From the IMG/VR virus record IMGVR_UViG_3300013121_000023, positions 113,133 through 177,132 of that record: a DNA stretch of 64,000 nucleotides; one strand, 5' to 3'. Under the pieces are notes generated by a model. It did no database searches and was not told the origin of the DNA. It saw only the letters and a list, made by a program, of their open reading frames with translations. Source of the DNA: a virus. Its lineage: Duplodnaviria; Caudoviricetes. This document shows, piece by piece, positions 1-64,000 of the stretch (within the stretch, counting starts at the first letter, position 1; every line of letters begins with the position of its first letter). Both the position numbers and the translations under genes were made by a program.

Positions 1-1
1 A

Positions 2-250
2 GCACACGCACTCACCCAGTACATTCTACGTAACTTGCAAGAAGCCCAACAATGGGAAAAGGACTCAAACGTCCTTGTGTTTCTGCGGGTGCCCGACGAG
101 CAAGCCCTTATTTCTACAGCTGACAAGCTGAAGATTAATGGCGTTCCGGTGGAGGTGTTTACTGAGCCCGATTTGGGTAATAGGGCTACAGCACTGGCTG
201 CGTCACCGTCAGCAGCCAAGCACCTCAAAAGATACCCACTGATGAAGTTA
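2..250 (+). CDS. Peptidyl-tRNA hydrolase (PTH2-like), 5'-truncated
   Basis: Frame +2 reads AHALTQY...LVFLRV...FTEPDLGNRATALA, resembling phage PTH2-like proteins. TTA at 248-250 precedes a terminator; standard-code end is 346. Confidence 0.65.
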
Positions 251-252
251 CG

Positions 253-285
253 AAAGCGGGCCTCGGCCCGCTTTCTTTTTAACTA
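253..285 (+). terminator. Intrinsic terminator
   Basis: aaagcgggc-ctcg-gcccgcttt followed by a T-run. Confidence 0.75.
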
Positions 286-355
286 CCAAACATTATTCAT
301 TTACAGACATAAGATGTGTGAGAAAAAGACGTATTCTCAAATATAGGAGAAATCT

Positions 356-1090
356 ATGCGCGCTCTTCCGATGATTGAAGCTGCTCCACATAAAGGCCAA
401 CTCTACTGTTCAGTGCGGTATGCAAAAAATTACGTAGCTGATAAAAAGGATTTCTTTATGCGTCTATTTAGCAAGCTCGGTACGCATACATGCGCGCCAG
501 CAGCACACTGCTACACAGGAGATCCAGTAACCATATCTTCCATGTATTACGCATGCCCATTTTTGACGCATATCAAACCCACTTACCACAGATTGTCTTA
601 TCGGTGCGACCTGTTTGAAGATAAACTATCCACAGTTATCCCCAACAATACGGGAATACCGTTTCACATATACGACTTTGAAATGCTTATGAATAGTCTG
701 CAACGTGAAAATCAGATTGCTGTAGGTACTGCCATACAACTTCAAATTGGTCGTTTGTGGCAATGTCGTCAGCTACAAGAAGATTTGACTATGCATGGAC
801 GTTATCTCGGAGAAAGCAGAGATGGTCGCTCATCAGATGGGAATCATACGTCTGGTCTAAATATGATTCCATTTATAATACGTACCGATGGCGGTCAGTC
901 GTCTGACAAGATTTCACTCAATGCGAAAAAGGAGGTGTTCTTGAAAACGCTACTTAATCCATCACCACCAGTGACACAGATATACCCAATGTCGGCAGCA
1001 CTTGATGAACTGCATACAGCCGACGAGATGAAAACAGCGAGGAGTCGTTATGAAGAGATATTGAAAGAGTTGCCGAAAGTGGATGAATTA
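356..1090 (+). CDS. Hypothetical protein, paralog of 6088..6810
   Basis: GGAG RBS; shares CPFL..YRC.LF..RL..CRQLQEDL..HG. First TTA at 1088 (standard end 1210). Confidence 0.7.
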
Positions 1091-1160
1091 TCGTTGAAGA
1101 CAACTTTTACTCTGTGCTTCTGTAACGTAAGCGCTGTCTCGTTTTTAGAAAGGTGTGAAC

Positions 1161-2294
1161 ATGTCGTATTTCTTCACAAAAGACGATCTCTCGGTATCAT
1201 ACGGAACTAATCTGTATAACTGTTTGTACGATAATGACTTTTGGTCCAGCCTGTTGTCCAGAGTCTCGCTCAGACTAGGAATGTCTGCTTACGTAGGAAA
1301 TGTTGGCGACGCTAGATCTAAAATATCGAAAGATAACTTCGATAAGCTAGTGTCTATTCTTAAAGAGAGTTGTTTTACTAAAGTCTACTCAAGAGGTGAT
1401 TATCCGTCTTGTGAAGAGGTATATCTATCCGTAGCTGGATACGTGATTGTAGACGTATTCCAGGATAACCATACATTCATATATGTAGGAATGTTCGATA
1501 GGGAGTCTGTTAGTAAGCTTAAATCCAAAATAGAGCATCTTGTAGAAAAAGTACCTGAAAATAAAGTTGATAACATACCGCGGGTACACGTCGTAGTTCA
1601 AACATCTAGCGGCCTAGACACTAGGGAATTTAATAGTGTCTATTGCAAGCTAGTTCGGGATAACTATGACGCGCGCGTTCTTTCGCAGTGGGACAACGTT
1701 ATTTCTGAGTTCAAGAAATCCGAGCCTGTGGCTAGAATGGCCATACTGAATGGCCCGCCAGGCACCGGTAAAACACATCTTATAAAGTCCATGCTGTTTG
1801 AAGATGGATTGTTTTGCCTTCTTCTGCCAAATGATTTGTTTGTAAACGTGGCCTCACCGGCCTTCCTCAACTTCTTGATAAATACAGCAGGGAGAATTTC
1901 ACAGAAGTTGGTTCTTATACTTGAGGACGCCGATAGTCTATTGGAGGAGAGGTCCAACAAAGACGACGTTAATCCATTGGCGACGCTGCTCAATATGGCA
2001 GACGGAATATTGGGTAGAATATTGGATGTTCGTATGATTTTGACTACGAATAGAAAAGATCAAACGTATGACGCCGCTACCCTGAGAGCTGGTAGGCTTC
2101 TTCACAACATAAACGTAGATAAGTTGGAAAAGAATGGTGTACTCAAAGCCTTTAGAAACATACTGGCTGACAATGGGATGTCTGAGAATGACATTCATTG
2201 CGAACTAGAAAAATTCGCGGCGGATCGCATGTCCATTGCCGATGTATATGCGATGGCGTTTGATGTGCTCAACAAGAGAAGAGAAGCAAAATGA
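1161..2294 (+). CDS. AAA+ ATPase
   Basis: Walker A GPPGTGKT, Walker B LILEDAD, LLNMADG, TTN, RAGR. Confidence 0.9.
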   Translation: MSYFFTKDDLSVSYGTNLYNCLYDNDFWSSLLSRVSLRLGMSAYVGNVGDARSKISKDNFDKLVSILKESCFTKVYSRGDYPSCEEVYLSVAGYVIVDVFQDNHTFIYVGMFDRESVSKLKSKIEHLVEKVPENKVDNIPRVHVVVQTSSGLDTREFNSVYCKLVRDNYDARVLSQWDNVISEFKKSEPVARMAILNGPPGTGKTHLIKSMLFEDGLFCLLLPNDLFVNVASPAFLNFLINTAGRISQKLVLILEDADSLLEERSNKDDVNPLATLLNMADGILGRILDVRMILTTNRKDQTYDAATLRAGRLLHNINVDKLEKNGVLKAFRNILADNGMSENDIHCELEKFAADRMSIADVYAMAFDVLNKRREAK

Positions 2295-3373
2295 TAGATC
2301 TAGGACCGATCAAAAACTACCTGTCTTTGGTTTGTACGGCAGACGATGCCGGTATCACATACGACAAACTATTGAATGCGCTAACAATATCGCAAATGTT
2401 GTCGTATAAAGAGAGCTACGTAAGAGTACTGCGCTTGTCAAAGGACATGCTTTCACCTGACGGTAACAGGGTAATAAGTAAAAGAAACCTAGTAAAGTTG
2501 GAGAAGCAACTGTCTGCAAAGTTCTATCTAATGCAGCATGCAGGTAATAGAAAGTATTACGTATCCAAGGATGGGTGCGGTTTTCTGATGGTAGATGCTG
2601 GCGAGTACTTGTCTATAGTGGGGGCCGAACTGTGGTTCAGTAATCTACCAGGTGGGTCAGGTACTGATGCAATTAAAAGCGCGCTAAGCCTCAGTAGATT
2701 GGAGGCAAGACCTACTGCGTGCGTCCACATGCTAGTAGCGCAGGGCGGTATTTTGACAGCCCGCCCAGTGTTCATAAAGGAAAGCAAGTTTGTAGTCTCT
2801 AACTACTCTTCAACGGTTAGGAACAAATGGGCGCACGCCGTATCAGCTATGTGTAGCGCTGAGCCACCAGCTAGACTGACTATACTGAATGGTCCGCCAG
2901 GAACTGGCAAGACACACTTGATAAAATCACTTCTGAGTAATAAGGATGTCAGTTGTTTGTTCATACCTAATGGTTTGTTTCCTAAGTTGGCCGATCCATC
3001 ATTCATAGGTGCAGTCACGGACTTCTGCCGATCTACCGATCTACCTGTGCTTATTATGGAAGATGCCGATGATGTATTGAGTTCCAGAGAAGAGGCAGGG
3101 ACAGTGAACCCGTTGGCTACACTGCTTAATATGACAGATGGAATACTTGGTGTGATGCTGAACATTCGTGTGATTTTGACCACGAACAGAAAGGACCAAT
3201 CTCTGGACAAAGCTTTGATCAGAGAGGGTCGTCTTCTAGAGCACATAGAGGTGGGGTATCTTTCTCCGAGCGAGGCTGTAGAGTGCGCCAAAGGGCTTGG
3301 CGCTTCTATAAAGAAGCCTTCAAACAGTATGCCTTTGTGTGATGTGTATGCTGCGATTAAGCAAAAGATTTAG
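2291..3373 (+). CDS. AAA+ ATPase, tandem paralog
   Basis: GPPGTGKT, LIMEDAD, LLNMTDG, TTNRKDQ, REGR. Confidence 0.9.
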   Translation: MIDLGPIKNYLSLVCTADDAGITYDKLLNALTISQMLSYKESYVRVLRLSKDMLSPDGNRVISKRNLVKLEKQLSAKFYLMQHAGNRKYYVSKDGCGFLMVDAGEYLSIVGAELWFSNLPGGSGTDAIKSALSLSRLEARPTACVHMLVAQGGILTARPVFIKESKFVVSNYSSTVRNKWAHAVSAMCSAEPPARLTILNGPPGTGKTHLIKSLLSNKDVSCLFIPNGLFPKLADPSFIGAVTDFCRSTDLPVLIMEDADDVLSSREEAGTVNPLATLLNMTDGILGVMLNIRVILTTNRKDQSLDKALIREGRLLEHIEVGYLSPSEAVECAKGLGASIKKPSNSMPLCDVYAAIKQKI

Positions 3374-3394
3374 GGTTTAAGTCATAAGAATTAT

Positions 3395-3905
3395 GAGATG
3401 TTTAATTAGAGACCCCTCCAAAGAGGGTCTGCCTACAAACCCGGGCAGATGAAAACATAAAAGTGGGTTCTCAGTTAATGCGACATTAACTGAGTGTCTT
3501 GAAACCAAGTCCATAGTATGGACTCTGGGATGTGCCCAGCACATATACCCAGCACATATCGCGGCTAGCGCCCCGCGATTGGCTTGCGGCAAGGCAAGGT
3601 GTCAGTCACTCAAGGTAAGGTGTCGTTGCTACACGCCACCGAGTGACGACGTATAGGGTTTCAGTGTGAATCCCAGTGGGGGATAGCACGAAGTAGCATT
3701 TACAGCCCTATATTTCAAGCCTCCGCAATGTCATAGAAAGCAAGCATACAGCTAGAACGTTCATTCGCGAAGCTCGCTTTTCTTGTTCGGCGAGTTAGCA
3801 CAGAACGATGCTGTGTGTTTGAGCCGTAGCGCAGCGGCGTAGGATATATTTTATCTGTGTGTGTGTGTGTGGGCTGCCGGAATAACCGGCAGCCTTTTTT
3901 TAGTA
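3395..3905 (+). ncRNA. Putative structured ncRNA of about 500 nt
   Basis: No credible gene; dense hairpins; promoter motif at 3380-3388 and terminator at 3872-3905. Confidence 0.55.
3872..3905 (+). terminator. Intrinsic terminator
   Basis: ggctgccgg-aataa-ccggcagcc followed by TTTTTTTAGTA. Confidence 0.8.
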
Positions 3906-3919
3906 CCGATGGAGAAGCC

Positions 3920-4918
3920 ATGAAGATGAATATTTTGGGCCAGGAACGTTGTCTGTATAACGTACCCTATCACATAGGGTTCAACACTATAAAATTTGTA
4001 AGGTCTTTGTACGCATGGCTCAGTGATTACGATCGTAAGCTAACGTGGATGACCGTAAGTTCACCGCGTCAATCAGCAGAATATTATCACTCCGTAGCTT
4101 TGGACAATGGTTATAAAGAAATATGGATGGCAGAGACGGGACTTACACGTTACGAACTAACTGCTCTTTTGCAATGGATGAGCATACTTCAGCGCGTAGT
4201 ATTTGAAAAAATATCTCATTTTCCAGCTAGGGCGCTTTTCAGAAGGAATGAAGGTAAATTGGAGGTTCACCCAGCAGCTATAGTAGGCGACTTCAATAAG
4301 GTATCTAAGTTTTCTCCAACCTATCGTAATTACGTTTCTATTGGAGTTGATACCCCATATGAAATTATTGATATCTACGGCATACATGCACTTGTCGATA
4401 ATTCTGATGAAGATAAACCATTTCACATGTTCCCTGTGGGAGCTAATGAATCCATTGCAAGTATATTCAGGTCTAACGATCAGTTTAAATTGACTGTCAC
4501 TAGTAAGACTGAACTCATTAGCGGTATATACGAATCTGAAGCGGCTGCTAATCGTAATAAGATACACGCTGAAGGAAATAGAATTGCCAAGGCTTGCGTA
4601 GAAGATAAAGTGGCGATCAAAACAGATATTCTCATTGCTAGCCTAGAAACCTGTTTCATGTCTTTTTCGTGTATGGAGAGAGCAATAGCCGCCGTACTGT
4701 CTGACCCGGGGTATGAACAGCACAAGTCATCAGTTATAAACGTCATCCAAACAATCATATCTTGCTACATGGGACATATGTATTGGAGAGAGCAGTTTGA
4801 TTTCTACATGGCCAGTAAATACGCTGTGCCGCAGATGTACTCTATAGATATGTCTTATGGTGATTTTGACTTGGGTAAGCTTATAGATTATTGGAGGCCC
4901 TACATCGGTACGAAGTAG
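3920..4918 (+). CDS. Hypothetical protein
   Basis: GGAG RBS, long ORF ending TAG TAA. Confidence 0.75.
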   Translation: MKMNILGQERCLYNVPYHIGFNTIKFVRSLYAWLSDYDRKLTWMTVSSPRQSAEYYHSVALDNGYKEIWMAETGLTRYELTALLQWMSILQRVVFEKISHFPARALFRRNEGKLEVHPAAIVGDFNKVSKFSPTYRNYVSIGVDTPYEIIDIYGIHALVDNSDEDKPFHMFPVGANESIASIFRSNDQFKLTVTSKTELISGIYESEAAANRNKIHAEGNRIAKACVEDKVAIKTDILIASLETCFMSFSCMERAIAAVLSDPGYEQHKSSVINVIQTIISCYMGHMYWREQFDFYMASKYAVPQMYSIDMSYGDFDLGKLIDYWRPYIGTK

Positions 4919-4926
4919 TAATCTTG

Positions 4927-4959
4927 AGAAGGTCCGCTTGGCGGACCTTCTTTTAGCTA
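4927..4959 (+). terminator. Terminator with TTTAGCTA tail
   Basis: agaaggtccgc-ttg-gcggaccttct-tttagcta. Confidence 0.8.
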
Positions 4960-5009
4960 TTAAAAAAAATGTCTATTACAGCAATAAGAGGATTGAAAGG
5001 AACGTGGCT

Positions 5010-5366
5010 ATGAGTAGTGAGCTAAGGGACTTGCAGAAGTACAGTAACGACATAGGTGATGTGTTTCTTACGATAGGAACGATCAATGAGGAAACAAGAG
5101 CATACATAAGAACACTGTGTGTTAAAAGCCACGAATCCAGTATTGTCAATACTACGGTCGGGTCTGTGTTCTTTGTCGGAGCTTGTTGTGTTTTGTTTAT
5201 AGGTAGGGTCACAGTTGAACTGTCGGCGGCAGTACCTATATTTGTACTATCATTTTACTTTTTTGTCCGTTCATACACAGAACGTAAGTTGGTTTGTAGG
5301 TATGAACTTATATTGTTTATGTCGTATCAACAAAAAGAGTTGGTTCGGAGGTTTAAGAATGTCTAA
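5010..5366 (+). CDS. Hypothetical membrane protein
   Basis: Two hydrophobic segments; AAGG RBS. Confidence 0.65.
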   Translation: MSSELRDLQKYSNDIGDVFLTIGTINEETRAYIRTLCVKSHESSIVNTTVGSVFFVGACCVLFIGRVTVELSAAVPIFVLSFYFFVRSYTERKLVCRYELILFMSYQQKELVRRFKNV

Positions 5367-5817
5367 GCGTGACTTGGAGCACAGAATTGCTGAAGAAACA
5401 AATATGTATCTTAAGGAGTTGTTGTATGATGATGCTAGAGGACTAAAATGTCTAGTAAAGAATGTTGTGGAGTGCATTATACAAAGGATTATCGATGAGA
5501 GTGTTTGCGCACAGCACTCAGCCAACACTGGTGTAATGATAACGGATATAAGTCATACGACCGCTAGAAAAATACTTGTCGATAAAGCCAACGTGCTGGC
5601 TGCTCATTTTGTGGACGCTGTTATAGATGCAAACTATAAGAAACTAACAGATAAAAAATACGTGGATGAAGCAAAAGAAATAGTATTTAGAGAATACAGT
5701 GATGCGCTTAATTATGAGTTGAAACACGCAGCCAGGGAACTGGCTAGGAAGCACGCAAGAGAAAAAGGGGAAAAGATCGTAAATAGTGTCATTAAAGGGT
5801 ATAAAGATGGAGAATAG
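5359..5817 (+). CDS. Hypothetical helical protein
   Basis: GGAGG RBS, coupled ORF. Confidence 0.7.
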   Translation: MSKRDLEHRIAEETNMYLKELLYDDARGLKCLVKNVVECIIQRIIDESVCAQHSANTGVMITDISHTTARKILVDKANVLAAHFVDAVIDANYKKLTDKKYVDEAKEIVFREYSDALNYELKHAARELARKHAREKGEKIVNSVIKGYKDGE

Positions 5818-6091
5818 TATATCTGAGTGGGTAAGTTTCTTGATGGACAACGATATATACGTACGTGAGCACGATGATAAATATAGCATACTTATTCCAT
5901 TCTATATAAGTAGCTACGGCCTCAGAACTCCGTTGGAAGCATCCATAAGCATCATAGATAGATTGGAGGAGAGTATCAGAAGTGCCCATCTTGGACACGA
6001 GGAAATTATAGATATACGCAGCAAAATAGTGCTTATACAAAAAGCTGCTATTTTGTTTTTGGGAACAGCTCCAGTAGGGGTGATTACATGA
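5807..6091 (+). CDS. Hypothetical protein
   Basis: Coupled ORF. Confidence 0.6.
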   Translation: MENSISEWVSFLMDNDIYVREHDDKYSILIPFYISSYGLRTPLEASISIIDRLEESIRSAHLGHEEIIDIRSKIVLIQKAAILFLGTAPVGVIT

Positions 6092-6810
6092 GATTGTTGA
6101 AAATAGTAGACTATGAGCCATATTTTTATTTGCGTACGGCAGAGGATTTCAATATCCAGATATACCTGCATAGAGGTACAAAACTGTTTACAAATCTCTT
6201 TGAAGTCCTACCTACATATACTTGCCACACAGCGAATCGTGAGATGCCCGCTAAATGGTACAGAAATTATGTGGCAGACCCCAACATTAAGTGCTGCCCG
6301 TTTTTGCACTATAATCGTGGTTACAAAACTCCGTATACCGCTTATAGGTGCAAACTATTTAGTAAGCACCTGCACGTATATGTTACATATGGCGGTATAG
6401 AAGTATGGCCAGGAGATTCAGCAGTATACGAGGTGGCTAGTACGGCTTCTTCCTCTATTACTGCTTGGTTCGGTCACGTAGCTAGATTGCCTGAATGTAG
6501 GCAGCTTCAGGAAGATTTGCTACTTCATGGAGAAGCGGTAGAAAGCTTCCAAAAGACGTACGCACATGTAAATACTAATATAGTTAACAAAGCTAAAATC
6601 GCTGGTCTGGTAAAGGAAAAACAACTATTTGAGAGAGATGCAGTTGATGCTGACAACAAGAGTACTGACGAAGTAGAACCAGATACCGATGAAGATTTTG
6701 TTAAGTGGCAATGTGCGTTCTGCAACGCATGGAATGTCACCGAAGTTCAAGACGACAAACGTTGTTACTTTTGCAAGTCTGAATTTTTGGTTGTTAACAA
6801 GGAGAAGTGA
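6088..6810 (+). CDS. Hypothetical protein with C-terminal Zn ribbon
   Basis: CAFC...CYFC; paralog of the 356 ORF. Confidence 0.7.
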   Translation: MRLLKIVDYEPYFYLRTAEDFNIQIYLHRGTKLFTNLFEVLPTYTCHTANREMPAKWYRNYVADPNIKCCPFLHYNRGYKTPYTAYRCKLFSKHLHVYVTYGGIEVWPGDSAVYEVASTASSSITAWFGHVARLPECRQLQEDLLLHGEAVESFQKTYAHVNTNIVNKAKIAGLVKEKQLFERDAVDADNKSTDEVEPDTDEDFVKWQCAFCNAWNVTEVQDDKRCYFCKSEFLVVNKEK

Positions 6811-6811
6811 C

Positions 6812-7426
6812 ATGCCCCACCTCAACCTTAAGGTTATAGAAGCAGATCTGTACGCTGCACCTAATAGTTATGCATCGGTGACGACAACAACATCGTTTCT
6901 CGATCTTGTGCTTGTGCGCTGCGAGCGACAAGACGTGCAATTTTATTTGCAGGTCTATACAACTCAAGGATGTGGGCTCGTTTGGTGCGGGCACCATAAA
7001 TTGATACCGCAAGGCCAGGGCAAGTCCGCAGTGAGGGATGGAATTGAAGTGACATTGATTCCGTTGGTACTCGCCGGGGCAGAGCTTTCTCTTTTTGTTG
7101 ACGCTGCCGTATTGATCCCAAAGTACGTACGTTTTGGCGTCACCGAACATATGTTGATGCTGCGGCATGAGTCACCGATTGTTCCATACAGCGTAGCTAA
7201 TGAACTAGTTGCAAAGTTTCTCGGCGGCTATAAACCGGAAGCGCTCATTTGCTGGCCCAATGATGACGTTGACAAGCTAGTTGGTGCTCTCGACATAGAT
7301 GTCAAGATACACGATATAGAGTCCACACAGCCAACGCCTGAAGAGTTGGCTGAGACCGAGAGGAAGCGAGCTGCCTTTAGGTCTAGACTTGAGACTGTTA
7401 TTGCCAAACGCGGTGGGCCCCGGTGA
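6812..7426 (+). CDS. Hypothetical protein
   Basis: AGGAG RBS. Confidence 0.7.
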   Translation: MPHLNLKVIEADLYAAPNSYASVTTTTSFLDLVLVRCERQDVQFYLQVYTTQGCGLVWCGHHKLIPQGQGKSAVRDGIEVTLIPLVLAGAELSLFVDAAVLIPKYVRFGVTEHMLMLRHESPIVPYSVANELVAKFLGGYKPEALICWPNDDVDKLVGALDIDVKIHDIESTQPTPEELAETERKRAAFRSRLETVIAKRGGPR

Positions 7427-7513
7427 CATATTTGTAATAGATAGTATTTGCGAAGAGAGGTTTATTCTCTCTTCTTTAGATATTCTGTAATAAGAGATTT
7501 GGAGGTAGGTACC

Positions 7514-8644
7514 ATGGGTTCTTTTGATTTCACCTGTGCTATTTCACGTATGCCGATTAGCTATGAGCAGCGAGCTATCTTGCTACTATTGGCAGGTAAT
7601 GAGAGTGTCAGTAACAAAGGTTGTTCACCTAATGACTGGTGGTTCCCTTGGTCATTTCCAGTGTGTGCTACGTATAAAGATTATGGCAGGTTTGTACCTG
7701 TGTCGTGCCATGACGTATGGGAGAAAGTTCTACAGAAATATGTTGTGGTGAAGGAAGTAGGAGAAAACGAGTATCACGATGTACCCACACACAGGAATAT
7801 GAAATTCGAAGATATAATAGAAGCATGTCTAGAAGATAGACTGGAAATAACAGATAATGCAGGCGTAGTTTACCAAAACGCGCTTGAACTAAACGATGAA
7901 GCCAGTACGTATATACCAACAGTAAATAAAATACGTCGCATCATAAGTGGTATAATGAAAAAAGACGCAAATGATTTCTTGATAAGAAGGATAGGTAGAG
8001 GCGTTATTAACGTAAGCACCCGCATAGGCTCAACCATAAAAGCTAATAAGTTCTTTTCCGCTATGTGTAAATTCATAAACAGTAGAGCGACCTTCACATC
8101 TATAGTGACACCTGGTAAATACGAAGTCACTCTAACTATTTACGCAAAGCCTGGTAACTTTCATATGAATCCCGACGAGTCTATGGCTGGTGAACCACCG
8201 ACCAAAATGCCAATGGCTTTCATGGCTATAAGAGGCGATGTTTGGGATTATCTGAGTTCTACTAACTATACTGGTTTGACGAAAAAGAAAATACAGGCAG
8301 ACATAACACGACTGAGAAAGTTCGTGGATTCGTATAAGAACGAGCCGGAAAGTATGAGATACCACCTGTGTAAACTTGATATGTCAATTGAGTCACGCAT
8401 ATTTATAGATGGTGTTCTTGGACCTATGAGGTGTGATAGGTCACCGCATCTGTTGGTGGGCAGTAGCGAGAAAGAAGAGTTCTGGCGACTGGTACGTGCT
8501 TTCGCTACGGCTATGCCGGCTATACACAGACTCAGACACATGCTCGTGCCGTCCACGTCAGTTGGGTGGCAGGTGGATTATGGGGAGGCGCACGTTCGCG
8601 CCTATAAAGCGTTTGCTCAGATGGCTGGAAAAGGGAACAAATTA
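7514..8644 (+). CDS. Hypothetical protein
   Basis: GGAGGT RBS; ends TTA TGA with TTATG overlap. Confidence 0.75.
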
Positions 8645-9213
8645 TGACCATGAGCGAAGATAATCTTTCGTGGATGTATGATGCTTGTAAAGAATATCTT
8701 TCAGTATTGAGGGACGAAGAGATAAATACACTCATATACATTACAGCTCCAAATAGGATGGTGACTGTAACAAAGGAAGCCATCAGTGAAAACAGGTTTC
8801 CGTCCATCGCGTCTATGCATAAACTGGGGCTACTGTATTTTAACGATTACGATAAGACCAGATATGAGGTGTGCACCACTCACGCTGGCTATCTACTGAC
8901 TACGTTTTTGGGAAAAACAGTTCCTTACATAGTTGAGACAGCGCGTGTAGGGCCCGATAAGATTCACATAGATGATGAGGTTAATCGAGGTTATATGCGC
9001 ATAATTTATAAAGCAGACATGTCAGATATGCTGTGCAAGTTCTTTGTGCTTTGGAAGGATATGTACGATAGAGACGTGTTTATCTCCATGATCAAGAACA
9101 ATAATGGTAATGAAGAAAAACCGTGTTCCATATTCGTATATTCCGCAGACGAGACAAAACTGAATGAGTACGTAATCGCCAAAATAAATGCATTTACTAG
9201 AGAGGTTAAATAA
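8644..9213 (+). CDS. Hypothetical protein
   Basis: Coupled ORF; weak similarity to 9716..10261. Confidence 0.65.
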   Translation: MTMSEDNLSWMYDACKEYLSVLRDEEINTLIYITAPNRMVTVTKEAISENRFPSIASMHKLGLLYFNDYDKTRYEVCTTHAGYLLTTFLGKTVPYIVETARVGPDKIHIDDEVNRGYMRIIYKADMSDMLCKFFVLWKDMYDRDVFISMIKNNNGNEEKPCSIFVYSADETKLNEYVIAKINAFTREVK

Positions 9214-9704
9214 TGAATCGTAGGTATATATACGTTACCGGTAGTCACGGTAACAAAGATGTGGATAGCGTAGTAATGGCACTACGCAAGGCAAACCATC
9301 GTGTGTACAGTCCGTGTGCGCGTAACAAGTCTATGGGCTTGAGGAACAAGGTTGCTACAGCACCTGGCAACGTATACGTGGACTGTTTGCAGTTGGAAGC
9401 CGACTTCGGCTTTAAGCGTGACGTTGGGGCGCTGCTAGCGGCTACGCTATTTGTACTAGTACTACCATCATGCCCTAATAGTGATGTAGACCTAGGTATG
9501 GCCGTTGGACTCAGAAAGCCGGCGTGCGTATACGTTCCACCAGAAGCTAAAAAGCTACGTATGGTGGAGTCGTATCTATCTGTTAACAAGTTCTCGTCTA
9601 ATATAGACGAGGTAGTTACGTGGTCCACTAACATATCGTTGTTGTTCCCCGATAGTGTTTTGAGCCCCAATGCGCTCATGGACTCGTTGAGCTGCTACGA
9701 ATAA
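9213..9704 (+). CDS. Nucleoside 2-deoxyribosyltransferase-like protein
   Basis: IYVTGS..LR..NH.VYSP..D..AL....LFVLVLP...S.VDLGMAVGL.KP pattern. Confidence 0.6.
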   Translation: MNRRYIYVTGSHGNKDVDSVVMALRKANHRVYSPCARNKSMGLRNKVATAPGNVYVDCLQLEADFGFKRDVGALLAATLFVLVLPSCPNSDVDLGMAVGLRKPACVYVPPEAKKLRMVESYLSVNKFSSNIDEVVTWSTNISLLFPDSVLSPNALMDSLSCYE

Positions 9705-9715
9705 GGAGAGCACGT

Positions 9716-10261
9716 ATGGAAGCCTACAGAATGATAAGCGAGGAAGACTTGAAATTCTTTCAATACGTATCTCACGAGGTTAGTGATGACAGTATATCAC
9801 TTCTTGTGTGGATTCATGGCATGTCACCAACATATAGAACAAACTCAGATGCCTTCTCTGCTACAATACTAATAGACCTTCTACAGTACGGACTTGCAAG
9901 AAAGAATGAGGGAAGAATAGAGACAACGCATCTAGGCCTTATAGTTGTGGGAGTACTCGTAACAGCCATATTCCCAGCATTTCCAGCTGACTACGTTGCT
10001 AATCTAAAAGGCAAGGAAGAGTCGGTAGAGGAGGCACTGCTTTCTGGCAGACTCGTAACTCCTAGTACACGATCTTGGCTTTTTGCCGATTTTATACGCA
10101 CGGTCATGCAAGCACACAAAATAGGTATGCGTCCAGTTTGGGAAGACGACAAAATGAAACTCGTTCCTATTAGTCATATTGATGGTCGTAATAGGAGTGA
10201 AACAATTATCAAGGAATACCTTTCAGACATTGTTGAAGAAATCTTGTTGGCGAATAAATAA
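9716..10261 (+). CDS. Hypothetical protein
   Basis: AGGAG RBS. Confidence 0.65.
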   Translation: MEAYRMISEEDLKFFQYVSHEVSDDSISLLVWIHGMSPTYRTNSDAFSATILIDLLQYGLARKNEGRIETTHLGLIVVGVLVTAIFPAFPADYVANLKGKEESVEEALLSGRLVTPSTRSWLFADFIRTVMQAHKIGMRPVWEDDKMKLVPISHIDGRNRSETIIKEYLSDIVEEILLANK

Positions 10262-10274
10262 GAAAGATTGTTTG

Positions 10275-10347
10275 TAGGACGCCCGGGACTTGAACCCGGA
10301 ACCTGCGGATTAAAAGTCCGCTGCTCTACCTATTGAGCTAGCGACCC
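10275..10347 (-). tRNA. tRNA-Lys(UUU)
   Basis: Cloverleaf; anticodon arm GCGGA CT TTT AA TCCGC. Confidence 0.9.
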
Positions 10348-10358
10348 GAAGGAGAACC

Positions 10359-10655
10359 ATGACAACAGCAGCGCGCATGAGGGATTTGGTGGGCGAATAT
10401 ACCAAAAAAGTCATTAGTGAAAATGAGGAACATATAAATGAAAACTTGCTACCGATATTCCTTAAAGACTTGTATTCTTGCATAGAATCAGCTGCATCTA
10501 AGGGACAGCGCACATACCAACATGCTATAAATCTTACAACCTTGAAGGTGCTGCATTTGGTTGTTCCACAATTGAGAGATCGAGGTTATTTGGTAGAGTA
10601 TATTACTAGTAGTACTACACAGCATCTTATGTACATGAACGTATCTTGGTCATTA
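10359..10655 (+). CDS. Hypothetical protein
   Basis: AAGGAG RBS; TTA at 10653 (standard end 10667). Confidence 0.65.
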
Positions 10656-10660
10656 CTTGG

Positions 10661-10696
10661 TAGCTAAAAAAGAAGAGAGCGAAAGCTCTCTTCTTT
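10661..10696 (-). terminator. Terminator between convergent genes, with TTTAGCTA tail
   Basis: aaagaagagagc-gaaa-gctctcttcttt next to TAGCTAAAAA. Confidence 0.8.
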
Positions 10697-11073
10697 AAAT
10701 ACTTGAATCTATGCGCCTCAATGTATGAGGCCATTACCTCTGCAATGTAGTCGGGGGCAATTCCCCGAAGTGCATTGCGACTGAGCACTTTTGCGGTACC
10801 CTTCCCCCACGGTACCTTCACTGCCTCAATATATGGTTTGCCCTCCCCTTCTGGATGGCGCATTGTTAGCAAGTGTCTCGCTGCCTGCATCAGCAGGGAG
10901 CTTACCTCCTTCGGCTCCTCCAGCCAAAGGATGTGGATTACTGGGTGGTTCAGCACCACCCTCAATTGCTTTATGGTTTCTTCATTTGCAATATCAGTGT
11001 ACCTAGTGCCCTCATGTACGAATGTCCTAATGTCCAACAGGGCCTTCCGAAGGCCCTCTATGTTTTCGTACAT
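10696..11073 (-). CDS. Hypothetical protein
   Basis: AGGAGG RBS; TTA at 10696-10698 directly before the terminator (standard end 10627). Confidence 0.7.
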
Positions 11074-11186
11074 AGTACCTCCTTTCATATATCTTATGCC
11101 ATTTTTACGAATAAATTAAGGTACACATAAGTAATAATCGAGGGGCTAAAGAAATGGAAGGATAGCTCCATCTCTAATAAGTGTTG

Positions 11187-11258
11187 TGCCCCAGAGAGGA
11201 ATCGAACCTCCTTTAGCCTCCTTGTAAGGGAGGTGCCGGACCAGCTGGCTCCTGGGGC
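11187..11258 (-). tRNA. tRNA-Val(UAC), atypical D arm
   Basis: CCTCC CT TAC AA GGAGG; T loop TTCGATT. Confidence 0.8.
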
Positions 11259-11263
11259 AACTG

Positions 11264-11554
11264 TAACTTAGATATATCCAAAGAAAGGGAAATCAGCATA
11301 CCAATGAATTGGTCTCTTCCTTTTTCTACTTCTGTTATGAATTCCGAAACCAATTTGGTTTCGGTCGTGCCATTTGACTCTATTGTCATGTTCATGTTAT
11401 GAAAACATGACGATGCTGAATCTGGCCATATTGTGTGTGATACTTTATTAAACCGTTTGTGGAATAGATGCCACGCATCTCTAAAGCAGTCTGTTACATA
11501 GACCATAACCACCAGTTCTTTTCTTTCTGTGTCCTTTATGAAGTAAACGTTCAT
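11264..11554 (-). CDS. Hypothetical protein in tRNA cluster
   Basis: TTA at 11264-11266 ends it before tRNA-Val; standard end 11213 lies inside the tRNA. Confidence 0.65.
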
Positions 11555-11590
11555 TCTTCATTCCTTTCATTTTTACTCATATAGTAACAG

Positions 11591-11664
11591 TGGGACCACT
11601 CGGATTCGAACCGAGAACATCCCGGTTATGAGCCGGGGGCTCTGACCGATTGAGCTATAGTCCC
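11591..11664 (-). tRNA. tRNA-CAU, probably Ile2 (lysidine type)
   Basis: CCCGG CT CAT AA CCGGG; Ile2-like GGCTCATAACC. Confidence 0.85.
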
Positions 11665-11743
11665 AAACAAGCCGTTTTTAAATAAACGGCAAGGATTTAT
11701 TGCATGACGTGGCCTCAGCCCGCCTTATCTATGCAATACATCG

Positions 11744-11815
11744 AGCCCACTATGGGATTTGAACCCATGACCTACGGTTTACAAAACCGTTGCTCTACCA
11801 CTGAGCTATGTGGGC
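11744..11815 (-). tRNA. tRNA-Thr(UGU)
   Basis: ACGGT TT TGT AA ACCGT. Confidence 0.9.
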
Positions 11816-11818
11816 AGG

Positions 11819-11928
11819 AGCGACAGGCCCGAGTCGAACGGGCGACCAACGGAAAACCGCTGCTCTACGGGGCCATCACCAGACAGAACGTTACTTGTCT
11901 GGCTTGTGACCTACTGAGCTACTGTCGC
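11819..11928 (-). ncRNA. tRNA-like RNA with expanded D loop and truncated anticodon arm
   Basis: Acceptor GCGACAG/CTGTCGC, D stem GCTC/GAGC around about 50 nt, arm GCGG-TTTT-CCGT, normal T arm. Confidence 0.75.
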
Positions 11929-11951
11929 AAAAAAGGCTTATATAGCCTTTG

Positions 11952-12023
11952 TGGATCGTCTAGGAATTGAACCTAGGCACAGCGCTTATAAGACGCCGCA
12001 GGGCAACCAGCCCGTCACGATCC
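11952..12023 (-). tRNA. tRNA-Ile(UAU)
   Basis: GGCGT CT TAT AA GCGCT; acceptor GGATCGT/ACGATCC. Confidence 0.75.
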
Positions 12024-12102
12024 ATAAGAGGTACACCGGAGACCCGATGAAGCCTTCCGCCAGCATGGTAGGAAGAAGGAGTGTCACCACGATGTACCTC
12101 GG

Positions 12103-12174
12103 CATCCCTGACAGGATTTGAACCTGTGACCCGGAGATTAGAAATCTCCTGCTCTTCCGCTGAGCTACAGGGAC
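12103..12174 (-). tRNA. tRNA-Arg(UCU)
   Basis: GGAGA TT TCT AA TCTCC. Confidence 0.9.
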
Positions 12175-12412
12175 ATCTACGCCTTCACTCATATTTCTTA
12201 TTGCGCTATTTATTTGATTTTTTCTTACGGTAGCTAAAAATAGATAGGGTTTGCTGATATAGGAGTAAGTTGGCCCGCCGTCATGATCGCCGTTATACCG
12301 GATGGAGTCTGGAGTACAGCTACTATCAACCGGGCCGAGAAGATAGATTTACAACGAACTGGTGTGGTTCGTATGACTAACGGTCTTTCGGGGCGCCTCA
12401 TCAAGACCGCTG

Positions 12413-12491
12413 TGCTCTTGGCAGGAGTCGAACCTGCAAATAATAAAGCCGCTTTTGAAACGGCCGCGTCTGCCTATTTCGCCACAAGAGC
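12413..12491 (-). tRNA. tRNA-Leu(CAA)
   Basis: GCCGT TT CAA AA GCGGC; Leu-type D arm. Confidence 0.85.
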
Positions 12492-12550
12492 TTTGGCCGT
12501 CACCCCCCACACCAACTACTAGAGCTGTGTGGGGGGGGGGTTTCGTAGGT

Positions 12551-12649
12551 AGACCCCGAGTTAGAAAGCCGTTCTGCATCTTCAGTATTCGGCGAAGAAA
12601 AAGAGAGTTGCACTCTTTTCGGGCGTGTATGGCTTTCTTGGTGGGGTCT
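12551..12649 (-). ncRNA. Structured RNA A (sibling of 12739..12884)
   Basis: Terminal stem AGACCCC/GGGGTCT plus an inner stem. Confidence 0.55.
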
Positions 12650-12652
12650 TGG

Positions 12653-12734
12653 AAAGCGAAGAGGAATTGAACCTCTTATCTCCATTTCGGTAGTTGGCCT
12701 AGATGGATGGTTTTTGCCTTTAACCTACGCTTCA
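12653..12734 (-). ncRNA. tRNA-like RNA with 17-nt anticodon loop
   Basis: D, T and acceptor arms present; TCCAT-[CTAGGCCAACTACCGAA]-ATGGA. Confidence 0.6.
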
Positions 12735-12738
12735 TAAT

Positions 12739-12884
12739 GAGACCCGAGTTACTGCACCATTGTCCTTGTTAGGACTGGTTTTGGTTACCAGTTGCCGACC
12801 ACCGGCACCTACCCCTTATACGGGGTAGCTAGGATTCGAACCTAGTTTTTGGGGTTGCGTGTAGGATGCAGTTGTTTGGGTCTC
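12739..12884 (-). ncRNA. Structured RNA B with circularly permuted tRNA module
   Basis: T arm, loop-closed acceptor stem, D arm and anticodon-like arm inside paired ends. Confidence 0.65.
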
Positions 12885-12886
12885 GG

Positions 12887-12968
12887 TGCTGAGAGAGGGA
12901 CTCGAACCCTCACGGTTTTACCCGCCGGTACCTAAAACCGGGGCGTCTACCTATTCCGCCACCTCAGC
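12887..12968 (-). tRNA. tRNA-Leu(UAG)
   Basis: CCGGT TT TAG GT ACCGG; long variable arm. Confidence 0.9.
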
Positions 12969-13042
12969 AAGAAAGGGTGTAAGTAACGTGTGTAGGGACG
13001 AACGGCGAAGAACATCCAAGTACTCACGTTAAGCACACCCTG

Positions 13043-13121
13043 TGGGGTAGATAGGGATCGCACCTATCAGCTCTGGGCAGCGGTTTTACAGACCGCCTGA
13101 AGCACTAGCTTCGTCTACCCC
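13043..13121 (-). tRNA. tRNA-Tyr(GUA), atypical
   Basis: GCGGT CT GTA AA ACCGC; T loop TGCGATC. Confidence 0.75.
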
Positions 13122-13215
13122 TGGCGCGCTGGCTTTCATAGAACGTTGCTGTACAGCAGCTACAGCTAACTACGAGCAGAGTCGTAACACTCTGACTCAA
13201 GCCGCGCAATCATTT

Positions 13216-13710
13216 TTATAAAGCTCTTCTTTTTTCTTTTGTAAAGAAGTCCAAGAGGTCTTGTGGAGAAGTAGCGCTTGGAACCAAGTCCGCCGAGCCT
13301 GGGTATTTGGCGGCCTTTAGGACGAACACAACGGATTCAGAGCAAAACATTGCGTGAGTGGTGTCAAATGGGTTTCTCCATTTCATTTTTAGCCACTTAC
13401 CTATTTGTACAAAGAATGCGCCTATTAGACCTGTGTAGTCATATCCACCACCTAGCCAATCTGTAGCCACACGCACACCCTCATCTAGCGGTTCTTGCGG
13501 AGTTATTATTTCTACTATGTCGTGTGTTTCTGCAAACCTAGAAAAGGAGGTCAACTTGAATCCTCCCTTTGTAGCTTCCATAACCATGGATTTACCTAGA
13601 AATGCATTTTCTATGATAAGCCATACGTGACTTACACGGCTCTTTGTGACCGCGCGTATGATTCTAGATATGACGTTGTTTTTGCTAGTAGAGAATCCTA
13701 TTCTGACCAC
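13216..13710 (-). CDS. Permuted papain-like (YiiX/NlpC-P60) amidase
   Basis: SHV...YDY...FCSE motif order; ends TTA TAA. Confidence 0.8.
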   Translation of the reverse strand: MVRIGFSTSKNNVISRIIRAVTKSRVSHVWLIIENAFLGKSMVMEATKGGFKLTSFSRFAETHDIVEIITPQEPLDEGVRVATDWLGGGYDYTGLIGAFFVQIGKWLKMKWRNPFDTTHAMFCSESVVFVLKAAKYPGSADLVPSATSPQDLLDFFTKEKRRAL

Positions 13711-13714
13711 AGTA

Positions 13715-14014
13715 TCACCTCCAGTTGTCTAGCGCGTGCCATATAAACAACAACCCCACTACACACGTAAGAGGATCTGATATCCACGAATTCCAAAAAC
13801 TCTCTGGTGTCAGCCATAGATTAGGCCATTTCTTCTCAGCGAACTTTTCAAATATTTCCCAAACAAAGGCCAAACCTAGGCATACACCCATAGCAATGTT
13901 TCTGTCTGCTCTTATTGCCCAAGTGTTAGACCCTATAAACACCCAGAAACAGAAGTGCACTATCGACCATACGTCAAATAGTGCATACCCAGCGCGGCCT
14001 ATGAACCAGCTCAT
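13715..14014 (-). CDS. Small membrane protein
   Basis: D.WS..H...WE..E...ES.WNS..D with hydrophobic helices. Confidence 0.7.
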   Translation of the reverse strand: MSWFIGRAGYALFDVWSIVHFCFWVFIGSNTWAIRADRNIAMGVCLGLAFVWEIFEKFAEKKWPNLWLTPESFWNSWISDPLTCVVGLLFIWHALDNWR

Positions 14015-14808
14015 GTCTTTGCTCTCCCTAGATCTAGCCAGAAGGCTACTTTGAGTCCTTCATGCGCTGTGTGGTTATGTACCCATACTCGGAACTTCCA
14101 GTGAGGTAGAAGCAGCTTCGTCTCTATGGCTGCTAGCGTAAGAGTCTGCTGGCTGCTCGTCCCATGCATAGGAATAGAACGCGCGTGAGTAACAAGCGTT
14201 ACCTCGGTAGCGAGTAGGTTAAATCTCCCCTTTTTCTCGTAATTGGGGGATATCGCACCTCTGCCTATCAGCGGAGGATCTGTACCGCCATCTGTCCAAT
14301 TCCAGAAGCAGTATCCCTCTGTTTGATCTACCCAGTCGTCGCCGTAAGGAATGGGCACCGCTGTATCTAGGTCTACGTTGTGCGTGCCTGCTCCTGGGGC
14401 GCCTGCTGTCCAAGGCACTATCAAAAGACCATTTTGATCTGGGAGTCCGGTTAGGTGGTTAACCCTCATACAGTTACCATCTAGCCCTGGCGCCTCTACA
14501 ACAGTAGACGCTGGGGCGATCAGCTGTAGAGAGCAGGTATCACCGAACTCTGCGCCTCTAGGCACAAGAGACCCACCAGCAATCCAAACCGGGTCTACAA
14601 AGCCAAATTCGAACGGGGCGGTATTGTTGCTCCCGTTCAAATTGTTAGGCGAAGCGTCTACCTCAAACATAGGGCCCGTACCACGGGCAGCATCCAAGTT
14701 TGGGTTAGCTAGGTCGTCGGCCTGACCGGTAAGATACCTGTAGTTCTTGTCCGGGTAGATATTAGGTGCATGAAAAGGCTTACCGTCAAATGCGCGCGGA
14801 ACACCCAT
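14011..14808 (-). CDS. Putative virion protein
   Basis: Beta-rich G/P composition; structural cluster. Confidence 0.6.
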   Translation of the reverse strand: MGVPRAFDGKPFHAPNIYPDKNYRYLTGQADDLANPNLDAARGTGPMFEVDASPNNLNGSNNTAPFEFGFVDPVWIAGGSLVPRGAEFGDTCSLQLIAPASTVVEAPGLDGNCMRVNHLTGLPDQNGLLIVPWTAGAPGAGTHNVDLDTAVPIPYGDDWVDQTEGYCFWNWTDGGTDPPLIGRGAISPNYEKKGRFNLLATEVTLVTHARSIPMHGTSSQQTLTLAAIETKLLLPHWKFRVWVHNHTAHEGLKVAFWLDLGRAKT

Positions 14809-14810
14809 GG

Positions 14811-15455
14811 TTACACCTGCGTAAAGACGAAGATGACATCAAACGCTCCCTGAGTCGTATTTGTCACGAACTTCAGGTGGATACCCTGACCGGCCCTTAT
14901 GGTAATCGGCTTCTGTACAGGGTCTCTCTTAGCTCTAGCTGGCAAGAAGTTGGCGATGGCCTGCTGCGCACCTTCTTGGTCTAGTGTACCAGGGCCCCAC
15001 TCATCAGTAGATATCCTGATGATATCTAGAGGCTGGGCTTCTTCTGTGCCGCCCAATGTAGCACCGGTATGCATCACAATACCTGCGCCAAGAGAATCAT
15101 CCGTATCATGTGCTCTAGGCGTAACAGCCGTACCACCAGTAGGGGCGACTGTATGTGACCACCGTACCAAGTTGAACTGTCCCGCAACGCCTGTAACCGC
15201 CGTAGTTTGGGAATTTCTCAGGTAGTACTCTCGTAGCTTCACTACCTTTGTAGAACCTACGGGATTATACAGAGACAGCATTGACTTGTTGAGAGTCAGA
15301 GCTGCGCCAACGGCGATACTGGTAAACGTAGCTTCTTCCGTAGGGGCCTGTGTAACAGCAAACCTGTACACACCATTATCTAGGATGATGTTTACAGGGT
15401 TGCCGCTGGGATCGCGTACTACGACATCTCCCTCTATTACTGAGAAGGCGCCCAT
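14811..15455 (-). CDS. Putative virion protein
   Basis: T/G/A-rich; structural cluster. Confidence 0.6.
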   Translation of the reverse strand: MGAFSVIEGDVVVRDPSGNPVNIILDNGVYRFAVTQAPTEEATFTSIAVGAALTLNKSMLSLYNPVGSTKVVKLREYYLRNSQTTAVTGVAGQFNLVRWSHTVAPTGGTAVTPRAHDTDDSLGAGIVMHTGATLGGTEEAQPLDIIRISTDEWGPGTLDQEGAQQAIANFLPARAKRDPVQKPITIRAGQGIHLKFVTNTTQGAFDVIFVFTQV

Positions 15456-16000
15456 AACGTCTCCGTGGTGGTGATGCTGGTAACGCTTCCACCTGCTCGT
15501 GTAAACACATGTGTGAGCGTCTGCACCAAAACGCCAGACCCATCGTACTGATTTTCTACTACTTGGCTCACAAGGCCGCCAGTTCTTGTAAGAATAGCCT
15601 CTCGTACTTTTATGAGTTTAGCTGGGCTAGTCCACACAGTAACAGCCGCAACCCTACCGGATGTTCTACTTATTTCCGTGTAACAAGTTTCGGCTAGATC
15701 GTGGACCAGACTATCTATTACTTCATGAGAACCTGGAGTGAGACCACCACCACCTGTAACCATGTCTGTTAGAGACACTGGTGTTGGGTTGGTGCCGTCT
15801 TTGAATTTAAGATCGTTTCCATCCCTGAATATTAGAACGCCGTAGTCTCTATTTGAAGCATCCTGCACATAAAGACCAGCCGACTCCAGAGCGTCCTGTT
15901 GAGGATTTATTCCAGCAGGGTAGGGAAAGTTCTGTGCATCTTGCCCACCATCTGCCGTACTTTCGGTTTTGTATACCTGAACGCGCTCTGGAGTCGGCAT
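15455..16000 (-). CDS. Putative virion protein
   Basis: R(T/A)GG.V beta repeats; TTATG overlap (standard end 15437). Confidence 0.65.
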
Positions 16001-16008
16001 GGCTAACC

Positions 16009-17205
16009 TCAAGGCTTCTTGCCGAAGTCGTGAATCTTGACCATCAGGTCTGTTGTGTTCTTGGCCACTCCTACCAAGACGACGCGATTGCCGCCGCCGG
16101 GTGGAGTTGCTTGTATACCGCCTGTGGGGGCCAAGTAATAATTAGACCCAGCTGTTAGGCCACCAATTGCGATCAAACCGCTGCTGGTGTAGTTTACGGC
16201 CGCAGGGGATGTAACCGCAGCTCTAGCCAGGCCCATGACAAAGGACTTGGCGTCTGTGTCTGCTCTGGCTTTGCCAGCCGTGTTCGCGGTTGTTGTGTAG
16301 TAGATAGGATCGCCTATGGACAGGTTGTCCGCTGTCGCAGAAACAGTATCAGCCACTCTCTTATGATCGTGAATGTCACCAACATAAGATGGTGTTGTGG
16401 AAGTACCGTCTACTAGCAGATTAACGTTTGCAGCAGTAACAGCAGCGCTGGTAGCTACACCGTTTATCTCAAACAGGGAAGGCAGACCCTTGACCGATAT
16501 ACCAGAAGCGCCGATCTGTAGTGTCGTACCATTTAGCTTGATGGCGACACCAGCAGCAGTTACCTGAATGGCGCCAGTAGTGCCATCCGGTTTTACGGCC
16601 AGTTTACCGTTGGGAGATACGCCAACAAACTGTAGACCTGGCGTTGTGTCTAGCTCTACAGAAAATTCGTTACCCGACAGTATAATGCCGTCACCACCTG
16701 TGTAACCGGTGGCACTGGAGAACTGGATAAACGCCAGGTTATTTGTATCTATTACAGCTGGCGCGTCTGTGGTGCAGACCCAAGCTGTGTCTGCGTACAG
16801 TGTTCCCTGTGTAGCCCACACAGCTGTATTTTCTGCGTCGCCGCCAGTAGGGAAGTCGGCCGGTCTAGACCACGCACCGGCCGCAACAACCCAAATACCG
16901 TTTTGAGACGCTGTTGACTGGGCGGTCAAAAGAACGCGGTCACCAGCAGTGGTAGCAATGCTGTCGATGTTTGGAGTACCAGACAGCGACGCGATGTTAG
17001 CTGTAGCTACGAGCTTTACCGGATTTTTCCAAGAAAGACCGTAAACAACGCTGTCTACGTATGCTTTCGTAGCGGCATCTCCAGCGCTTGACGGTGTTCC
17101 AAGGTTGACTACACGACCACCCTGCATATCAAGGTGATCGCCAGACGCGAAGTCAGAGAAATAGTTGTATGTGGCGTCACGGAATACGGGTTTGTTCGTA
17201 GCCAT
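16009..17205 (-). CDS. Head/tail fiber-like virion protein
   Basis: NLGTP..AGDAATKAYVD stalk motif, GDRVLL..Q...QNGIWV module, cement-like C-terminus. Confidence 0.75.
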   Translation of the reverse strand: MATNKPVFRDATYNYFSDFASGDHLDMQGGRVVNLGTPSSAGDAATKAYVDSVVYGLSWKNPVKLVATANIASLSGTPNIDSIATTAGDRVLLTAQSTASQNGIWVVAAGAWSRPADFPTGGDAENTAVWATQGTLYADTAWVCTTDAPAVIDTNNLAFIQFSSATGYTGGDGIILSGNEFSVELDTTPGLQFVGVSPNGKLAVKPDGTTGAIQVTAAGVAIKLNGTTLQIGASGISVKGLPSLFEINGVATSAAVTAANVNLLVDGTSTTPSYVGDIHDHKRVADTVSATADNLSIGDPIYYTTTANTAGKARADTDAKSFVMGLARAAVTSPAAVNYTSSGLIAIGGLTAGSNYYLAPTGGIQATPPGGGNRVVLVGVAKNTTDLMVKIHDFGKKP

Positions 17206-17215
17206 TTGATACCTC

Positions 17216-17626
17216 TTATGGGTGCATGTTTATGCGCCCGGTATCAACATCATACGCTACGTTGTCCCAGTTCCCTATATCGTACTTCTCACCCAAATCT
17301 TTCTTTAGCTTTTCTATTTCGGCGGTTTTGTCTTTTGATTTTTCGTTTAGAAAAGCCACTCGTTCATTTATGCCGCGCATAGTGTGCCCTACTTGAAGCT
17401 CTGTGATACGAGCTTTTAGCTTGGCCACTTCTATGCTCATAGATGCTATTGCAGCATCTTTCTCAAGCATTGACTTGTTCAGCTCTAGGTTGTCCCTTTC
17501 AGTCTCAAGAAGATTTATCTGTAGCAGGTCTTCTTTGCTGAGATATTTAGCTGCTGGTGCATCTACCTCTGGCATTCTTGTGTTGGCGCCTTTCGATGGT
17601 TCCTCTGCAAGCATCACGTCTTCCAT
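17216..17626 (-). CDS. Coiled-coil protein
   Basis: Heptad pattern. Confidence 0.65.
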   Translation of the reverse strand: MEDVMLAEEPSKGANTRMPEVDAPAAKYLSKEDLLQINLLETERDNLELNKSMLEKDAAIASMSIEVAKLKARITELQVGHTMRGINERVAFLNEKSKDKTAEIEKLKKDLGEKYDIGNWDNVAYDVDTGRINMHP

Positions 17627-18102
17627 AACAGTCTCCTGTAAAGCTCTAGTGAAGGTTTCACTATGAGCGTATTTTCGTCCAAAGCCTGACCAAACGTTTG
17701 ATGATAACCAGATGCAGGCGGTGTCGTAGATAGTGTGCCTGTTGCAGATACCCAGTATCTTGCATTTGGCGTAAAACCAGGTTTTTGATAAATGCCGTAT
17801 ATAAGTACGGCTACCTGTATCGGGTTTATGACAGCCGTAACAATACCTATAGCTGGCATTTTATTTATGTCTGACACATCAGCTACGTCCACTGTAGGTA
17901 GGCCACCAGAAGACATGCCAGACACATACACTACGTAGCCAACGCCTGCTGTGGAGTTGTTAGCTACGATGGTTTGGTTCAGGGGCCATAGATTAGCAAG
18001 AATAGCCTTTCTGGTTTCACCAGACTGAACGATTGGAACAAGCTCGGCACCGGTAACAGCCGATGCTGGGTTTAGTTGGCTTATCTTCCTGCTAACCGCC
18101 AT
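17626..18102 (-). CDS. Capsid decoration/cement-like protein
   Basis: KISQL..A...GAELVPIVQ N-terminus; AIGIV..G...Y.VS..G.L...PP; TTATG overlap. Confidence 0.6.
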
Positions 18103-18106
18103 GAGT

Positions 18107-18244
18107 TAACTCTTGCAGCAGATAGCCGCCGTCTTCTTGAACTAGGTCGTCTGTATTTTCACACAGAATATGTCCGCCCTCATCATCTTCATCTCGTACT
18201 TGGTACGGGCGGGCATGTAGGTGGGAATTCGTATGTATCGGCAT
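18107..18244 (-). CDS. 45-aa virion-like peptide, not in the ORF track
   Basis: MPIHT...HILCENTDDLVQEDGGYLLQE; starts in TTATG and ends at TTA. Confidence 0.6.
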
Positions 18245-20820
18245 AACCAGTCATCCTTCTTTTGGGGCGCGCTCCAACCATCGCCTTCTACAGACTCTTC
18301 TAGCTTAGATACCTGTTTGCGCAATCTACGCAACTTAGATATATCGGAGTCTTCTTTCCATTTCTTAGCTGCATCCAACTGAGACAGGGCCATCCTGCTT
18401 ATGTCTCTATCCCATACTGCGTTCGATACTGATTTGCCCAACAAACCAGCTATCTGTGTACCTGCCAATAGAGTTGCTAGTCCCCTAGTTTTTGGATTTT
18501 CAAATCCTCTTACGTAGGCTGGTACGGTCATCAGGGCTGATAGGCCGGCTTTTGGAGCGTTCTCTCTCAGATCTTCCACTGTTTGCCCTAGAAGGGATCT
18601 TCTAGCTACCTCTTCAAGAGCGTTTGCTTTAGCCGGGCTTTTATTAGCCTCAACCGCCAGATTTTTTATTAGACTAGGTGCGTAGCTCTCCGCCATAAGA
18701 CCACCTAGAGCACCAGCACCAGCACCAGCTAGTAGGCTAGTAGCGGTTGGTACAAATAGAGACGATCTTACGGTTCGTTCATCGACGTTTCTGTTGAGAA
18801 GATTGGGTAGCAGCGCACCGCTAAACATCCCCACTACTGGGTTTATAGCGCTAAAACCAACACGACCGGCACTGGCTAGTTGTAGGCGCAGTTTATTTGC
18901 CGCCAATTCGTTCTTACCCTCATCTGTCATCTTAAAGTTGGCGCTACCGGCTGTCTTTAGGAAACCTATAGACTTTTTGAAATCGTCCATAGGAACTGAA
19001 TCTATACGGCCTATTATGGTGTCTTTGTAGGCAGGACTACTGTGAGCTAGAAACATCTTCCTGGCTTCTCCCTCAGAGTTAAATCCTAGCATTACTTTGT
19101 TTTCGTCGAACTTGCCGTTCAACATTTGCTTTATGATGAATGCTTTATCAGCATTTTTGTTCGGGCCTAGATATACGTCTGTCTCCTCTCCGTCTTTGTC
19201 TTTCGTGCCAGGTATAAAGCCGTAGTCTGTCTTGTACTTTCTGGTCCAGGCAGGCAGACCGTTCTTACCGTCAAACTTCTGTAGGAATCCCTTTGGTCTA
19301 TCTACATGGACAGGAATTCCTTGAAATTCAGTTTTCTTGTGTACCTTGTCTGACGCTGTTTTCTCGTGCTGCGGAAGAAGATCTCTGAATTGCTTTATCA
19401 GGTCTTCTTTCTTTTGCGACATATCTGACAAGTACTCGTCAACTGCCTTATCAGGAGTTCTCTTTAGCCACTTTTCATTGAACCTGGTTATCAAACCTTT
19501 TGGCCGAACACCTAGGTAGTGCTCGATCAACACTTTTCTTTCTTCTGGGGGAAGATCTGCGTGGCTGCCGTATCTGGCCGCTCTACCTTCTAGTTGCTTC
19601 AGCTTTTCTCTGTTCCAGTGTGGGTCTAGTATCTGTACCAACCTGGTACCTTTCAGGTCCAACCCCTCACCGCCAGCAGATGACACCAACAGTGCTCGCA
19701 GCTTACCCTCGTTGTAATCACGCACCATTTGGTCTCGTTTACTGTGCGCTATATCACCCGTAAACTCACCGAAAGGTACACCAGCTTCTTGTAGCTTTGC
19801 TTTGTACGGGTTTATGCCCGATTCCAGCCAGTTCGAGTAAACCAGAGCCTTCGCCCTAGGGTTTTCATCGATCATTTTCTTTAGTGTTTCGAAGGCTTTG
19901 TCTATCTTAGGCTGGTGTATGACAGCATCTTCCTTGGAAAGCCCCGCTGTGGTGTTCACAGCTTGTCTGGCCGAACCAAGAAAGTTGTTCATCATGGCAG
20001 ACTCCTGCTTGCTGGGAGGCAGGCCTCTTTTGACCTTTGCGGCCACCCATGGGGGCGCTTGACCCATGAGGGTGTCATATAGCTTCAGCTGGTCAGGAGT
20101 AAGTTCTACCTGTACCTGCTTGGTCTCCACATCGGGAAAGTTGTCTTTTGTCCCCGGATGGTAGTCAACCCATTTACTGAACTTCTGTTTCAGTTCTGGT
20201 GCTTTTCTGTCGTAAAGAACCTGAATCGTTCCAGGCGTAGCTTGGTTTATATGCTTGTCCCAAAAAGACGGCTTCACTACCTTTTCAGTTATGTACGCAG
20301 ATTCGAAGTCTTTTCTGTCGTGCGGCAGTATCTTTGCATTAGCGGCAAGGTTTATGAGTGGAGCTATATCAGCTGGATGATTGTAGAAAGGGCTACCAGT
20401 AAGCAGAAGTCTCTTATCCGCCTGTGCCCCCAAGTTTTTTATTGCTCGAAAGGTAGCGCTACCTATGTCCCTAGCTCTGTGCGCTTCGTCCACAATCATA
20501 AGTGGGTTTTCTTCTGTGGTTCCTTTCGCAGCTAGATTCTGAATGCTCTCTATATGAGCCGGCTGCTTATGCCCCTTCAGATGCTTGGCCCTCTCTTTAG
20601 CGTAGTTGTCCCTAAGCGCGGCTGGAACAACAACGGTGCTAGGTACCCCCAGAGCATCTTGTGCAGCTATGCTTGAAAGAGTCTTACCGCTACCCAGACC
20701 ATGAACAACCAACAACCCAGGTTGGTCTTCTTTCTGAATGCGATCTACTACACGTTGTTGATGAGGCAACAACGGTGTTTTTACCTCAGCTATCTTTAGC
20801 AAATCGTCGAGTAGTCCCAT
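18244..20820 (-). CDS. SNF2-type helicase fused to pyrophosphatase-like and hydrophobic domains
   Basis: HGLGSGKT, DEAH, LLTGSP, GEGLDL, EGRAARYG; DYGFIPGT.DKDGEETDV...DENKVMLGF; standard end 18142. Confidence 0.85.
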
Positions 20821-20843
20821 AAAGGCATCATACCCGATTTGAG

Positions 20844-20881
20844 TAGCTAAAAAACACAAAGTTATGTTTCAAACTTTGTGT
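20844..20881 (-). terminator. Terminator with TTTAGCTA tail
   Basis: acacaaagtt/aactttgtgt stem next to TAGCTAAAAA. Confidence 0.65.
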
Positions 20882-20890
20882 CAAAGATGG

Positions 20891-21388
20891 CTACATGAAC
20901 CAAAGACCTTCGTCTTCTAGCGAAGCTACTTTTAGGTCTGTTACGTTAGTTGCTGTTACTGCTTTTATCACTGTCGTCTTTGTTATTCGCGCTTTCGTTG
21001 GTTTTCTTTTACGTACAAGAACATACTCTAGAAATGGTCTTGGATTATCTCTAAGGTAGTTATACACAGAATCCCATTCTTCTTTCGTCAAGCCGTATCT
21101 TGACGTTTTATAACTCGCATTAGCTGTCATTGCGTTCTTGAGTTGTAGCTCAAGGTCGAGCACGGCCCCCAATAGCTTATTGCGACAGTAACCACTTCGC
21201 CTTTCTGCTTCTCCCACTGTTATTATATTCGGCTTTGGTATCTTTATTCCCATAGACCTGGCTTTTACTATTATAGACCTTTCTGTTTTTGGGTACCCCA
21301 TTGCTCTAAGTGCTTGTTTAGCTGCGTTTACATTTGGCATCTTTGTTATTAGAACTCCTACCATAATAGGATTCCATCTGGTTTTCAT
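20891..21388 (-). CDS. Putative HTH DNA-binding protein
   Basis: KARSMGI...TVGEAERRSGY, similar to the 60923 ORF. Confidence 0.55.
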   Translation of the reverse strand: MKTRWNPIMVGVLITKMPNVNAAKQALRAMGYPKTERSIIVKARSMGIKIPKPNIITVGEAERRSGYCRNKLLGAVLDLELQLKNAMTANASYKTSRYGLTKEEWDSVYNYLRDNPRPFLEYVLVRKRKPTKARITKTTVIKAVTATNVTDLKVASLEDEGLWFM

Positions 21389-21924
21389 ACAGACCTCTTT
21401 TTGTTTGGGGCAAACGAAAATCTTGTTATCTGTGATTTAGCTATAGCGTATATTTCTTCTTGTGATTTGCCTTCAACTACAACATAATCGGTTATTAGGT
21501 AGTTTTTGTCACGCCTTCCTATGGCGCGTTTACCGCTAATTACAAAACTGTAGTTGTAAGTGTTTGCTATTACAGCGAGTTTGTTTTTATTCGCGACGTG
21601 CTCTAGTATGTATTCTGGTGCGAACACTTCTGTTAGGAATTCTGTGTCTATTATTCTACCTGCACTAATTGGTACTCCTGCGCCTACGTATACCGCAATA
21701 TATTTGCTTTCTGGTATACACAACTCGATAGACCTAGATACAGAATCGCTGTTTTCTTCGAAGAAAAACCAAAGCATCGCATGATTAAAAATTCTGTACA
21801 ATATCTCCATGCGTCTATTTGTGGATTCTTTAGCTGTTATGCTGATTGCTTTATGTACGTAGGCACTCAACTCTAGTACGCTATTTGCATCTTCTATAAG
21901 ATCTATAGTACTTCTGTTAGCCAA
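21385..21924 (-). CDS. Hypothetical protein
   Basis: Coupled ORF. Confidence 0.6.
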   Translation of the reverse strand: MANRSTIDLIEDANSVLELSAYVHKAISITAKESTNRRMEILYRIFNHAMLWFFFEENSDSVSRSIELCIPESKYIAVYVGAGVPISAGRIIDTEFLTEVFAPEYILEHVANKNKLAVIANTYNYSFVISGKRAIGRRDKNYLITDYVVVEGKSQEEIYAIAKSQITRFSFAPNKKRSV

Positions 21925-22262
21925 TCAGGTGCGCTCCATTTTGGCGGGTACACATCCACGTAATAGCCACGTATCTCTGCTAGTACTTCATTTGTTACTT
22001 CTATTATTTCCATTGTGTGATCGTTCAAGTCCATTTCATCGCAGTGTACGTATAGATATCCTTCTTTTCTATAAAACGTTCCGCTGTAACCTATATGTCC
22101 ACAAAACCGATAGCTTTCTACCGGGTACTCTATCCTTGTAAAAGCATCTACAAAGTAACCTATGTTCAGGTCGTCTGTAGCTGCGCCAGCATACTGTTCC
22201 AGCACTAGGTGTACATCTTTGTATATGGGTACCAGTGGTTCGTAATAGGTGAACTTGTGCAT
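21903..22262 (-). CDS. Hypothetical protein
   Basis: ORF downstream of the tRNA. Confidence 0.6.
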   Translation of the reverse strand: MHKFTYYEPLVPIYKDVHLVLEQYAGAATDDLNIGYFVDAFTRIEYPVESYRFCGHIGYSGTFYRKEGYLYVHCDEMDLNDHTMEIIEVTNEVLAEIRGYYVDVYPPKWSAPDWLTEVL

Positions 22263-22281
22263 CTTTTTAGCGTTTCGTTAG

Positions 22282-22353
22282 CGCGGGTAACGGGACTTGA
22301 ACCCGTACATAAGGATTTAGAATCCTATGCTCTACCAGTTGAGCTATACCCAC
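22282..22353 (-). tRNA. tRNA with CUA anticodon (amber suppressor type)
   Basis: GTGGGTA/TACCCGC-G73; TAGGA TT CTA AA TCCTT; canonical D and T arms. Confidence 0.85.
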
Positions 22354-22388
22354 ATGCCCAATGTCTTATAACAACATTGGGCTTATTT

Positions 22389-23054
22389 CTACATTTTTGG
22401 CACCGAGAAGCCTTTATCTCCTTGATACTTTCCGCCCTTGGCTGCATACGAAATTAGGGGCGCGACAGCAGTTCTGAAGAATAGAACCTGGCACACTCCT
22501 TCACCTATATACAGTTTGGCAGGTACGGGGTTGGCGTTCTGAATTTCCAACGTCAGTCTACCGTGCCATCCTGGTTCTATTGGGGTGATAAGCTGATTCA
22601 CGCCGCACCTAGCGTACGTAGACTTGCCTATGCACAGCCCCATTATATTTTCTGGCATTCGGAAGTATTCCAGTGTTTCACCGAATACAGTGGAGTTGCC
22701 AGGTATCCATACGTAAGAACCAGTAGGCCCTTCTTTTGGTAGTAGCTGCTGAAGTGGTGCGCCACCGTTTTTAGGGTCTACGTGCGTAGAGTCTGGCGTC
22801 CTAACGAACCACTTGTCCCCAGCAGTTATATCGTAGCCAACCGTAGATATACCACGGCTTATTATCTTCACATTGGTGAGTACGCCGTTGATATCCATTG
22901 GTTCCTGACGTACTGACTTCTTTAGATACGGAAAGACTATGGAGTTTTCTTCTTTGTCTAGAAGCTTTATGATTTCTCCATCAGTCAAGAGGCCAGATGG
23001 TTCACTACCGGTAAGGTGATTAAGCATGCGCTCAAAATCGTTGTCGTTCGCCAT
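22389..23054 (-). CDS. dcd: dCTP deaminase
   Basis: GKSTYARCG, PIEPGWHG.LTLEI, GEGVCQ, KYQG. Confidence 0.92.
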   Translation of the reverse strand: MANDNDFERMLNHLTGSEPSGLLTDGEIIKLLDKEENSIVFPYLKKSVRQEPMDINGVLTNVKIISRGISTVGYDITAGDKWFVRTPDSTHVDPKNGGAPLQQLLPKEGPTGSYVWIPGNSTVFGETLEYFRMPENIMGLCIGKSTYARCGVNQLITPIEPGWHGRLTLEIQNANPVPAKLYIGEGVCQVLFFRTAVAPLISYAAKGGKYQGDKGFSVPKM

Positions 23055-23478
23055 TTTTCTTGTCTCGTCCTTTTCATTTGCTCAGGAATATAAACCCGAG
23101 CCGCTTAAAGCTGTACCGCCTGGAGACGACAAAATAGTATCTATCAAAGAGGGAGACAAGGCACAGTTCGCAGGCCAGCTGTTTTCTTCTGATACGGCTC
23201 TACGTTGGGCCAATTTCTTGGAGCAGGCCCATGTCAGACTCCGTGTAGACGTAGAACGTGAACGCGCCATAGCTGCGGCCAAAGAACGTGCGCTAGAAGA
23301 GAAACTACGACTTGAGAAGCAACGTTCTGAGTTGTTGCTATCTGAGTACCAGAAACAAATAGATAGACTCACGAAACCTGACCCTTGGTACAAATCTCCA
23401 GTTGTTCCATTCATGGGAGGGGTTCTTACCATGACCATTGTGACGGTCACTGTTGTAGTTCTGGTTTCGAAGAACTAA
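23026..23478 (+). CDS. Exported coiled-coil protein with C-terminal TM helix
   Basis: Signal peptide, coiled coil, PWYKSP plus TM. Confidence 0.65.
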   Translation: MRSKSLSFAIFLVSSFSFAQEYKPEPLKAVPPGDDKIVSIKEGDKAQFAGQLFSSDTALRWANFLEQAHVRLRVDVERERAIAAAKERALEEKLRLEKQRSELLLSEYQKQIDRLTKPDPWYKSPVVPFMGGVLTMTIVTVTVVVLVSKN

Positions 23479-23657
23479 AAACATAAGGCCGGATATCCGG
23501 CCTTATGTTTACACTACATACCTGTTAAACCAAGACAAAGCCTCTTGTAGAGGCAGACCATCCGGTATGAACAGGTTTGCTTTTTTCGCCAGAGCATACA
23601 CAGATTGTACAGATGTTGGTTGTTCCACATCCATGTACTCTGTGTTGCTCGGCGCAC

Positions 23658-24842
23658 TAATTTTCCCTTTACGGACTCCACTACTGTAGAAGTTATAGAC
23701 TTTGCTGAGTCTATAACTTCCGCTATTTCCATGCCCAGCAGTTGGGCATTGGCCATGGCCTGCATGGCCACGAGCTTGGACAGCGTTTCTCTTACTTCTA
23801 TAGTTTCTTGCACTGTCCTGGCTGTATCATCAGCCATCTTGCTTGTTTCCCTTACAGCCACGGCCATGGAGTTGATAGCTTTGGCGATTTCATTTTGTTG
23901 ATTGAGCATAGCGATTTGAGTTGCCCCCAAATCCTCTAGCTTCTTAGCCATCTCAGATACGATGGCCAATATTTGTTGTGCAGCCCCACTCGCTGGAGCT
24001 GGAGCCGGTGTTGTGGCCTGTGGAACAGGCGGGGCTTCTGCGGCGGCTGGTGCTTCTACAGCCATCTTGGGCTTTCTAAGGCTCTTTTGCGCCGCCGTAG
24101 GCGCCGATGCAACAGACGCCGCTGTGGGCGCGGCTGGTGCGGCTGGTGCGGCTGGGGCCTGAGCGGGTGCTGTGGGTACGGAGGGGGTACTGTCTGCTAC
24201 TTCAGGAAGCACCCTCCCCTCCTTGGATGCATCCACTATGGCCGTTCTGACACTATCTGTAAAAAACTCTTTTCCTTTTGCCCTAAACAACTTTAGGGCC
24301 TGACTGGCGTAACTAACTTTCTTCGGGACTTCTAGCAGTATGAATTGAGGTGTGTAGGCGCCTATAGCGCTCATCATGCCCCTCAAATGTATCGGCGGTA
24401 TTGCCGCCAATACCTTTTCATCCAGCGGGGTTTCCCCAGCCATCTTGATGTATTCTTCCGGTGTCTTTGCTTCAGCTCTAACTGTCATGGTCATGGGCAA
24501 TCTCCTTTTTTGTACGGCTTTTGTGGCCAGAATCTTGTCTTTGTGCTCAGCATTCATAGCCAAGCAAACCAAAACTTGTGCGTCAACGCATTCGTAACAG
24601 GAGTAGGGGTCTCCGCTTGCTGCTGGGCATGTCAGCTGCGGTGATACCTGCCTCCATCTTTCCAGTAGAAAAGACATCAATTTATCTCTGATGCTATCTA
24701 CTGGGTTTCTTTCCCATTCTTCTAGATGTTCGTCGTTTTCTAGAAGAGAGATCAATCTTTCTTTAGCTAGTTCTTCATGGGCATCGTGTCCTAGTGACCT
24801 AGCGACCGTCACTAGCTCTTTTTTGTTAGCTTCTTCAAACAT
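23658..24842 (-). CDS. Hypothetical protein with Cys cluster, Ala/Pro linker and coiled coil
   Basis: Ends G GGA AAA TTA (standard end 23514). Confidence 0.7.
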
Positions 24843-25336
24843 CAAATCATGGTTGGTTGCAGTTCTGTTAGATCCATAGTTCTTATGTCGCATCTCCACA
24901 AGATAATTGTTGTTCTTTCTTGTGGCCCGAAACTTTTTGTGGCGATCACAATAAAGTTGTGCTCGTCATCTAGGTCTAGCACTTCTGCCATGGCGTCTTC
25001 AACGAATTTCACTCGGTTGCTTACGTCAACGTGCTTGTACCTGTTAGCTGCTTTCTTTGGCCACCCTTTGTTAATTATGTCCGGCATAAACAGCTGTATG
25101 ACGATACCGTAAGGGTGGTTCTTTTCTGGTGATTTAGTCTTGCTTAGCTGTTTGCTTATATCGTACTTAGCGTTGGTTTTAAAGTCTTTTAGAGCTTTTG
25201 ATGGAAAGCGTTTGTTACCTGAGCTTGGGTAGGCTTCGTTAATAGAAGGCGGCAGGTATCCAAGCTCTACTATCCACAGTCCTTCATCTGTCGAACTGAC
25301 GGTAGCCAAGGTTATTCTCTCTATTTGTTCCGCCAC
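24842..25336 (-). CDS. RusA-like Holliday junction resolvase
   Basis: PPSIN; DVSNRVK..EDA....LDDEH. Confidence 0.8.
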   Translation of the reverse strand: MAEQIERITLATVSSTDEGLWIVELGYLPPSINEAYPSSGNKRFPSKALKDFKTNAKYDISKQLSKTKSPEKNHPYGIVIQLFMPDIINKGWPKKAANRYKHVDVSNRVKFVEDAMAEVLDLDDEHNFIVIATKSFGPQERTTIILWRCDIRTMDLTELQPTMI

Positions 25337-25958
25337 TCTTTAGCTTTATCAACTCGATGTTTCTTGAGATTATTTTCATGGCAGATCCTAGTTCTTCACA
25401 TATAGATTCTAGCAGAATTTTGCTTTGAGTAAAATACTGTTCTTGTTCCAGCAGATCTTGGTAATCCGGGTTCAATAGTATGGCGTCTTGTACTTCTTCT
25501 GCGCTCATACCAGACCTTTTGCCTGCTACCTTATCGCCTCTCAATTCTTTTCTCAGCTTGGCCTCCAATATCTTCATAGCGTTTTGTACTTCTATGAGAC
25601 GGGCCTTTGTTTCAGCTAGATGCGGGCTTACATAAGATAGCCAAGCGTTAAACTTCACGAAACGTTCCGTATAGTCAGCCGTATTTGACCTTGATAGATC
25701 ATCGGGCATGAGCTTCGGCATTTCGTATTGTGGCGGCAAGTTATTCCTCGGGCTTGGTATACTCAGCTTCTCTAGATTTGCTATGACTTTTTCAGTTGTA
25801 GCCCATCTATTGAGTATCTCTTTCTTGAGGGACTCTCCACCGGCCGCCATCTCTTTTGATAGCTTGCCTAGTCCACCACCAGAGTTTGTTAGTGGCGTCC
25901 TGGTTACACCAGTAGCAACCGTATTTATGATAGGTATATCATCGTACTGACCGCTCAT
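25284..25958 (-). CDS. UvsY-like helical protein
   Basis: Helical bundle, S.EEV.DAI..NPDY; recombination cluster. Confidence 0.5.
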   Translation of the reverse strand: MSGQYDDIPIINTVATGVTRTPLTNSGGGLGKLSKEMAAGGESLKKEILNRWATTEKVIANLEKLSIPSPRNNLPPQYEMPKLMPDDLSRSNTADYTERFVKFNAWLSYVSPHLAETKARLIEVQNAMKILEAKLRKELRGDKVAGKRSGMSAEEVQDAILLNPDYQDLLEQEQYFTQSKILLESICEELGSAMKIISRNIELIKLKSGGTNRENNLGYRQFDR

Positions 25959-26716
25959 GTTCTTCCTTTCGTTAGCTTCACGATAAGATCGTTGTCCATC
26001 TCCCTTTTCAGCAAATAAGGAGGCTCGCATACCCACGAGTATTTACAGAACTCGCAGTGCGATCCATCCATTTTGATAGGTAGTGTTTTCTTTCTTTTAT
26101 GTTCATGAAATGAGAGTATTCTTTTGTATATCCTATCCCACAGCTTTTCATCGAAATCTACGAGATAGGCACCTTTGGAATTTGTTATTACCTGGCTGTT
26201 CTTGTTGTAATAAAGAAACCACATATGGCTAAGGCCGAGACACGCCATGTATACGTGTCCCTGTTCTATGTGGTCTGGCTGAGGACCAGACAGAATCTTG
26301 AATCCGTCGTTTGATATGGTCTTTATCTCTAGACCTACTCTTATGGGCTTACCTTCAGTGTGGAAAGTAAACACACCATCGCAGCTGGATACTATATCCA
26401 GCTCCTTAGCTATGGCACTAGTACTTGAGTCTATTCGCACTTCGGCTTCAAAAGACATGTATATATCTGGCGATTCGTTAGCCATGTCTTTAAACTGTCG
26501 CTGAAGCATATCGTGTACAGCGTGTCCTAGATCGAACCTACGCTTCCACATAACAGGCGTATGCCCGCGCTTCTCTTCACCTATCATTGTGTACACAGCT
26601 TGTCTGTGACACTTAGATATTTCCGAGGCATGTACGCCAGCATCTCTTTTGTCTTGGTCTTTCCTTTTAAGGAAATCATCGTATCTGTCACTTAGGCTTT
26701 CTATTAGACTTCTCAT
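25955..26716 (-). CDS. Cas4-like PD-(D/E)XK exonuclease
   Basis: HASEI.KC.R, G..H, D..EIKT, Q...YM, C..C.Y...C. Confidence 0.85.
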   Translation of the reverse strand: MRSLIESLSDRYDDFLKRKDQDKRDAGVHASEISKCHRQAVYTMIGEEKRGHTPVMWKRRFDLGHAVHDMLQRQFKDMANESPDIYMSFEAEVRIDSSTSAIAKELDIVSSCDGVFTFHTEGKPIRVGLEIKTISNDGFKILSGPQPDHIEQGHVYMACLGLSHMWFLYYNKNSQVITNSKGAYLVDFDEKLWDRIYKRILSFHEHKRKKTLPIKMDGSHCEFCKYSWVCEPPYLLKREMDNDLIVKLTKGRT

Positions 26717-27254
26717 CCGTATCTCCTATAGCTTTCAACCAGTCAGACTTTGACATGATTACGTAGGACTCGTCAGCGTCTCCGGTAGCTCTGTTAACGA
26801 ATTCAACTACTAGAGCTGACTTTTCATTACCTTTTGTAGCTGATTGAGCTTTGTGTAGAAGCCCTTTTGATACGCGGAAACTGTCAGCGGTCTGTACGCT
26901 TTTAAGCTCTACATTCCACTTACCTTTTTTGCGTACGTCTCCTTTGGCCCTAGGCGTAGCCCCTGATGCTGGTTGAAGCTTACCGCCAATTTCCTCGGCG
27001 AGTATCTTCTCTCGCTTCGTAGCTACCTTCCTTGTCCTGTGATCTGGGGCTATTCTACCCTTCTTCTTTTCTACGTTTATGTCAGAGAACTCCATACCTA
27101 TAGGTCTTGATACAATGCAGCCGCGACAGCAAACAAGCTCAGCTATGTCTGCTACCGTTTGTGCAGTTAGAAGATACGAATCAGCACGTTCTCTACCGCA
27201 AATAGGACAAGTACCGCTTTCAGGGAATACTTGTATGGTAAACGAAAACGACAT
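26688..27254 (-). CDS. PD-(D/E)XK resolvase-like nuclease with Zn ribbon
   Basis: CPIC..C..C; E..LA..GG..QPASGA..KGDV..VELKS. Confidence 0.7.
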   Translation of the reverse strand: MSFSFTIQVFPESGTCPICGRERADSYLLTAQTVADIAELVCCRGCIVSRPIGMEFSDINVEKKKGRIAPDHRTRKVATKREKILAEEIGGKLQPASGATPRAKGDVRKKGKWNVELKSVQTADSFRVSKGLLHKAQSATKGNEKSALVVEFVNRATGDADESYVIMSKSDWLKAIGDTDEKSNRKPK

Positions 27255-28465
27255 TCCACGTTCTTCCTGGTAAGAGTGAGGTCCATGAGCATGATTCGTA
27301 TTTCGGGCTCTTCCAACAAGTCTTCTATGTCTGACAGACTCTTGTAGGGGCCAAGCGGTGCATTGTTTCCATAGTTAACAACATCGTTTTTCATATTGAC
27401 GACATAGTATTTATCTTTGTCTTCTACGATAGCGCCTACACGCAAGGCTTCCGTAACCAGCAGCATGTCCTCTCTAGCGAAGTAGTCGTAACTGTAGTCG
27501 AATTCACCTGTAGCACCATCGTGTATACCTGCTTTACCTTTTGCTATAGTGAATTTTATTTCTTTACCTGTTTGTACCTTCTTCTTTTCTTTGGTGTTTT
27601 TGTCACGCTCTTCTTCTTTTTCTTTAGCGCCTACTTGAAGAGTTATGTGTACCAGTAGCGCATGCATCAAAGCACTTGGGCCTATGAATTTCCTTTCTGG
27701 AATAAACTTTTGCATTGGTCCAGGTGCATTGGCCCTATCCTTGTTGGCACGTACCTGACCTATGAACAGCAGAGAGGTTTCGTGACGGCTAGAGCTGAGT
27801 ATTCTGTTGTAGTAGTGCTGAAAGAACCTAGTAGTGACAGTCGCAAGGGCACCTTGTCTAGGGTCTTTTTCAAAACCCTTATCTTCGGTATCCATTTCAG
27901 CCGAGGGTGACAGCGCGTTGTAGCTGTCTATAGCTACTATTCCGTAGGCTCCAGAGTCTAGTATCGACAGTATGTTGTCGTAATACGCCTCGGCGTTATG
28001 ACCCTTGATTATGTCGAATCTTCCTATTTGTCTGTTGAATGCTTCTTTTTCTTCTTTAGTAAAAGGTGGAAGTCCGTTTTTAACTCTATGTGTTTCTCTT
28101 TCTTCAACCATTATCTTGGGTATAGCTATCTCAATACCCATACGACGCATCAGAAAGTAATCCCTAGGATGTTCTGTGCAGGCTAGAGCTATGTACGATT
28201 CATCACCGTATACTTTTTGATGCATTTTGAAAGTCATATCCAGAAGAAATGACTTACATGAATGCTCTACACCAGATATGAGTGACGGGCCTCCAGCTGG
28301 AAACCCGCCCCCAAGGGCTTCGTCTACGGTGATTATTCCTGTTGGTCTTCTTAGAAAGAACGCATTTGGTGCTTGGCTGCTAGGTACAACCAGACTCTCT
28401 TTGTCGTTGATCTTCTTGATGGCCGCTATGGCTGCTTTCGCTTTATCTTTCGACATGTTCGACAT
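27239..28465 (-). CDS. RecA/UvsX-like recombinase
   Basis: TG...D.ALGGGFP.G, IVAIDS, LLFIGQVR; TTA end (standard end 27167). Confidence 0.85.
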
Positions 28466-28533
28466 GTTGGCTCCTAAAAGAAACAACCCCTCTCCCATAA
28501 AAACTTATGACAGAGGGGTTGATTTGTTTTCGT

Positions 28534-28728
28534 TAAACGATTTATTGTCTCGAACGGCTCTGTACCACAGTTGTTGCACACCAGTACCCTGCCATGAACT
28601 TCCGGCCTGCTACCGCACTTAGGGCACTTATAAACGTCGGATGCAGTCTTAACACCTCTGTCGGTAGTTCCCATGGCCGTTTCATCGACCCCGTACTTAG
28701 ACATTTCCTCTTCCGATTTAGGTAGCAT
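28534..28728 (-). CDS. Small Zn-ribbon protein
   Basis: CPKCG...CNNCGT; TTA end (standard end 28474). Confidence 0.65.
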
Positions 28729-28961
28729 TCTTTCTTATCCTCCTTTGAGAGCCTGGTATAGAGGCTACCATAGCATTTTTTACCAGACCTTACCAGGTGC
28801 GCGACTCTTGGTATATTCACGAATTTACGTTTTCGTATTTCGTGATTAATGATGGCCGCTATAGCATCATATACCAATGTCACGGTATCTATATCTGTCG
28901 CAGATCTCTCAGATACCCGCTTCAGAAACTCTTTTTCGTTCTTTTGTATCTTACCTATCAT
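28650..28961 (-). CDS. HU/IHF-like DNA-binding protein
   Basis: EFL..VSE.S......V..V..AI...I...I....V.I pattern; first TTA at 28650. Confidence 0.55.
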
Positions 28962-30910
28962 TTAGCTTCCGCCCAGCTCTTACCTTTAGCGGCAGATGTA
29001 GTTAGCGGTACAGCTAGATCTGTAGGAAACGGATGTTCCATGGTTTCCTTTATGATTGGTAGACATATATCTACATATTCATCAGGGCACTCGAACACAA
29101 GTTCGTCATGTACCTGAACTAGCATTTTGCAGCCGTATTTTTTCTTCAGTCCTAGAGCTTCTACCTTAAGCATTGCGCACATAGCTACGTCAGCGGCAGA
29201 CCCTTGTATAGGAGCATTGCTAGCCTGTCTTTGCGCTCTGCTTATGTCAGACCTTTTGAGTGACCGAAGCTCTTTAAGGTACCTTCTACGTCCAAGAACA
29301 GTAAAGGCGTATCCGTAGGTAACTGCTTCTTCAACAGCGGATTGAAAGAAGTGCTTAACAGCCGGATATCTACCCAGGTATAGCTCGATAAGGCCTTCGG
29401 CCTTATCCACCGTGCAGCCTATTCTGGACGCCAGAGAATTGGCTCCCATCCCGTAATTTAGACCAAACCCTATTGCCTTAGCTGCTTGCCTAGCCCACAT
29501 GATTCTTTCTATTTCATGCAATTGCTGAGGTGTTATTGTTTTCGCAAGGTCACCAGTTTTGTCCTGCTTTAGCGCACCTTCTGTTTTCTTAGCCCAAATG
29601 AAGTCTTTATAAGTTATCTCTCTCTTCAACTCATCGCTTAGTATTGGGCCGAATACCAGTTCGGCGTTACCCATATGTATGTCTTTGCCCTCCAAAAAGA
29701 TGGCAATCATATCTGGCTCCATGGCGGCTGCCGCCAGTAGCCTCATCTCAAGCTGTTCGTAGTCTATAACTATGAGACTACAGTTTTCACTGGATATGAA
29801 AGCTTTGCGCATACCAAATTTATCTGAGTCTGGTCTTGGTATGTTTTGTACGTTTATGTTGCTTGAGCTAAGTCTTCCAGTTCTGGCTATGTCTTGGTTA
29901 AATCTGTAGCCTACTCTACCGTTAATCAGCATCTTATCTATGCCGTAAACGTAGGTTTTTAGTATCTTGCTGAGTTTCCTGTGCCTCACCACTATCGGTA
30001 CTATGGGATCTTTATCTGCTATTTCATCAAGTGTCTTTTTGTCTACGGATTTATTACCTGATTTAGTCTTTATACCTCTTTCTTCAAAAAGATATTTCGC
30101 TAGCTGTTGGTTGGAAGAAATATTGATTGGCTTACCAGCTATTTTCCAAGCTTCCTTTTCTATGGAAGCTATTTCATCCAGCATTGGTTTTTCTAGGTCT
30201 TTTAGTTTCTTTGTGTCTACTTTAAATCTGTTTCTTTCGCATTCGTACAGCACCTTTGTAAAAGGTGCGCACAACATGAAGAAGTATTCCAGAAGAGTAG
30301 GGTACTTATCAGGGTATAGCGAGTAAGTATTGGCCTCTTCTAGTTCTTGCAACAACGCATAGTATAGCTTCAAAGTTCCGTAGGCGTCGTTTGCTGTGTA
30401 CTCAACAAGTGCGCTTTTATTCTTGCGCTCCATTTCCATAAGTAGGTCTAGAGGTCTGCTTCCTTCCTCTTTGCCGATCTTGCCAAATGTGGATTCAAAA
30501 CTACGCCATGTCCACCCCAGTATTTGGTGAGTCATTTCTTTAAGGCCGTGTGGTTTTTCCTCATATAGCAAGGCGTGCATGACTGATACGTCTGCTATCG
30601 TACCCTCCAGCCAAACCCCACAATTCTGTAGCATGTGCATATCGAATTTGGCGTTGCACATGATCCATATTTTGTTTGGGTCTGTGAACGCCTCTTTGAA
30701 GAATGGAAAAGTACTTGCCGGCATACTTATTCGACGGTCTGCGAAAGCTATGGACCAGTAGTAAGCCCTATCACGAGCCGTATCTAGACCGGATGTCTCT
30801 GTGTCTATTGCTATCTCTACGGCCGAATTCACATCCACTACAAGTTTGTCTATATCGTGCGATGTCAAATCAAACCATTCGGCATCTGGTAGTTCTACAT
30901 TCCATGCCAT
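28958..30910 (-). CDS. DNA polymerase family A with 3'-5' exonuclease
   Basis: DTETSGL, NAKFD, TGRLSS..N.QNIP, DYEQLEMR, K...FG..YG, IQGSAAD, VHDE. Confidence 0.95.
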   Translation of the reverse strand: MAWNVELPDAEWFDLTSHDIDKLVVDVNSAVEIAIDTETSGLDTARDRAYYWSIAFADRRISMPASTFPFFKEAFTDPNKIWIMCNAKFDMHMLQNCGVWLEGTIADVSVMHALLYEEKPHGLKEMTHQILGWTWRSFESTFGKIGKEEGSRPLDLLMEMERKNKSALVEYTANDAYGTLKLYYALLQELEEANTYSLYPDKYPTLLEYFFMLCAPFTKVLYECERNRFKVDTKKLKDLEKPMLDEIASIEKEAWKIAGKPINISSNQQLAKYLFEERGIKTKSGNKSVDKKTLDEIADKDPIVPIVVRHRKLSKILKTYVYGIDKMLINGRVGYRFNQDIARTGRLSSSNINVQNIPRPDSDKFGMRKAFISSENCSLIVIDYEQLEMRLLAAAAMEPDMIAIFLEGKDIHMGNAELVFGPILSDELKREITYKDFIWAKKTEGALKQDKTGDLAKTITPQQLHEIERIMWARQAAKAIGFGLNYGMGANSLASRIGCTVDKAEGLIELYLGRYPAVKHFFQSAVEEAVTYGYAFTVLGRRRYLKELRSLKRSDISRAQRQASNAPIQGSAADVAMCAMLKVEALGLKKKYGCKMLVQVHDELVFECPDEYVDICLPIIKETMEHPFPTDLAVPLTTSAAKGKSWAEAK

Positions 30911-30924
30911 AGAAACCTCGTAGG

Positions 30925-30960
30925 TAAAAAAGAAAAGGGCCCGCTTAGCAGGCCCTCTTC
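30925..30960 (-). terminator. Intrinsic terminator
   Basis: gagggcctgc/gcgggccctt stem plus T-run. Confidence 0.6.
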
Positions 30961-30978
30961 TCGTCTCTGTTCGTTTAA

Positions 30979-32193
30979 TAACTCAACAGATTCTTCGTCG
31001 TCGTCCTCTACAGTTCGATCTTCAAAATGTACCGGTGTGCCTTCTTCTGGTGATGGCTCTCCGTACACATTGATCTGGTCGCTCCAGCTATCTGGCACGT
31101 ATACCCTTGGAAAATCAAAGGGTACAGCCATCTTGCTGTATTTTGGATCTATAACAGAAGGCGCCGATATACGAACCATGTCTAGCTGGGTCTTCTTGGT
31201 TTGTGGCTGCCCAGGATTCCCTGGATCAGTTACTACCGTTCGTATATCTATGTCTACGTCAAACAACGATGCTCTTCTGGCATCATTGCATTGAGTACAC
31301 CAGAACTTCTCTTGCAGTAGACCGATGTTTTTGCACTTAGGGCAATTATAGGGTCTGCTGGTTAGAGCAGATATCTGCTCGTCTGTTAGCGAGGTGCTGG
31401 TCAAGTCTATGATTGGGTTATCACAGTTTGAGCACAGCCACATTGTGGTTTCTATGCTCTGCTGAGAGCCACACGATGTGCAATCATTCTCAACAGAGCT
31501 ATTCTTTTCCAGCAAGTACTGATGCTGCAATTTGGACAGCTTGAATGGGCGCATCATCGCGTCCACAACCTTCGCTGACATTTGGCAGTGCTGGCAACCT
31601 CTACCCACACATGGCTCCCATGTCATGTATGGTTGGTTGGTCCTCGGGTTTACCTTTATCTGCTTCGTTTTGAAGTCAGTTTGAGGTACCTCGTGATATT
31701 TGTGTATGTGTAGAACATTCCATACATACTTGTGGGATTTACTTACATAACCAGCTTCAACATTTGAATTTTTGAACTCATAAAATATGTCGCAACCTCT
31801 ACACGGCTTTCTGTGCTCTCTAGTAAAGTGCAGAGGTCCGCCGCTACATATGGTTGATTTCTTGTTTCTTGCGTTGTAATGCTGAACAAACTTAAAGAAT
31901 TCGGATTCTGTTTCATACAGTTCGAATCCCCAAGAACCGTCTTCGCGGTCTACCCTACTCGGTATCTGCAACTTATAAGAACCCCGTATGAGGCGTATCT
32001 TGTCGCTTTTACCGGCCAGTTCAGTCGGTCTGAAGCCGGGATCGTATTTAGATAGGAACGGTCCCTGTCTGGTACCGCCGCCGCCAGACATAGCGGCTAG
32101 CGCTCTTTCTCGCTGTGACAGCGAAAGCGAGCCGGGCTTAATTCCGTACTTATCCAGCTTGTTCAACACGTTTGGATCTTTCCCGAATGACAT
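30979..32193 (-). CDS. Putative single-stranded DNA-binding protein, Zn-rich
   Basis: Multiple CxxC, acidic tail ending TTA TTA (standard end 30895); position in replication operon. Confidence 0.6.
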
Positions 32194-33184
32194 GAAACTC
32201 TTTTCCTTTTCTGTTTTCCAAAACCCAATTTATCAGAGGTTTCGGTGTCTCATACGATGACTGTATATCAAACTCACTCAAATCATCTGGTTGTTCTACT
32301 TGTTTCAGATACGGCAAAAAATAGACAGATGTTGTGAGTGACAATCTTGCTGCTGCGTCTATGGAGCCTTTTATACCTGCGTCGTTGTTGTCTAGCATCA
32401 AGTATATAGGACAACCCATACGGGTTAGCAACCATTCTTGCTCAAACGTTAGCATTGAGCCGAGTAGTGCTACTGTGTTCCTTATACCAGATTGGTGAAG
32501 TTTCATGCACGCCTTGAATCCTTCGACCAACACAACAGGAGGGGATTTGTTAGTAAAAAACACCTCTGGGTAAACTCTGTGAAAGTTCCAGAGTATGTGG
32601 CTTTTGACTATCTCTCTCCTAGCTAGACCCCATTGTAGGTACTCGGTGTCATATAGTTTGTATCTTGGCGCTTGCCCTGGCATTACTGCTCGGCCAGATA
32701 TACCCTCCAATCTTCCCCTGAAGTCTCTCAGTGGGAAAGTTATACGCATGTTCTTTTTATCGAATCCTACATCAAAGTAGGAAAGCGTTTCTCTGTTGAA
32801 TCCGCTTTTAACCAGGTCCAGTGGTGTGTAGTCAAATAGACCCAGCACGGACTCAGATAGAGGTTCTAGTGTGACCACATTGGGTCTCACACTGCTTTTG
32901 TCAGGTGGTGTTGCCTCTTCCAGTTCTTCCAGAAGAAACCTGTATTGCCTGTTTACTACATCCCTGGAACCACCCAGCTTGCACAGTAGGTTTCTAAACG
33001 TCCCTTTCTCGTGACACGAGAAGCAGAAGAATAGGCCGTTTACTAGGGATATAGCCAACGTGTGCGTTACTACGCTACCCATTGTATGAAATGGGCATGT
33101 CACCTGTACGTTGTTTGGACCAGATCTCTTTACATAGCCGAACCTGTTTTCTATTATTTGGTAAACTTCTTCTCTCGCAGACAT
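32150..33184 (-). CDS. DnaG-type primase
   Basis: CPFH..CFSC Zn finger; TOPRIM VEG, DND.AG. Confidence 0.92.
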   Translation of the reverse strand: MSAREEVYQIIENRFGYVKRSGPNNVQVTCPFHTMGSVVTHTLAISLVNGLFFCFSCHEKGTFRNLLCKLGGSRDVVNRQYRFLLEELEEATPPDKSSVRPNVVTLEPLSESVLGLFDYTPLDLVKSGFNRETLSYFDVGFDKKNMRITFPLRDFRGRLEGISGRAVMPGQAPRYKLYDTEYLQWGLARREIVKSHILWNFHRVYPEVFFTNKSPPVVLVEGFKACMKLHQSGIRNTVALLGSMLTFEQEWLLTRMGCPIYLMLDNNDAGIKGSIDAAARLSLTTSVYFLPYLKQVEQPDDLSEFDIQSSYETPKPLINWVLENRKGKEFHVIRERSKRVEQAG

Positions 33185-34623
33185 AATAGACCGTCTATGT
33201 TTTCTGGTACGATATCTTTAAGGGCTTGTTCAAGCTCTGTTTCTTTTTTGGACTTGCCTTTCTTCTTAGCTATTTTGTTAGCCACCTCTTCTGTCAGTTC
33301 TTCTTTAAGAGCTTCTTGATCGTCTCTTGTTTTCTCTGTTTCAATAGCGTACTTATTCAAAACCTCTATAAACTCAAAGTTAGTACATGGTTTTGCATGA
33401 ATCTTAAAACCATCCAGGCTGTACTCACGGGCACCGCCTACACTCAGAGTGATAGTTCTATCTATGTAGTTAGGTATGGACCTAGCGAATAGGGTTGCGT
33501 CTTGAGCGATAGCATCGCTGTATCCAATATCAGAGCTAGACGCTTCCTCTTTTTTGTCTGCCGTTCTATTTGCCTGTGTTGTTCCGATGATAGGTACGCC
33601 AAAGTCGAGCGGTATGCCGCGCAAGCTTCTGGAGATGCCCATAACTCTTTGCCACTCTTGTGCTCTGGATGAGCCTTCATCGGAAGACATCAGGTAGAAA
33701 CCGTCGATACCTACTACAGAAGGCTTGTAGTGGTTTATCTTGCTCCTTATCCACATCGGTGTGTCCTTGCCCACACCAACGTCTCTACCAGACAGAACTA
33801 TGATGTCATTGTATCCATTAGATGCGGCTTTCTTTTCGTTCAGAACGTCTTTGAATTGGTAGAACGTATCTCTCATATCGCTGTTCAAGCGACCGAATTT
33901 TACGTCTCCGTAAGCCGCTCTGATATAGAAAGCAGCTATGCGCATCAGTATATTCTTGGGTGTCATTTCTTTGGTATATATGACCACCCTATGTCCTATC
34001 GCGTACGCGAAGGCCAACAAATAGCAGAGAACAAACGTTTTCATGCTTTTTGGTCTTCCGTATATGACGTTAAAATCGGCTCCTTCTATGCCGCCGGTTA
34101 TGTTCGTCACATCGCTCCACGGCCAAGGTAGAACACAATTGGTTTCTCCACTTGCCAGTTTGTCGTAGTCGAACAGTATCTCATCGAACATGTCTGAGAA
34201 TGTATGGTCTGTTCTTCTAGACGAGTTCTCTTGAACTATCTCTTGCGAAATAGTCAGGAGTAGCTGAGCTGCGTATACTGGATCGTCATCTTTTGCAGCG
34301 GCTACTTTTAGCAGCAAGTCTTGAACTGATATTCTGGCTTTTGCTTTTTTGACTTCGTGTATTATTGCATCGATAGTCATGCTTTCGTCATCAACAAGAT
34401 CGTACGAGGGGAAGTACTCGTTCATCATGTTGGGGCCGAAAACGGCTAGTTTGGTGGTTGGGTTTTTAGCGTAGTCGCACAGGGTGAAGAATATGGCCTT
34501 ATCACTTGCCGTACCCATGTGCTCAGCAGTGATACCTTCTTCGAGCACATGGGTCAGTAGGTCGAAAGCTTTGCCACCGCTACCGATTATCTTAGACAAA
34601 AGTATAGTAGACGGACTAGCCAT
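33184..34623 (-). CDS. DnaB-like replicative helicase
   Basis: GRPKSMKT, EM, IDG, QANR, SD.I.QDA; TTATG overlap. Confidence 0.88.
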
Positions 34624-34666
34624 GAGGCTCCTTTCTAGACCAGAAAGCCCCCTTTCGGGGGCTTTT

Positions 34667-34978
34667 TAAACCTGGCTCGGGTTCTTTGCTGGCCCAAGCG
34701 GCAACGATGCCAGACTCGCTGCTTGATGCGCTGGTGGGCCCATCGAACAAGACACGTAGTACATCTTGTTCGTAGCTGGCGAGAAACTTTTGGAAAAGTT
34801 CTTTGGTCTCATCGCTCATGACAGCGCTGGTGCCGTGGGAGAACGCCATAGTACCACCCGTTTTTGTATTTACAAGGGCCGTTCTGACAGACACGGAGAA
34901 GCCCCCGTGTTCGTGCTTGAACTCACCGTCATAAACCACCACAGCATCAAATTTTGGTATCCCAGATATAGGTGTCAC
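34667..34978 (-). CDS. Hypothetical protein
   Basis: TTA directly before hairpin at 34644-34666 (standard end 34616). Confidence 0.6.
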
Positions 34979-35259
34979 TGCTTCACCGTTGCTGAGGCCA
35001 CATCAAACGCATCCATGGCTAGTTCATGTGCTTCTCTCATAGTTCTAGTTTTTGCTTCTTCGAGCATGTGTTCGTTCTGGTCGCACTCTAGTTCTACTTC
35101 TGCGTACACTTTAATTTGGCCGAAGTCAGATGAAAATCCCATTCCTATTCTGATCCTAGCTTTTCCTTTTGATGGGTCTCTTACGTATTCGTCCACAACA
35201 GTTGAGCCTTGTTTCATTTCTTCTTTATCTCCAATCTTCGTATGAACGTAATACTTCAT
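34975..35259 (-). CDS. Hypothetical protein
   Basis: Coupled ORF. Confidence 0.6.
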   Translation of the reverse strand: MKYYVHTKIGDKEEMKQGSTVVDEYVRDPSKGKARIRIGMGFSSDFGQIKVYAEVELECDQNEHMLEEAKTRTMREAHELAMDAFDVASATVKQ

Positions 35260-35666
35260 TTCTTGTATCTAAGTTCTTGTATTTCAAAGTTTGCATCTGG
35301 GGGAATAACACCGTCAGATTTCATTCTTTCGTAGTCGTCTTCATTTATTTTAAATGTGTTTGTAGTCTCTATTACGCCTCCGTACTGCAAGAACACGGAT
35401 TGACCGACAAAATCAGCCAGGTCTTTGCCGCGTATCTTATTTACTACGGCGTGTACTTTGAACGGGCCGCAGTTGACTCTCATTTCTCGTACAACTCTAT
35501 CTGCATCGTCTTTAGCGGCGTTGCAGTCGTCTAGCAGCTTTTGATACTCCATGAACGTTACCGAATTCGCGGTTATGAACCTATCTAGACGTTCTTTAGC
35601 CTCCACATAAGCAGTAACTTGAGGTATCTCGGCTACGTCTACTTCTTGAATGGATATCTTTTTCAT
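35256..35666 (-). CDS. Hypothetical protein
   Basis: Coupled ORF, AGGAG RBS. Confidence 0.6.
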   Translation of the reverse strand: MKKISIQEVDVAEIPQVTAYVEAKERLDRFITANSVTFMEYQKLLDDCNAAKDDADRVVREMRVNCGPFKVHAVVNKIRGKDLADFVGQSVFLQYGGVIETTNTFKINEDDYERMKSDGVIPPDANFEIQELRYKK

Positions 35667-36427
35667 GCCGGGGTCTCCTTGTTGTGTAGCTCAACGTAGT
35701 AGCGCCACGCTCTAGTAACGTATCGTATGTCATCTATAAATTCGTTTTTGTCGCTCCTGCCCTTCATGTCACCTATATTCTTCAGAATGGTTGCTGGGTG
35801 CCATGTAGGCATAACTAGGTACGGTACTTGTTGTACGTAGTTAGACACTACGTAGGAATCGTCACTCTTTCTGAAGAATCTGTTGCTCTTACCTGGTGTT
35901 TTTATACGTAGTATTTTACCGTCATGATATGCGTGGAAAGGTTTTCCTCTACAGCTATTTATGTTCACATGTTTTCCTAGGACAGCAGATGTAGCAGTGG
36001 TCCCGAAAGTTATCACCGCAAATGGTTCTAGTGCATATAGCTCTTTGTACAGCCTTACATGGCAAGCGTCTTGGCTGTCTTTGGGTGGGTCTTTATCTTT
36101 GTACATTATATGACCGTGACGCATCATTGGCTGACCACTGTCGTCCATAACCATGTCACAGGCCCTGCACATGATTGAATGCGTCAGGTAGTAGTCTTTG
36201 AGTCCTATTTTATCTAGGACGCCTCTGACGAACTCACCTGTAGTGCCAGCAAATGCAGATCCCGAAGACTCGCCAGACCATATAGGAGCCTCATCTACAA
36301 AAACTATCTTACCCAGACCGCTTAGCTCACCGAAGCATATCTGACCGTTTACTAGCTTCCTGTGCTCGGACAGTGAGCACCTCTCACAGTTTGTATACTC
36401 TTCTTTTATAATCTGTAGCTGTCTCAT
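35663..36427 (-). CDS. Uracil-DNA glycosylase family 4-like
   Basis: C..C.L, EAP, F.G..G, CR, TWHPA. Confidence 0.85.
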   Translation of the reverse strand: MRQLQIIKEEYTNCERCSLSEHRKLVNGQICFGELSGLGKIVFVDEAPIWSGESSGSAFAGTTGEFVRGVLDKIGLKDYYLTHSIMCRACDMVMDDSGQPMMRHGHIMYKDKDPPKDSQDACHVRLYKELYALEPFAVITFGTTATSAVLGKHVNINSCRGKPFHAYHDGKILRIKTPGKSNRFFRKSDDSYVVSNYVQQVPYLVMPTWHPATILKNIGDMKGRSDKNEFIDDIRYVTRAWRYYVELHNKETPA

Positions 36428-36774
36428 GTGATTAGAGATGTTCTGGTTTCCTTTGATTTACAGTTTTCTATGTAGTCCTTGTACATCTTAAACAGTTGAG
36501 ACTTTACGTCTAGAATTACTACGCTCGATGGCTTTACGTACACACTACCAAAATCAGTTCCGCATAGGCCCTTAACCAACGGTATGACGGTAGGAGCAAC
36601 ACCTCCCAAACTTGTTCTTTGCTGAACTATGATTTCTTCAAGCTCGATGGCGTTTTGCATCGCCAAGTAGTTACCTGGCGTATCTATCTCTTTCTTAAAG
36701 TCTTCCATTCTTATAGAGCCTACATACTTGATGCCGGATGTAGACGCGATACACACAATAACTTCTTCAGGCAT
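36424..36774 (-). CDS. Hypothetical protein
   Basis: Coupled ORF. Confidence 0.6.
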   Translation of the reverse strand: MPEEVIVCIASTSGIKYVGSIRMEDFKKEIDTPGNYLAMQNAIELEEIIVQQRTSLGGVAPTVIPLVKGLCGTDFGSVYVKPSSVVILDVKSQLFKMYKDYIENCKSKETRTSLIT

Positions 36775-36775
36775 G

Positions 36776-38398
36776 TCAAACCTCTACGATCTCGAACGGA
36801 CCACCTTGGTCCTCTGGCCAGTTCTTCAGAGCCCTTTTCATTTTGGCGAAAAGACCGCTTATTAGCGGAGCTTGGTCTTTTATGGCTATGACCCTCGGAG
36901 CTGGCTTCGTTGGGTGGGCCCTTAGAACCCTACCTATTACCTGAGCCAAAGAACCTTCACCAGCAGTTTCTTCTACCACAGGCTCACACATGATAACCGT
37001 AGACAAACTATCTTTATCAAAGGCCTCTTTTCCATATTTTGCTACGGCCAATATCACTCTTTTAGATATGGCTGCCTTTCTTCCAGCGGCTTTTACTTCT
37101 TCTATTACAAACCCTATATCGTTTCTTCCGGCTACGGTTAGTGCCTTAGCTATAAATTGTCTACGTAGCTGCTTCTTTCTTTTTATGACGGCTATGTGCG
37201 CTTCGTGTCCTCTTAGTATGGCGTATAGGCCAGGTTCTCTTCTAGTATCATATATCTGCTTAAGCTCCTCGTAATTATCTATCTCTTCTGTATGTGCAAC
37301 ATCTTCAAAGCCAACATCTTTTGGGCGTACGTTAGTCTCATCTTTGTACATAGCTTGATTACAAAGTATGGAGTATATGTTGAACAATTCTTCTGTTGAA
37401 TAAGAAAGTACAAGTATGTCTCTTTGTTGAGCTGCTTCTACTCTGATTACATCCACTATTTTGCGTATTCTTGGTATGTTTCTACCTAGATGTATGGCTA
37501 GTTTTACGTAGTGAAAGTTGTTTGACTTGTCGCATATTTCTTGTGCCACTTTTTCATCGTTAGGGTCTAGCACACAACCACTGTTCAAAAGAATGACTTG
37601 TGGAGACATTCTTTGTTTTAGGTTTTTGTGTATGACTGGACCTATGTGGTTTCTATAGATTAGGTCTCTACCGTCATTTCTCACAGGTGTGGCGCTAAGT
37701 ATCAATCGCCTACCGTAAAATGAGTAAGCGGTTTTGCTGAATGTTTCTGCTCCCACATGGTGACCTTCGTCCCATATGACCGTCCTGAAGTGCCTTCTCA
37801 TCTGCTCAGGCATACTGTCGGACATAGCTGCAACGGTATGATAGGTACCTAGTACCAATGGTCTGTCCCACACCCTAGTAGCACTCTTTAGTTCTCCTAT
37901 GTCTTTTGGTTCTAGACACAGGTTTTTTAGAGCCTGTGCTTTCCACTGTTCCAGTAGTTGTGTGTCCGGTACTAGAACAAGTGCCGGTGCGCCTATTGTG
38001 GCTATATAGTGCAGAGCTATTATTGTTTTACCTTTGCCGCACGCTAGGCACAATATCCCGTCTCTAGTCAATGATTCAAAAGCATCTCTTTGTGTAGTAT
38101 CGTTGCGATTCAAATAATCTAGTTCTATCTTACTGGTAATACGTATTTGAGGACTCAGCTCAGGGGTAGCGTCAATGATATCGAAGCTGTACGCCTCCGA
38201 TTCGTCGTACATTCCCCTGGCGACAAGTAGATGATTATCTGTCTCCCTGAACAGGTAGACATAGTTTTCTTCATTCTTCCCTTCTTTGACCTTTATAGTC
38301 AGACCATTTTTCATTATTGGTACGTTTATCTCTTTTTTAGGTATCCAAAACCAGTTGTCTAGGTAGCCTTTATTTGGGTCTCTTACTAGTATGCGCAT
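36776..38398 (-). CDS. Superfamily 2 helicase
   Basis: CGKGKT, DEGHH, SATP, QVIGRVLR. Confidence 0.88.
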   Translation of the reverse strand: MRILVRDPNKGYLDNWFWIPKKEINVPIMKNGLTIKVKEGKNEENYVYLFRETDNHLLVARGMYDESEAYSFDIIDATPELSPQIRITSKIELDYLNRNDTTQRDAFESLTRDGILCLACGKGKTIIALHYIATIGAPALVLVPDTQLLEQWKAQALKNLCLEPKDIGELKSATRVWDRPLVLGTYHTVAAMSDSMPEQMRRHFRTVIWDEGHHVGAETFSKTAYSFYGRRLILSATPVRNDGRDLIYRNHIGPVIHKNLKQRMSPQVILLNSGCVLDPNDEKVAQEICDKSNNFHYVKLAIHLGRNIPRIRKIVDVIRVEAAQQRDILVLSYSTEELFNIYSILCNQAMYKDETNVRPKDVGFEDVAHTEEIDNYEELKQIYDTRREPGLYAILRGHEAHIAVIKRKKQLRRQFIAKALTVAGRNDIGFVIEEVKAAGRKAAISKRVILAVAKYGKEAFDKDSLSTVIMCEPVVEETAGEGSLAQVIGRVLRAHPTKPAPRVIAIKDQAPLISGLFAKMKRALKNWPEDQGGPFEIVEV

Positions 38399-38412
38399 AT
38401 GACACCTTTGAG

Positions 38413-38440
38413 TAGCTAAAGAGCATTCTTTCGAATGCTC
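38413..38440 (-). terminator. Terminator with TTTAGCTA tail
   Basis: gagcattc-tttc-gaatgctc next to TAGCTAAA. Confidence 0.7.
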
Positions 38441-38447
38441 AATCTTT

Positions 38448-39083
38448 TTACTTAATCCAGGGCTTGCTGCTTATTGATTTCGCAGTCTGTACCCCTACTG
38501 CGGTAAGTGCTGCCCTTATACCGTCTACTAGTACCCTTTTTATTATTGGTACTTTGGTACCGTCCTCCAGTGCATCTGGTTCCACAGCCTCTAGTATAGA
38601 CGGTACATGCAGGTGGTCCTGCACTACTGTCATGGCTGGTTGTCTGACTGCCATGTTGTTGCTGTGATGTGTTTGTATATATGGTGAGCCACTCGCTGAT
38701 GGTGGCGTAACCGTAGTCCTTCCGGCCGTGGCTGCCTGCGCGATAGGAACAGCCGGTGTAGCTGGCCTGTACTGAGGCAAATATTGCCGTCTCTTTGCCT
38801 CCTCTATTTGCGCACTCTGTACTGTTATTTTGTGTCGGCACGCATCATATACCGCGCATCTAGGTCTTATACGGTCTATCGCATCCGTGTACCCTGGATC
38901 GTACCCCCCGGTACATTCGATATCATTTGAATCGAACATCCTTTTTCTTTCATTGCCTGAATTGCAGTGCGAACAGTTCGACGGTGCAAGACATGGAGAT
39001 AGCTTTTCTTCATATGCTTTTATACTCGGTGTCCATGTTTGGACAACATGAACTAGTCCGAAGCATGGAGGCTCTTCTGACAT
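38448..39083 (-). CDS. Cys-rich hypothetical protein
   Basis: PPCFG..EC..C..Y..C; AGGAG RBS. Confidence 0.65.
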   Translation of the reverse strand: MSEEPPCFGLVHVVQTWTPSIKAYEEKLSPCLAPSNCSHCNSGNERKRMFDSNDIECTGGYDPGYTDAIDRIRPRCAVYDACRHKITVQSAQIEEAKRRQYLPQYRPATPAVPIAQAATAGRTTVTPPSASGSPYIQTHHSNNMAVRQPAMTVVQDHLHVPSILEAVEPDALEDGTKVPIIKRVLVDGIRAALTAVGVQTAKSISSKPWIK

Positions 39084-39171
39084 GCATTTCTCCTTGACAG
39101 ATGTTTATCTATCAGTTTCCTTATGACAGATATCCAATTACCTTTGATGTGTAGGAGAGTGAGGTTTTCCT

Positions 39172-40536
39172 ATGAATACGAGCGGTCTCATTTTGGATGT
39201 GTATGACGATCATGACGGCACACTGCTAAAGAAGTTCTTTAGTAGCGTTCAAGATATGCCGTCTTTTGTAAAAACAGCTCAGCAGGTAACGGCTGAGTAC
39301 CGAGACAAGCTACCTGATGATGTTTTTGCTTTGGTAGTTCAAGATGGCGAGCACAAAATCAAGAAGTACGCTTGTGTAGACGAAGGCAACACTGCCCTGT
39401 CTGTTCTTTATTTTATGGAGAATGGCGGGAAGTTGCCAGAGCACATGCAGAAGATTGCTGCGGCTAATCTCTCAATCGCGTGTGGATGGTACGGACTTCA
39501 AGTACCTGCCGACTTGGAAAAAATCGCTATGGGCCTTGGCACTATTGTCGGTATTCCTGGCAGGATCGCCACTGTACAGGGCGCCATAAAGGATGCCGAG
39601 GAAGCAGACAAAGCACTGAAGGGCGTGCCAAAGGGTGCGCTTTATGTGAAGCACGCAGAAGTTAGCGGTACGGCTACTGCGCCTATGTCTAGGGACACAA
39701 GAAAAGATAAAACACCGGTTAAGGTGTCGTCGGATCTAAATCCGACCACAAAAGATAACACTGGTGAGAAGAACACACCGCCACCACAGATGAAGCCCAT
39801 GAACATGAGTCCTAAAACGGATGCCTGTGGTGAGAGACCCAAAGAAGTTCAGGTAAAGAAAGCCAATCACTACGCATTGGGTGATAAATATCCTATAGAT
39901 ACGGCTGAGCAGGTTAAGAAAGCTGCTGCTTATTTCGTTAAGCATAAGGTGGCGTTTGAACCATCCGAACGTAGAAAGTATGCTCAGGCCGTAGCCGAAA
40001 GGGCTGCCGATCTATACGTTTCTATACCAGACGAAATAAAAGGATATGGTGGCACTAAGTATGCTTCGGCTGAAAGCATAGCCATGCATTTGAATTCTAG
40101 GGATTTGCTGCTCAAAGAGCGTGGTAATTTCACTGGCTCTGAGGTACTGCACAAGATAGCGGAGCAAGCGGGGTCTCTGCCACCTGAACTGTGGGCTACC
40201 GTTCTAGGTGAGTTCGATAAGACAGCTGGTATAGTCGAATATTACGATACTAGGCTGTACGACCCTTACTTCGTGACATTCGCTGATATGTGTAAGACCG
40301 CCAGCGAGTCGGGAGAAAAGGAGAACTTTTCTTGGTCAGAGGGTTCGCATTACACAAACTTTGGAGCCCTTAAGAGGCTGGCTGTTCACGGTACCCGCCA
40401 TCTAAAAGAAAGATTCGACGAAGATTTTTTTGAGGAGTTCGTAAAAGACCCTGTTGGTATGTTTGAGCATCTACCACTGGCAGAGAAGCGAGTAATAGCT
40501 ACTATGTCTATGGATCAGAGACTCAACCAGGACTGA
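39172..40536 (+). CDS. Putative virion protein with K-x-A motifs
   Basis: GAGG RBS; KTA, KIA, KHA, KKA, KTAS; KYPID..QV..A.YF. Confidence 0.7.
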   Translation: MNTSGLILDVYDDHDGTLLKKFFSSVQDMPSFVKTAQQVTAEYRDKLPDDVFALVVQDGEHKIKKYACVDEGNTALSVLYFMENGGKLPEHMQKIAAANLSIACGWYGLQVPADLEKIAMGLGTIVGIPGRIATVQGAIKDAEEADKALKGVPKGALYVKHAEVSGTATAPMSRDTRKDKTPVKVSSDLNPTTKDNTGEKNTPPPQMKPMNMSPKTDACGERPKEVQVKKANHYALGDKYPIDTAEQVKKAAAYFVKHKVAFEPSERRKYAQAVAERAADLYVSIPDEIKGYGGTKYASAESIAMHLNSRDLLLKERGNFTGSEVLHKIAEQAGSLPPELWATVLGEFDKTAGIVEYYDTRLYDPYFVTFADMCKTASESGEKENFSWSEGSHYTNFGALKRLAVHGTRHLKERFDEDFFEEFVKDPVGMFEHLPLAEKRVIATMSMDQRLNQD

Positions 40537-40537
40537 C

Positions 40538-41194
40538 ATGGACGATACGAATTCAGTGACTCTAAAAAATGCGTTCAAGAACAGTGACTCACACCCACTG
40601 TTTTTGGACCTTTTGTTGATCAGAAAGTACGGCGTCGACTATTTGGGTTGGTCGTATGAAACGTTGGATACGGTTATTCCAAAGGATTTTGGTATGACCG
40701 TATCCAGCTACAACATGCAGAAGATAGCCGCGTGTCAATCACTGCATCTAGTGGACACTTTCTGGTCTAGATGGGAAACTTTCGGATGGATAACGTCTGG
40801 CCTGCACGGAGTGCCGCCAGATCCAAACAACACCCAACTGTTCACAGTGGCTCAGTACATGGTAGCTGTTGATACAGCCACTAAGATACAGAGCCAAAAC
40901 GAATTCTCAGATGAAGTAAAAGCGTATGTTAGGTCTGTCTACATGATGGACCACATAGCTGTTCCTATAGAACCGTTGGACTTTGTTACTCTGGATGTTT
41001 CTGATTATCCAGTGAACGTACAGAAGATAACGGAGCGTTGGCCCGTGGTGCGTTCCAGTAAACAGGCGCCACACGGGAATACGATAGAAGATGAACAGCT
41101 TAGAAAAATGTTGGCCGCCCACATCTTTCTTGAAGATAGTAGGAGTCGGCTGAATGCACAAATGTCTCTACTAAAGGACGTGGTTCCTCAATGA
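40538..41194 (+). CDS. Putative virion protein
   Basis: Operon context. Confidence 0.6.
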   Translation: MDDTNSVTLKNAFKNSDSHPLFLDLLLIRKYGVDYLGWSYETLDTVIPKDFGMTVSSYNMQKIAACQSLHLVDTFWSRWETFGWITSGLHGVPPDPNNTQLFTVAQYMVAVDTATKIQSQNEFSDEVKAYVRSVYMMDHIAVPIEPLDFVTLDVSDYPVNVQKITERWPVVRSSKQAPHGNTIEDEQLRKMLAAHIFLEDSRSRLNAQMSLLKDVVPQ

Positions 41195-42114
41195 GCTACT
41201 CAAAGCAGCACGCTGTTTTGGCTTTTGTCAATGAGATCGAAAAGACAGCAGTGTCTCACAGCGTTGGGGCGCCACTAACTGCTGCTGCTTTGGGGGGTCT
41301 TTGGTTTGGCAAGAACAAGTGGGACGAGGCCAGGGAACGTGGTGAGGGTGTTGGGGACGCTGCTTTGTCGGCGCTCAAAGGTGGCTTGAAGGGCGCCGTG
41401 GGTGGTGGCCTGGTAGGTGGTGCCATCAGCAAGCTATCGCCCATGGTGGAGAGGAACTTGTCTCAGTTCGGACAGGCTCAGCTACACGGCTATACTGGGT
41501 GGACACCAAAGAATATGACGTACGAACAGGCCATGGCACATATGGACCTTGGTACGCATGGTGTAGCTGGTGATGTAGCGCGTTATAAAGACGAGTTGGC
41601 TAAAGCCATAGAAGAAAAAGCAAAACATGTGGGAGACCCATCAGGCCCGGTATCTGTACTAAAGCGACACCTGCTGGATAGAAAAATAGGTTCTTTGCCA
41701 GAACAGATAACCAGTACAACAGAGGAGCTAAATAAAAGACTTAGTAATCCTCATGTTGCTAAAGCTACCGACTGGCAGCTTACTAGTTTGCCTGGTTACC
41801 TAAAGGCGATGAAAGAGCATGGTGTATTGCCAGTTGCGAAAGCGTCTCTTAACGAAGCCTGGCACAGCGCACCTGGGTTGTGGAAGGCTCCGCTTATAGC
41901 TGGCTCTGTAATGCCTTTGTACTACGGAATCTCTGGACCGGTACCAGAAGACAGCAGCAGAGCTGAGGAAGTTGCCAAAGGCGTCGGCAGAGCTGTAGCT
42001 AACCCATTTGGATTCGGATTGCCCATGCAGGCAGCAAATGCTGTGGGCGATGCTAGTGGGTATATCGCTGGTTCAGTAGGCAAGGGCGTTGATTATCTGA
42101 TGAATAGAGGTTTA
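41191..42114 (+). CDS. Gly/Ala-rich putative virion protein
   Basis: AF.NEIEKTA leader, glycine zippers; TTA at 42112 (standard end 42123). Confidence 0.65.
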
Positions 42115-42119
42115 GCGTC

Positions 42120-44006
42120 ATGAGTTTCACGTACCCTTCAATGCCCGGTATGAGCAGCGGGCGCTATGCGGGCGGTACAAGGGGCCGTATACAAAACGCT
42201 GCCTCTGGTATAGCGTACCCACACCCGTTTTTCGATCTAGCGCATACCTACCTACCACCATCTGTAAAGATACTTCTGTTTTGGTGTAGGTATTACTTCC
42301 TAACCCAACCGATCATAAACATGATTGTGTTTAGGTTGGCTGAGTATCCGATTACAGAGCTGTTGGTTGAGCACGAAGATGCTGATGTTAGAAAGCTCTG
42401 GACAGATTATATGCAAGAGCACTTGGACATCAGATCGTTTCAAGTTGAAACTGGTCTTGACTACCATGTGTATGGAATAGTGTTTGTATCTATACACTAT
42501 CCTCTCGTAAAGACTCTGAAGTGTACTTCGTGTGGCTTTAGCGCTCCTGCTAAGAAATTGAGGGAGCACTGGTCATTTGTTAGCTATGAGTTCAAGTTGC
42601 GCTGCCCGCACTGTGGCGTAACTGCGGCAGCTCAACCAAACGACATATACCCAAGGAACCCACACAACATAAGACTGATAAGATGGAACCCTGAAAACAT
42701 AGAATCTCAGCACAACGAGATTTCTGGTGAAGTCTCTTATTTCTATAACATACCTAATCAAATAAGAAACGATGTAATGGCCGGTAAGAAGGAAATAGTT
42801 GAGACCACCCCTCAGCTATACCTACAGGCCATAAAAGAAAAGCGTGGCGTGAAGATGAGCCCCAAAAATCTCTTCGTTTTGAAGAGACCTAATCTGTCTG
42901 GTTTGGACAGAGGCTGGGGTCTACCTATCATGCTTCCGCTTCTGAAGGATGCCTTTTACCTACAGATAATGAAGAAGAGCCAGGAGACTAATCTTCTGGA
43001 GCATCTTGTGCCTTTGCGCGTTCTGTACCCGCAGCCGGCTACTGGTTCTAGCGATCCATTTACACTGGTAAATCTGACACAGTGGCGTGAATTCATAGGA
43101 AACGAGATAGCTCGTTGGAGAATGGACCCTGGATACATACCTATCGCGCCTATACCTATAGGTCAGCAATCTATAGGTGGTGACGGCAAGGCTCTGCTTC
43201 TACAGGGTGAGATAAACAGCCAGATAGAACAGTTGATATATGGCACGGGTGTACCTAAAGAATTTGTGTATGGCGGCATGTCTTGGTCGGGTACTAACGT
43301 ATCGCTAAGAATGCTTGAGAACATGTTTCTGGGGTACATACAGAGACAGCACCAGCTGGTTAAATGGATAGTGGAGTCAGTGTCTGCTTTTACTGGTTGG
43401 CCTAAAGTTGGTCACAGATTTAAGCCGTTTAAGATGGCCGATGACATCCAACGTAGAGCATTTGACTTGCAACTAAATGCCGCTGGTAAGCTATCTGACG
43501 AGTCTTTGTTGGCGAATGCCGATTATGACGCTTCCAAAGAAACTGAGATAGCTCTGGAAGAAGCTGATAGAAGACTTCAAGTCATGAAGAAACAACAGCT
43601 AGCCAACGCCAAGATACAAGGTGAAGCTCAGCTAATCATGACCCAGTACCAAGTGAAGGCGCAACAAGCCATGGCTATTGCTCAACAAGCTCCAGCAGCT
43701 CAAGGCGAGGCCAATGAAGGCATGCAGTCTCCTATTGGGCAGGGCAACAGGATGGAGCCCGGTACAGGTGGCTTGGACTTGAGATACGCTGCTCAGCAGC
43801 AAGCCATGTCCATAGCTGCACAACCACAGCAGGCACAGCAAATAGCCTTGCAAAATCTGGCTCAGATGAATGGTCCTGAGTTTGCTAGCATGGTTCAGCA
43901 AATGCTGGCCCAGATGAATGGTGCCAACGCAAGTGCTAATCCTTTGATGAATACACAGCCACTACCTGAGCAAAGAGCACCTAGAAGAGAAGCTTCAGCT
44001 GTTTGA
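42120..44006 (+). CDS. Probable portal protein with Zn-ribbon insertion
   Basis: CRYYF..PII...LAEYP, WG.P, GVP.EF..G, Q-rich tail; size and context. Confidence 0.65.
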   Translation: MSFTYPSMPGMSSGRYAGGTRGRIQNAASGIAYPHPFFDLAHTYLPPSVKILLFWCRYYFLTQPIINMIVFRLAEYPITELLVEHEDADVRKLWTDYMQEHLDIRSFQVETGLDYHVYGIVFVSIHYPLVKTLKCTSCGFSAPAKKLREHWSFVSYEFKLRCPHCGVTAAAQPNDIYPRNPHNIRLIRWNPENIESQHNEISGEVSYFYNIPNQIRNDVMAGKKEIVETTPQLYLQAIKEKRGVKMSPKNLFVLKRPNLSGLDRGWGLPIMLPLLKDAFYLQIMKKSQETNLLEHLVPLRVLYPQPATGSSDPFTLVNLTQWREFIGNEIARWRMDPGYIPIAPIPIGQQSIGGDGKALLLQGEINSQIEQLIYGTGVPKEFVYGGMSWSGTNVSLRMLENMFLGYIQRQHQLVKWIVESVSAFTGWPKVGHRFKPFKMADDIQRRAFDLQLNAAGKLSDESLLANADYDASKETEIALEEADRRLQVMKKQQLANAKIQGEAQLIMTQYQVKAQQAMAIAQQAPAAQGEANEGMQSPIGQGNRMEPGTGGLDLRYAAQQQAMSIAAQPQQAQQIALQNLAQMNGPEFASMVQQMLAQMNGANASANPLMNTQPLPEQRAPRREASAV

Positions 44007-44007
44007 G

Positions 44008-44037
44008 TAGCTAAAGAAGGGGGAGAAATCCCCCTTC
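44008..44037 (-). terminator. Terminator with TTTAGCTA tail
   Basis: gaaggggga-gaaa-tcccccttc next to TAGCTAAA. Confidence 0.8.
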
Positions 44038-44044
44038 AAGTTTT

Positions 44045-44386
44045 CTACTTCCTGTTTATTATCCTTCTTACTCTCACCTCTCTTATCTTGCGGACTATTT
44101 CACAGCCCGCGTCCATAAATGTTTTTACGCAGCCGTCGTCTCCAACGACTGCGAACCCGTCTTTGTCTCCCACCGTGATTGGGTAGAAGACTCCACTGTT
44201 CAATATGTAATAGTCCATTGTGTCAAATGCCATCTTGATTTGTTTCATTATTATTTTTCGGGCAAGCGTGCCAGATATTCCGAACCTTTGGTTAAGTCGC
44301 TCACATGCGTGGCGACTCATACCCTTTGGCCTTCTAGGGCTAGGGCCATTTGTCGTCGTCGTCGTCGTCGTCGTCAACATCGTCAT
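44045..44386 (-). CDS. Hypothetical protein (start uncertain)
   Basis: S.HA.ER..QR...VKT motif. Confidence 0.5.
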   Translation of the reverse strand: MTMLTTTTTTTTNGPSPRRPKGMSRHACERLNQRFGISGTLARKIIMKQIKMAFDTMDYYILNSGVFYPITVGDKDGFAVVGDDGCVKTFMDAGCEIVRKIREVRVRRIINRK

Positions 44387-44870
44387 TGTCGTCTTCTCCA
44401 GTGAAAATGTCCCACAACTCTTCGTTTGAGTTCATAGCTACTGCGCAATCGAAACAAACGAAGGTCGCATTGTTCTCATCGATTTTTATGACCGGTGAGA
44501 TTGGGGCCGCATTTTCTTTGTATATAGGGCTCTTTTTTGGGGCCGTTATTTTTGCTTCTGCCGCTCTTATGCATTGCACTTGATAAGCAATAAATCTACA
44601 GCAGCGTGAACATACGCACGCTGGATCTGACGTTTCTCCCTCTTCTACTGCTACAGGTACGTCAGATACACTGTTGAACAACTCCCCCCAACAGTGCTCA
44701 TGCATTATTAGAGGATCTTCCTCCTCTATTATGAAATTTGGTAGATTGTGCATCCTTTCGAAAAATCCAATATTCAGCACTACTACCAACTCTTTGCATT
44801 TGAAGGAATCGCCGCATGTGCAAGCGAATTCTTCTTCTAGTATTGCATTAATAATTTCGTCAACGTCCAT
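44340..44870 (-). CDS. Acidic Zn-binding protein
   Basis: CxC, HxxC, CxxC; poly-Asp tail. Confidence 0.6.
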   Translation of the reverse strand: MDVDEIINAILEEEFACTCGDSFKCKELVVVLNIGFFERMHNLPNFIIEEEDPLIMHEHCWGELFNSVSDVPVAVEEGETSDPACVCSRCCRFIAYQVQCIRAAEAKITAPKKSPIYKENAAPISPVIKIDENNATFVCFDCAVAMNSNEELWDIFTGEDDNDDVDDDDDDDDKWP

Positions 44871-45382
44871 TTAACCTTTACAGTTTCTACTGATATCCAT
44901 CTTCTCATTATCCTTTCATACTCTGTACTGTGTTCAAACAAGAACAATCTTTCCAAATAATCTCCACCATCAAAATGTATACGTCTTTCTATTTCCGTGT
45001 ATAGTGCAATATCAAATCCAATGTCTTCGATCTCTCTGACATAGAGATCGTCTTGAAGGTCAATCTGGTCCATGGTGAACCCAACGTACTGCCTACTATC
45101 AACGTTTACGTAAGGCTCGTCTAGCCACGGACATTCATCACCACTATCATACATACCTATTAGATGTTCAAAATCCCTTTGATTTATAAATGTGGAGAAC
45201 CCACGGTTATCCACAAGTCTTACTCTCAGACCGTATCTATTGGTGGGGTAAAAGAATCCACTAACTGACCAGTGTCTGTTTTTTACTACGGGATCTTTGA
45301 CTTGATACCCGATCAAGCCAAAAGTGTCTGGTAGCATCAGTGATACTACCGGTCTTGGTATTGTCCATGGGTTAGTAATCAT
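44852..45382 (-). CDS. Hypothetical protein
   Basis: Start MITNPW; ends TTA TTA (standard end 44837). Confidence 0.6.
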
Positions 45383-45664
45383 TAGTAACCAAGATTTATC
45401 CTTCTTACTATGTGGGCATTTGCTGCCCAAACGATTCCAAGTGCAAATGACTTTATAAATAGCCAAATCATTCGTCCTCCTTATCATCATCCTCGGTCTT
45501 TCTTTCTGGGTTGTATATTTCTTCTATTAGTTGTTCAAACATTGCACATGTGTTTGCACATGTGTTTGACTCGTTCGACTCGTCTGTTTCTTCTGGTTCT
45601 CTCATCTTGTTTCTTATGCCAGTTAGAGCTATGCTTTTACGGCCTATATACTGGAATCGAGAAC

Positions 45665-48600
45665 ATGGCTCATCTAAACCCGCAAGAGGCTCACGAGTAT
45701 TTTCAGGGTAGGGTTATCGAAGCGCTTAAATCCGGCTTTCCAATAACCGGTAAGTACTACGACCTCCACCTTGAGAATGTCCAAGCCAAGGACAACTTGG
45801 GCGTAGATGACATCCACGAACAACACCGCGCAAGAGTGGCCGGTGAAACGTGGTCTGTACCAGTGCACGGTACAGTCGTCATCAAGGACAAAAACGGTAA
45901 AACGCTGTCGTCGTCCAACATGAAGTTGGTAGATGTACCTAAGATGACAGCTCGCCACTCCTATATAGTCGGGGGTCAGGAGTACCAGCTAGACAACCAA
46001 TGGCAACTAAAGCCCGGTGTTTATGTTCGTCGCGATAGAAAAGACAACATAGAGGCTCAAATAAATGCCATAGGTAGGGGCGGCGGATTTGGTATAAATT
46101 TCGATACTACGTCCAAGGTATTCAACCTTGAGTATAACAAGGCAAACATACCTATTTACCCCATCATGAAAGCTCTGGGAGCTAATGATGCGTATCTAGA
46201 GAGTATTTGGGGTAAAGACGTTTTTGAAGCCAATGCGAAAGCTAAAAACGTCAGTAACTCTCTTGCTAGGTTTTACAAGACCACGACCAACAAAGAGCCG
46301 GCATCTGTAGAGGAAGCCGCTCAACACGTTCGTACATTCTTGGGAAATCTGAAAGTACGACCAGAAGTTACGAAAATAACTCTAGGAAAAGAGTTCAGCG
46401 GAATAAACGGTGATTTGCTACAAAGCGCCACCGAGAAGATGCTGAAGGTACAAGCGGGACACCCCGAAGATGATCGAGACTCTTTGGTCTTCAAAGATCT
46501 TAGATCTGGTGGTGACTACGCGCACGACCAACTGGTGTCTGCCCTTAGAACTATAAAGACAAAAGTTCAGCGTAAGTTGAACTCCATGCAGCAGCCAGAT
46601 GTATATGGCTCCTTTCACCACGATTATTTCAATAAGCCTATTAAAGGCATATTTGAATCGTCTGTAGGTAGGCTGGCGTCACAGATAAACCCAGTAGAAA
46701 TGCTATCGTCGTCGTTTCAAACGACTATACTTGGTCCTGGTGGCATATCGTCTGTGGAGCGTATAAATGATGAGGCTAAACTCATCAACCCATCACACTT
46801 TGGTCTACTGGACCCAATTGTTACTCCAGAGGGAGACAAGACAGGTATTACCCTCAGACTACCGATGGGCGTTAAGAAAGAAGGACGTACTCCGGTAGTA
46901 CGTATGTACAACCTAAAGACTGGCGTCACAGAATTGGTACCGCCAGAGAAGCTGCTTAATTCAAAGGTTGTATATCCAGACCAAATAAAGTGGGAACAGT
47001 CCGGCGGTAAGATGGTACCTAAAGCCATTACTGCCGAAGTAAAAATGATGGGCGAAGGTAATAAGCTGGTAGTCGGCAATATGAAGGATGCCGACTACGC
47101 TATGTTGCATCCGTCTCAATTGTTTAATCCGGTAACCAATCTAGTTCCATTTATTGGTAACGTTGCTGCAAACAGAGTAGCTATGGCTGCCAGGCACATG
47201 GAGCAATCTGTGTCTTTGCTGCATAGGAAGGCTCCTCTTGTTCAGGTCTCTACAGGTGCCAATGTAGAAGGCGCAAAAACGTTTGAAGAATTGATTGGTG
47301 GAAAGTCAGCGCACAAATCACCAGTATCTGGCACGGTTCATAGCGTGTCTGACACCGATATCATCGTAAAAGACGATAAAGGTAAGCATCACTCAATACA
47401 GCTATACAAGAACTTCCCTCTAAACGACGCTAAGTCGATGCTTACGTCCATCCCAATAGTGAAGAAGGGCGACAGCATAAAGGCGGGTCAGGTAGTAGCT
47501 GACACTAACTTCACGGATAAGGGCGAGATAGCACTAGGTACGCAATTGAACGTGGCGTACATGCCCTATCGCGGGCTTAACTTCGAAGACGGCCTTGTCA
47601 TCAGTGAGAGGGCGCGAGATCTACTGACTTCAGTACACCTTCACAAACCATCCATCACTCTAGACCAGAAGATGGATACCAACCCAAAGCACTTCATTAC
47701 TAGGCTTCCACTGGCGTTCAAGAAAGACCAGTTGAAGAACATAGGTGATGATGGTGTCATCAGAGTTGGTTCGGTTGTAAAGCCAGGAGACCCTCTAGTA
47801 CTAGCCTCAAAGCCGTTCGAACTGAAGGATAGGATCGGTTTGGCCGCCATTCAAAAGAGTATGTCGGCTACGCACAATGACCGGTCTCTTAGGTGGGAAA
47901 GCGAGTTTGACGGCAAGGTAGTAGACGTACATAAGAACAATGACGGTACCATATCTGTGCATGTGGCTACAAACGAGCACATGACAGTGGGCGACAAGCT
48001 GTCCAATAGATATGGTGGTAAGGGTATTGTTGTTTCGATTTTGCCAAACGACAAGATGCCTAGGACCAAAGATGGTCGTATAGCTGACGTTCTGTTTAAT
48101 CCTACCGGTGTAGGTGGTAGGCAGAATCTGGGGCAGATATATGAAACAGCTATTGGCAAGGTTGTCGAAAAAACAGGTAAGAAGTACATAGTTGATAATT
48201 TTGCGCATGGAGTAGATTTCAGGGAAAAGCTAGAAAAAGAGCTAAAAGCGCACGGCGTAAAAGACAAAGAAGAAATGATAGACCCTGAGACAGGTAAGTC
48301 TTTGGGTGAGGTTCTTATTGGACCTCAACACATGCTTAAGCTGGTTCACCAGATTGAAAAGAAGACAGCCGTAAGGTCTGGCATGTCTTTGCCAGGTCTG
48401 CCCAGTGCAGAGGGATATAACTCTAATCTACAACCCAGTGGCGGCGGTCATCATGGTGGGCAATCACCTGGAGCCTTGGGTATCTACGCACTTTTGGCTC
48501 ACGGAGCTGTTCACAATATCCGTGAGATGCAGACATGGAAGAGCGAAGGTATAGACCCGGAGACAAATCCAGAGAAGAGATGGAAAGACGGTCAACACGC

Positions 48601-51600
48601 TAGGGTATGGGCTGCCATACAAACTGGCTCCCCACTACCCACACCAACGCCTACCTTTGCGTTTAAAAAGTTCACAGACATGCTCAAGGGGGCTGGTGTG
48701 AACATAGAGAAGAAGGGTCACGACCTGATTCTTTCCCCGCTTACAGACACGCAAATACTTCGTATGGCTGGAGGCTCAGCAGGTGAGCTAAAGAAGCCGC
48801 ATTTGGGTGTTACGGAGAGGAAGATAGAAGGTCTGCATGAACCAACACCAGAACATGGCGGCATATTTGATCCAAGGGTTACCGGTGGTCTGGGCGGTAA
48901 TAAGTGGAGCTACATAAAGCTAGCCGAACCGGTACCAAACCCTCTGTTTGAAGACCCCATACGTTACATAACTGGTCTCAAGACGGATGTGTTTAGGGAT
49001 TTGGTAGAAGGAAAGAAAGCCGTAGTACCAGGCACAAAAAATTTTGTGGATGTAGGTACGGCAGGCTCCATTACTGGAGGACCGGCGATAAAAAGCATTC
49101 TAGAGAAGATTGATGTAGATGCAGAGCTTAGGAGCGCGTCAGCAGCACTTAAGACAGCTCCATCATCTGGCGTAGACGCTTTGATGAAAAAGGTAAAGCA
49201 TCTTAGAGCGCTTAAAGATATGGGTATGAAGCCAGCAGAAGCTTATGTGCTGAGCTACATGCCAGTCATGCCGCCTTCAGTCAGACCATTGTCTGTGCTG
49301 CCTACAACTGGCGATATAAAGTTTGACGATATCAACGGTCTGTACAAAACCTTTGGTACGATCAATTCAAAGTTGGAACAAAGCATAAAGGCTGGTCAAA
49401 CTACCGATAAGATGAAATCAGCTCTTAGAGCTGATGTGTACGACGGTATGAAGGCCATCATGGGGTACGGCGTACCCTATGGGGATGCTAAGTACAAAGG
49501 CATACTGCACATCATAGCTGGCAGTTCACCGAAGGAAGGGTTCTTCCAGAAAGGTCTTGTGCAGAGAAAGCAAGACCTTTCTATGAGAACAACAATCATA
49601 CCTGAGCCAAGCCTTGGACTAGATGAGGTTGGTCTTCCAAAGAAGAGCGCCTTGAAATTGTTTACTCCTTTTGTTGTCAGGGAGCTTCACAGAACCGGTG
49701 CTGCAAAAGATGTAGCAGATGCACAAAAGTTGATAGCGAAGACCATTCAGGGAGAAGACAATAAGTCTGTGTGGTCGGCTCTGGACAGGGCCATGGAAAG
49801 CAGACCTGTGTTGCTTAAGCGAGACCCAGCTCTGCATAAGTACTCTTTCCAAGCGTTTAAGCCAAAAGCTGTGGAGGGAGCTGCTATCCGAATACACCCT
49901 CTGGTTACGGGTGGCTTCAACGCAGACTTTGACGGCGATAGCATGTCTGCCTTTGTTCCTGTATCCCCTGAAGCTGTGCAAGAGGCTCATAAGTTGATGC
50001 CCTCCAATAACTTGTTTATGGAGAGCAGTGGCAAGATAGCCTATGTGCCTACACTGGAATCGCAGCTAGGTTTGTACAAGATGACCCTTCGTGGCAAAGA
50101 CACGAAGCACCATTTCAGCAAACCAGAAGATGCTATACATGCTCTAGAAAAGGGGTCTGTAGATATAACAGACGTGGTGCATATTGACGGGAAGCCAAGT
50201 ACGCCAGGCAGAGCGCTGTTGTCGCACGTACTCCCAGATAATATGAAAACGTCTATGCTACACAGCATAGATACACCATTGGATAAGAAGGGCCTCACTG
50301 CTCTTCTTACTTCTTTGGGTAAGCACGACAGTAGGTCTTTCGGTGGCGTGGTTAACCAGATCAAAGATTTTGGTAACCACATGGCTACCGGAATAATACG
50401 GTCTCCTATAACTGGAAACCCGTTTAGCGTAAAAGCTCACTCTTTGGGGCTGGAAGACCTTAAGGCTGATAAAGAAACCAGGGCTAAAGTAGTTTCTGAT
50501 ACAGAAGCTAAGCTCAAGGTTCAGCTAAGCAATCCTAATCTAACCCCTATACAAAGAGAGAAGATAACAGTAGATGCTTGGGCTTCTGCTACCCCTATGT
50601 TGGATAAGATGCACGCCGCTAAAGAATCCTCAAAGGATTCTAATCTGTTCGTTATGAGACAGGCCGGTATAAAACCAGACGCTACTCAGTACAGACAGAT
50701 AATGATAGCTCCTATGCTCTATAGGGACTCTAAAGGAAACGTCGTACCTACGCCGGTACTAAGATCGTTTTCAGAGGGTCTAGACATGCCTGGGTACTGG
50801 ACTAGCCTGTATGGCGCTAGGAGTGGTGCCGTACAGAAGGTTCAAGAGGTTCAGGAACCGGGGTATATGACCAAGCTACTCCAAAATACGGCTATGAATC
50901 AAGTCGTGGATAAGCACGATTGTGGTACAAAACACGGTATATCGATGGGCGTGTTCGACCATGATGTACAAGACAGAGTATTGGTCCATGCACACGGTGA
51001 TTACCCAGCCGGTACAATCATAACGCAGTCTGTTTTGGACAACATAAGATCCAAGGACAAAAATGCTAAATTGGTAGTTAGGTCTCCACTTAAGTGCGAG
51101 TCTAATCAGGGTATATGTCAGAAGTGCGCCGGTTTGTCTTCTCACGGGAACTTCTATGACATAGGCACCAACATAGGTATTTTGTCTGCGCACGCAGTTG
51201 GCGAGAGAGCCGTCCAGTTGACACTAAAGAGCTTTCACACTGGCGGCGCTGCTACTGGCGGAAGCAAGACTCTGAGTGCTTTTGGTAAGTTTCAGCAGCT
51301 CATGAATCTAAACGATGAGATACCTGACCAAGCCACAATTGCTATGAGAGATGGCAAAGTGGAGAAGATCGAGAAGGACGCAACTGGTGTAAAGGTCTAT
51401 ATAAATGGTCACGCACACCATATATCAAAAGACCGGCACGGTTTCTCTCTTCACGAACCAGTATCTCACCTAGTAGGTACGACTGGGTACGAACACTGGA
51501 AAGCTCCTAAAGTTGGTGAATACTTCAAGGCTGGGGAGCCGCTAAGCGATCCCAACAGAACTACGGTCAACCCGCACGACCTGTACAAAGCGACGAAGAA

Positions 51601-52075
51601 CCTAGATATAGTTCAAAATCATCTTACAAGAGAGGTTTTTGACCTATACAAGGATGAAGGCATACGCCGAAGGAACGTAGAGGTTCTAGTAAAGGCTATG
51701 GGTGGTGCGACAGAAATAAAGCACCCAGGCGACCATGACTTCGCCCTTAGAGGCGACATAGTTTCGCTCAATAAAGTTCGTGAGTGGAACAAAGAGCTAG
51801 AGTCCAAAGGCTTGCAGCCCATAAGTCATGAGCCTGTACTAAAAGGTGTAAATGTACTACCGTTCCATCTACATGAGGATTGGATGGCCAAGCTACAGCA
51901 CCAACACCTGAGAGATACGATAGCCGAGGCAGCTGCTAAGGGTGGTGTGGCACACATACACGGCACACACCCAATACCAGGTGTTGCTTATGGTGCCGAG
52001 TTCGGTCTAAATATGCGAGACTCCGGTAAGCCAGGGATGACTCATCTTCATGATGTGCCAGGTCACCACTACTGA
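45665..52075 (+). CDS. DNA-directed RNA polymerase, fused beta-beta'
   Basis: HFG.LDP..TPEG, NFEDG..ISE, GDKLSNRYGGKG, KL.H (beta); LLKRDP.LH, FNADFDGD, GAR.G, GY..K.L, RSPL.C, GE...QLTLKSFHTGG (beta'). Confidence 0.95.
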   Translation: MAHLNPQEAHEYFQGRVIEALKSGFPITGKYYDLHLENVQAKDNLGVDDIHEQHRARVAGETWSVPVHGTVVIKDKNGKTLSSSNMKLVDVPKMTARHSYIVGGQEYQLDNQWQLKPGVYVRRDRKDNIEAQINAIGRGGGFGINFDTTSKVFNLEYNKANIPIYPIMKALGANDAYLESIWGKDVFEANAKAKNVSNSLARFYKTTTNKEPASVEEAAQHVRTFLGNLKVRPEVTKITLGKEFSGINGDLLQSATEKMLKVQAGHPEDDRDSLVFKDLRSGGDYAHDQLVSALRTIKTKVQRKLNSMQQPDVYGSFHHDYFNKPIKGIFESSVGRLASQINPVEMLSSSFQTTILGPGGISSVERINDEAKLINPSHFGLLDPIVTPEGDKTGITLRLPMGVKKEGRTPVVRMYNLKTGVTELVPPEKLLNSKVVYPDQIKWEQSGGKMVPKAITAEVKMMGEGNKLVVGNMKDADYAMLHPSQLFNPVTNLVPFIGNVAANRVAMAARHMEQSVSLLHRKAPLVQVSTGANVEGAKTFEELIGGKSAHKSPVSGTVHSVSDTDIIVKDDKGKHHSIQLYKNFPLNDAKSMLTSIPIVKKGDSIKAGQVVADTNFTDKGEIALGTQLNVAYMPYRGLNFEDGLVISERARDLLTSVHLHKPSITLDQKMDTNPKHFITRLPLAFKKDQLKNIGDDGVIRVGSVVKPGDPLVLASKPFELKDRIGLAAIQKSMSATHNDRSLRWESEFDGKVVDVHKNNDGTISVHVATNEHMTVGDKLSNRYGGKGIVVSILPNDKMPRTKDGRIADVLFNPTGVGGRQNLGQIYETAIGKVVEKTGKKYIVDNFAHGVDFREKLEKELKAHGVKDKEEMIDPETGKSLGEVLIGPQHMLKLVHQIEKKTAVRSGMSLPGLPSAEGYNSNLQPSGGGHHGGQSPGALGIYALLAHGAVHNIREMQTWKSEGIDPETNPEKRWKDGQHARVWAAIQTGSPLPTPTPTFAFKKFTDMLKGAGVNIEKKGHDLILSPLTDTQILRMAGGSAGELKKPHLGVTERKIEGLHEPTPEHGGIFDPRVTGGLGGNKWSYIKLAEPVPNPLFEDPIRYITGLKTDVFRDLVEGKKAVVPGTKNFVDVGTAGSITGGPAIKSILEKIDVDAELRSASAALKTAPSSGVDALMKKVKHLRALKDMGMKPAEAYVLSYMPVMPPSVRPLSVLPTTGDIKFDDINGLYKTFGTINSKLEQSIKAGQTTDKMKSALRADVYDGMKAIMGYGVPYGDAKYKGILHIIAGSSPKEGFFQKGLVQRKQDLSMRTTIIPEPSLGLDEVGLPKKSALKLFTPFVVRELHRTGAAKDVADAQKLIAKTIQGEDNKSVWSALDRAMESRPVLLKRDPALHKYSFQAFKPKAVEGAAIRIHPLVTGGFNADFDGDSMSAFVPVSPEAVQEAHKLMPSNNLFMESSGKIAYVPTLESQLGLYKMTLRGKDTKHHFSKPEDAIHALEKGSVDITDVVHIDGKPSTPGRALLSHVLPDNMKTSMLHSIDTPLDKKGLTALLTSLGKHDSRSFGGVVNQIKDFGNHMATGIIRSPITGNPFSVKAHSLGLEDLKADKETRAKVVSDTEAKLKVQLSNPNLTPIQREKITVDAWASATPMLDKMHAAKESSKDSNLFVMRQAGIKPDATQYRQIMIAPMLYRDSKGNVVPTPVLRSFSEGLDMPGYWTSLYGARSGAVQKVQEVQEPGYMTKLLQNTAMNQVVDKHDCGTKHGISMGVFDHDVQDRVLVHAHGDYPAGTIITQSVLDNIRSKDKNAKLVVRSPLKCESNQGICQKCAGLSSHGNFYDIGTNIGILSAHAVGERAVQLTLKSFHTGGAATGGSKTLSAFGKFQQLMNLNDEIPDQATIAMRDGKVEKIEKDATGVKVYINGHAHHISKDRHGFSLHEPVSHLVGTTGYEHWKAPKVGEYFKAGEPLSDPNRTTVNPHDLYKATKNLDIVQNHLTREVFDLYKDEGIRRRNVEVLVKAMGGATEIKHPGDHDFALRGDIVSLNKVREWNKELESKGLQPISHEPVLKGVNVLPFHLHEDWMAKLQHQHLRDTIAEAAAKGGVAHIHGTHPIPGVAYGAEFGLNMRDSGKPGMTHLHDVPGHHY

Positions 52076-53310
52076 TGCCACACCCAATAAGAAACACGAT
52101 GCACGAATCTGCTGGTACGGGAGCTACCCGTACCATGCAGTGCCGTGTCATGGACATCAACCTGAAGAATTGGACGGTTGATGTAGTTACCGTATTTGAT
52201 CAGAAGTACTACAAAGGACTTCAGATAAGTTCTGGTTACCTTCACTGGCACAAAGGCGAAGGTTTCTACGCCATACCCGAAGTAGGCGCCCTGTGTCACA
52301 TAACGGTGCCAGGTGACTCTGCACCGCCCTTTGTTGGAGACTTCGTAGCACCGCTGGAAATAAGAACTGATGGTGCAGCCCCAGGACAAGAAGAAGATAC
52401 TAGGTCTCGCGGGTCAACTACCCCGTATGTCTCTGATGCATCTTTTGCAGCAGGCAGAAAGCTTGGTAAACCAGGCGACATACTTATGGTTGGCAGGGAC
52501 GGGCAGTTCGTAATTCTTCACAGAGGCGGCGTCCTACAGATAGGAAGTACATCTCTATCTCAACGTGTTTACATACCTATATCTAATAGAATTGTAGACA
52601 TAGCCGAAAACTACGAGCTTAAAAGCATAGCCGGGACTATGAGTTGGCAGATTCTAGATGAACAGAGTGAAGACCAAACGCCTGCCGAATTCTGCCAAAC
52701 ATTCAGGTTGTACGCTCAAGATAAATACGCAGATATACGTGTGAAGACAGGTAAGGTAACAGCTCCTATTGCTGAACAAGATGGTTCTGAAACTCTCGGA
52801 CACATAAAAGAACTAGACATGGGTCAAGATGACGGACCCATAGTCCATGAGGTTGTTATCGCTCCCGGTGGATTTAATTCTGACGGTAGCGCCGCTTCTT
52901 CTGACACCAAAAACCTAACTGTTCTTAAGTATTTTTTCGATCGCAAGGGTAACTTCTTTTTTAGAACAGAAAAGAATGTGTATGTGTTTGTTAGAGGTAG
53001 AACACATGCTGTATTCAAGGGCCCTGTTTTGTTGGAAGGCGAAGAAGATCTAAGACTCAACTTTAAAAAGGGTGTCGCTTTCATCGGTCCTGACGGTGTG
53101 GCCATAGAAGGAAAAGTTGTAAGCGTAAACAAGGGTAATGCTCCTGTTGCTAGAATGGGAGACCCTGTGACGCTAGCTCCAGGGATAATACCTGTGTCTG
53201 GCACGATCACTCCCCCAGGTGGTCCACCAGCTGCCTTTATTGGCACGCTGACTATAACTACACCACTATTGGGTGCCATCATAGGTGGTAATCCAGGCTT
53301 TAGGGCGTTA
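52075..53310 (+). CDS. Baseplate hub/spike (gpV/gp5-like) protein
   Basis: G.Y.IPEVG OB-fold pattern; VARMGD C-terminus; TTATG overlap (standard end 53328). Confidence 0.65.
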
Positions 53311-54080
53311 TGGCTGTCTATTATGTAGGTAGCTATAGTCTGGGCACTATAAACGCAGCCCTGTCCACAGAAGTAATACCGCTACTTCTGCAAATAGAGC
53401 CGCTTCTTCTAGATGTGTTCGCCGCTCTTGATGAGCTGCTAATTACGTTTGATTTGCTTATTAACGCGGAGTTTGGTCTTGGTGGACTTAAGCTGAGCCT
53501 CAGTCTACAGCTAGATGCTGCCATATCTGCCGCTGCCAACATAAGCTTGGCCATAGGCAATCCTATACTGTATTTCCAAGGCGTACTCAGTGCCATGCTT
53601 TCTGCTGTGGCTGCCTTGGAAGCGCAAATAGAGGCAGCCCTTTCTGCTGGCATAGGAATACCTCCTATATCTGCCAGTGCCAGTGCTCAATTGAGCGCAT
53701 CTATAAGCCTTGCAGCCAGCATAAAGGCTCAGCTGCTTGGGATACAGTTGCTTATAGACCTAGCTCTTGAGGCAAAGATACCGGCACTGGAGGTAAAGGC
53801 TCAGCTAGAGCTGATCATACCTACGCTACAGCTATTGATAGGTAACCTACAGGCCAACCTAAACGTAACTGGCGGTATACACCTATATCGTCTTGATGGA
53901 CCTGCTATCACCGTAGCAGCCGAGCTTCAGGCAGCTTTTGCAGCAAATCTTGGTATCAACGGAAGCGTGAATATAAAATGTTTGCTGGTGGTCGTGGATG
54001 TAACTGCAAATGCTACGGCCTTTAACAATCTTTCCGCTATTCTGAAGGTGGACGACACCTCAGAAGTAGTGTTCCCGTGA
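53310..54080 (+). CDS. Hydrophobic helical putative virion protein
   Basis: Leu/Ala-rich; follows the spike gene. Confidence 0.6.
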   Translation: MAVYYVGSYSLGTINAALSTEVIPLLLQIEPLLLDVFAALDELLITFDLLINAEFGLGGLKLSLSLQLDAAISAAANISLAIGNPILYFQGVLSAMLSAVAALEAQIEAALSAGIGIPPISASASAQLSASISLAASIKAQLLGIQLLIDLALEAKIPALEVKAQLELIIPTLQLLIGNLQANLNVTGGIHLYRLDGPAITVAAELQAAFAANLGINGSVNIKCLLVVVDVTANATAFNNLSAILKVDDTSEVVFP

Positions 54081-54090
54081 GGGTATGTAA

Positions 54091-56295
54091 ATGACGCAAC
54101 CTCTGTTTTTCAGCAACAAGAATGAGTTTGTAAAGGAGGCTGGTTACACGGTCAGCCTGCCTGACGATCCTAATCAGTGGCCGCAGCAACTCCAAGACGA
54201 GTTGTACAAGCAGGCGCCGTTTATCGCCCACTATGACGTTCATGTGAACATGAACCAGGTGGACGCTGAGCAGGGTTTTGGAATCGGTGTTGTTGAGGTC
54301 AGAAACAAGTCAGACCTTCCTGAATCGGCCAGTGAAGACCTACGAGCAGTTGTAGGTCTCAATTCGGTTCGAATTCCTGTGATCGTCGTATCTCGCAAAC
54401 TACAGCCATTTGATGTGATGCTAGTAGGTTCTGGCGATGAGACGAAAACTGTACCTTTGACGGACGCTAGGATGCGTCAGGCCTTGTTCAGGCCACAAGT
54501 TGGGGATGTCACCAGCAAGATGCCAGGCGACCAGTCCCTAGTACAAACACTGTTTCCGCCTTTCAGAAGCATGTATGGCTTCGGCGGTCAGGGTATGTTC
54601 CTCGGTAATAGCGTCAAGATGGCTTCCGAACATGCGGAAGACAGGTACGCCACTCTGAGCGATCACCACCTAGACGCGCTGGGTTTGCATGGAGATAACA
54701 GAGAGAATTTCAAGAAATCTTGGCCTGCCCTAAGAAAGCATATGAAAGATGACGAAAGAAATGCTTTCTACAGCAAGTTCCAGAAGGCCGACGAATCATT
54801 CGTAAAGAGTGCTTCGTCTTCAACCATACTGGCGTCGATACTCCCTACTATCGCACCTACTGACTACGGTAGGTTCCTGTACGAGCTATCTTCAGATACC
54901 AAGATAGCAAATGCGTTTGCTACAAATCCAGCAGCTTCGGCTGCCATGCAGGCTCTATCGCTCTATAACCCGGATATGGCGGTAGAGGCAGAAAAAGTAG
55001 CCACAGAGAATGCTGTAGGCACGTTGATGCCAACGGTCATACAGCTAACCAAGTTGGCCTCTGGTTACAGGATTAAAACGGCATCGCACAAGATGTGGTC
55101 TCCTACCACTATCGACCTAGACAGAGGCCAGGCTATAAAGCTTACCTCTGCGGCTATGGTGAAAGCGGCTGATGAGGCTGGTTCTATAACAGCGATAACT
55201 GGGGAAGATACTGCACCTGTAGAAGACACCGGTAAAGCCGAGGTGATAACAAAGCCAGGTCTTTACAAGGTGAAGAGCTGCGACGGTAATGAAATGCTTG
55301 GGTATGTCTTCCCCAAGCTTATAGACACTGATGGAAACCCTGTACCTATAGCTCTGTTTACGAACGGAGCTAAGGGCTCAGTGCAGGGAGAAATAGCTGG
55401 TATACAAGCTGGCTCAGCTCAAACACTTCCGACAGGAACAATACCCAGAGGAGAGGGTGTGTTCTATAGAGATGGCGTAGAAGGTGAGCTGGAGGCCACC
55501 ATACCTTTCTCTATAAAGACCTCTATGAACATAGGTAACGGTAACCAGTACATAGGTTCAACCTATGACGGTAGACCTGTGCGGTTGACTATTTCTGGCA
55601 ACGTCAAAAAAATAACATCGTCTGGTATGGATGTATTGGTACCGGATTCGTATCAGTGGGTGTCATTTGACAAGGTTGATATCGACGCATTGATGTCAAA
55701 GCCAGATGACTACATTAAAACCGCTGCATTGATAGGTTCCAAGGTAGACATACGATCTGATGGAACATACGTATCGCTGCGCGGGTTCCCTCTTGAAAAG
55801 CTAGGGAATACAGACTTCCTGTCGATGGACGATGCCGTATTTTACTTGGGCGGCATGGGTGTATCACCTGTTCATGTATTCGAAAAGATAGGACAGGCGA
55901 TACTTTCCAACAAACCTGTATCAGTGCATATAGGTAGGCACTTGAACATGGTAGAAGACGTACAGCAAAAGCTTGCGTCTAGAAATGCTCAGGTGAATAA
56001 CAGTGTCGCTCACCTGAGACGATTCCTGGTTAAAGAAGCAGCCGAGATACCGGACCCTACTTCTGTAGATGCCGTCCTTTCCTTGGGCTTTTTGAATCCG
56101 TCTAACTTGGGTGTTTACGTGGAGCACCTACCCACTCTGGACGAGGCTGTAGTGAAGATGTGCTCCATGCTCATATCGGCCAGACTTGGGCAAAGCACTT
56201 TGCCTGTGCCTGCCCTAGAAAAGGCCATAAGGAGCACTGAAGAGGTCATACAGGCCTTGCATATCATGGCCGTTAAAGCCATGCCTGCATCTTTA
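54091..56295 (+). CDS. Large putative virion protein with K-x-A motifs
   Basis: KEA, KMAS, KSAS, KVA, KLAS, KTAS, KTAA; TTA at 56293 (standard end 56307). Confidence 0.7.
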
Positions 56296-56332
56296 GCTCG
56301 CAAGTAGTCTATACATCTGATATTTGTAGCTA

Positions 56333-57262
56333 ATGTCCAGGCAATCACCAGCTTACTTCTTCATCAAGAGCCTGTTCATCGAGTCGATAGATCTAGATGT
56401 TAAAGATCTACGTGCTCGATGCAGGCTCTTGGGCCTGGATTTCATTTCTTTGAAGTACTTGGAAGGCGTGAAGAGTGAAATAACGCTACCCATGAACTTC
56501 AATAGAATTGACGCGAGACACATGCCCAGCGTCAAGTATTTGATGAATGAGCGTGTGTACAGGTACTTTCATCGCGACACCGCTATGAATCGTGCCGTAG
56601 AGCTTCTGGAAAAGCCCAAAGTAAAAGAGGTAATCGAAACCCTATCTTTGTCCGGTGTGCCGTACGCTGAGATAGCTAAAGCGGTAACTACCAAGTACAG
56701 AGAGTACGCAGATGAAGAAGTAATAGAAGTGTTCCTTCATTATTTTTGGAATCTGTCACTGCTGGATTCGGTAGAAATAAGAACGATTATTGGCATGAGA
56801 GCTGAGGAGTCAGCTAAGCTGCTCCCACCTAGCCTTCGTAAGTCGGCCAGATACGCCAGCTTCAACGATCCTAAACGCCTTGCTGCGTCTATGCCCGCCA
56901 GCCCTTGGGCAGCCAAGCTGGCCCTGCTACAGATGGGTGTATCGCCAGGAGGACTTAACCTGGCTGACCTTGTTGAGCAGGCTAAGGCCATGGCCCTTCT
57001 AAGGGTCAATGCCGCCCTTGTCGAGACCGACCCAACAGCTTCTGAACGCGCAGCAAACTATGTTTCTGTCGTAAAGAACATGTTTGACTTGAGCAGAGAG
57101 ATAGCTGAACCAACAGAAGACATTGTTAGTAAAGCAAAGAAACTCAGAATGCGCGCCGAAACCGGAAACCTTCCTTCGGTACATTCTATTACTGGCGGTA
57201 ATCACACTGCCAGTTTGCTACCAACATCGGAAGATAAAGAAGAAGGAGACGATCCTGAATGA
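56333..57262 (+). CDS. Hypothetical protein, possible HTH
   Basis: 309-aa ORF; G.PYAEIAK. Confidence 0.65.
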   Translation: MSRQSPAYFFIKSLFIESIDLDVKDLRARCRLLGLDFISLKYLEGVKSEITLPMNFNRIDARHMPSVKYLMNERVYRYFHRDTAMNRAVELLEKPKVKEVIETLSLSGVPYAEIAKAVTTKYREYADEEVIEVFLHYFWNLSLLDSVEIRTIIGMRAEESAKLLPPSLRKSARYASFNDPKRLAASMPASPWAAKLALLQMGVSPGGLNLADLVEQAKAMALLRVNAALVETDPTASERAANYVSVVKNMFDLSREIAEPTEDIVSKAKKLRMRAETGNLPSVHSITGGNHTASLLPTSEDKEEGDDPE

Positions 57263-57522
57263 ATGCTGTCCGTGCTTTTTTGTCCATAGATTCTACTAAA
57301 AACAGAGCTGTTAGAAGAAAAGGATGGGTAGAAGGTGTATATCTTCTTATAGAAACAATAGAAGTAAAAGATGCTAGAGTTAAAAAGATAAGACGATTTG
57401 TTGTTGTAATAGAGGTAAATGAAAACTTCATAATGCTCTACGATCAGAGTATAACACCAGACGATCTGCTGGCTGATGATTGGGAAGCTGTGACCATAAA
57501 CGGCTTGCCGTCTGTACAGTAG
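57259..57522 (+). CDS. DUF2829/Tad2-like protein
   Basis: VRRKGW...DDLLADDWEAV. Confidence 0.6.
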   Translation: MNAVRAFLSIDSTKNRAVRRKGWVEGVYLLIETIEVKDARVKKIRRFVVVIEVNENFIMLYDQSITPDDLLADDWEAVTINGLPSVQ

Positions 57523-57558
57523 CTAAATGAAAAGGGGGCGTATACCGCCCCCTTTTCA
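57520..57558 (-). terminator. Terminator with TTTAGCTA tail
   Basis: tgaaaagggggcg-tatac-cgcccccttttca. Confidence 0.8.
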
Positions 57559-57563
57559 AAGTA

Positions 57564-57974
57564 CTACTCAGCACTCATTTCATCTATGTGTTTTATGATT
57601 TGCGCTTTAGCTGCTCTGTTTGCCTCTCTAAATCTATTCAATACGAAATCTGGCATGGTCGGAAAGTTATCTTTTATATCTACTACATGGTAAATTATGT
57701 AGGTTACTGCGTTTGTGTTTATTGTGCTACATCTACACGAAGCACGGACTAGCCATTCTACGTATTCCACTACATTAATGTCGTGTGTTATGCAGGTATT
57801 AAACGTATCGTCGTCAATCAATACCTTTAGTATTTCCATTGTTACTACGTGTTCTGAGTTGACATAGAAGCGCTCTCTAAGTATTTCTATTGCTTTAGAT
57901 ACTGATTCTTGACTGTTGCATATTTCTCTTACCTCTTCTCTTACTTTCTCTACATCGCATTCTATCAATTCCAT
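57564..57974 (-). CDS. Hypothetical protein
   Basis: Coupled ORF. Confidence 0.6.
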   Translation of the reverse strand: MELIECDVEKVREEVREICNSQESVSKAIEILRERFYVNSEHVVTMEILKVLIDDDTFNTCITHDINVVEYVEWLVRASCRCSTINTNAVTYIIYHVVDIKDNFPTMPDFVLNRFREANRAAKAQIIKHIDEMSAE

Positions 57975-58429
57975 AATCGATCTGCTGCCTCTATTACAGA
58001 TTTCATCTCCTGTATAACCTCCATGTATGCCACCGTATACGTGTCTACAATAGCGAACATTTGATTGATCTTTAGCGCCGCTTCCAATCTCAGGCCCGTA
58101 TCAGAGCCAACATTGGTGCTGTGCATCTGTATTGACCTACACACACCGTGCTGCCTCAGTATGAGCCGAAGCGCTACGCACGCTAGTGCGTATAGCTCCA
58201 GTATATTATCATTGTGGTGTTGCTCCAAGTTTGTTATGGCTATGTTAATGTCAGACCCGTATTCGTCTTTGTACTCAGTAGCTACTCTGGTTATGTGTTC
58301 GTATTTCACAACTGCCGGCTTCCTGGTTATACGTCTGTTTTCTCCTATATCGAAAGAAATAAATGACCTAACGATTGGCTCTTCAACCGAACTAGAAAGC
58401 GCAAAAGATACTACGTCTATAGAGTTCAT
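57965..58429 (-). CDS. Hypothetical protein
   Basis: GGAGG RBS. Confidence 0.6.
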   Translation of the reverse strand: MNSIDVVSFALSSSVEEPIVRSFISFDIGENRRITRKPAVVKYEHITRVATEYKDEYGSDINIAITNLEQHHNDNILELYALACVALRLILRQHGVCRSIQMHSTNVGSDTGLRLEAALKINQMFAIVDTYTVAYMEVIQEMKSVIEAADRLWN

Positions 58430-59238
58430 TGGAAATCTACCTCCATGTAAGATGGAAACACAAACGGTATGCTGTTTGGGTCGCTATTTATGGTGCTGCT
58501 ACATATGTAACTCATGGCTTTTAGAACGGCTCCCTTGTCTTCCTGGTAGAAGATTGGTAGGCACGGATTACTAGTTATCTCCTTGAGCGCCCTATACCAA
58601 TTCTTTATTGGTGTTGCTTTACTTCTTAGACTCGCAATTTCTGTACGAAATGTATCTAGCTTATCAGTAGTAGCTAGCAGACAAATAGCGTATCTGTTTG
58701 AATAAACCTCTTCTTCATCTGTGAGCATGAATGGCGGAGTCAATTGATAATAAGTAAGCTGACCGTTTTGTCTTGAGCACATATACTCCATATTGTTATT
58801 CTTTATGTATTTTTCTTTGTGTACAGCCATATCTGGTGAGTTTATGTAGTTAGGTACTCTTATTTTAGAAATATCACATATTACATCTGTGCGTATTTTA
58901 TTGAGCATCTTTGGGGAGCCGTATATATCTATTTTTGGACCGTAGCCATTTAGGCGGTGGCAGGCTGCATTTGACTCTAGTGCGAATTTGTACATCCAGG
59001 CATAATTGTTCTCAGATTCTGCGACCCACTCAGCTACATTTCGATCTGATCTTGTTTTCAATACGTATGGGCTAACGGATACGCTGTCCCTGTACACGTA
59101 TTCACCTGTCATTATCGTTTTAGCCGAGCCTAGTATTTTTACCGCTTCTGTAGCGTATTGCCATATCTCTTTTAGAGCTATTGACTTGGCTGATACAATT
59201 GGACATTCGTGGAAAAACATAAAGGGCCCTGAATACAT
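58426..59238 (-). CDS. Pyrimidine-dimer DNA glycosylase (DenV-like), divergent
   Basis: F....P..SA....EA..IL; W..ES..NY.WM. Confidence 0.5.
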   Translation of the reverse strand: MYSGPFMFFHECPIVSAKSIALKEIWQYATEAVKILGSAKTIMTGEYVYRDSVSVSPYVLKTRSDRNVAEWVAESENNYAWMYKFALESNAACHRLNGYGPKIDIYGSPKMLNKIRTDVICDISKIRVPNYINSPDMAVHKEKYIKNNNMEYMCSRQNGQLTYYQLTPPFMLTDEEEVYSNRYAICLLATTDKLDTFRTEIASLRSKATPIKNWYRALKEITSNPCLPIFYQEDKGAVLKAMSYICSSTINSDPNSIPFVFPSYMEVDFQ

Positions 59239-59705
59239 GAGTTCAGAATATCCTTCCAGCTGGTTGTTGGTTTGTACTCTATTTTAAGGTCTTCGCATAT
59301 CGTCAAAAGCGTTTTCTCGGCCATATTTATCACTTTGTACTTTTTTGTTTCATCAAATTCTACTCCTATTTTTCTTAGCATATCTTCGTAGGTATGTAGC
59401 GTTATTACGTCTTCTCTATTTATGTATATCTGTGTACCAAATCCAAAACGATTTATACTTACATGCATACCATCTCCAAGTATGTGTCCAACCACTTTTG
59501 GAATGTTATTAGCGTCAGCCTCTATATACGCTTTCACCCAAGTCGCTCTATCTTCGTCATCTGCCTCACCGTCGTCTAGACTGGGTGCGAATAGACGAGG
59601 GTCTCCACCAGAAAAAGAAGCCGCGAAGAATTGAGGTATCTTCTCCACCAATATGTTGTGAAACACAAGAAGTTCTGTTTCTACGTTTTTCGTTATTTTT
59701 TGCAT
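59220..59705 (-). CDS. Hypothetical protein
   Basis: TTA at 59220 (standard end 59178). Confidence 0.6.
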
Positions 59706-60016
59706 ACGACATCCCTTATAAAGGTTATGGCAGCCCTGTATTGGCTAGCCAGTTTTATCCCGTTATCGCCCATAGTTTCTATTTCTGGGCACTTATCTTC
59801 TAGAGCAGTCAATAGCTTAGCAAGTCCGGTATGGCTTAGTAGAGGCTCATCTGTGAGTATTGTTACCGTTACTTGAATCGGCATAGCGTATACTCTGTAT
59901 TTGTTTGCGCGGTCGCTTGGGCAGTATATCTTTTCTATGGCGATGCCTTTGGATAGCAGGTATTCTCGTATGTATAGGTCTTCTTTTTTTAGTATTCTAG
60001 GTAGTTTAGATGTCAA
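59693..60016 (-). CDS. Hypothetical protein
   Basis: Coupled ORF. Confidence 0.55.
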   Translation of the reverse strand: MTSKLPRILKKEDLYIREYLLSKGIAIEKIYCPSDRANKYRVYAMPIQVTVTILTDEPLLSHTGLAKLLTALEDKCPEIETMGDNGIKLASQYRAAITFIRDVVCKK

Positions 60017-60579
60017 TGGTCACCATCATGATCATCGTCGTCATCGGTTTCTTTCTCAGTTATTGATGGAGACTCACATTCTATTGAAAATACCAGGTTT
60101 TCCAATTTATTTGTAGACGCAGGACTTTTGTAAACGTGTAGATTAACTCTGAGTTCATCTCCAAGTATTTGCTTTACTAGCTCAATTGCTTTTTCGTTAG
60201 CTATATCCATTACTCTGTTTCTTATTTCTGCATCTATGGCTCTCTTAAAGTACGTATTTATATTTTTCCTTATGTGTATCCGTGCTTGTTCCATGTGTTT
60301 TGTCATTTCTTCTGATAGCAAGTATTTTTGTGTTTCTACTACAGCAAGGGACTCAGCGGCCTCCCTTATTTTAGCTCTTACGGTTTCTGTTATTGTGCTT
60401 TTCTCCATTTCTACACGAGTTATGTTTCCCACATATTCTGATATAGCAAATTTTGCCAGATTTTCTATTGCTTTTACGTCTTTGCCATCACGTATATTGT
60501 ATTTATTTTCTAGTACAGTTACTATGGCACCCCTGATCATTCTCGTAAGTGAACCCATATTCACTGTGGTCTTTTTCAT
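60013..60579 (-). CDS. Hypothetical helical protein
   Basis: GAGGAG RBS. Confidence 0.6.
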   Translation of the reverse strand: MKKTTVNMGSLTRMIRGAIVTVLENKYNIRDGKDVKAIENLAKFAISEYVGNITRVEMEKSTITETVRAKIREAAESLAVVETQKYLLSEEMTKHMEQARIHIRKNINTYFKRAIDAEIRNRVMDIANEKAIELVKQILGDELRVNLHVYKSPASTNKLENLVFSIECESPSITEKETDDDDDHDGDH

Positions 60580-60962
60580 GGCAACTCCTCTTCGATGGAA
60601 ACGACAGCCATTTTTATCGCAACATCTTGCCCTATAAACGAGTCTTTTGCTTCTTTGTACGTCTGTTTCATGGCACGTAGTAGACCGTTTTGGTATACAG
60701 CGTACATGATGATTGAATTAGGGTTATTTTTCTCCAGTTCCTGTGCTTTTATGCAAATTGAACATATATCTTTTTCGCGCCTACGATTATCTGTAGGGAG
60801 CATGTTTTTTGTTGTCCAACCAACTTTCTCAGCAGCTGCCACTGCTTCTGGAAGACTGTTGTGTGGTTGTTGTTTAGCCCCACACGCATCACACACCACC
60901 ATGAACATCTTTATCTCTGTTATCATTTCATCCTCGATTTTCTCATATAACAAATTTTGCAC
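60576..60962 (-). CDS. Zn-finger protein
   Basis: CDACG...GW...ICSIC. Confidence 0.6.
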   Translation of the reverse strand: MQNLLYEKIEDEMITEIKMFMVVCDACGAKQQPHNSLPEAVAAAEKVGWTTKNMLPTDNRRREKDICSICIKAQELEKNNPNSIIMYAVYQNGLLRAMKQTYKEAKDSFIGQDVAIKMAVVSIEEELP

Positions 60963-61663
60963 ATGCCTTTTGCGTAGTGAGGGCGATTCACGTCACCATG
61001 CATTAGACACTTAGTAGGCCTACCCCTAGCACCCCATACTCCTATCTGTCTATTGTCAGTAATGGCTTTTCCATCCGGCCACTCTTTCAAAAATGTAAGT
61101 ATCTTGTCTACTCCAACTGAGTCGAATCCTTTTTTCTTTTTTACCGTTCTTTCTTGTTTGAACATTTTAGGAAATGGTATCAGTTCAACTCCTATCTTTT
61201 TTGCAGCCGCTTCTATTCTTTCGTATGAATAACCAGTTTCTCTACTAAGTTCGCCTACAGTAGTAAGCGAGCAGTCACTGGATTTACAGCCCAGTATTAT
61301 GGCTCTGGCTTTTACTGCGTACCAACTGCGACCGAGCCGCTTTGATAGAACTGTTGTGGACAACAGTCCCCACATAGATCTAAGGAAGCTGTCTTCTTCC
61401 TTTGTCCATGCCAGGTTTCTGCATGGCATGAACGGCGTATACGTTTTTGTACCGTGTCTTTCTTTGTTGCAAGAGACACAGAACTTTCTGTTTTTTGATT
61501 TTGACTGGCGCAAATCGCCGCCACATTCGCATTTGTCTCTACTGTCAGTGCAATCAGGGCAGGCACTAGGCTTGAACCTTATCGGCCCTGTATATCTGAA
61601 CCTATTGTCACATGAGGTACACTTTAGTCTCATTTTTCTTCGAACATCTTTTTGTCCATCCAC
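60923..61663 (-). CDS. Zn-finger/HTH DNA-binding protein
   Basis: Several CxxC, WT.EED.FL, LGRS..AV..RA, HYAKGMC..CY. Confidence 0.65.
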   Translation of the reverse strand: MDGQKDVRRKMRLKCTSCDNRFRYTGPIRFKPSACPDCTDSRDKCECGGDLRQSKSKNRKFCVSCNKERHGTKTYTPFMPCRNLAWTKEEDSFLRSMWGLLSTTVLSKRLGRSWYAVKARAIILGCKSSDCSLTTVGELSRETGYSYERIEAAAKKIGVELIPFPKMFKQERTVKKKKGFDSVGVDKILTFLKEWPDGKAITDNRQIGVWGARGRPTKCLMHGDVNRPHYAKGMCKICYMRKSRMK

Positions 61664-61977
61664 ACTGGCAAGTAGCTGTTATGCACAGGCCAGTGTGCCT
61701 TTACATCTTTCAAAAACGTTTTGAAAGAAGGTTCATTCAAAACTCTTATAACAGGAAGTATCGGGCTATGTAGCAGTACCAGAAGTGTTGCCGCAAAATC
61801 TACCTTAACTTTTGCCACTTCACTACTAACGGGAAAGTCGTTTGTAGTGTCTACATATTCCTCTGCTGCTGCAAATCTTTCTTTAAGCGTTCTGTCCGAT
61901 AGTTTGGCTGACTGAGTTGGTAGTAGCTTTTTTCTTGTTTCCTTTATATAAATCTTGACCAGCCTGTCTCTTGTCAC
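61630..61977 (-). CDS. Hypothetical protein
   Basis: AGGAG RBS. Confidence 0.5.
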   Translation of the reverse strand: MTRDRLVKIYIKETRKKLLPTQSAKLSDRTLKERFAAAEEYVDTTNDFPVSSEVAKVKVDFAATLLVLLHSPILPVIRVLNEPSFKTFLKDVKAHWPVHNSYLPVWMDKKMFEEK

Positions 61978-62030
61978 GGTGGCATCTCCTTTTGCTTGGT
62001 TCTTTTAGCAAGATGTTGTAAGCTACGCCT

Positions 62031-62369
62031 ATGAATAACCGTTACTCTGGTTCTACGCCACCGAGATTGAAAAATGCCGACACCTTGCAGGTGGAAGAGA
62101 TAGACCACGATGGAGCCAAGTTTATAAAGGCTGTCATCGTCGATGCTATCGAGCATACGCCAGCTGATACGGACATACCTGGCGGTGCTACGGATGGTAT
62201 TTTGGTTACCGCTAACTCCACTGTGGTAGTCAAGTTCAGAGAAAGACCCAGCACAGCTGTTTCTCTCTATCTGACAGCTGGTATATGGCATCCAATATCA
62301 GTTATTAGGGTGGTGTCTTCCTCAACAGGCGCGGTAATCATAGGTTGGCAGAGAAAAGCCAAGGTTTAA
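62031..62369 (+). CDS. Small virion-like beta protein
   Basis: G.WHPI.V.RV...TGA motif. Confidence 0.6.
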   Translation: MNNRYSGSTPPRLKNADTLQVEEIDHDGAKFIKAVIVDAIEHTPADTDIPGGATDGILVTANSTVVVKFRERPSTAVSLYLTAGIWHPISVIRVVSSSTGAVIIGWQRKAKV

Positions 62370-62397
62370 TCTGTCATGAGTACCATGAGGTACTCTC

Positions 62398-62679
62398 ATG
62401 AGAAAGCCTACGAAAACCGGTCCTAAGAGGTACGCTTTGGAGCCTATTAACCCACGGTTTCAAAAAATAAAAATAAACGAGTGTAGCGAGGCACCGCCAA
62501 GTGGTGTCGTTAAGTGGTTGGTAACTTATTCAGTACCAAACCATGAACCTGTATTTTTCAATGTAGATGCTCAGACGTACTTCTTTGCAAAAACAGAAGC
62601 CCTTAAAAAGCTATCTGAGAAAGGTGTGTATGAGCCAAAAATGGAATGGTTTTCAGTATCGCAAGTAGCTAAGAAGTAG
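62398..62679 (+). CDS. Hypothetical protein
   Basis: GAGG RBS. Confidence 0.55.
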   Translation: MRKPTKTGPKRYALEPINPRFQKIKINECSEAPPSGVVKWLVTYSVPNHEPVFFNVDAQTYFFAKTEALKKLSEKGVYEPKMEWFSVSQVAKK

Positions 62680-62718
62680 CTAAAGCTAAAAGGAATGAGG
62701 GCGTCAGCCCTCATTCCT
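62677..62718 (-). terminator. Terminator with repeated TTAGCT tail
   Basis: aggaatgaggg/ccctcattcct next to TAGCTAAAGCTAAA. Confidence 0.75.
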
Positions 62719-62728
62719 CAAAACACTG

Positions 62729-63838
62729 TTATATCATTCTTGCAACTTCCCCAAATGGGAAGTTCTTATTATCCAATCCACCGGGTACTACTACCCAGAT
62801 GGTAGGAATGCTTACTTCTTTAGCTTCTGGAAAATCTCCGAAGCCATCTGTCAAATATATTGCTACTACCAATTCATGCTGGTTGTTTTGTTTTGTTTTT
62901 TCGAAGAATGGCACGAATGACGTGCCGCCACCCCCCTCTGGTGCCGGCATCTTCGCCTCTTTGAAAATGTCTTTTGGTCCGTACACATCTGCGTCTGCGT
63001 AGTACAGCTCGCCGATGATATGCGGATATGCACGCAGAATACCGCGTACTTCGCTCATGAACATTGTTAGTGTCTTATCGTCTATTGACCCGCTCGTGTC
63101 TATACATATTGCGGCACGGACGGTTTCTCCGTCCATGTCCTCTATGTATAGCTTGCGGTGAAAGAAGCGGCGGTCGAAGCCAGAGAAGTCGGTTGGAGTG
63201 CGCACTATGAAACGCCAAAGGGCTGACTTCCAGTCTATCTGAGGCCCCGTGACCTCATCGATAAACCTTTTGAATCCCTCTGGTATCGCTGACTTCACCA
63301 TCCTAGAATGCGCCTCTGCTTGTTTTATTGCTGACTGCCAGTACTTCTTGCATTCACTGCTACTGGTTGCTTTCAGTATATCCAATTGCTCTGGGGTTAT
63401 TTTAATGGTGTCTTCGAGCAATTCGTAAACCTCTTCTACCGACAAGTGTTCTATTTTTTGTGCCCTTATTGCGTTGGTGGGGAGTCTCACCCCGGTTACC
63501 TTTGCTATAATGCCGTTGACTACAATGTCGCATGCTATGTTCCACCGATCAGGGCGGTGGTATTCCGGCCTGACTCTGGCCGGATGTAGCAGGGCTGCGT
63601 GCAGTACTTCATGAAGAAATACTGCATCGCGCTCCTCAGTGCTCATTGACTGAAAGAATTTTACATTGAATTTAATGTAACTACCGTTAGTGCAAGCTGT
63701 GGGGACTCCCTCATTGTCCCCGCATGGAATGAATTGTACAAACATTAGCAAGTGTGCGAAGAACGGGCAATGGTCTTTGAGGCGAAGTTTCGCCCCAGTA
63801 ACCATTTTTTGTCCTAGTGCTTTCACCTTGTCTTCCAT
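62729..63838 (-). CDS. DUF2201-type metallopeptidase/VWA protein
   Basis: HEVLH, WNIACD..VN, IDTSGSI, GGGGTSF, YLTDG. Confidence 0.88.
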   Translation of the reverse strand: MEDKVKALGQKMVTGAKLRLKDHCPFFAHLLMFVQFIPCGDNEGVPTACTNGSYIKFNVKFFQSMSTEERDAVFLHEVLHAALLHPARVRPEYHRPDRWNIACDIVVNGIIAKVTGVRLPTNAIRAQKIEHLSVEEVYELLEDTIKITPEQLDILKATSSSECKKYWQSAIKQAEAHSRMVKSAIPEGFKRFIDEVTGPQIDWKSALWRFIVRTPTDFSGFDRRFFHRKLYIEDMDGETVRAAICIDTSGSIDDKTLTMFMSEVRGILRAYPHIIGELYYADADVYGPKDIFKEAKMPAPEGGGGTSFVPFFEKTKQNNQHELVVAIYLTDGFGDFPEAKEVSIPTIWVVVPGGLDNKNFPFGEVARMI

Positions 63839-64000
63839 CTTGTCTCCCATTCTTTCATACGTGAGATTATCCCTGCTTCGCACGGGAGATCTCTGCCCAG
63901 ATTGCAGTGTCAATGTTTGGTATTGCTTTCAGTAGTTCACAAAATTTCCTGAACTCCCCCTTTCTGGTATTAAGGTTTGACTGCAATGTGTTGATGAACA

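What the first reader, a model, noticed from the sequence alone, without database searches (positions are those of the whole stretch)
248..59222. UUA acts as a stop (or unassigned terminating) codon: candidate new phage genetic code
Seen: no in-frame TTA in gene bodies scanned by hand (both AAA ATPases, about 85 Leu together; DNA polymerase, 0 in frame versus about 19 out of frame; SF2 helicase; first ~500 codons of RNAP), although TTG, CTA and CTT are common. In about 23 genes an in-frame TTA sits at the natural end: 248, 1088, 8642, 10653, 42112, 53308, 56293 (+); 10696, 11264, 13219, 15455, 17626, 18107, 18244, 23658, 27239, 28534, 28650, 30979, 33184, 34667, 44852, 59220 (-). TAA, TAG and TGA are still used as stops. 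Known: UUA-stop occurs in Thraustochytrium mitochondria (table 23); I know of no bacterial or phage case. Inference: UUA is a fourth stop, either read by a release factor or a hungry codon where ribosomes are released.
Basis: partly seen in the sequence, partly recalled or inferred. Interest (0 to 1): 0.97.

Follow-up and report, generated by a model that had tools for sequence, protein, structure and literature searches.

The report
Phage that ends genes with TTA
In this complete 177-kb phage genome the leucine codon TTA never occurs inside genes; it sits where related phages have a stop codon, so it acts as a fourth stop signal, a genetic-code change I found published only for a few organelles.

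Summary
The genome is one contig with direct terminal repeats and about 46% GC.

- **Depletion.** Among 54,374 codons of genes called under the standard code there are 61 in-frame TTA. Of these, 57 lie within 60 codons of the canonical stop. The other four are two gene ends (two codons in one sheath-tube spacer) and two junctions between adjacent genes.
- **Homology.** In 22,007 codons aligned to two related phages, TTA occurs once, at the last column. Other Leu codons occur 185-462 times.
- **Gene ends.** Orthologue C-termini match TTA-defined ends as well as they match TAA, TGA and TAG ends. The tail sheath ends at TTA at the shared C-terminus of all 21 homologues aligned; most of the about 120 homologues listed cover the same part of the query. 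The standard code would fuse sheath and tube.
- **Downstream signal.** Coding signal stops at TTA. There are 17 TTATG stop-start overlaps, and 14 terminator-like hairpins follow TTA stops.
- **Re-called genes.** With TTA as a stop there are 227 genes: TGA 81, TTA 66, TAA 54, TAG 26.

The mechanism is unknown. The phage has no tRNA-Leu(UAA) and no recognisable release factor. I favour an altered release factor supplied by the host. Raw reads could not be checked.

Earlier unchecked notes of this scan report the same pattern in other, unrelated phage genomes. I found no publication.

The parts
248..250 (+). TTA stop of the PTH2-like gene (89-250)
   Evidence: The Pfam PTH2 match ends 9 profile positions before the profile end, which places the natural C-terminus at about the TTA. 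A terminator hairpin starts at the next base.
1088..1090 (+). TTA stop of gene 356-1090
   Evidence: First in-frame TTA. The standard ORF would run 40 codons further, hold a second TTA and overlap the next gene.
8642..8644 (+). TTA stop of gene 7514-8644, TTATG overlap with 8644-9213
10653..10655 (+). TTA stop of gene 10359-10655
   Evidence: The phrog_5321 profile end (92/92) falls at residue 97 of 98.
10696..10698 (-). TTA stop of gene 10696-11073
   Evidence: A terminator-like hairpin starts 1 nt after the TTA.
11264..11266 (-). TTA stop of gene 11264-11554, inside the tRNA cluster
13219..13221 (-). TTA stop of gene 13219-13710, followed directly by TAA
15455..15457 (-). TTA stop of gene 15455-16000, TTATG overlap with 14811-15455
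17626..17628 (-). TTA stop of gene 17626-18102, TTATG overlap with 17216-17626
18107..18109 (-). TTA stop of small ORF 18107-18244 (45 aa; gene status uncertain)
18244..18246 (-). TTA stop of the SNF2 helicase-InPase gene 18244-20820
   Evidence: The only in-frame TTA in 858 codons; 14 lie out of frame. The standard ORF would add 34 codons.
23658..23660 (-). TTA stop of gene 23658-24893
   Evidence: The standard ORF would add 48 codons holding a second TTA.
27239..27241 (-). TTA stop of the RecA-like gene 27239-28465
28534..28536 (-). TTA stop of the Zn-ribbon ORF 28534-28728
   Evidence: Strong RBS upstream; a terminator-like hairpin lies 15 nt downstream.
28650..28652 (-). TTA closing the 103-aa ORF 28650-28961
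   Evidence: The ORF starts by an ATGA overlap with the polA stop. My caller did not keep it because it overlaps 28534-28728.
30979..30981 (-). TTA stop (tandem TTA TTA) of gene 30979-32193
   Evidence: Terminator-like hairpin 17 nt downstream.
33184..33186 (-). TTA stop of the DnaB-like helicase 33184-34623, TTATG overlap with 32150-33184
34667..34669 (-). TTA stop of gene 34667-34978
42112..42114 (+). TTA stop of gene 41191-42114
   Evidence: The next gene starts at 42120.
44852..44854 (-). TTA stop (tandem TTA TTA) of gene 44852-45382
   Evidence: The G1 orthologue has 3 residues left after the alignment and this gene has 3 left to the TTA.
53308..53310 (+). TTA stop of gene 52075-53310, TTATG overlap with 53310-54080
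   Evidence: The G2 orthologue has 4 residues left and this gene has 4.
56293..56295 (+). TTA stop of gene 54091-56295
   Evidence: Orthologues have 1 and 5 residues left and this gene has 4.
57974..57976 (-).
59220..59222 (-). TTA stop of gene 59220-59705, TTATG overlap with 58426-59220
12412..12491 (-). tRNA-Leu(CAA), reads UUG only
   Evidence: ARAGORN; Rfam 53.4 bits.
12885..12968 (-). tRNA-Leu(UAG), reads CUN
   Evidence: No tRNA-Leu(UAA) anywhere in the genome, even at relaxed ARAGORN thresholds.
22281..22353 (-). tRNA with anticodon CUA (amber suppressor type)
   Evidence: TAG nevertheless behaves as a stop.
89..250 (+). PTH2-like peptidyl-tRNA hydrolase gene (start uncertain; the frame is open from genome position 113074, just before the window)
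   Evidence: Pfam PF01981, E 6e-5. An orthologue is present in relative G1, which uses TTA as a sense codon.

Best explanation
UUA is a genuine translation-termination signal in this phage. Its code equals the bacterial code with TTA = stop. That is formally the same codon table as NCBI table 23, reached independently.

Shown: ribosomes do not make protein past TTA. Conservation, coding signal and gene organisation all end there. TTA is the second most used stop, at 66 of 227 genes. It is found in every 20-kb block of the genome, including the tail-sheath gene.

Inferred mechanism: no tRNA-Leu(UAA) is available in the infected cell. The phage supplies its own tRNA-Leu(CAA) and tRNA-Leu(UAG) instead. 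UUA is then read directly by a class-I release factor of altered or widened specificity. The phage encodes no recognisable release factor, so the factor is most likely the host's. On this reading the host lineage itself uses this code and the phage has adapted to it.

Likely origin: codon capture. The phage family is GC-rich (55-69% in the relatives examined) and TTA is rare or absent there. This lineage then drifted to 46% GC with its own tRNAs for A-ending codons, and TTA reappeared only as a stop.

My odds: termination at UUA 0.85-0.9. Among mechanisms: host release factor about 0.5, ribosome rescue at an unassigned codon about 0.2, unrecognised phage factor about 0.15.
For: - Depletion: 17 TTA in 31,269 ORF-core codons; every other sense codon at least 54.
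- Position: 57 of 61 in-frame TTA lie within 60 codons of the canonical stop.
- Homology: 1 TTA among 22,007 aligned in-frame codons, at the last column, against 185-462 for each other Leu codon.
- Sheath: the ORF at genome 21850-25797 reads 1315 codons under the standard code. Both relatives' sheaths end exactly at its codon 1037 = TTA. All 21 homologues aligned end at the same C-terminal motif. Most of the about 120 database homologues listed cover 79% of the query, i.e. residues up to about 1036.
- Two further standard-code ORFs (genome 18276-20534 and 72404-74827) are split by TTA into genes that are separate in relatives.
- C-terminus concordance within 3 residues: 20/28 pairs for TTA, against TAA 10/15, TGA 22/36 and TAG 6/7.
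- Coding log-odds fall from +0.18 before TTA to -0.06 after it; off-frame is -0.10. TTA frequency after the first TTA is 1.6%, against 1.4% off-frame.
- 17 TTATG stop-start overlaps. 17 of the 26 TT-preceded ATG starts are in frame with the upstream gene.
- Terminator-like hairpins follow 14/66 TTA stops, against 14/161 canonical stops.
- Distance to the next in-frame stop is the same as for canonical stops, so there is no sign of leakiness.
- No tRNA-Leu(UAA).
- No RF-1 domain at E <= 1. No translation factor other than PTH2 in Pfam scans of 220 of 227 proteins.
- Relatives use TTA as a rare sense codon or lack it because of GC content.
- Precedent: organellar sense-to-stop changes correlate with release-factor mutations and fit codon capture (PMC6821328).
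Against: - No protein-level or ribosome-level data exist.
- Raw reads were not checked.
- My gene caller was trained on this genome, so start choice is partly circular. The orthologue comparisons are independent of it.
- Only about 40% of codons are covered by the two relatives.
- The host is unknown.
- Bacterial RF1 and RF2 are known to require a purine at codon position 2 (my own knowledge), so UUA reading needs an unprecedented specificity.
- My partial search of Myxococcota found no genome that avoids internal TTA and no RF2 with a changed SPF serine among the matches shown.
- At window 248 a relative's protein aligns 4-5 residues past the TTA. That stretch is the translated terminator hairpin, so the match is weak and ambiguous.
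Confidence: 0.85

Rival explanations
1. UUA is an unassigned (hungry) codon and is not read by a release factor. With no tRNA-Leu(UAA), ribosomes stall at UUA. The chain is then freed by a rescue route: ArfB-like hydrolysis, ribosome splitting followed by peptidyl-tRNA hydrolase (possibly the phage's PTH2-like enzyme), or tmRNA.
For: No tRNA-Leu(UAA) and no release factor in the phage. A PTH2-like gene is present. Two relatives carry tmRNA genes. TTA stops are enriched just before terminators. As I recall it, AGA/AGG ends in vertebrate mitochondria were long discussed in this way.
Against: - The sheath gene ends in TTA, as do 29% of all genes, and a slow rescue route seems costly at that scale.
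- A stalled ribosome would cover an overlapping start, yet TTATG overlaps are frequent.
- There is no excess of back-up stops.
- The PTH2-like gene is also present in relative G1, which uses TTA as a sense codon.
- This phage has no tmRNA.
- As I recall it, in vitro work on unassigned codons in Micrococcus luteus and Mycoplasma capricolum showed stalling without release.
Confidence: 0.2
2. The phage itself imposes the code. It brings a termination factor without detectable similarity to RF1/RF2, and perhaps inactivates host tRNA-Leu(UAA). UUA then terminates only in infected cells, and host mRNAs with internal UUA are cut short.
For: Most of the 227 proteins have no known family. The phage carries its own tRNA-Leu(CAA) and tRNA-Leu(UAG), as if it were independent of host Leu decoding. 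TTA-free coding holds in all genome blocks.
Against: No candidate was found: no RF-1 or PCRF-like domain, no GGQxVN motif and no tRNA nuclease family. Genes translated at the very start of infection would already need UUA termination. Earlier scan notes report the same code in unrelated phages, which fits a shared host trait better.
Confidence: 0.15
3. TTA is still leucine and is only a very rare codon, because the tRNA is scarce. Its position near gene ends is tolerated noise.
For: GC-rich relatives have very few TTA codons.
Against: The genome is 46% GC and TTA is common out of frame. This reading cannot explain the exact match to orthologue stops, the sheath-tube fusion it implies, the loss of coding signal after TTA, or the return of TTA to background frequency after the first TTA.
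Confidence: 0.02
4. Artefact of the record: a systematic sequencing or assembly error (for example TAA read as TTA at modified DNA), or an altered sequence.
For: Reads could not be inspected. No near-identical record was available for comparison.
Against: An error would depend on sequence context, not on reading frame, and cannot remove Leu-TTA from gene bodies. Real TAA stops are also present, at 54 genes. Out-of-frame TTA triplets translate to conserved residues under the normal reading.
Confidence: 0.03

Closest known systems
NCBI translation table 23 (Thraustochytrium / labyrinthulean mitochondria: TTA = stop)
   Same: The codon table is formally identical. TTA terminates in addition to TAA, TAG and TGA, and TTA is absent from gene bodies.
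   Different: That case is a small organellar genome with a nucleus-encoded mitochondrial release factor. This one is a 177-kb bacteriophage that must use bacterial-type translation, has 66 TTA-ended genes, and arose independently.
Other organellar sense-to-stop changes: UCA/UCG in Sphaeropleales mitochondria (table 22) and UUR in Pycnococcus (PMC6821328)
   Same: A sense codon disappears and returns as a stop (codon capture). There is no cognate tRNA. In those cases the change correlates with mutations in the single release factor, which is the mechanism I favour here.
   Different: Different codons and compartment. No release factor could be examined here.
Stop-codon-recoded phages (TAG to Gln, TGA to Trp; bioRxiv 10.1101/2021.08.26.457843)
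   Same: A phage with a non-standard code and a suppressor-type tRNA in the genome.
   Different: The direction is opposite: stop-to-sense there, sense-to-stop here. In this phage TAG and TGA do not occur at conserved in-frame positions, and TAG ends match orthologue ends.
Unassigned codons of GC-rich or reduced bacteria (Micrococcus luteus AGA/AUA, Mycoplasma capricolum CGG; from my own knowledge)
   Same: The codon is missing from coding sequence and no tRNA reads it. A GC-rich ancestry makes codon loss plausible.
   Different: An unassigned codon is simply absent. Here it is positively used to close 29% of genes.
AGA/AGG at the ends of two human mitochondrial ORFs (from my own knowledge)
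   Same: Codons without a tRNA found only at ORF ends. The same debate applies: dedicated release factor or rescue factor.
   Different: Two ORFs there, 66 here. Shifting the frame does not create a standard stop here: the base after TTA is A or G in only 34% of cases.

Membership tests
Genetic code with UUA = stop (table 23 type) | No in-frame TTA at conserved positions inside genes | tested here: met
   1 TTA, at the last column, in 22,007 aligned in-frame codons; other Leu codons 185-462.
Genetic code with UUA = stop (table 23 type) | In-frame TTA coincides with the C-termini of homologues that end in canonical stops | tested here: met
   Exact for the sheath. 20/28 pairs within 3 residues, the same as for canonical stops.
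Genetic code with UUA = stop (table 23 type) | TAA, TAG and TGA retained as stops | tested here: met
   C-terminus concordance TAA 10/15, TAG 6/7, TGA 22/36.
Genetic code with UUA = stop (table 23 type) | No tRNA that reads UUA | tested here: inconclusive
   None in the phage. The host is unknown.
Genetic code with UUA = stop (table 23 type) | A release factor able to read UUA | not testable with these tools
   No release factor in the phage and the host is unknown. A partial Myxococcota survey found none.
Genetic code with UUA = stop (table 23 type) | Termination shown at protein level | not testable with these tools
   No proteome or ribosome-profiling data.
Stop-codon-recoded phages (codes 4 / 15) | In-frame TAG or TGA at conserved positions | tested here: not met
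   0 TAG, 0 TAA and 1 TGA (at an alignment end) in 22,007 aligned codons.
Stop-codon-recoded phages (codes 4 / 15) | Suppressor tRNA encoded by the phage | tested here: met
   tRNA(CUA) at 22281-22353.
Unassigned codon | The codon is absent from reading frames altogether, gene ends included | tested here: not met
   66 genes are closed by TTA.
bldA-type TTA regulation (Streptomyces) | Rare TTA inside a subset of genes, read as Leu by a dedicated tRNA | tested here: not met
   No internal TTA and no tRNA-Leu(UAA).

The most novel reading that the evidence does not exclude
The code change is a weapon, not an adaptation. The phage removes UUA decoding and supplies a new, non-RF-like termination activity. 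In infected cells every host mRNA with an internal UUA is then terminated early, while the TTA-free phage genes are untouched. This would be host shut-off by switching the genetic code.
Probability: 0.1. Interest if true: 0.98.

Novelty: new variant of a known kind. Interest (0 to 1): 0.9.

Why it matters
- **Published precedent.** Sense-to-stop reassignment has, as far as I could find, been published only for a few organelles. A clean case in a large phage shows that the bacterial-type termination system can acquire a fourth stop codon.
- **Mechanism.** RF1 and RF2 are thought to demand a purine at codon position 2. The case therefore points either to a release factor with a new specificity, possibly in a whole unrecognised host lineage, or to a new termination route.
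- **Annotation.** Standard gene callers mis-annotate such genomes. They produce fused sheath-tube and fused sigma-factor ORFs, false C-terminal tails on about 29% of genes, and false overlaps.
- **Other uses.** A natural example of freeing a sense codon is of interest for genome recoding. The code could also serve as a marker for linking phages to hosts.

Tried and rejected
- **Reads.** Reads were not checked and read laying was not used.
- **Near relatives.** Megablast of the RNAP gene against cultured phages found nothing. The sheath protein finds only distant Vibrio, Bacillus and Salmonella phage hits.
- **Release factor.** No RF-1 domain in the genome at E <= 1. Of 8 GGQ tripeptides none has the GGQxVN context.
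- **Other factors.** Pfam over 220 of 227 proteins gave no aminoacyl-tRNA synthetase, tRNA nuclease or rescue factor except the PTH2-like gene. PHROGs on the ORFs in the tRNA cluster gave nothing relevant.
- **Hidden tRNA-Leu(UAA).** None at relaxed ARAGORN thresholds. Rfam found only tRNAs and no tmRNA.
- **Frameshift to a standard stop.** Rejected. The base after TTA is T in 55% of cases and A or G in 34%.
- **Sequence context.** No conserved motif around TTA stops.
- **Leaky stop with back-up stops.** Rejected.
- **Temporal or regional restriction.** None; all 20-kb blocks hold TTA stops.
- **TAG recoding by the suppressor tRNA.** No support.
- **Closest relatives.** Contigs at 52-58% sheath identity all use the canonical code. 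No second member of this code turned up in the searches I ran.
  - An RF2-motif pattern search over 401 Myxococcota genomes showed only Ser-Pro-Phe among the 150 matches displayed; 180 more were not shown.
  - Two HPF-motif paralogues lack GGQ, and their genomes use TTA inside genes.
  - Ten further genomes with RF2 motif HRL(I/V)R-x-SP(F/Y) also carry TTA deep inside long ORFs.
  - No UUA-stop host was identified, so the lead is neither confirmed nor refuted.
- **MAG links.** The sheath family occurs on contigs binned to a Myxococcales MAG and an Anaerolineales MAG. This is too weak for host assignment.

Full report
**What the record is.** The window is the last 64 kb of a single 177,132-bp viral contig with direct terminal repeats, estimated complete, at about 46% GC. 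It encodes:
- a fused beta-beta' RNA polymerase;
- family-A DNA polymerase, helicases, primase and a RecA-like protein;
- a roughly 1036-aa tail sheath;
- ten tRNA genes by ARAGORN, eight of which pass Rfam's threshold.

No cultured phage is close. The family is known only from metagenomes. The sheath search returned more than 300 homologues, mostly on 180-200 kb contigs.

**Check of the observation.** Standard-code ORFs show the pattern at once. Long real genes have no in-frame TTA except within the last few dozen codons or upstream of the likely start. Spurious antisense ORFs are full of TTA.

- In ORF cores genome-wide, TTA occurs 17 times in 31,269 codons. Every other sense codon occurs at least 54 times, and the other Leu codons 248-648 times.
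- A codon-usage gene call under the standard code gives 204 genes and 54,374 codons with 61 in-frame TTA. Of these, 57 lie within 60 codons of the canonical stop.
- 74% of in-frame TTA fall in the last 15 codons. The maximum for any other codon is 9.8%.
I add 57974.

**Does translation end at TTA?** Two related complete phage genomes were fetched whole. G1 has 60% GC and G2 55%, with polA 46% and 35% identical to this phage.

- *Conserved positions.* In tblastn alignments restricted to the frames of called genes, 22,007 codons of this phage are covered. TTA appears once, as the last column of an alignment that also ends the relative's protein. TTG, CTA, CTT, CTC and CTG appear 185-462 times each.
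- *The four deep TTA codons.*
  - The 1315-codon ORF at genome 21850-25797 is sheath plus tube. Both relatives' sheaths end with their own stop exactly opposite codon 1037 = TTA. A second deep TTA lies six codons later, in the sheath-tube spacer.
  - All 21 homologues aligned share the C-terminal motif that precedes the TTA. Most of the about 120 database homologues listed cover only the first 79% of the ORF.
  - The ORFs at genome 18276-20534 and 72404-74827 are likewise two genes each. The downstream part matches a separate gene in the relatives.
- *C-termini.* With genes re-called using TTA as a stop, orthologue C-termini fall within 3 residues in 20 of 28 TTA-ended pairs. This is the same as for TAA (10/15), TGA (22/36) and TAG (6/7).
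- *Coding signal.* Codon-usage log-odds drop from +0.18 per codon before the first TTA to -0.06 after it. Off-frame sequence scores -0.10 (p = 1e-14 against upstream, 0.07 against off-frame). After the first TTA, further TTA codons return at 1.6%, the off-frame rate.
- *Gene organisation.*
  - The four-stop call covers more of the genome with less overlap: 94.0% against 91.1%, and 1158 against 1708 doubly covered bases.
  - Seventeen upstream genes end in a TTA whose A is the A of the next gene's ATG; eight of these are in the window.
  - TT is the commonest dinucleotide before ATG starts, at 26 of 204. In 17 of those 26 the TTA is in frame with the upstream gene, where one third would be expected by chance.
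  - Terminator-like hairpins with a T-run follow 14 of 66 TTA stops. Four of these follow TTA stops in the window, at 248, 10696, 28534 and 30979. The figure for canonical stops is 14 of 161. Under the standard code those ORFs would read through the hairpins.

Stop usage becomes TGA 81, TTA 66, TAA 54, TAG 26. TTA stops occur in every 20-kb block and are not followed by extra back-up stops.

**Rejected alternatives.**
- A sequencing or modification artefact would not respect the reading frame.
- Rare-codon avoidance does not explain the ends.
- A frameshift to a standard stop is excluded by the following base.
- No conserved context surrounds the codon.
- TAG is not recoded, despite the phage's tRNA(CUA).

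I could not inspect reads. This is the main remaining technical gap.

**How it may work.** This part is inferred.

The phage tRNAs read AAA, GUA, ACA, AUA, AGA, CUA, UUG, AUG, UAY and UAG. Several of these A-ending codons (ATA, GTA, CTA, AGA, ACA) are the most used in their families; ATA is 60% of Ile. There is no tRNA-Leu(UAA), even at relaxed thresholds. There is no tmRNA. No release-factor domain was found. Pfam scans of 220 of 227 proteins found nothing translation-related except a PTH2-like hydrolase, and a relative that reads TTA as sense has that gene too.

Relatives are GC-rich at 55-69%. TTA is a rare sense codon in them or is absent. This fits codon capture: loss of TTA in a GC-rich ancestor, then a drift to lower GC in this lineage, supported by its own tRNAs.

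Frequent TTATG overlaps, use in the sheath gene and the lack of back-up stops argue for fast termination of the release-factor type, not slow rescue. With no phage factor visible, a host factor is the simplest source. Organellar precedents link sense-to-stop changes to release-factor mutations (PMC6821328).

**Earlier notes of this scan.** Other first-stage readers flagged the same pattern elsewhere in this genome. I verified their sheath-tube and TTATG points.

Notes on other genomes describe TTA as a fourth stop in several unrelated phages, including a 435-kb soil phage. One follow-up claims a small group of myxobacteria with an altered release factor as hosts. These notes are unchecked. They raised my odds for a host-determined code.

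My own partial test did not find such a host. I ran an RF2 motif pattern over 401 Myxococcota genomes and read 14 genomes' release-factor loci for TTA usage. The sheath family does occur on a contig binned with a Myxococcales MAG, and on another binned with an Anaerolineales MAG. That is weak evidence.

**Comparison and novelty.** The codon table equals NCBI table 23. The nearest mechanistic analogues are organellar sense-to-stop codes.
- Published phage code variants go the other way, from stop to sense.
- Three full-text searches found no report of UUA, or any sense codon, as a stop in a phage or bacterium.
- I class this as a new variant of a known kind. The kind of change is known; the setting (a bacterial-type system in a large phage) and probably the molecular solution are new.

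**Verdict.** Termination at UUA has about 0.85-0.9 confidence. The mechanism is open.

Noticed in passing
window 22281-22353 (-): A well-formed tRNA with anticodon CUA (amber suppressor type; 67.5 bits in Rfam). Yet TAG closes 26 genes, and those ends match orthologue ends. Its target is unknown.
   Followed up: partly
window 89-250 (+), frame open from genome 113074: PTH2-type peptidyl-tRNA hydrolase-like gene (an archaeal/eukaryotic type). It starts right after the TAG of the upstream gene; a GTG with an AGAGGG Shine-Dalgarno-like site is available. It ends in TTA, and a terminator hairpin follows directly. An orthologue is present in relative G1.
   Followed up: partly
whole genome; tRNA cluster at window 10274-13121 (-): Codon usage is tilted to the A-ending codons that the phage's own tRNAs read. 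ATA is 60% of Ile, and AGA, GTA, CTA and ACA are each the top codon of their family. Relatives are GC-rich and have few tRNAs, so this lineage looks dependent on its own tRNAs.
   Followed up: partly
window 11951-12023 and 13042-13121 (-): ARAGORN's tRNA-Ile(UAU) and tRNA-Tyr(GUA) have irregular arms and do not reach Rfam's tRNA threshold. At relaxed settings ARAGORN also reports tRNA-like elements with short 'introns' at window 11817-11928 and 12651-12733. A weak YrlA (Y RNA-like) hit lies at 11757-11866.
   Followed up: no
G1 (L014) 143109-143475 and G2 (L025) 161047-161424, record coordinates: Both related phages encode a tmRNA, with tags ANDNATPALAVDKAA and ANDNGTVAQRLAA. The TTA-stop phage has none.
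   Followed up: no
window 45665-52075 (+): Single 2136-aa fused beta-beta' multisubunit-type RNA polymerase. The standard-code ORF begins 85 codons earlier, but that extension holds three in-frame TTA.
   Followed up: partly
genome 72404-74827 (outside the window; L030 12404-14827): An 807-codon standard-code ORF ending in a sigma-factor domain is split by TTA at codon 541. The sigma part matches separate genes in relatives, so a 'two-form sigma polyprotein' reading is probably an artefact of the standard code.
   Followed up: partly
window 25287-63850 (one of the 41 proteins in alignment A3): Pfam hits to a Tad2-like (Thoeris anti-defence) domain and to a DUF2201 metallopeptidase/VWA pair. 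The individual genes were not located.
   Followed up: no
L042 9576-10769 (-) and L043 9302-10486 (+): Two Myxococcota genomes carry an RF2-like paralogue with HPF in place of SPF and no GGQ. Both genomes use TTA inside genes, so this is unrelated to UUA termination.
   Followed up: partly
genome-wide: Half of the 28 terminator-like hairpins found just after genes follow TTA stops: 14 of 66 TTA-ended genes against 14 of 161 others. TTA may be preferred at operon ends.
   Followed up: no

What the first reader, a model, noticed from the sequence alone, without database searches (positions are those of the whole stretch)
3380..3905. Large structured ncRNA candidate with its own promoter and terminator
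About 500 nt without a credible gene, packed with helices: ctcagttaatg/cattaactgag, agtccata/tatggact, atcgcgg/ccgcgat, gtcactc/gagtgac, tataggg/ccctata, ttgcgg/ccgcaa. It also has short direct repeats (cccagcacatat x2, aaggtgtc x2) and a (TG)n tract. I saw no tmRNA or RNase P hallmark.
Basis: partly seen in the sequence, partly recalled or inferred. Interest (0 to 1): 0.7.

Follow-up and report, generated by a model that had tools for sequence, protein, structure and literature searches.

The report
Orphan 500-nt phage non-coding RNA gene
A 177-kb phage from wastewater sludge carries a protein-free unit of about 500 bases, framed by the phage's own start and stop signals for transcription, that most likely makes a folded RNA of unknown job; no relative was found, so its fold and function remain unproven.

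Summary
Window 3374-3920 is the largest tRNA-free gap of a 177,132-bp sludge phage.

New here:
- The gap opens with an exact copy of a phage-specific promoter-like 14-mer, CATAAGAWWTATGA. There are 6 exact copies in the genome against about 0.005 expected. A 1-mismatch copy lies 14 nt ahead of a tRNA gene (window 12103-12174) in the tRNA cluster.
- It ends in the phage's usual terminator style: a GC hairpin, a T-run and an AG(C)TACC tail.
- One metatranscriptome holds a 461-nt contig covering about 3403-3863, which is nearly the predicted RNA.

The fold is far below shuffled sequences (z -8.35), but only third of 672 windows against the genome's own background (z -3.0).

No Rfam family, paralog or homolog was found in related phages or public collections. 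Covariation therefore could not be tested.

Verdict: a credible stand-alone non-coding transcription unit of about 505 nt, and an orphan large phage RNA of unknown function. Other first readers of this scan flagged the same stretch. No look-alike was noted on other DNA.

The parts
2291..3373 (+). Upstream gene: AAA+ ATPase, 360 aa. It is the second of two tandem paralogs; the first is 1155-2294. It is complete and ends at TAG 3371-3373.
   Evidence: Pfam PF00004, E 2e-14. The alignment with 13 homologs runs to Y353.
3383..3396 (+). Promoter-like motif CATAAGAATTATGA, an exact match to the phage-wide 14-mer CATAAGAWWTATGA. The transcription start is inferred at about 3394-3405.
   Evidence: Six exact copies in the genome, all intergenic. 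In the window there are 3 matches at up to 1 mismatch, against 0.08 expected. A 1-mismatch copy lies 14 nt before a tRNA gene (window 12103-12174) in the tRNA cluster. The motif is absent from all loci of other phages.
3394..3902 (+). Predicted non-coding transcript of about 505 nt. About 69% of bases are paired in the MFE model: 172 pairs, 17 of them G-U.
   Evidence: The RNA-library contig of 461 nt is laid on 3406-3841 and extends to about 3403 and about 3863.
3410..3539 (+). 5' cluster of five local hairpins: 3414-3427, 3428-3449, 3471-3493, 3508-3524 and 3525-3539.
   Evidence: Pair probabilities 0.75-0.95. The sub-region 3400-3540 gives z -4.6 on the + strand and -3.1 on the - strand.
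3540..3556 (+). 5' strand of the long-range closing helix. It is formed by the CACAUAUAC and GCACA parts of the two direct repeats.
   Evidence: It pairs with 3858-3871 at probability 0.52-0.84 and needs G-U pairs, so it can form only on the + strand.
3558..3579 (+). Hairpin with an 8-nt loop, CUAGCGCC.
   Evidence: The loop shares the hexamer UAGCGC with the hairpin at 3823-3838 (read from the sequence).
3580..3733 (+). Three-way-junction domain of 154 nt and 55 pairs. The closing stem is 3580-3595/3719-3733; the arms are 3601-3650 and 3651-3713.
   Evidence: z is -4.9 (+) against -3.2 (-). The two strain SNPs, 3582 G>A and 3607 C>U, both keep their pairs: G-U becomes A-U and C-G becomes U-G.
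3741..3821 (+). Long interrupted hairpin of 81 nt.
   Evidence: Pair probabilities 0.79-0.99. z is -4.0 (+) against -1.1 (-).
3823..3856 (+). Two small hairpins, 3823-3838 and 3842-3856.
3856..3871 (+). (TG)8 tract. Positions 3858-3871 form the 3' strand of the closing helix.
   Evidence: Strain X14 may carry one extra TG; the tool skipped the repeat, so this is not firm.
3871..3907 (+). Intrinsic terminator: a 9-10-bp GC stem with loop AAUAA, then T7, then AGTACC. This is the phage's usual terminator style.
   Evidence: Hairpin probability is 0.99 in the ensemble. Of 32 TTTAGCTAC-like sites, about 20 follow a hairpin of -12 kcal/mol or better.
3920..4918 (+). Downstream orphan ORF, 332 aa, starting 14 nt after the terminator tail with its own RBS-like GGAGAAG. 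It is presumably expressed by read-through.
   Evidence: Its only match among 5.8 billion proteins is itself. There is a weak deaminase zinc-motif hit, E 9.5e-4, below the Pfam cut-off. The fold model is unusable, pLDDT 36.5.
4931..4958 (+). Terminator after the ORF: a hairpin followed by CTTTTAGCTATT. It closes the RNA-plus-ORF stretch.
   Evidence: hairpin -20.4 kcal/mol.

Best explanation
Window 3383-3907 is a separate non-coding transcription unit of the phage.

How it is made:
- Transcription starts just downstream of the phage-specific promoter-like motif at 3383-3396 (inferred).
- It stops at the strong intrinsic terminator at 3871-3902, which is shown as sequence and predicted to form constitutively.
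- This releases a + strand RNA of about 505 nt.

Predicted fold:
- Five 5' hairpins.
- A core of about 330 nt (3540-3871), closed by pairing of two CACAUAU-type repeats with the (UG)8 tract.
- Inside the core: one hairpin, a 154-nt three-way junction, an 81-nt long hairpin and two small hairpins.

The 5'-proximal hairpins and the terminator hairpin would make it a stable, accumulating RNA.

Function is inferred only. The unit sits in a 22-kb accessory island that also holds the phage's tRNA cluster. It is followed without a promoter of its own by an orphan ORF. It therefore most likely acts in trans through its fold, as a decoy or scaffold for a host or phage factor, possibly the protein encoded next to it. 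A minority of transcripts would read through to express that ORF.
For: - Non-coding in all frames and under all stop-codon readings.
- Exact copy of the 14-mer CATAAGAWWTATGA at 3383-3396. There are six exact copies in 177 kb, against about 0.005 expected from the pattern's information content (my own arithmetic). In the window there are 3 matches at up to 1 mismatch, against 0.08 in shuffles.
- Four of the six exact copies are followed by AAGGA(G) and a nearby ATG. A 1-mismatch copy sits 14 nt before a tRNA gene, so the motif also precedes an RNA gene. Our copy has no Shine-Dalgarno sequence or ORF behind it.
- The terminator is of the phage's own recurrent type and has probability 0.99 in the ensemble.
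- Fold z is -8.35 against shuffles, and the region ranks third of 672 genome windows.
- For the core, z is -6.2 on the + strand against -2.0 on the - strand, and the closing helix needs G-U pairs.
- Metatranscriptome X19 has a 461-nt contig laid on 3406-3841, at depth 6.4 against 2.0-2.7 for short contigs on the flanking genes. Its 5' end is at about 3403. DNA contigs of X14 and X18 run straight across that point.
- Both SNPs seen in the RNA keep their base pairs.
- This is the largest tRNA-free gap of the genome.
Against: - No homolog was found anywhere, so there is no covariation. Searched: blastn against phages, the genome itself, TerL relatives by DNA and by covariance model, and pattern scans.
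- Genome windows that overlap called ORFs fold about as well, for example genome 76536 at z -3.35. Stability alone does not prove a functional fold.
- Raw + versus - strand energy asymmetry is only at the 7th percentile of the genome.
- The promoter role of the motif is inferred, not shown. Our copy lacks the TGn that 11 of 17 loose copies have just upstream.
- The expression evidence is one contig in one study. Contigs cannot give strand or true ends, and the second RNA run (X20) covered only the downstream ORF.
- The two SNPs come from a single contig at depth 4.8. About half of random transitions at paired sites would also keep the pair.
- There is no terminator between the AAA gene and the motif, so part of the RNA may exist as a 3' UTR.
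Confidence: 0.6

Rival explanations
1. Long cis-acting 5' leader. The promoter at 3383 serves ORF 3920-4918, and the 500-nt structured stretch with its terminator is an attenuator that sets how much of the ORF is made. A ligand, protein or tRNA would switch the fold.
For: - The ORF starts 14 nt after the terminator tail and has no promoter motif of its own.
- The next terminator lies right after the ORF, so promoter, RNA, terminator, ORF and terminator form one stretch.
Against: - No riboswitch, T-box or leader family scores. The best Rfam hit is E 0.38 and rests on the terminator alone.
- The terminator hairpin has probability 0.99, and the closing helix abuts it rather than competing with it. 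I saw no anti-terminator.
- In this phage a TTTAGCTA-type terminator tail directly followed by a start codon is common, for example genome 2753, where a -21.6 kcal/mol hairpin precedes the tail, and 151552. The arrangement therefore does not call for a leader.
- Other 5' UTRs behind this motif are about 10-50 nt.
Confidence: 0.2
2. Functionless spacer. It would be a remnant of a decayed or swapped accessory gene that kept its promoter and terminator. It is transcribed, but its hairpins are incidental.
For: - It is an orphan sequence inside a 22-kb island that the relatives G001 and G002 lack.
- Windows that overlap called ORFs in the same genome reach a similar GC-corrected stability.
- No conservation can be shown.
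Against: - There is no trace of a protein family in the stop-free stretches.
- All six frames are broken many times.
- Fold z is -8.35, with a clear excess on the + strand after controlling for composition.
- The stretch is found in runs from 14 sludge, digester and soil studies, with few differences in the two DNA runs laid.
Confidence: 0.13
3. DNA-level element. It would be a replication origin or a protein-binding region whose repeats and palindromes act in double-stranded DNA.
For: - Two direct repeats lie at helical-turn spacings: a 13-nt unit in tandem, and a 14-mer twice, 21 nt apart.
- There are perfect palindromes of 11 and 8 bp.
- ATPase genes lie next door.
Against: - Each repeat has only two copies.
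- There is no AT-rich unwinding stretch; GC is 0.49-0.50, above the neighbours.
- Cumulative GC skew rises straight through and turns only at 122 kb, where gene direction flips.
- The long-range helices depend on G-U pairs and exist on one strand only.
- The ATPases are classical AAA (PF00004), not initiator types.
Confidence: 0.05

Closest known systems
Orphan ncRNAs of jumbo phage PA5oct (ncRNA001-004, about 236-619 nt; PMC7318152)
   Same: They are ORF-free regions of a large phage that are actively transcribed, are hundreds of nucleotides long, have no sequence similarity outside the closest isolate, and have unknown function.
   Different: - Those were defined by RNA-seq and lacked known promoters.
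- This one is defined by a recurrent promoter-like motif, a canonical terminator and a predicted fold, with only one metatranscriptome contig as expression evidence.
- There is no sequence relation between them.
ROOL and GOLLD RNAs (large ornate RNAs of phages and prophages; PMC12286853)
   Same: - Large size: about 500 nt here, against more than 800 nt for many GOLLD members and about 580 nt for ROOL (own knowledge).
- Phage-encoded and multi-domain.
- Function unknown and no known protein partner.
- Those RNAs often lie near tRNA islands. This RNA lies 6.4 kb from the phage's tRNA cluster, in the same accessory island.
   Different: - Neither Rfam model matches, even at E up to 10 with permissive filters.
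- This RNA is not adjacent to tRNAs and lies on the opposite strand.
- No pseudoknots or conserved tertiary motifs can be shown.
- Its helices are unusually perfect and local.
- Self-assembly is untested.
Type III toxin-antitoxin loci (ToxIN) and retron-like 'RNA, then terminator, then protein gene' cassettes (own knowledge)
   Same: The order is promoter, non-coding RNA, intrinsic terminator, protein gene. The terminator would set the ratio of RNA to protein.
   Different: - There is no tandem array of about 36-nt repeats.
- The downstream protein matches no ToxN/AbiE-like or reverse-transcriptase family.

Membership tests
GOLLD (Rfam) / ROOL (Rfam) / other large Rfam RNAs (OLE, HEARO, raiA) | A score against the family's covariance model at or near the gathering threshold. 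| tested here: not met
   No family reaches gathering score in the window apart from 8 tRNAs elsewhere. In 3300-3960 at E up to 10 there are only terminator-driven chance hits; the best is L20_leader at 19.2 bits against a 58.7-bit cut-off.
tmRNA / RNase P RNA / 6S RNA | A tRNA-like domain with a tag ORF, or the conserved P4 core or 6S bubble, as detected by ARAGORN or Rfam. | tested here: not met
   ARAGORN finds 0 genes in 3200-4100. There are no Rfam hits.
Self-splicing group I / group II intron | The element interrupts a gene whose exons join into one frame, and the catalytic core is recognisable. | tested here: not met
   The upstream AAA ATPase is complete to its family's C-terminus. The downstream ORF has its own RBS and ATG. 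No intron model scores.
Riboswitch / T-box / ribosomal-protein leader (transcription attenuator) | A known aptamer or specifier fold. | tested here: not met
   No such Rfam family scores.
Riboswitch / T-box / ribosomal-protein leader (transcription attenuator) | A terminator that competes with an alternative anti-terminator helix. | tested here: inconclusive
   The terminator has probability 0.99 at equilibrium and no competing helix appears. Co-transcriptional folding was not modelled.
Type III TA antitoxin RNA | A tandem array of direct repeats of about 34-36 nt, upstream of an endoribonuclease toxin gene. | tested here: not met
   The only repeats are a 13-nt unit twice and a 14-nt unit twice. 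The downstream protein matches no known family.
Replication origin | Three or more iterons, an AT-rich unwinding element and a skew turning point. | tested here: not met
   The repeats have two copies only, GC is 0.49-0.50, and there is no skew turn at 116.5 kb.
Stand-alone phage ncRNA transcription unit (PA5oct type) | An ORF-free region bounded by transcription signals. | tested here: met
   No ORF. Promoter-like motif. Terminator.
Stand-alone phage ncRNA transcription unit (PA5oct type) | A discrete transcript seen in RNA data. | tested here: inconclusive
   One 461-nt contig in one metatranscriptome covers about 3403-3863 at higher depth than the flanks. Contigs give neither strand nor true ends, and the second RNA run did not cover the region.

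The most novel reading that the evidence does not exclude
The RNA founds a new class of large phage RNAs that work through their three-dimensional fold. One version: it forms an RNA-protein particle with the orphan 332-aa protein encoded just past its terminator. Another: it self-associates through the GCGC-containing UAGCGC loops at 3565-3572 and 3827-3833. Either way it would serve the phage's RNA-centred accessory island (tRNAs; earlier scan notes also report a tRNA mimic, Y-RNA-like RNAs and a Pth2-like hydrolase there), for instance as a decoy against a host RNA-targeting defence.
Probability: 0.15. Interest if true: 0.7.

Novelty: new member of a known kind. Interest (0 to 1): 0.4.

Why it matters
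Large phages keep turning up long non-coding RNAs of unknown function, and only a few classes are catalogued. This unit is easy to take to the bench: its ends are defined by the phage's own promoter-like and terminator signals, it is about 505 nt long, and the phage occurs in sludge, digester and soil samples from 14 studies. It can be transcribed in vitro and probed without culturing the phage. The promoter-like 14-mer and the terminator style found along the way also give a first transcription map for this uncultured phage. Without homologs or a function, though, this is a candidate rather than a discovery.

Tried and rejected
- **Homolog searches, all empty.**
  - blastn in distant mode against 50,697 phage records.
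  - Relatives of the flanking proteins in IMG/VR.
  - An AAA-ATPase profile in IMG/VR gave 39 distant loci. blastn, nhmmer and the covariance model found nothing like the RNA in them, and there is no consistent gap behind the ATPase.
  - TerL relatives at 48-56% identity, searched with DNA and with covariance model R1.
  - A palindrome pattern scan of IMG/VR gave 7 hits, all chance matches with unrelated flanking sequence.
  - An exact 23-mer in JGI metagenomes gave 0 hits.
  - The closest ATPase relative, P0003, as query in JGI metagenomes gave nothing.
  - The promoter motif plus RBS in IMG/VR gave one unrelated contig.
- **Sigma-70 promoter.** None is present. The best PWM score in the gap is 7.4, below the genome-wide median best score of 8.45 per 610 nt.
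- **Downstream protein.** The Atlas look-alikes are unnamed, and the AlphaFold model has pLDDT 36.5, so no fold search was made.
- **Trans-target by complementarity.** Only chance-level matches of 11-13 nt elsewhere in the genome.
- **RNA run X20.** It covered only 3985-4176 and not the RNA. Depth is too low for this to mean anything.
- **Rejected readings.** Intron, tmRNA, type III antitoxin and origin: see the membership tests.

Full report
**Context.** The window is bases 113,133-177,132 of a 177,132-bp IMG/VR phage record with 141-bp direct terminal repeats. Public runs place the phage in activated sludge, anaerobic digesters and soil, across 14 studies. The finding lies between a complete AAA+ ATPase gene (2291-3373, the second of two tandem paralogs) and an orphan 332-aa ORF (3920-4918). 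All three are on the + strand.

**The observation.**
- The gap 3374-3920 is the largest tRNA-free gap of the genome.
- All six frames carry 6-12 stops of mixed kinds.
- The two minus-strand ORFs of about 70 aa have negative codon log-odds, -0.13 and -0.15, where real genes score +0.17 +/- 0.09.
- They and the longest stop-free + stretch match no Pfam or PHROG family.

**Is the folding more than chance?**
- As RNA, 3380-3905 folds to -209.9 kcal/mol against -159.0 +/- 6.1 for dinucleotide shuffles, z -8.35. The reverse strand gives z -5.33.
- I checked this against the genome itself. Among 672 real 526-nt windows on the + strand, with GC regressed out, the region ranks third, z -3.0. Windows that overlap called ORFs reach similar values. 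The signal is real but not unique, and the shuffle z overstates it.
- Strand specificity is clearer when each strand is compared with its own shuffles. The core 3540-3871 gives z -6.2 (+) against -2.0 (-), and the long hairpin 3741-3821 gives -4.0 against -1.1.
- The raw energy difference between strands is only at the 7th percentile of the genome, because the + strand is G-rich throughout.

**Anatomy.**
- Five local hairpins at 3414-3539.
- A long-range helix in which the CACAUAUAC and GCACA parts of the two direct repeats (3540-3556) pair with the (UG)8 tract (3858-3871). It uses G-U pairs, so it exists only on the + strand.
- Inside that helix: a hairpin (3558-3579), a 154-nt three-way junction (3580-3733), an 81-nt interrupted hairpin (3741-3821) and two small hairpins (3823-3856).
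- The terminator hairpin (3872-3894, probability 0.99) abuts the closing helix.
- About 69% of bases are paired, and 17 of 172 pairs are G-U.
- Two hairpin loops share UAGCGC, which contains the self-complementary GCGC. I give this little weight.

**The ends.** No sigma-70 consensus promoter is present. Looking for words enriched in this genome's intergenic DNA led to a phage-specific motif.
- The motif is CATAAGAWWTATGA. It has six exact copies in 177 kb, where about 0.005 would be expected from its information content (my own arithmetic). All are intergenic.
- In the window, 3 matches at up to 1 mismatch stand against 0.08 in shuffles.
- Four of the six exact copies are followed by AAGGA(G) and a nearby start codon. 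Eleven of 17 loose copies have TGn just upstream, like an extended -10 element.
- A 1-mismatch copy sits 14 nt before a tRNA gene (window 12103-12174) in the tRNA cluster, so the motif also precedes an RNA gene.
- At genome 56874 the ATG inside the motif opens an ORF of about 180 aa, which suggests transcription starts about there.
- The finding begins with an exact copy at 3383-3396, ten bases after the ATPase stop codon, with no Shine-Dalgarno sequence or ORF behind it.
- The motif is absent from the two complete relatives and from every foreign locus fetched.
- At the other end, the hairpin plus T7 plus AGTACC at 3871-3907 is a variant of the phage's standard terminator. There are 32 TTTAGCTAC-like sites, and about 20 of them directly follow a hairpin of -12 kcal/mol or better.
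- The unit is thus framed by the phage's own start-like and stop signals. That the motif is a promoter is inference.

**Expression.** Two RNA libraries hold parts of the stretch.
- In X19, an activated-sludge metatranscriptome, a single 461-nt contig is laid on 3406-3841. It extends to about 3403 and, into the skipped TG repeat, to about 3863. Its depth is 6.4.
- The flanking genes in the same run have only contigs of 151-174 nt at depth 2.0-2.7, and nothing covers 3194-3402.
- DNA contigs of X14 and X18 run straight across 3403.
- The contig's 5' end lies 6-10 nt beyond the start inferred from the motif.
It is one study, contigs show neither strand nor true ends, and run X20 covered only the downstream ORF.

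**Variation.** Only two substitutions were seen inside the RNA, both in one X18 contig at depth 4.8. 3582 G>A turns G-U (with 3731) into A-U, and 3607 C>U turns C-G (with 3645) into U-G. Both keep their pairs, but about half of random transitions at paired sites would do the same.

**Relatives.** None was found.
- blastn against phage records, the genome's own sequence, flanking-protein relatives and pattern scans gave nothing.
- A covariance model of the three-way junction, searched over 16 related or ATPase-bearing phage records and 46 loci, also gave nothing.
- Comparison with the two complete TerL relatives (49-56% identity over their best segments) shows that genome 106.6-128.6 kb is an accessory island without counterpart in them. 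It holds the ATPases, this RNA, several orphan ORFs and the tRNA cluster; earlier scan notes place a Pth2-like gene at its left edge.

**Rival readings.**
- A cis-acting leader for ORF 3920-4918 is the main rival. That ORF has no motif of its own, and the next terminator follows it. But no aptamer family scores, and the terminator is predicted to form constitutively with no competing helix. A TTTAGCTA-type terminator tail directly followed by a start codon is also routine in this phage.
- A decayed gene is not supported by any protein similarity.
- A DNA origin is not supported by composition, skew or repeat number.

**Comparison with known systems.**
- It behaves like the orphan ncRNAs found by RNA-seq in jumbo phage PA5oct.
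- In size and setting it resembles ROOL and GOLLD, which are phage or prophage RNAs often near tRNA islands and of unknown function.
- It is not a member of any Rfam family.
- Earlier notes of this scan describe comparable orphan promoter-to-terminator RNAs in other large phages. None shares sequence with this one.

**Verdict.** This is a credible stand-alone non-coding transcription unit that yields a stable, heavily paired RNA of about 505 nt. Function is unknown and the fold is unverified. I put 0.6 on this reading, 0.2 on a cis-acting leader, 0.13 on a functionless spacer and 0.05 on a DNA-level element.

Noticed in passing
window 3383-3396 (+), 11085-11098 (-), 12189-12202 (-); genome 3171 (+), 54167 (-), 54609 (-), 56874 (-): A phage-specific promoter-like 14-mer, CATAAGAWWTATGA. 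It has six exact copies in the genome, mostly followed by AAGGA(G) and a start codon. A 1-mismatch copy (window 12189-12202) lies 14 nt before a tRNA gene in the tRNA cluster. At genome 56874 the motif's own ATG opens an ORF of about 180 aa, possibly a leaderless mRNA. The motif is absent from the relatives G001 and G002.
   Followed up: partly
genome-wide; e.g. window 252-285, 3871-3907, 4931-4958: The phage's terminators share a tail: a GC hairpin, a T-run, then AGCTAC(C). The core TAGCTA is a palindrome that puts a stop codon on both strands. There are 32 such sites, and about 20 follow a strong hairpin. In several cases a start codon follows within 17-27 nt, so read-through seems routine.
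   Followed up: partly
genome 76536-77061, 87582-88107, 41294-41819; window 23368-23893: Other 526-nt windows fold as far below the GC-expected energy as the finding does (z -2.9 to -3.35). In the 300-nt scan, window about 23,200-23,800 is the most stable stretch of the genome on the minus strand (z down to -4.3). I did not examine what they hold.
   Followed up: no
window -6477 to 15437 (genome 106.6-128.6 kb): A 22-kb accessory island has no counterpart in the two complete relatives, which share the flanking genes. It carries two AAA ATPases, this RNA, orphan ORFs and the tRNA cluster; earlier scan notes place a Pth2-like gene at its left edge.
   Followed up: partly
window 3920-4918: The orphan 332-aa ORF has a weak, sub-threshold match to the cytidine/dCMP deaminase zinc-binding region (residues 193-257, E 9.5e-4), with an HAE motif and two cysteines about 28 residues later. 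One strain (run X14) has an in-frame GGA insertion right after the start codon. The single-sequence fold model was unusable.
   Followed up: partly
window 1155-2294 and 2291-3373: Two tandem AAA+ ATPase paralogs, about 43% identical over the ATPase domain, overlap by 4 nt. The closest outside relative is only 45% identical.
   Followed up: no
window 3856-3871: The (TG)8 microsatellite may be one unit longer in strain X14: the contig is 5 letters longer than the reference, and 3 of those letters are the GGA insertion. The tool skipped the repeat, so this is not firm.
   Followed up: no

Follow-up and report, generated by a model that had tools for sequence, protein, structure and literature searches.

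Does the codon UUA, a leucine codon in the standard code, end genes in the uncultured tailed phage IMGVR_UViG_3300013121_000023 (Duplodnaviria; Caudoviricetes), and what is the role of the junctions at which an in-frame TTA shares its A with the ATG of the next gene? Stop-start overlaps (ATGA, TAATG, TGATG) with translational coupling occur in bacterial and phage operons. The phage genome measures 177 kb and has a G+C content of 46%, its relatives having 54-65%; the window analysed here is a stretch of 64,000 nt, corresponding to positions 113,133-177,132 of the record. Judged from the nucleotide sequence, UUA very probably acts in this phage as a fourth stop signal and not as a leucine codon, TTATG being the UUA form of the 1-nt TAATG/TGATG overlap, which would allow coupling.

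TTATG junctions in the window

The initial annotation had listed six TTATG sites, numbered on the minus strand by the A common to both codons (the ATG's first base). All six are real, with the TTA in frame with the upstream standard-code ORF in each case, and the canonical overlaps with which they were compared (TAATG at 9211 and TGATG at 52073) were found as described; the list was incomplete, as two more TTATG junctions are located at 57974 and 59220 (Table 1). The window thus contains eight such junctions, and the genome 18. In 15 of the 18 cases no earlier start codon precedes the junction ATG in its open frame. A clear Shine-Dalgarno motif precedes only about half of the TTATG starts.

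The sites differ in how much they discriminate. The junction at 8642 reads TTATGA, with an in-frame TGA (8645-8647) directly after the TTA, so that it is equally a canonical ATGA overlap and not discriminating. At 53308-53310 the standard code adds five codons to the upstream ORF, up to a TAG at 53328, and the gene 59220-58426 has an alternative start at an earlier in-frame ATG (59238). From the ATG at 18244 runs an acidic ORF of only 45 codons (18244-18107), which scores +0.20 bits per codon, compared with -0.23 for the tail frame of the helicase gene and +0.38 +/- 0.13 for real genes; it is plausible that this ORF is a real gene.

Table 1. Features discussed in the text (window coordinates).
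Feature	Position	Strand	Details
TTATG	8642..8646	+	TTA 8642-8644 ends gene ~7448-8644; ATG 8644 starts 189-aa gene 8644-9213
TTATG	53308..53312	+	TTA 53308-53310 ends gene 52075-53310 (411 aa); ATG 53310 starts 256-aa gene 53310-54080
TTATG	15453..15457	-	TTA 15457-15455 ends gene ~16000-15455; ATG 15455 starts 214-aa gene 15455-14811; GGAG 5 nt upstream
TTATG	17624..17628	-	TTA 17628-17626 ends gene 18102-17626; ATG 17626 starts 136-aa gene 17626-17216; AGGAG upstream
TTATG	18242..18246	-	TTA 18246-18244 ends SNF2-helicase/InPase gene (~20820-18244, 858 aa), 33 codons before standard TAG
TTATG	33182..33186	-	TTA 33186-33184 ends DnaB (34623-33184, 479 aa); ATG 33184 starts primase (33184-32150, 344 aa)
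TTATG	57972..57976	-	TTA 57976-57974 ends gene 58429-57974; ATG 57974 starts gene 57974-57564
TTATG	59218..59222	-	TTA 59222-59220 ends gene 59705-59220; ATG 59220 is a start of gene 59220-58426
TTA	18107..18109	-	ends 45-codon ORF, 5 nt before next gene's ATG 18102
TTA gene end, not TTATG	23658..23660	-	413-aa gene ends 47 codons before standard stop
Other non-TTATG TTA gene ends	1088, 10653, 10696, 11264, 13219, 27239, 28650, 30979, 35111, 42112, 44852, 56293		
Canonical TAATG 1-nt overlap, comparator	9211..9215	+	
Canonical TGATG 1-nt overlap, comparator	52073..52077	+	end of giant ORF
Phage tRNA-Leu(CAA)	12412..12491	-	serves UUR box

Enrichment of TTA at gene starts

Were the standard code in use, TTA would be a strongly avoided leucine codon, the upstream genes would run to the next TAA, TAG or TGA in long out-of-phase overlaps, and the TTATG junctions would be coincidental. 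We consider this very improbable. At gene starts, NNA-TG enrichment was specific to TTA: the rate for gene-starting TG was 108 per 1000 for TTA, 27 and 21 per 1000 for the canonical stops TAA and TGA, and between 0 and 6.6 per 1000 for the other sense NNA codons, none of which was therefore equally enriched, the outcome that the initial annotation had named as counting against its proposal (16 of 148 in-frame TTAs versus 43 of 15,158 other sense NNA codons; p = 2e-19). Genome-wide, TTATG was found in 18 of the 66 genes ending in TTA, whereas TG follows 9.5% of all TTA trimers (binomial p = 3e-5).

These junctions resemble the canonical ATGA, TAATG and TGATG overlaps in that the stop and the next ATG have one A in common, that the genes are neighbours on the same strand, and that they are enriched far above chance. 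They differ in frequency: a 1-nt overlap is present in only five of the 131 genes ending in TAA or TGA (approximately 4%), versus 27% of the TTA-ended genes (Fisher p = 4e-6). TGA ends mostly take the 4-nt ATGA form (35/78), of which no TTA equivalent exists. When TTA was counted as a stop, the number of 1-nt overlaps rose from 4 to 19.

TTA at gene ends and within genes

With TTA read as a stop, the gene set comprises 224 genes, ending in TAA (54), TGA (78), TTA (66) or TAG (26), so that TTA accounts for about 30% of gene ends. It ends early and late genes alike, and in the window also 13 genes without a TTATG junction (Table 1). The opposite pattern was found within genes. Genome-wide, only nine of 33,145 core codons are in-frame TTA, where about 410 are expected and the other frames contain 594 and 287; in the window the count is two of 12,299 core codons, with about 152 expected, and frames 2 and 3 contain 216 and 95. 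No other sense codon occurs fewer than 53 times in the genome-wide core, and UCA and UUG keep their usual role as sense codons, with core counts of 375 and 612.

All nine core TTAs are at gene boundaries, upstream of a true start or in doubtful ORFs. Six either have a Shine-Dalgarno motif and a same-frame ATG no more than a few codons downstream (the three boundaries with this arrangement being sheath/tube, the sigma gene and the 18249 ORF) or lie ahead of the true start codon of the giant ORF; the remaining three belong to doubtful ORFs. None of the nine is found within the body of a credible gene, as leucine under the standard code (table 11) would require.

Rare-codon avoidance is common in phages, and the initial annotation had already argued that it would not be enough here, a point that holds since avoidance leaves TTA at 66 gene ends unexplained. 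Avoidance predicts no in-frame TTA anywhere, and not the 5-fold concentration observed at the ends of standard ORFs: 86% of the in-frame TTAs are located in the last 50 codons, compared with 17% for all codons, and no other codon exceeds 27%. Moreover, the tails that the standard code would add lack coding signal, the codon log-odds falling from +0.30 bits per codon before TTA to -0.02 after it, much as at canonical stops (+0.31 and -0.08). The distance to the next stop is likewise similar (median 9 codons after TTA versus 8-12 after canonical stops). In favour of the standard code, several tails consist of 0-5 codons only, which fit both readings equally.

A third possibility is that UUA is a hungry codon that provokes a +1 shift, bringing UAA or UAG into the A site for canonical termination; human mitochondrial AGA/AGG, for which a -1 shift has been proposed, would be comparable. 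It is well established that ribosomes can shift frame at hungry codons, and an A or G after UUA would indeed create UAA or UAG in the +1 frame. However, A or G follows only 21 of the 66 terminal TTAs, T being the commonest base (35/66), TTATG gives UAU, and no conserved motif or slippery context was found around the TTA stops. This candidate was rejected on the distribution of the +4 base, and we give it hardly any credence.

Orthologues and relatives

The phage was compared with two standard-code relatives, G001 and G002, in which proteins end where the phage has TTA. The C-termini of their orthologues show a median offset of 0 from the phage TTA, with 28 of 33 within +/-5 residues; the corresponding numbers for canonical stops are 35/49 (TGA), 14/17 (TAA) and 7/8 (TAG). 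For tails of at least nine codons, the orthologue ends lie -10 to +5 from TTA, versus -16 to -279 from the standard stop. The tail sheath is illustrative: it ends with ...NYIRLTLVV/I-TGA in G001/G002 and with ...NYIRVTLLI-TTA at exactly the same position in the phage. In both relatives the tube has a gene of its own, whereas the standard code would fuse sheath and tube into one protein of 1315 aa.

Orthologues were available for only some TTATG pairs; apart from the two junctions described next, the pairs either lack orthologues on both sides or do not overlap in the relatives. Between DnaB and primase, G001 and G002 both have TGATG and the phage has TTATG, where the standard code would extend DnaB by the tail ...CLREKKFTK. 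The G002 orthologue of gene 52075-53310 ends exactly at the phage TTA, and the G002 junction homologous to that at 53310 is ATGA. The relatives read TTA as leucine: 39 of 75 aligned G002 TTA codons face a leucine in the phage, encoded by other codons. Exclusion of TTA as a feature of the whole clade was rejected, as all relatives retrieved (54-65% GC) use TTA as leucine or almost never.

With 5.7 kb as the query, megablast returned no match among GenBank phages, tblastn with PolA gave nothing above 31% identity, and an exact-protein look-up had no hit; the closest PolA relative is P0002 (56% identity). Two relatives were binned in Myxococcales and Deltaproteobacteria MAGs, a weak host hint that concerns the relatives and not the phage.

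Independent assemblies and polymorphism

An artefact of sequencing or assembly, such as a systematic miscall of TAA as TTA, was considered only because the two triplets differ by one base, and nothing was found in its favour. The covered TTAs are retained in three independent assemblies from different runs, among them the TTATG at 17624..17628 in L114 and the DnaB-primase TTATG in L113; TAA and TTA are both plentiful off-frame, and an error model leaves the absence of sense TTA unexplained. We regard an artefact as negligibly probable.

The polymorphisms bear also on the standard-code reading, since the post-TTA tails show relaxed patterns. Relative to L113, the gene bodies carry 14 synonymous and 4 non-synonymous SNPs, and the tail frame 1 and 4, respectively. 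These five SNPs in approximately 423 nt of tails, versus 0.45 expected, represent an 11-fold higher density. The L113 SNP at 33179 is synonymous for the primase but would change an amino acid in the DnaB tail frame. Public gene calls, including those of L113, annotate the long, standard-code forms, a point in favour of the standard code. The proposal of the initial annotation that UUA terminates translation is supported by the lost coding signal, the orthologue C-termini, the tail SNPs and the DnaB-primase junction.

tRNAs, release factors and a proposed mechanism

None of the ten phage tRNAs carries the anticodon UAA. Six use U34 to read NNA codons. The UUR box is assigned to tRNA-Leu(CAA), whose C34 reads UUG only, so that UUA is left unread by phage tRNAs; all other phage tRNAs for split or four-codon boxes have U34. 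In the tRNA cluster, the RNA families detected were tRNAs and a sub-threshold YrlA-like match. The phage also carries an amber-suppressor-like tRNA (CUA anticodon). TAG recoding, a possibility raised by this tRNA, was rejected: extensions beyond TAG are as short as those beyond other stops and orthologues end at TAG. TAG, TGA and TAA all still act as stops. No RF-1, PCRF or Pth (peptidyl-tRNA hydrolase) domain was found encoded in the phage genome, and we know of no bacterial or phage release factor reading UUA.

We infer that the peptide is released at UUA and that ribosomes may reinitiate at the overlapping AUG. The releasing factor is probably a host protein: a class-I RF2-type factor with relaxed reading of the second base would free the peptide, in a manner likened to that proposed for organellar RF2 with a Ser204 substitution. 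Carriage of tRNA-Leu(CAA) instead of tRNA-Leu(UAA) would keep UUA free of a competing tRNA, and at the TTATG junctions the upstream gene would end on UUA, with reinitiation at the AUG that shares its A.

Alternatively, UUA may be an unassigned (hungry) codon that no tRNA reads, at which ribosomes stall and the peptide is freed by rescue or drop-off, the phage tolerating or exploiting this at gene ends. This would account equally well for the absence of TTA within genes, and the phage has neither a tRNA-Leu(UAA) nor a release factor; its tRNA set suggests a host poor at decoding NNA codons. Precedents exist, as expression of the Leu-UAA tRNA is lost in Synechococcus WH5701 (PMC11726456) and UUA is regulated and rare in Streptomyces (PMC10732093). 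Nevertheless, we find this explanation unlikely. TTA ends 30% of the genes, including those for tail sheath, DnaB and recombinase, at the exact orthologous C-terminus, and a stall without release would sequester ribosomes. Rescue by tmRNA would tag such essential proteins for degradation, and near-cognate readthrough would yield sheath-tube fusions; backup canonical stops are not enriched after the TTA ends of the genome. The location of TTATG junctions in the fine structure of operons favours efficient termination over a tolerated stall, and UUA reassignment in organelles is accompanied by altered release factors (PMC12574857).

We judge the chances to be evenly balanced that UUA is a true stop, read by a release factor, in an uncultured bacterial lineage and its phages, that it constitutes the first sense-to-stop change outside organelles, and that it arose when the codon disappeared in a host rich in GC and was then captured by an RF2-type factor.

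Comparison with known systems

Stop recoding in phages is known as the reading of TAG as Gln or TGA as Trp, with phage suppressor tRNAs and release factors. The present phage is similar in that its code departs from table 11, so that standard gene callers misannotate it, and in that the phage tRNA repertoire is involved. In contrast, the change here is from sense to stop rather than from stop to sense, it is seen in early as well as late genes, and TAG, TGA and TAA are kept as stops. Gene callers using table 11 extend about 30% of the phage proteins too far, join the sheath to the tube and produce spurious long overlaps.

Mitochondria and, as described in 2025, plastids are the only systems for which the reassignment of a sense codon to a stop is on record (PMC12574857), and we found no published report of UUA stops outside organelles. 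UUA is a stop in labyrinthulean/Thraustochytrium mitochondria (NCBI table 23), where mtRF2a carries a Ser204 substitution; peDinoflagellate plastids use UUA/UCA stops with a Ser204 substitution in pRF2, and the mitochondria of Marsupiomonadales and Pseudoscourfieldia use UUA/UUG stops with an altered mtRF1a (PMC12574857). The phage shares with these organelles the same Leu-to-stop codon, its absence from gene bodies and placement at the stops of homologues, and the existence of standard-code relatives. Since organelles and phage both rely on bacterial-type translation, an RF2-type factor with relaxed second-base reading would be a ready mechanism. Unlike in organelles, the change is carried by a tailed phage of 177 kb and, by implication, by its bacterial host; UCA and UUG remain sense codons, and TTA ends 30% of the genes in a 46% GC genome. 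If true, the sense-to-stop change extends to viruses and free-living cells, and would make the acquisition of UUA reading by a release factor tractable in a bacterial-type system. Codetta-type screens are blind to sense-to-stop changes (PMC9825746), and such genomes would therefore go unnoticed in databases.

Two systems show how UUA decoding in the host may act on phages: Synechococcus WH5701, whose resistance to cyanophage Syn9 involves loss of tRNA-Leu(UAA) (PMC11726456), and Streptomyces, in which decoding of UUA is regulated through bldA (PMC10732093). In both, UUA decoding that is absent or limiting in the host selects on TTA usage in phages; unlike in the present phage, UUA is still leucine, its shortage blocks or pauses translation, and it is not a regular gene end. 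Absent or limiting UUA decoding in the host could represent a route by which UUA first disappeared from the phage, and the case is linked to tRNA-Leu(UAA) loss as a route to phage resistance in phage-host conflict (PMC11726456). If the proposed reading is true, this 46% GC phage makes a UUA-stop lineage visible, through 30% of its stops and its UUAUG termination-reinitiation junctions.

Genome properties and relatives

The virus record, 177,132 bp in length with a GC content of 46%, of which the window covers bases 113,133-177,132, has direct terminal repeats and is rated complete. Its genes include those for a family-A DNA polymerase, DnaB helicase, primase, UvsX-like recombinase, SNF2 helicases and a contractile tail, together with ten tRNA genes. 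A search of GenBank phages gave no close match, and the phages most closely related to it are uncultured, 170-195 kb in size and 54-65% GC. Two related phage contigs, CALFEQ010000137.1 and JAKPDW010000029.1 (PolA 44-52% identical, 63-64% GC), are found in Myxococcales and Deltaproteobacteria MAGs, a binning that offers a weak hint as to the host range of the phage family. In relatives (contigs L003 and L005), genes for a dGTP diphosphohydrolase-like domain, a dCMP deaminase and a nucleotide kinase adjoin the replication genes, a hint that the DNA of this family may contain modified bases. The phage itself, at 99.5-99.9% identity, was also recovered from at least two further public runs (contig L113 from Logan SRR26835457; contigs L114 and L115, SRR15603312).

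Features discussed in the text (window coordinates unless indicated otherwise)
Feature	Position	Strand	Remarks
TTATG junction	8642	+	sequence TTATGA
TTATG junction	53308	+	
TTATG junction	15455	-	
TTATG junction	17626	-	
TTATG junction	18244	-	
TTATG junction	33184	-	
Additional TTATG junction	57974	-	same kind as the six
Additional TTATG junction	59220	-	same kind as the six
tRNA cluster	10274-13121	-	nine tRNAs: Lys-UUU, Val-UAC, Met-CAU, Thr-UGU, Ile-UAU, Arg-UCU, Leu-CAA, Leu-UAG, Tyr-GUA
tRNA, anticodon CUA	22281-22353	-	amber-suppressor type, 73 nt, well-formed, normal 7-nt loop; Rfam tRNA 67.5 bits
YrlA (Y RNA-like) match	11757-11866	-	28.7 bits, below gathering score 69; overlaps tRNA-Thr gene
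SNF2-type helicase	18244-20820	-	fused to InPase (PF18823) domain
Giant ORF, as listed	45410-52075	+	2221 aa; three in-frame TTAs near 5' end
Sigma-factor ORF	G000:C1:72404-74827 (L008:1404-3827)		whole-record coordinates, outside the window; 807 codons, standard code
dGTP diphosphohydrolase-like domain	L005:17528-17953		PF18909; in a relative

TTA within open reading frames

The core regions of ORFs of 150 aa or longer in the window have TTA in frame at 2 of 12,299 codons, where base composition predicts about 152, and the same cores contain 216 and 95 TTA trimers in frames 2 and 3. Over the whole genome, 9 of 33,145 core codons are TTA, versus 594 and 287 off frame, while the next rarest sense codon is used 53 times. 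Six of these nine TTAs either have a Shine-Dalgarno motif and a same-frame ATG a few codons downstream (sheath/tube, the sigma-factor gene, the ORF at 18249) or lie ahead of the true start of the giant ORF at 45665; the remaining three are located in doubtful ORFs. Where TTA does occur in frame, it is concentrated at the ends of standard ORFs: 86% of cases fall within the last 50 codons, compared with 17% for all codons, and no other codon exceeds 27%.

The giant ORF probably starts at the ATG near 45665 (~2136 aa); with this start it no longer seems to overlap the divergent gene at 44852-45382. The C-terminal end of the sigma-factor ORF matches sigma-70 region 3. An in-frame TTA, codon 541, interrupts this ORF and has AGGAGG and then ATG after it; rather than forming part of a fusion, the sigma factor is most probably encoded by its own gene of ~256 aa.

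Genes ending in TTA

With TTA read as a stop, the genome comprises 224 genes, ending in TAA (54), TGA (78), TTA (66) and TAG (26), and the number of 1-nt overlaps rises from 4 to 19. The TTA ends are evenly distributed along the genome. Four independent tests agree that coding ends at TTA. Codon log-odds drop from +0.30 bits per codon upstream of TTA to -0.02 downstream of it (from +0.31 to -0.08 in the canonical control). Under table 11 sheath and tube would form a single protein of 1315 aa; they are separate genes in G001 and G002, two relatives that use the standard code, and the sheath C-terminus of these relatives (...NYIRLTLVV/I-TGA) aligns exactly with ...NYIRVTLLI-TTA here. Over all genes with an orthologue in G001 or G002, the orthologue C-termini at TTA show a median offset of 0, with 28 of 33 within 5 residues, comparable to the canonical stops (TGA 35/49, TAA 14/17, TAG 7/8). 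When the stretch between TTA and the next canonical stop (the tail) is at least 9 codons long, orthologues end -10 to +5 residues from TTA versus -16 to -279 from the standard stop.

In the fourth test, on micro-diversity, contig L113, a 17.4-kb assembly of this phage obtained independently (99.87% identical), retains every TTA, as do two shorter independent contigs for the TTAs they cover, and an assembly artefact is thereby excluded. Relative to L113, gene bodies carry 14 synonymous and 4 non-synonymous SNPs, and the tail frame 1 and 4, respectively; these five SNPs fall in approximately 423 nt of tails, where 0.45 would be expected. Public gene calls on L113, L114 and L115 contain mis-extended table-11 proteins, such as DnaB, called at 489 rather than 479 aa. 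TTA codons of G002 aligned to proteins of this phage face Leu in 39 of 75 cases, and mostly Val or Ile in the others; relatives thus read TTA in its standard sense, which confines the change to this lineage or to its host.

TTATG junctions

The initial annotation had described six junctions at which an in-frame TTA shares its A with the next ATG, and had compared them with TAATG at 9211 and TGATG at 52073. Both comparators are as described, and all six pentamers are present with TTA in the frame of the upstream ORF. The junction at 8642, which doubles as an ordinary ATGA overlap, is uninformative, and the ATG at 18244 opens an ORF of only 45 codons, which itself ends in TTA 5 nt ahead of the ATG of the next gene and is preferred by codon score over the tail frame of the helicase. 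The InPase domain fused to this helicase is otherwise known from large virion, DarB-like and polyvalent phage proteins.

The enrichment test proposed with these junctions, counting in-frame NNA codons followed by TG where the ATG is the earliest in a frame that stays open for 60 codons or more, returned 16 of 148 for TTA (108 per 1000) versus 0-6.6 per 1000 for the other thirteen sense NNA codons (Fisher p = 2e-19); TAA and TGA reached 27 and 21 per 1000. Eighteen of the 66 TTA ends have the form TTATG, although TG follows only 9.5% of TTA trimers overall (p = 3e-5), and 1-nt overlaps are rarer at TAA and TGA ends (5/131; p = 4e-6). Among TGA ends ATGA predominates (35/78), a form without a TTA equivalent. 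At 15 of the 18 TTATG junctions the downstream frame has no start codon ahead of this ATG. The clearest single case is the DnaB-primase junction, a conserved overlap that is TGATG in G001 and G002, with an exactly matching predicted primase start, and TTATG here, a difference of one base. The counterpart of the junction at 53310 in G002 is an ATGA overlap.

Termination at UUA rather than mere codon avoidance, as first suggested, is supported by this comparative evidence: translation-level constraint is seen to stop at UUA, and UUA to be incorporated in stop-start overlaps. We infer that the peptide is released at UUA; reinitiation at TTATG is putative.

tRNA genes

Within the tRNA cluster, tRNAs with U34 serve the NNA codons of Lys, Val, Thr, Ile, Arg and Leu (CUN), and the UUR box alone has a C34 tRNA (CAA), which decodes UUG but not UUA. 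Six of the cluster tRNAs read NNA codons preferred by the phage (ATA, CTA, GTA, AGA, AAA and ACA), which suggests a GC-rich host that decodes them poorly; G001 and G002 have only 1-3 tRNAs each. Despite the tRNA with anticodon CUA, TAG behaves as an ordinary stop in this genome.

Mechanism and comparison with known codes

The main rival explanation, stalling of the ribosome at an unassigned UUA followed by rescue, fits poorly, as 30% of the genes, including essential and highly expressed ones, end in TTA, and nearby backup stops are lacking after it. The median distance from TTA to the next stop is 7-9 codons and equals that found for canonical stops, so backup stops are not selected for and there is no sign of TAG readthrough. 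A +1 shift to UAA or UAG is not favoured by the next-base distribution. For termination at UUA, the most likely reading is that a host RF2-type factor would recognize U-[A/G/U]-A; the phage was searched for release-factor and peptidyl-tRNA-hydrolase domains and none was found, nor did the sequence around TTA ends display a conserved context. UUA may first have been lost from a GC-rich host and its phages; loss of the Leu-UAA tRNA is known and exerts selection on phages (PMC11726456).

A full-text literature search turned up no sense-to-stop code, whether for UUA or another codon, in bacteria or phages, all cases located being from mitochondria or plastids; Codetta, the tool of large code screens, is blind to sense-to-stop changes (PMC9825746). 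In organelles the Leu-to-stop change is recurrent and is accompanied by a Ser204 substitution in RF2-type factors or by an altered RF1 (PMC12574857), and the change proposed for this phage is the same.

What the first reader, a model, noticed from the sequence alone, without database searches (positions are those of the whole stretch)
10627..34669. Standard-code ORF tails run through terminators, a promoter and a tRNA; TTA removes each conflict
TTA falls immediately before hairpins at 10696 and 34667 (also 248), a few codons before the terminator at 30979 (TTA TTA after the acidic tail), 5 nt before tRNA-Val (11264) and before the recA promoter motif (28534). It is adjacent to canonical stops at 13219 (TTA TAA) and 8642 (TTA TGA). 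If TTA were Leu, some of these mRNAs would end without a stop.
Basis: partly seen in the sequence, partly recalled or inferred. Interest (0 to 1): 0.8.

Follow-up and report, generated by a model that had tools for sequence, protein, structure and literature searches.

The report
Leucine codon TTA ends phage genes
In this 177-kb phage from sludge and soil the leucine codon TTA is never used inside genes but sits exactly where genes should end, so it very probably works as a fourth stop codon, a change of the genetic code that the literature I searched describes only for mitochondria and plastids.

Summary
All eight named sites are as described. The window is the last 64 kb of a complete 177,132-bp phage (46% GC). 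Gene bodies hold 4 in-frame TTA among 4,441 leucine codons, and all 4 lie at gene borders followed by a ribosome-binding site and ATG. TTA is 85-fold enriched in the last 20 codons of standard-code ORFs; the next codon reaches 2.7-fold. 51 of 190 ORFs reach a TTA shortly before their canonical stop. That TTA overlaps the next gene's ATG (TTATG, 12 cases), sits directly before a strong hairpin with a U-run, or lies 5 nt before tRNA-Val. Eleven RecA homologs end at the residue before TTA. The nearest syntenic relative has TAA at two orthologous junctions, with the same 1-nt and 16-nt overlaps. Relatives read TTA as Leu. Contigs from four other studies carry the same TTA wherever the output let me check. 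The phage has no tRNA for UUA and no release-factor gene, so the agent of termination is inferred: probably a host release factor, or UUA is unassigned. The scan noted the same thing in other windows of this genome and in other phages. My paper searches found no report of UUA as a stop in phages.

The parts
248..250 (+). TTA ending the PTH2-domain (peptidyl-tRNA hydrolase 2) gene; hairpin 252-275 and a U-run follow; the canonical stop is only at 344-346
   Evidence: the Pfam PF01981 profile reaches position 106 of 115 six residues before TTA; hairpin -21.0 kcal/mol, z -6.3
8642..8644 (+). TTA followed by TGA; its A is the first base of the next ORF's first ATG (TTATG; ORF 8644-9213)
10696..10698 (-). 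TTA ending gene 10696-11088 (start is the ATG after an AAAGGAGG Shine-Dalgarno, near 11073); terminator stem 10696-10669; the canonical TAA lies 23 codons further, at 10627
11264..11266 (-). TTA ending gene 11264-11554, 5 nt before tRNA-Val (11186-11258); the standard-code ORF would run 46 nt into the tRNA
13219..13221 (-). TTA directly followed by TAA (tandem)
15455..15457 (-). TTATG: TTA overlaps the ATG of the next gene (14811-15455)
17626..17628 (-). TTATG: TTA overlaps the ATG of the next gene (17216-17626), after an AGGAG Shine-Dalgarno
18244..18246 (-). TTA ending the SNF2-helicase/pyrophosphatase gene (18244-20820); TTATG opens a 45-aa ORF (18107-18244)
23658..23660 (-). TTA ending the 413-aa gene 23658-24899; an in-frame GTG ORF of 43 aa follows, then a strong terminator at 23510-23479
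27239..27241 (-). TTA ending the RecA-like gene (27239-28465); 16-nt overlap with the next gene's ATG at 27254
   Evidence: 11 homologs end at the residue before TTA; the relative L003 has TAA with the same 16-nt overlap
28534..28536 (-). TTA ending the 64-aa zinc-ribbon gene (28534-28728); hairpin 28521-28484, then the recA Shine-Dalgarno and ATG 28465
30976..30981 (-). TTA TTA ending the 404-aa gene (30979-32193); terminator stem 30962-30930; the canonical stop at 30895 lies inside the DNA polymerase gene
33184..33186 (-). TTATG junction of the DnaB-like helicase (33184-34623) and primase (32150-33184)
   Evidence: the orthologous junction in L003 is TAATG
34667..34669 (-). TTA ending gene 34667-34978; hairpin 34665-34644
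42112..42114 (+). a further TTA gene end outside the finding's span; others begin at 53308 and 56293 (+) and at 44854, 57976 and 59222 (-)
12412..12491 (-). phage tRNA-Leu(CAA), which reads UUG but not UUA; also tRNA-Leu(UAG) at 12885-12968; there is no tRNA-Leu(UAA) anywhere in the genome

Best explanation
In this phage and its unknown host, UUA is not decoded as leucine. It marks the end of translation, as a fourth stop codon beside UAA, UAG and UGA, and about 27% of the genes end with it.

Shown: (1) the phage has purged TTA from every gene body; (2) it places TTA where stops belong; (3) it carries tRNA-Leu(CAA) and tRNA-Leu(UAG) but no tRNA that reads UUA.

Inferred: termination is most likely carried out by a release factor with widened second-base tolerance. 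This would be RF2-like, as in every published UUA=stop organelle. The phage has no recognisable release-factor gene, so the factor would belong to the host. The host would then either use the same code or at least lack a working tRNA-Leu(UAA).

Termination at UUAUG overlaps would couple translation of neighbouring genes, as UAAUG does elsewhere.
For: Codon statistics:
- 4 TTA among 4,441 Leu codons in gene bodies, against 440-1,139 for each other Leu codon.
- A related phage at 44% GC has TTA 80 against TTG 77.
- TTA alone is 85-fold enriched in ORF tails.
- Tails after TTA lose the coding signal: -0.08 against +0.20 log-odds per codon.

Anatomy:
- 12 true TTATG stop/start overlaps, against 1 TAATG.
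- Hairpin plus U-run directly after TTA.
- tRNA-Val begins 5 nt after a TTA.
- The interior TTAs, at three gene borders, are each followed by a ribosome-binding site and an in-frame ATG. One lies 2 residues after the end of the tail-sheath profile match, another ahead of a sigma-factor gene.

Homology:
- 11 RecA homologs end at the residue before TTA.
- No BLAST alignment to relatives crosses a tail TTA.
- The PTH2 profile match ends six residues before TTA.
- L003 has TAATG and a 16-nt-overlap TAA where this phage has TTATG and a 16-nt-overlap TTA.
- Interior TTA codons in relatives align with Leu here, including the polymerase motif RTGRLSSS.

TTA behaves like the other stops: the distance to the next in-frame canonical stop has a median of 8 codons, against 10 after canonical stops (p = 0.33).

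Not an artefact: the same sequence turns up in runs of 12 studies. Contigs of four of them were laid on 15000-34900. They show no difference at the TTA sites 15455-57, 18244-46, 30976-81 and 34667-69.

Precedent: UUA=stop through mutated RF2 or RF1 in organelles (PMC12574857).
Against: - There are no RNA-end, ribosome or protein data.
- The host is unknown, so neither its tRNA-Leu(UAA) nor its release factors could be inspected.
- No release-factor domain was found in the phage (proteome-wide Pfam scans).
- No relative closer than 46% protein identity was found (46% for the polymerase, 39% for RecA), and none of the relatives examined shares the trait. The change therefore cannot be traced on a tree.
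- The strong preference for TTATG over TAATG, and the phage PTH2 gene, would also fit a stall-and-rescue mechanism rather than factor-mediated release.
Confidence: 0.85

Rival explanations
1. UUA is an unassigned or 'hungry' codon rather than a factor-read stop. The host lacks or withholds tRNA-Leu(UAA), as Streptomyces does with bldA in vegetative growth. Ribosomes stall at UUA and are resolved by rescue, or by peptidyl-tRNA drop-off followed by hydrolysis (phage PTH2), or they restart at the overlapping AUG. The functional outcome is the same (genes end at TTA) but the mechanism differs.
For: - The phage tRNA set supplies AUA, AGA, CUA, GUA, ACA, AAA and UUG but not UUA.
- The phage encodes a PTH2 hydrolase, itself ended by TTA.
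- TTATG is favoured 12 to 1 over TAATG.
- UUA stalling and bypass are proposed for Streptomyces and phage phiHau3 (PMC10732093).
Against: - About a quarter of all genes, including the tail sheath, depend on it. Stalling would tie up ribosomes, and tmRNA tagging would destroy the products (my own knowledge of these pathways).
- There is no excess of back-up stops.
- PTH2 genes also occur in standard-looking large phages such as Mycobacterium cluster C and XacN1.
Confidence: 0.3
2. The phage itself turns UUA into a terminator during infection, for instance by destroying host tRNA-Leu(UAA) while supplying tRNA-Leu(CAA). Host messages with internal UUA would then be truncated while its own TTA-free genes are read.
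For: The phage carries tRNA-Leu(CAA) and (UAG) but avoids an anticodon that reads UUA. TTA is avoided throughout the genome.
Against: No nuclease, RNA-repair or release-factor family was recognised in the proteome. TTA-ended genes lie in all modules, including the block of small, early-looking genes at 38-57 kb, so UUA termination would have to work from the start of infection. That timing argument is inference.
Confidence: 0.1
3. TTA is simply a very rare Leu codon and the C-terminal tails are translated, possibly as a regulated extension of the bldA type.
For: TTA is the rarest codon in many high-GC systems. Five TTAs sit directly before a canonical stop, where the two readings cannot be told apart.
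Against: Tails overlap the next gene's start, terminators and a tRNA. They lack a coding signal and are absent from all homologs. Sheath and tube would be fused. Rarity does not explain 85-fold terminal enrichment.
Confidence: 0.04
4. UUA triggers bypassing or frameshifting, so that neighbouring genes are made as fusions (phiHau3-type hop).
For: The TTATG geometry would allow a +2 shift into the next frame. There is a precedent hypothesis in PMC10732093.
Against: After TTA come full Shine-Dalgarno sites with start codons, or terminators, not short coding gaps inside one conserved protein. In relatives the partners are separate genes with canonical stops.
Confidence: 0.04
5. Artefact: assembly or sequencing error, or systematic TAA-to-TTA miscalls.
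For: None found.
Against: Contigs from four other studies agree at the TTA sites 15455-57, 18244-46, 30976-81 and 34667-69. An error model cannot remove TTA from the coding frame while leaving it common out of frame.
Confidence: 0.01

Closest known systems
UUA = stop in organelles: NCBI table 23 (Thraustochytrium and other labyrinthulean mitochondria), peDinoflagellate plastids (UUA/UCA), Marsupiomonadales and Pseudoscourfieldia mitochondria (UUA/UUG) (PMC12574857)
   Same: The same codon undergoes the same change, Leu to stop. The bioinformatic signature is the same: no in-frame UUA inside genes, and UUA where homologs terminate. It is used beside the canonical stops for a large share of genes.
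   Different: Those are tiny organelle genomes whose own RF2 or RF1 carries diagnostic substitutions. Here it is a 177-kb phage translated by a bacterial host. No release factor is available to inspect. UUG and UCA remain ordinary sense codons.
Stop-codon-recoded phages (TAG or TGA read as an amino acid; Lak and crAss-like phages; bioRxiv 10.1101/2021.08.26.457843)
   Same: A phage whose genes cannot be called correctly with table 11. It also carries a suppressor-type tRNA(CUA).
   Different: The direction is opposite (sense to stop, not stop to sense). TAG here is a working stop with terminators behind it, and genes are not interrupted by TAG or TGA.
Rare UUA / bldA tRNA control in Streptomyces, and proposed UUA-triggered bypassing in the phage phiHau3 terminase (PMC10732093)
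   Same: UUA is the one codon the translation system cannot readily read, and a phage exploits it.
   Different: There UUA is still Leu when bldA tRNA is present, occurs a few times, and heads 7-10-nt gaps inside one gene. Here it closes a quarter of all genes and is followed by starts or terminators. An actinobacterial host is not shown.
Unassigned codons in bacteria (AGA/AUA in Micrococcus luteus, CGG in Mycoplasma capricolum; from my own knowledge, not checked here)
   Same: A sense codon with no decoding tRNA behaves as nonsense.
   Different: Those codons are merely absent from genes. They are not used systematically as gene ends.

Membership tests
Genetic code with UUA = stop (table 23 type) | No in-frame UUA inside conserved coding sequence | tested here: met
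   4 of 4,441 Leu codons, all at gene borders; 4 of 25,408 interior codons
Genetic code with UUA = stop (table 23 type) | UUA stands where homologs have their stop codon or C-terminus | tested here: met
   RecA against 11 homologs; TAA in L003 at two orthologous junctions; ends of the PTH2 and sheath profiles
Genetic code with UUA = stop (table 23 type) | No tRNA that decodes UUA in the translation system | tested here: inconclusive
   None in the phage, even with relaxed ARAGORN settings; the host is unknown
Genetic code with UUA = stop (table 23 type) | Release factor with an altered codon-recognition region (RF2 Ser204-type or RF1a changes) | not testable with these tools
   No RF-1 domain in the phage; the host genome is not identified
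Genetic code with UUA = stop (table 23 type) | Protein or ribosome evidence of termination at UUA | not testable with these tools
Stop-codon-recoded phage (TAG or TGA as sense) | In-frame TAG or TGA inside genes; ORFs open only under code 15 or 4 | tested here: not met
   ORFs are contiguous under table 11; TAG is followed by terminators or new starts
Stop-codon-recoded phage (TAG or TGA as sense) | Phage-encoded suppressor tRNA | tested here: met
   tRNA(CUA) at 22281-22353, 67.5 bits
UUA-triggered translational bypass (phiHau3 terminase type) | UUA followed by a short non-coding gap inside one conserved protein, changing the frame | tested here: not met
   Interior TTAs are followed by a Shine-Dalgarno site and an in-frame ATG, and separate distinct proteins

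The most novel reading that the evidence does not exclude
The code change is a weapon. The phage itself makes UUA unreadable on infection, for example by removing host tRNA-Leu(UAA) while bringing tRNA-Leu(CAA) and (UAG). Host proteins with internal UUA are then cut short while the phage's TTA-free genes, ended by TTA, are made normally. A slightly less exotic variant is that the unknown host bacterium itself uses UUA as a stop. That would be the first sense-to-stop code in a free-living organism.
Probability: 0.12. Interest if true: 0.95.

Novelty: new variant of a known kind. Interest (0 to 1): 0.88.

Why it matters
Every natural code change so far described in bacteria and phages turns a stop into a sense codon or swaps one amino acid for another. 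A sense codon becoming a stop is published only for organelles (PMC12574857).

If it holds, three things follow:
- Sense-to-stop reassignment can arise in a bacterial-type cytoplasmic translation system.
- Somewhere there is probably a bacterial release factor, or a rescue route, that handles UUA.
- Standard gene callers mis-annotate such phages. Here about a quarter of the proteins get false tails, and sheath and tube, or a sigma factor and its neighbour, appear fused.

Screens such as Codetta, as I understand them, infer amino-acid meanings from profile alignments and would not call a stop, so more cases may be hidden. The phage occurs at over 99% identity in sludge, soil, digester and wetland metagenomes. 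That makes it findable for experiments.

Tried and rejected
- blastn of 5.7 kb against GenBank phages gave no match. The polymerase has at most 31% identity to cultured phages, so the host cannot be inferred.
- The search for related loci in viral contigs found only two relatives (46% and 35% identity). In genome contigs it found only two distant MAG contigs, binned as Myxococcales and Leptolyngbyaceae, which is no host evidence. None shares the trait.
- Searching for a phage-borne agent found no RF-1 domain, no bacterial Pth, and no tRNA(UAA) or tmRNA under relaxed ARAGORN settings.
- Rfam at E <= 1 in the tRNA block showed only tRNAs and a sub-threshold YrlA-like hit.
- The Pfam scans of the predicted proteome added nothing related to translation except PTH2.
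- PTH2 as a specific partner of UUA termination is weakened, because homologs occur in ordinary large phages.
- The idea that 'TTA A' hides a shifted TAA is rejected: only 6 of 51 TTAs are followed by A.
- The idea that TAG is recoded because of tRNA(CUA) is rejected.
- Selection for back-up stops after TTA was not seen.
- Five literature searches found no paper on UUA as a stop in phages.
Full report
**What the window is.** The window is the last 64 kb of a single-contig IMG/VR virus record. The record is 177,132 bp long, has direct terminal repeats, is rated 100% complete and has 46% GC. The span of the finding holds a tRNA block and a minus-strand replication module:
- ten tRNAs in all: Lys-UUU, Val-UAC, Met-CAU, Thr-UGU, Ile-UAU, Arg-UCU, Leu-CAA, Leu-UAG, Tyr-GUA, and an isolated tRNA with anticodon CUA;
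- a DnaB-like helicase, a primase, a family-A DNA polymerase, a RecA-like protein, RusA, a dCTP deaminase and an SNF2 helicase.

Elsewhere the phage encodes a multisubunit RNA polymerase, sigma factors, a tail sheath and a terminase.

**The observation.**
- On the minus strand, TTA at 10698-10696 runs directly into a 14-bp hairpin and a U-run.
- TTA at 34669-34667 precedes a GC-rich hairpin.
- TTA TTA at 30981-30976 follows an acidic stretch, and a 15-bp hairpin with a U-run comes after it.
- TTA at 11266-11264 is 5 nt from the 5' end of tRNA-Val.
- TTA at 28536-28534 ends a 64-residue zinc-ribbon ORF, ahead of a long hairpin and the recA ribosome-binding site.
- TTA TAA is at 13221-13216.
- On the plus strand, TTA at 248-250 precedes a hairpin.
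- TTA TGA is at 8642-8647.

The five hairpins fold at -17.4 to -27.5 kcal/mol, with z-scores from -2.6 to -6.3. Only one detail needs correcting. The element after 28534 is terminator-like and is followed by the recA start. I could not show a promoter there.

**More than chance.**
- In ORFs of at least 200 codons, interior TTA occurs 16 times in 32,399 codons, while each other Leu codon occurs 260-674 times.
- After a cleaner gene set was built, gene bodies hold 4 TTA among 4,441 Leu codons.
- The trinucleotide is common out of frame (2,214 and 2,346 per strand), so the avoidance is specific to the codon.
- I applied the same test to all 61 sense codons. TTA is 85-fold enriched in the last 20 codons of standard-code ORFs relative to their interior. 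The runner-up reaches 2.65-fold.
- 51 of 190 ORFs carry a TTA within their last 48 codons.
- The remaining in-frame TTAs lie upstream of plausible starts or at three gene borders (genome 19638, 24958/24976 and 74024). Each border TTA is followed by a Shine-Dalgarno sequence and an in-frame ATG.
- One of these borders separates the tail sheath from the next gene, and the PHROG sheath profile match ends two residues before the TTA. Another precedes a sigma-70 region-3 protein.

**What follows the terminal TTA.**
- In 12 gene pairs the A of TTA is the first base of the next gene's ATG (TTATG). The usual TAATG occurs once and ATGA 24 times.
- A script found 11 TTAs followed within 21 nt by a hairpin and U-run. 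In 7 of these the stem ends before the next in-frame canonical stop. The PTH2 gene and the zinc-ribbon gene add two more, which I read and folded by hand.
This rests on predicted terminators.
- Codons after TTA lose the coding signal (-0.08 against +0.20 log-odds per codon).
- Under 'TTA = stop' the minus-strand gene chain from 36.4 kb to 10.7 kb becomes tidy.

**Homology.**
- The RecA-like ORF was searched against 5.8 billion proteins. The closest relative is only 39% identical. All eleven aligned homologs end with the conserved C..YR motif, exactly at the residue before TTA. The 24-residue tail is unique.
- BLAST of all ORFs against the contigs of relatives gave no alignment that crosses a tail TTA.
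- The PTH2 profile match ends six residues before TTA at 248.
- The nearest syntenic relative (L003, 59% GC) gives the cleanest comparison. Its DnaB/primase junction reads TAATG where this phage reads TTATG. Its RecA ends in TAA, overlapping the next gene by 16 nt, and this phage has TTA with the same 16-nt overlap.
- Interior TTA codons of relatives align with Leu in this phage, including the polymerase motif RTGRLSSS.
- A related contig of similar GC uses TTA as often as TTG.

The relatives therefore read TTA as Leu, and the change is specific to this lineage.

**Not an artefact.** Near-identical sequence is present in runs of 12 studies, from activated sludge, soil, anaerobic digester and wetland, 2019-2025. 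Contigs of four such studies were laid on 15000-34900. They show no difference at the TTA sites 15455-57, 18244-46, 30976-81 and 34667-69, and no insertions or deletions. A further 62 differences were not printed, so I cannot speak for every site (for example 27239-41 in run X13).

**Mechanism.** That TTA ends translation of these genes is well supported. How it does so is inference.
- The phage has no tRNA able to read UUA, even under relaxed search settings. It supplies UUG decoding with a CAA anticodon, which leaves UUA unread.
- It has no release-factor domain and no bacterial Pth. Pfam scans over the predicted proteome found nothing translation-related except a PTH2-type peptidyl-tRNA hydrolase at the window's start, itself ended by TTA.
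- PTH2 homologs also occur in ordinary large phages, so it is not a specific clue.
- In every published case UUA=stop goes with a mutated RF2 or RF1 (PMC12574857).
- TTA here behaves like any other stop: there is no excess of back-up stops (median 8 against 10 codons, p = 0.33), it ends the tail sheath and replication genes alike, and it occurs in all genome modules.

I therefore favour release by a host factor with widened specificity. The main rival is that UUA is simply unassigned in the host, as in vegetative Streptomyces lacking active bldA tRNA (PMC10732093), and that stalled ribosomes are rescued or restart at the overlapping AUG. The 12:1 preference for TTATG over TAATG fits that idea somewhat better. 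The host could not be identified.

**Comparison with what is known.** The closest known systems are the organelle codes with UUA=stop: table 23, peDinoflagellate plastids and Marsupiomonadales mitochondria. The two sequence-level criteria are met. The tRNA criterion is met only for the phage, and the release-factor criterion cannot be tested. It is not a stop-recoded phage of the TAG/TGA type: TAG is a working stop with terminators behind it, although a tRNA(CUA) is present. It is not phiHau3-type bypassing. Five literature searches found no report of UUA as a stop in a phage or bacterium.

**Earlier notes of this scan.** Notes on other windows of this genome, and on at least three other phage genomes, reached the same reading. 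They are unchecked AI notes. I used them only as leads (PTH2, sheath/tube, sigma) and tested those here.

**Verdict.** It is a new variant of a known kind of code change, and of high interest.

Noticed in passing
window 22281-22353 (-): A well-formed tRNA with anticodon CUA (amber suppressor type, 67.5 bits) in a phage where TAG works as a normal stop with terminators behind it (22 genes). Its target is unknown.
   Followed up: partly
L006:1495-1806 (genome 113071-113382; window up to 250): The PTH2 domain begins one codon after the in-frame TAG that ends the preceding 215-aa ORF. It could be made by read-through with the phage tRNA(CUA), or from a GTG four codons after the TAG, behind a GAGGG Shine-Dalgarno site. 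Which applies is not resolved.
   Followed up: partly
window 10660, 12230, 20843, 38412, 44007, 57519, 62676 (all -): The motif TTTAGCTAC occurs 7 times (0.8 expected, and 0 of 100 shuffles reach 7), always on the minus strand. At the copies I read it follows a terminator U-run. It may be a promoter element for the phage's own RNA polymerase or sigma factors.
   Followed up: partly
window 45665-52072 (+): A single 2,136-residue ORF is the probable source of the Rpb2 domain 6 and Rpb1 domain 2 and 5 matches found among the 27 proteins scanned. That would make it a fused beta/beta'-like multisubunit RNA polymerase. The scan output did not say which protein matched.
   Followed up: no
whole genome: ATA is the commonest Ile codon (1,091 against 378 ATC and 330 ATT). 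AGA, CTA, GTA and ACA are also favoured, matching the phage's own tRNAs. This suggests a host that reads A-ending codons poorly.
   Followed up: no
window 27000-34800: Near-identical sequence turns up in runs of 12 studies, from sludge, soil, digester and wetland, over 2019-2025. In the four studies laid, most contigs are at least 99% identical. That is unusually wide for an uncultured phage with no close relatives.
   Followed up: partly
window 28650-28961 (-) and 28534-28728 (-): An HU-like 103-aa ORF (ending at TTA 28652-28650) overlaps the start of the zinc-ribbon ORF by 79 nt in another frame. It is the one untidy junction left under TTA=stop.
   Followed up: partly
window 18244-20820 (-): The SNF2 helicase is fused to an inorganic-pyrophosphatase-like domain (PF18823). 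In relatives these are separate proteins (L004 515 aa, L002 204 aa).
   Followed up: no
window 11757-11866 (-): A sub-threshold YrlA (Y RNA-like) match (28.7 bits against a 69-bit cut-off) overlaps tRNA-Thr in the tRNA block.
   Followed up: no
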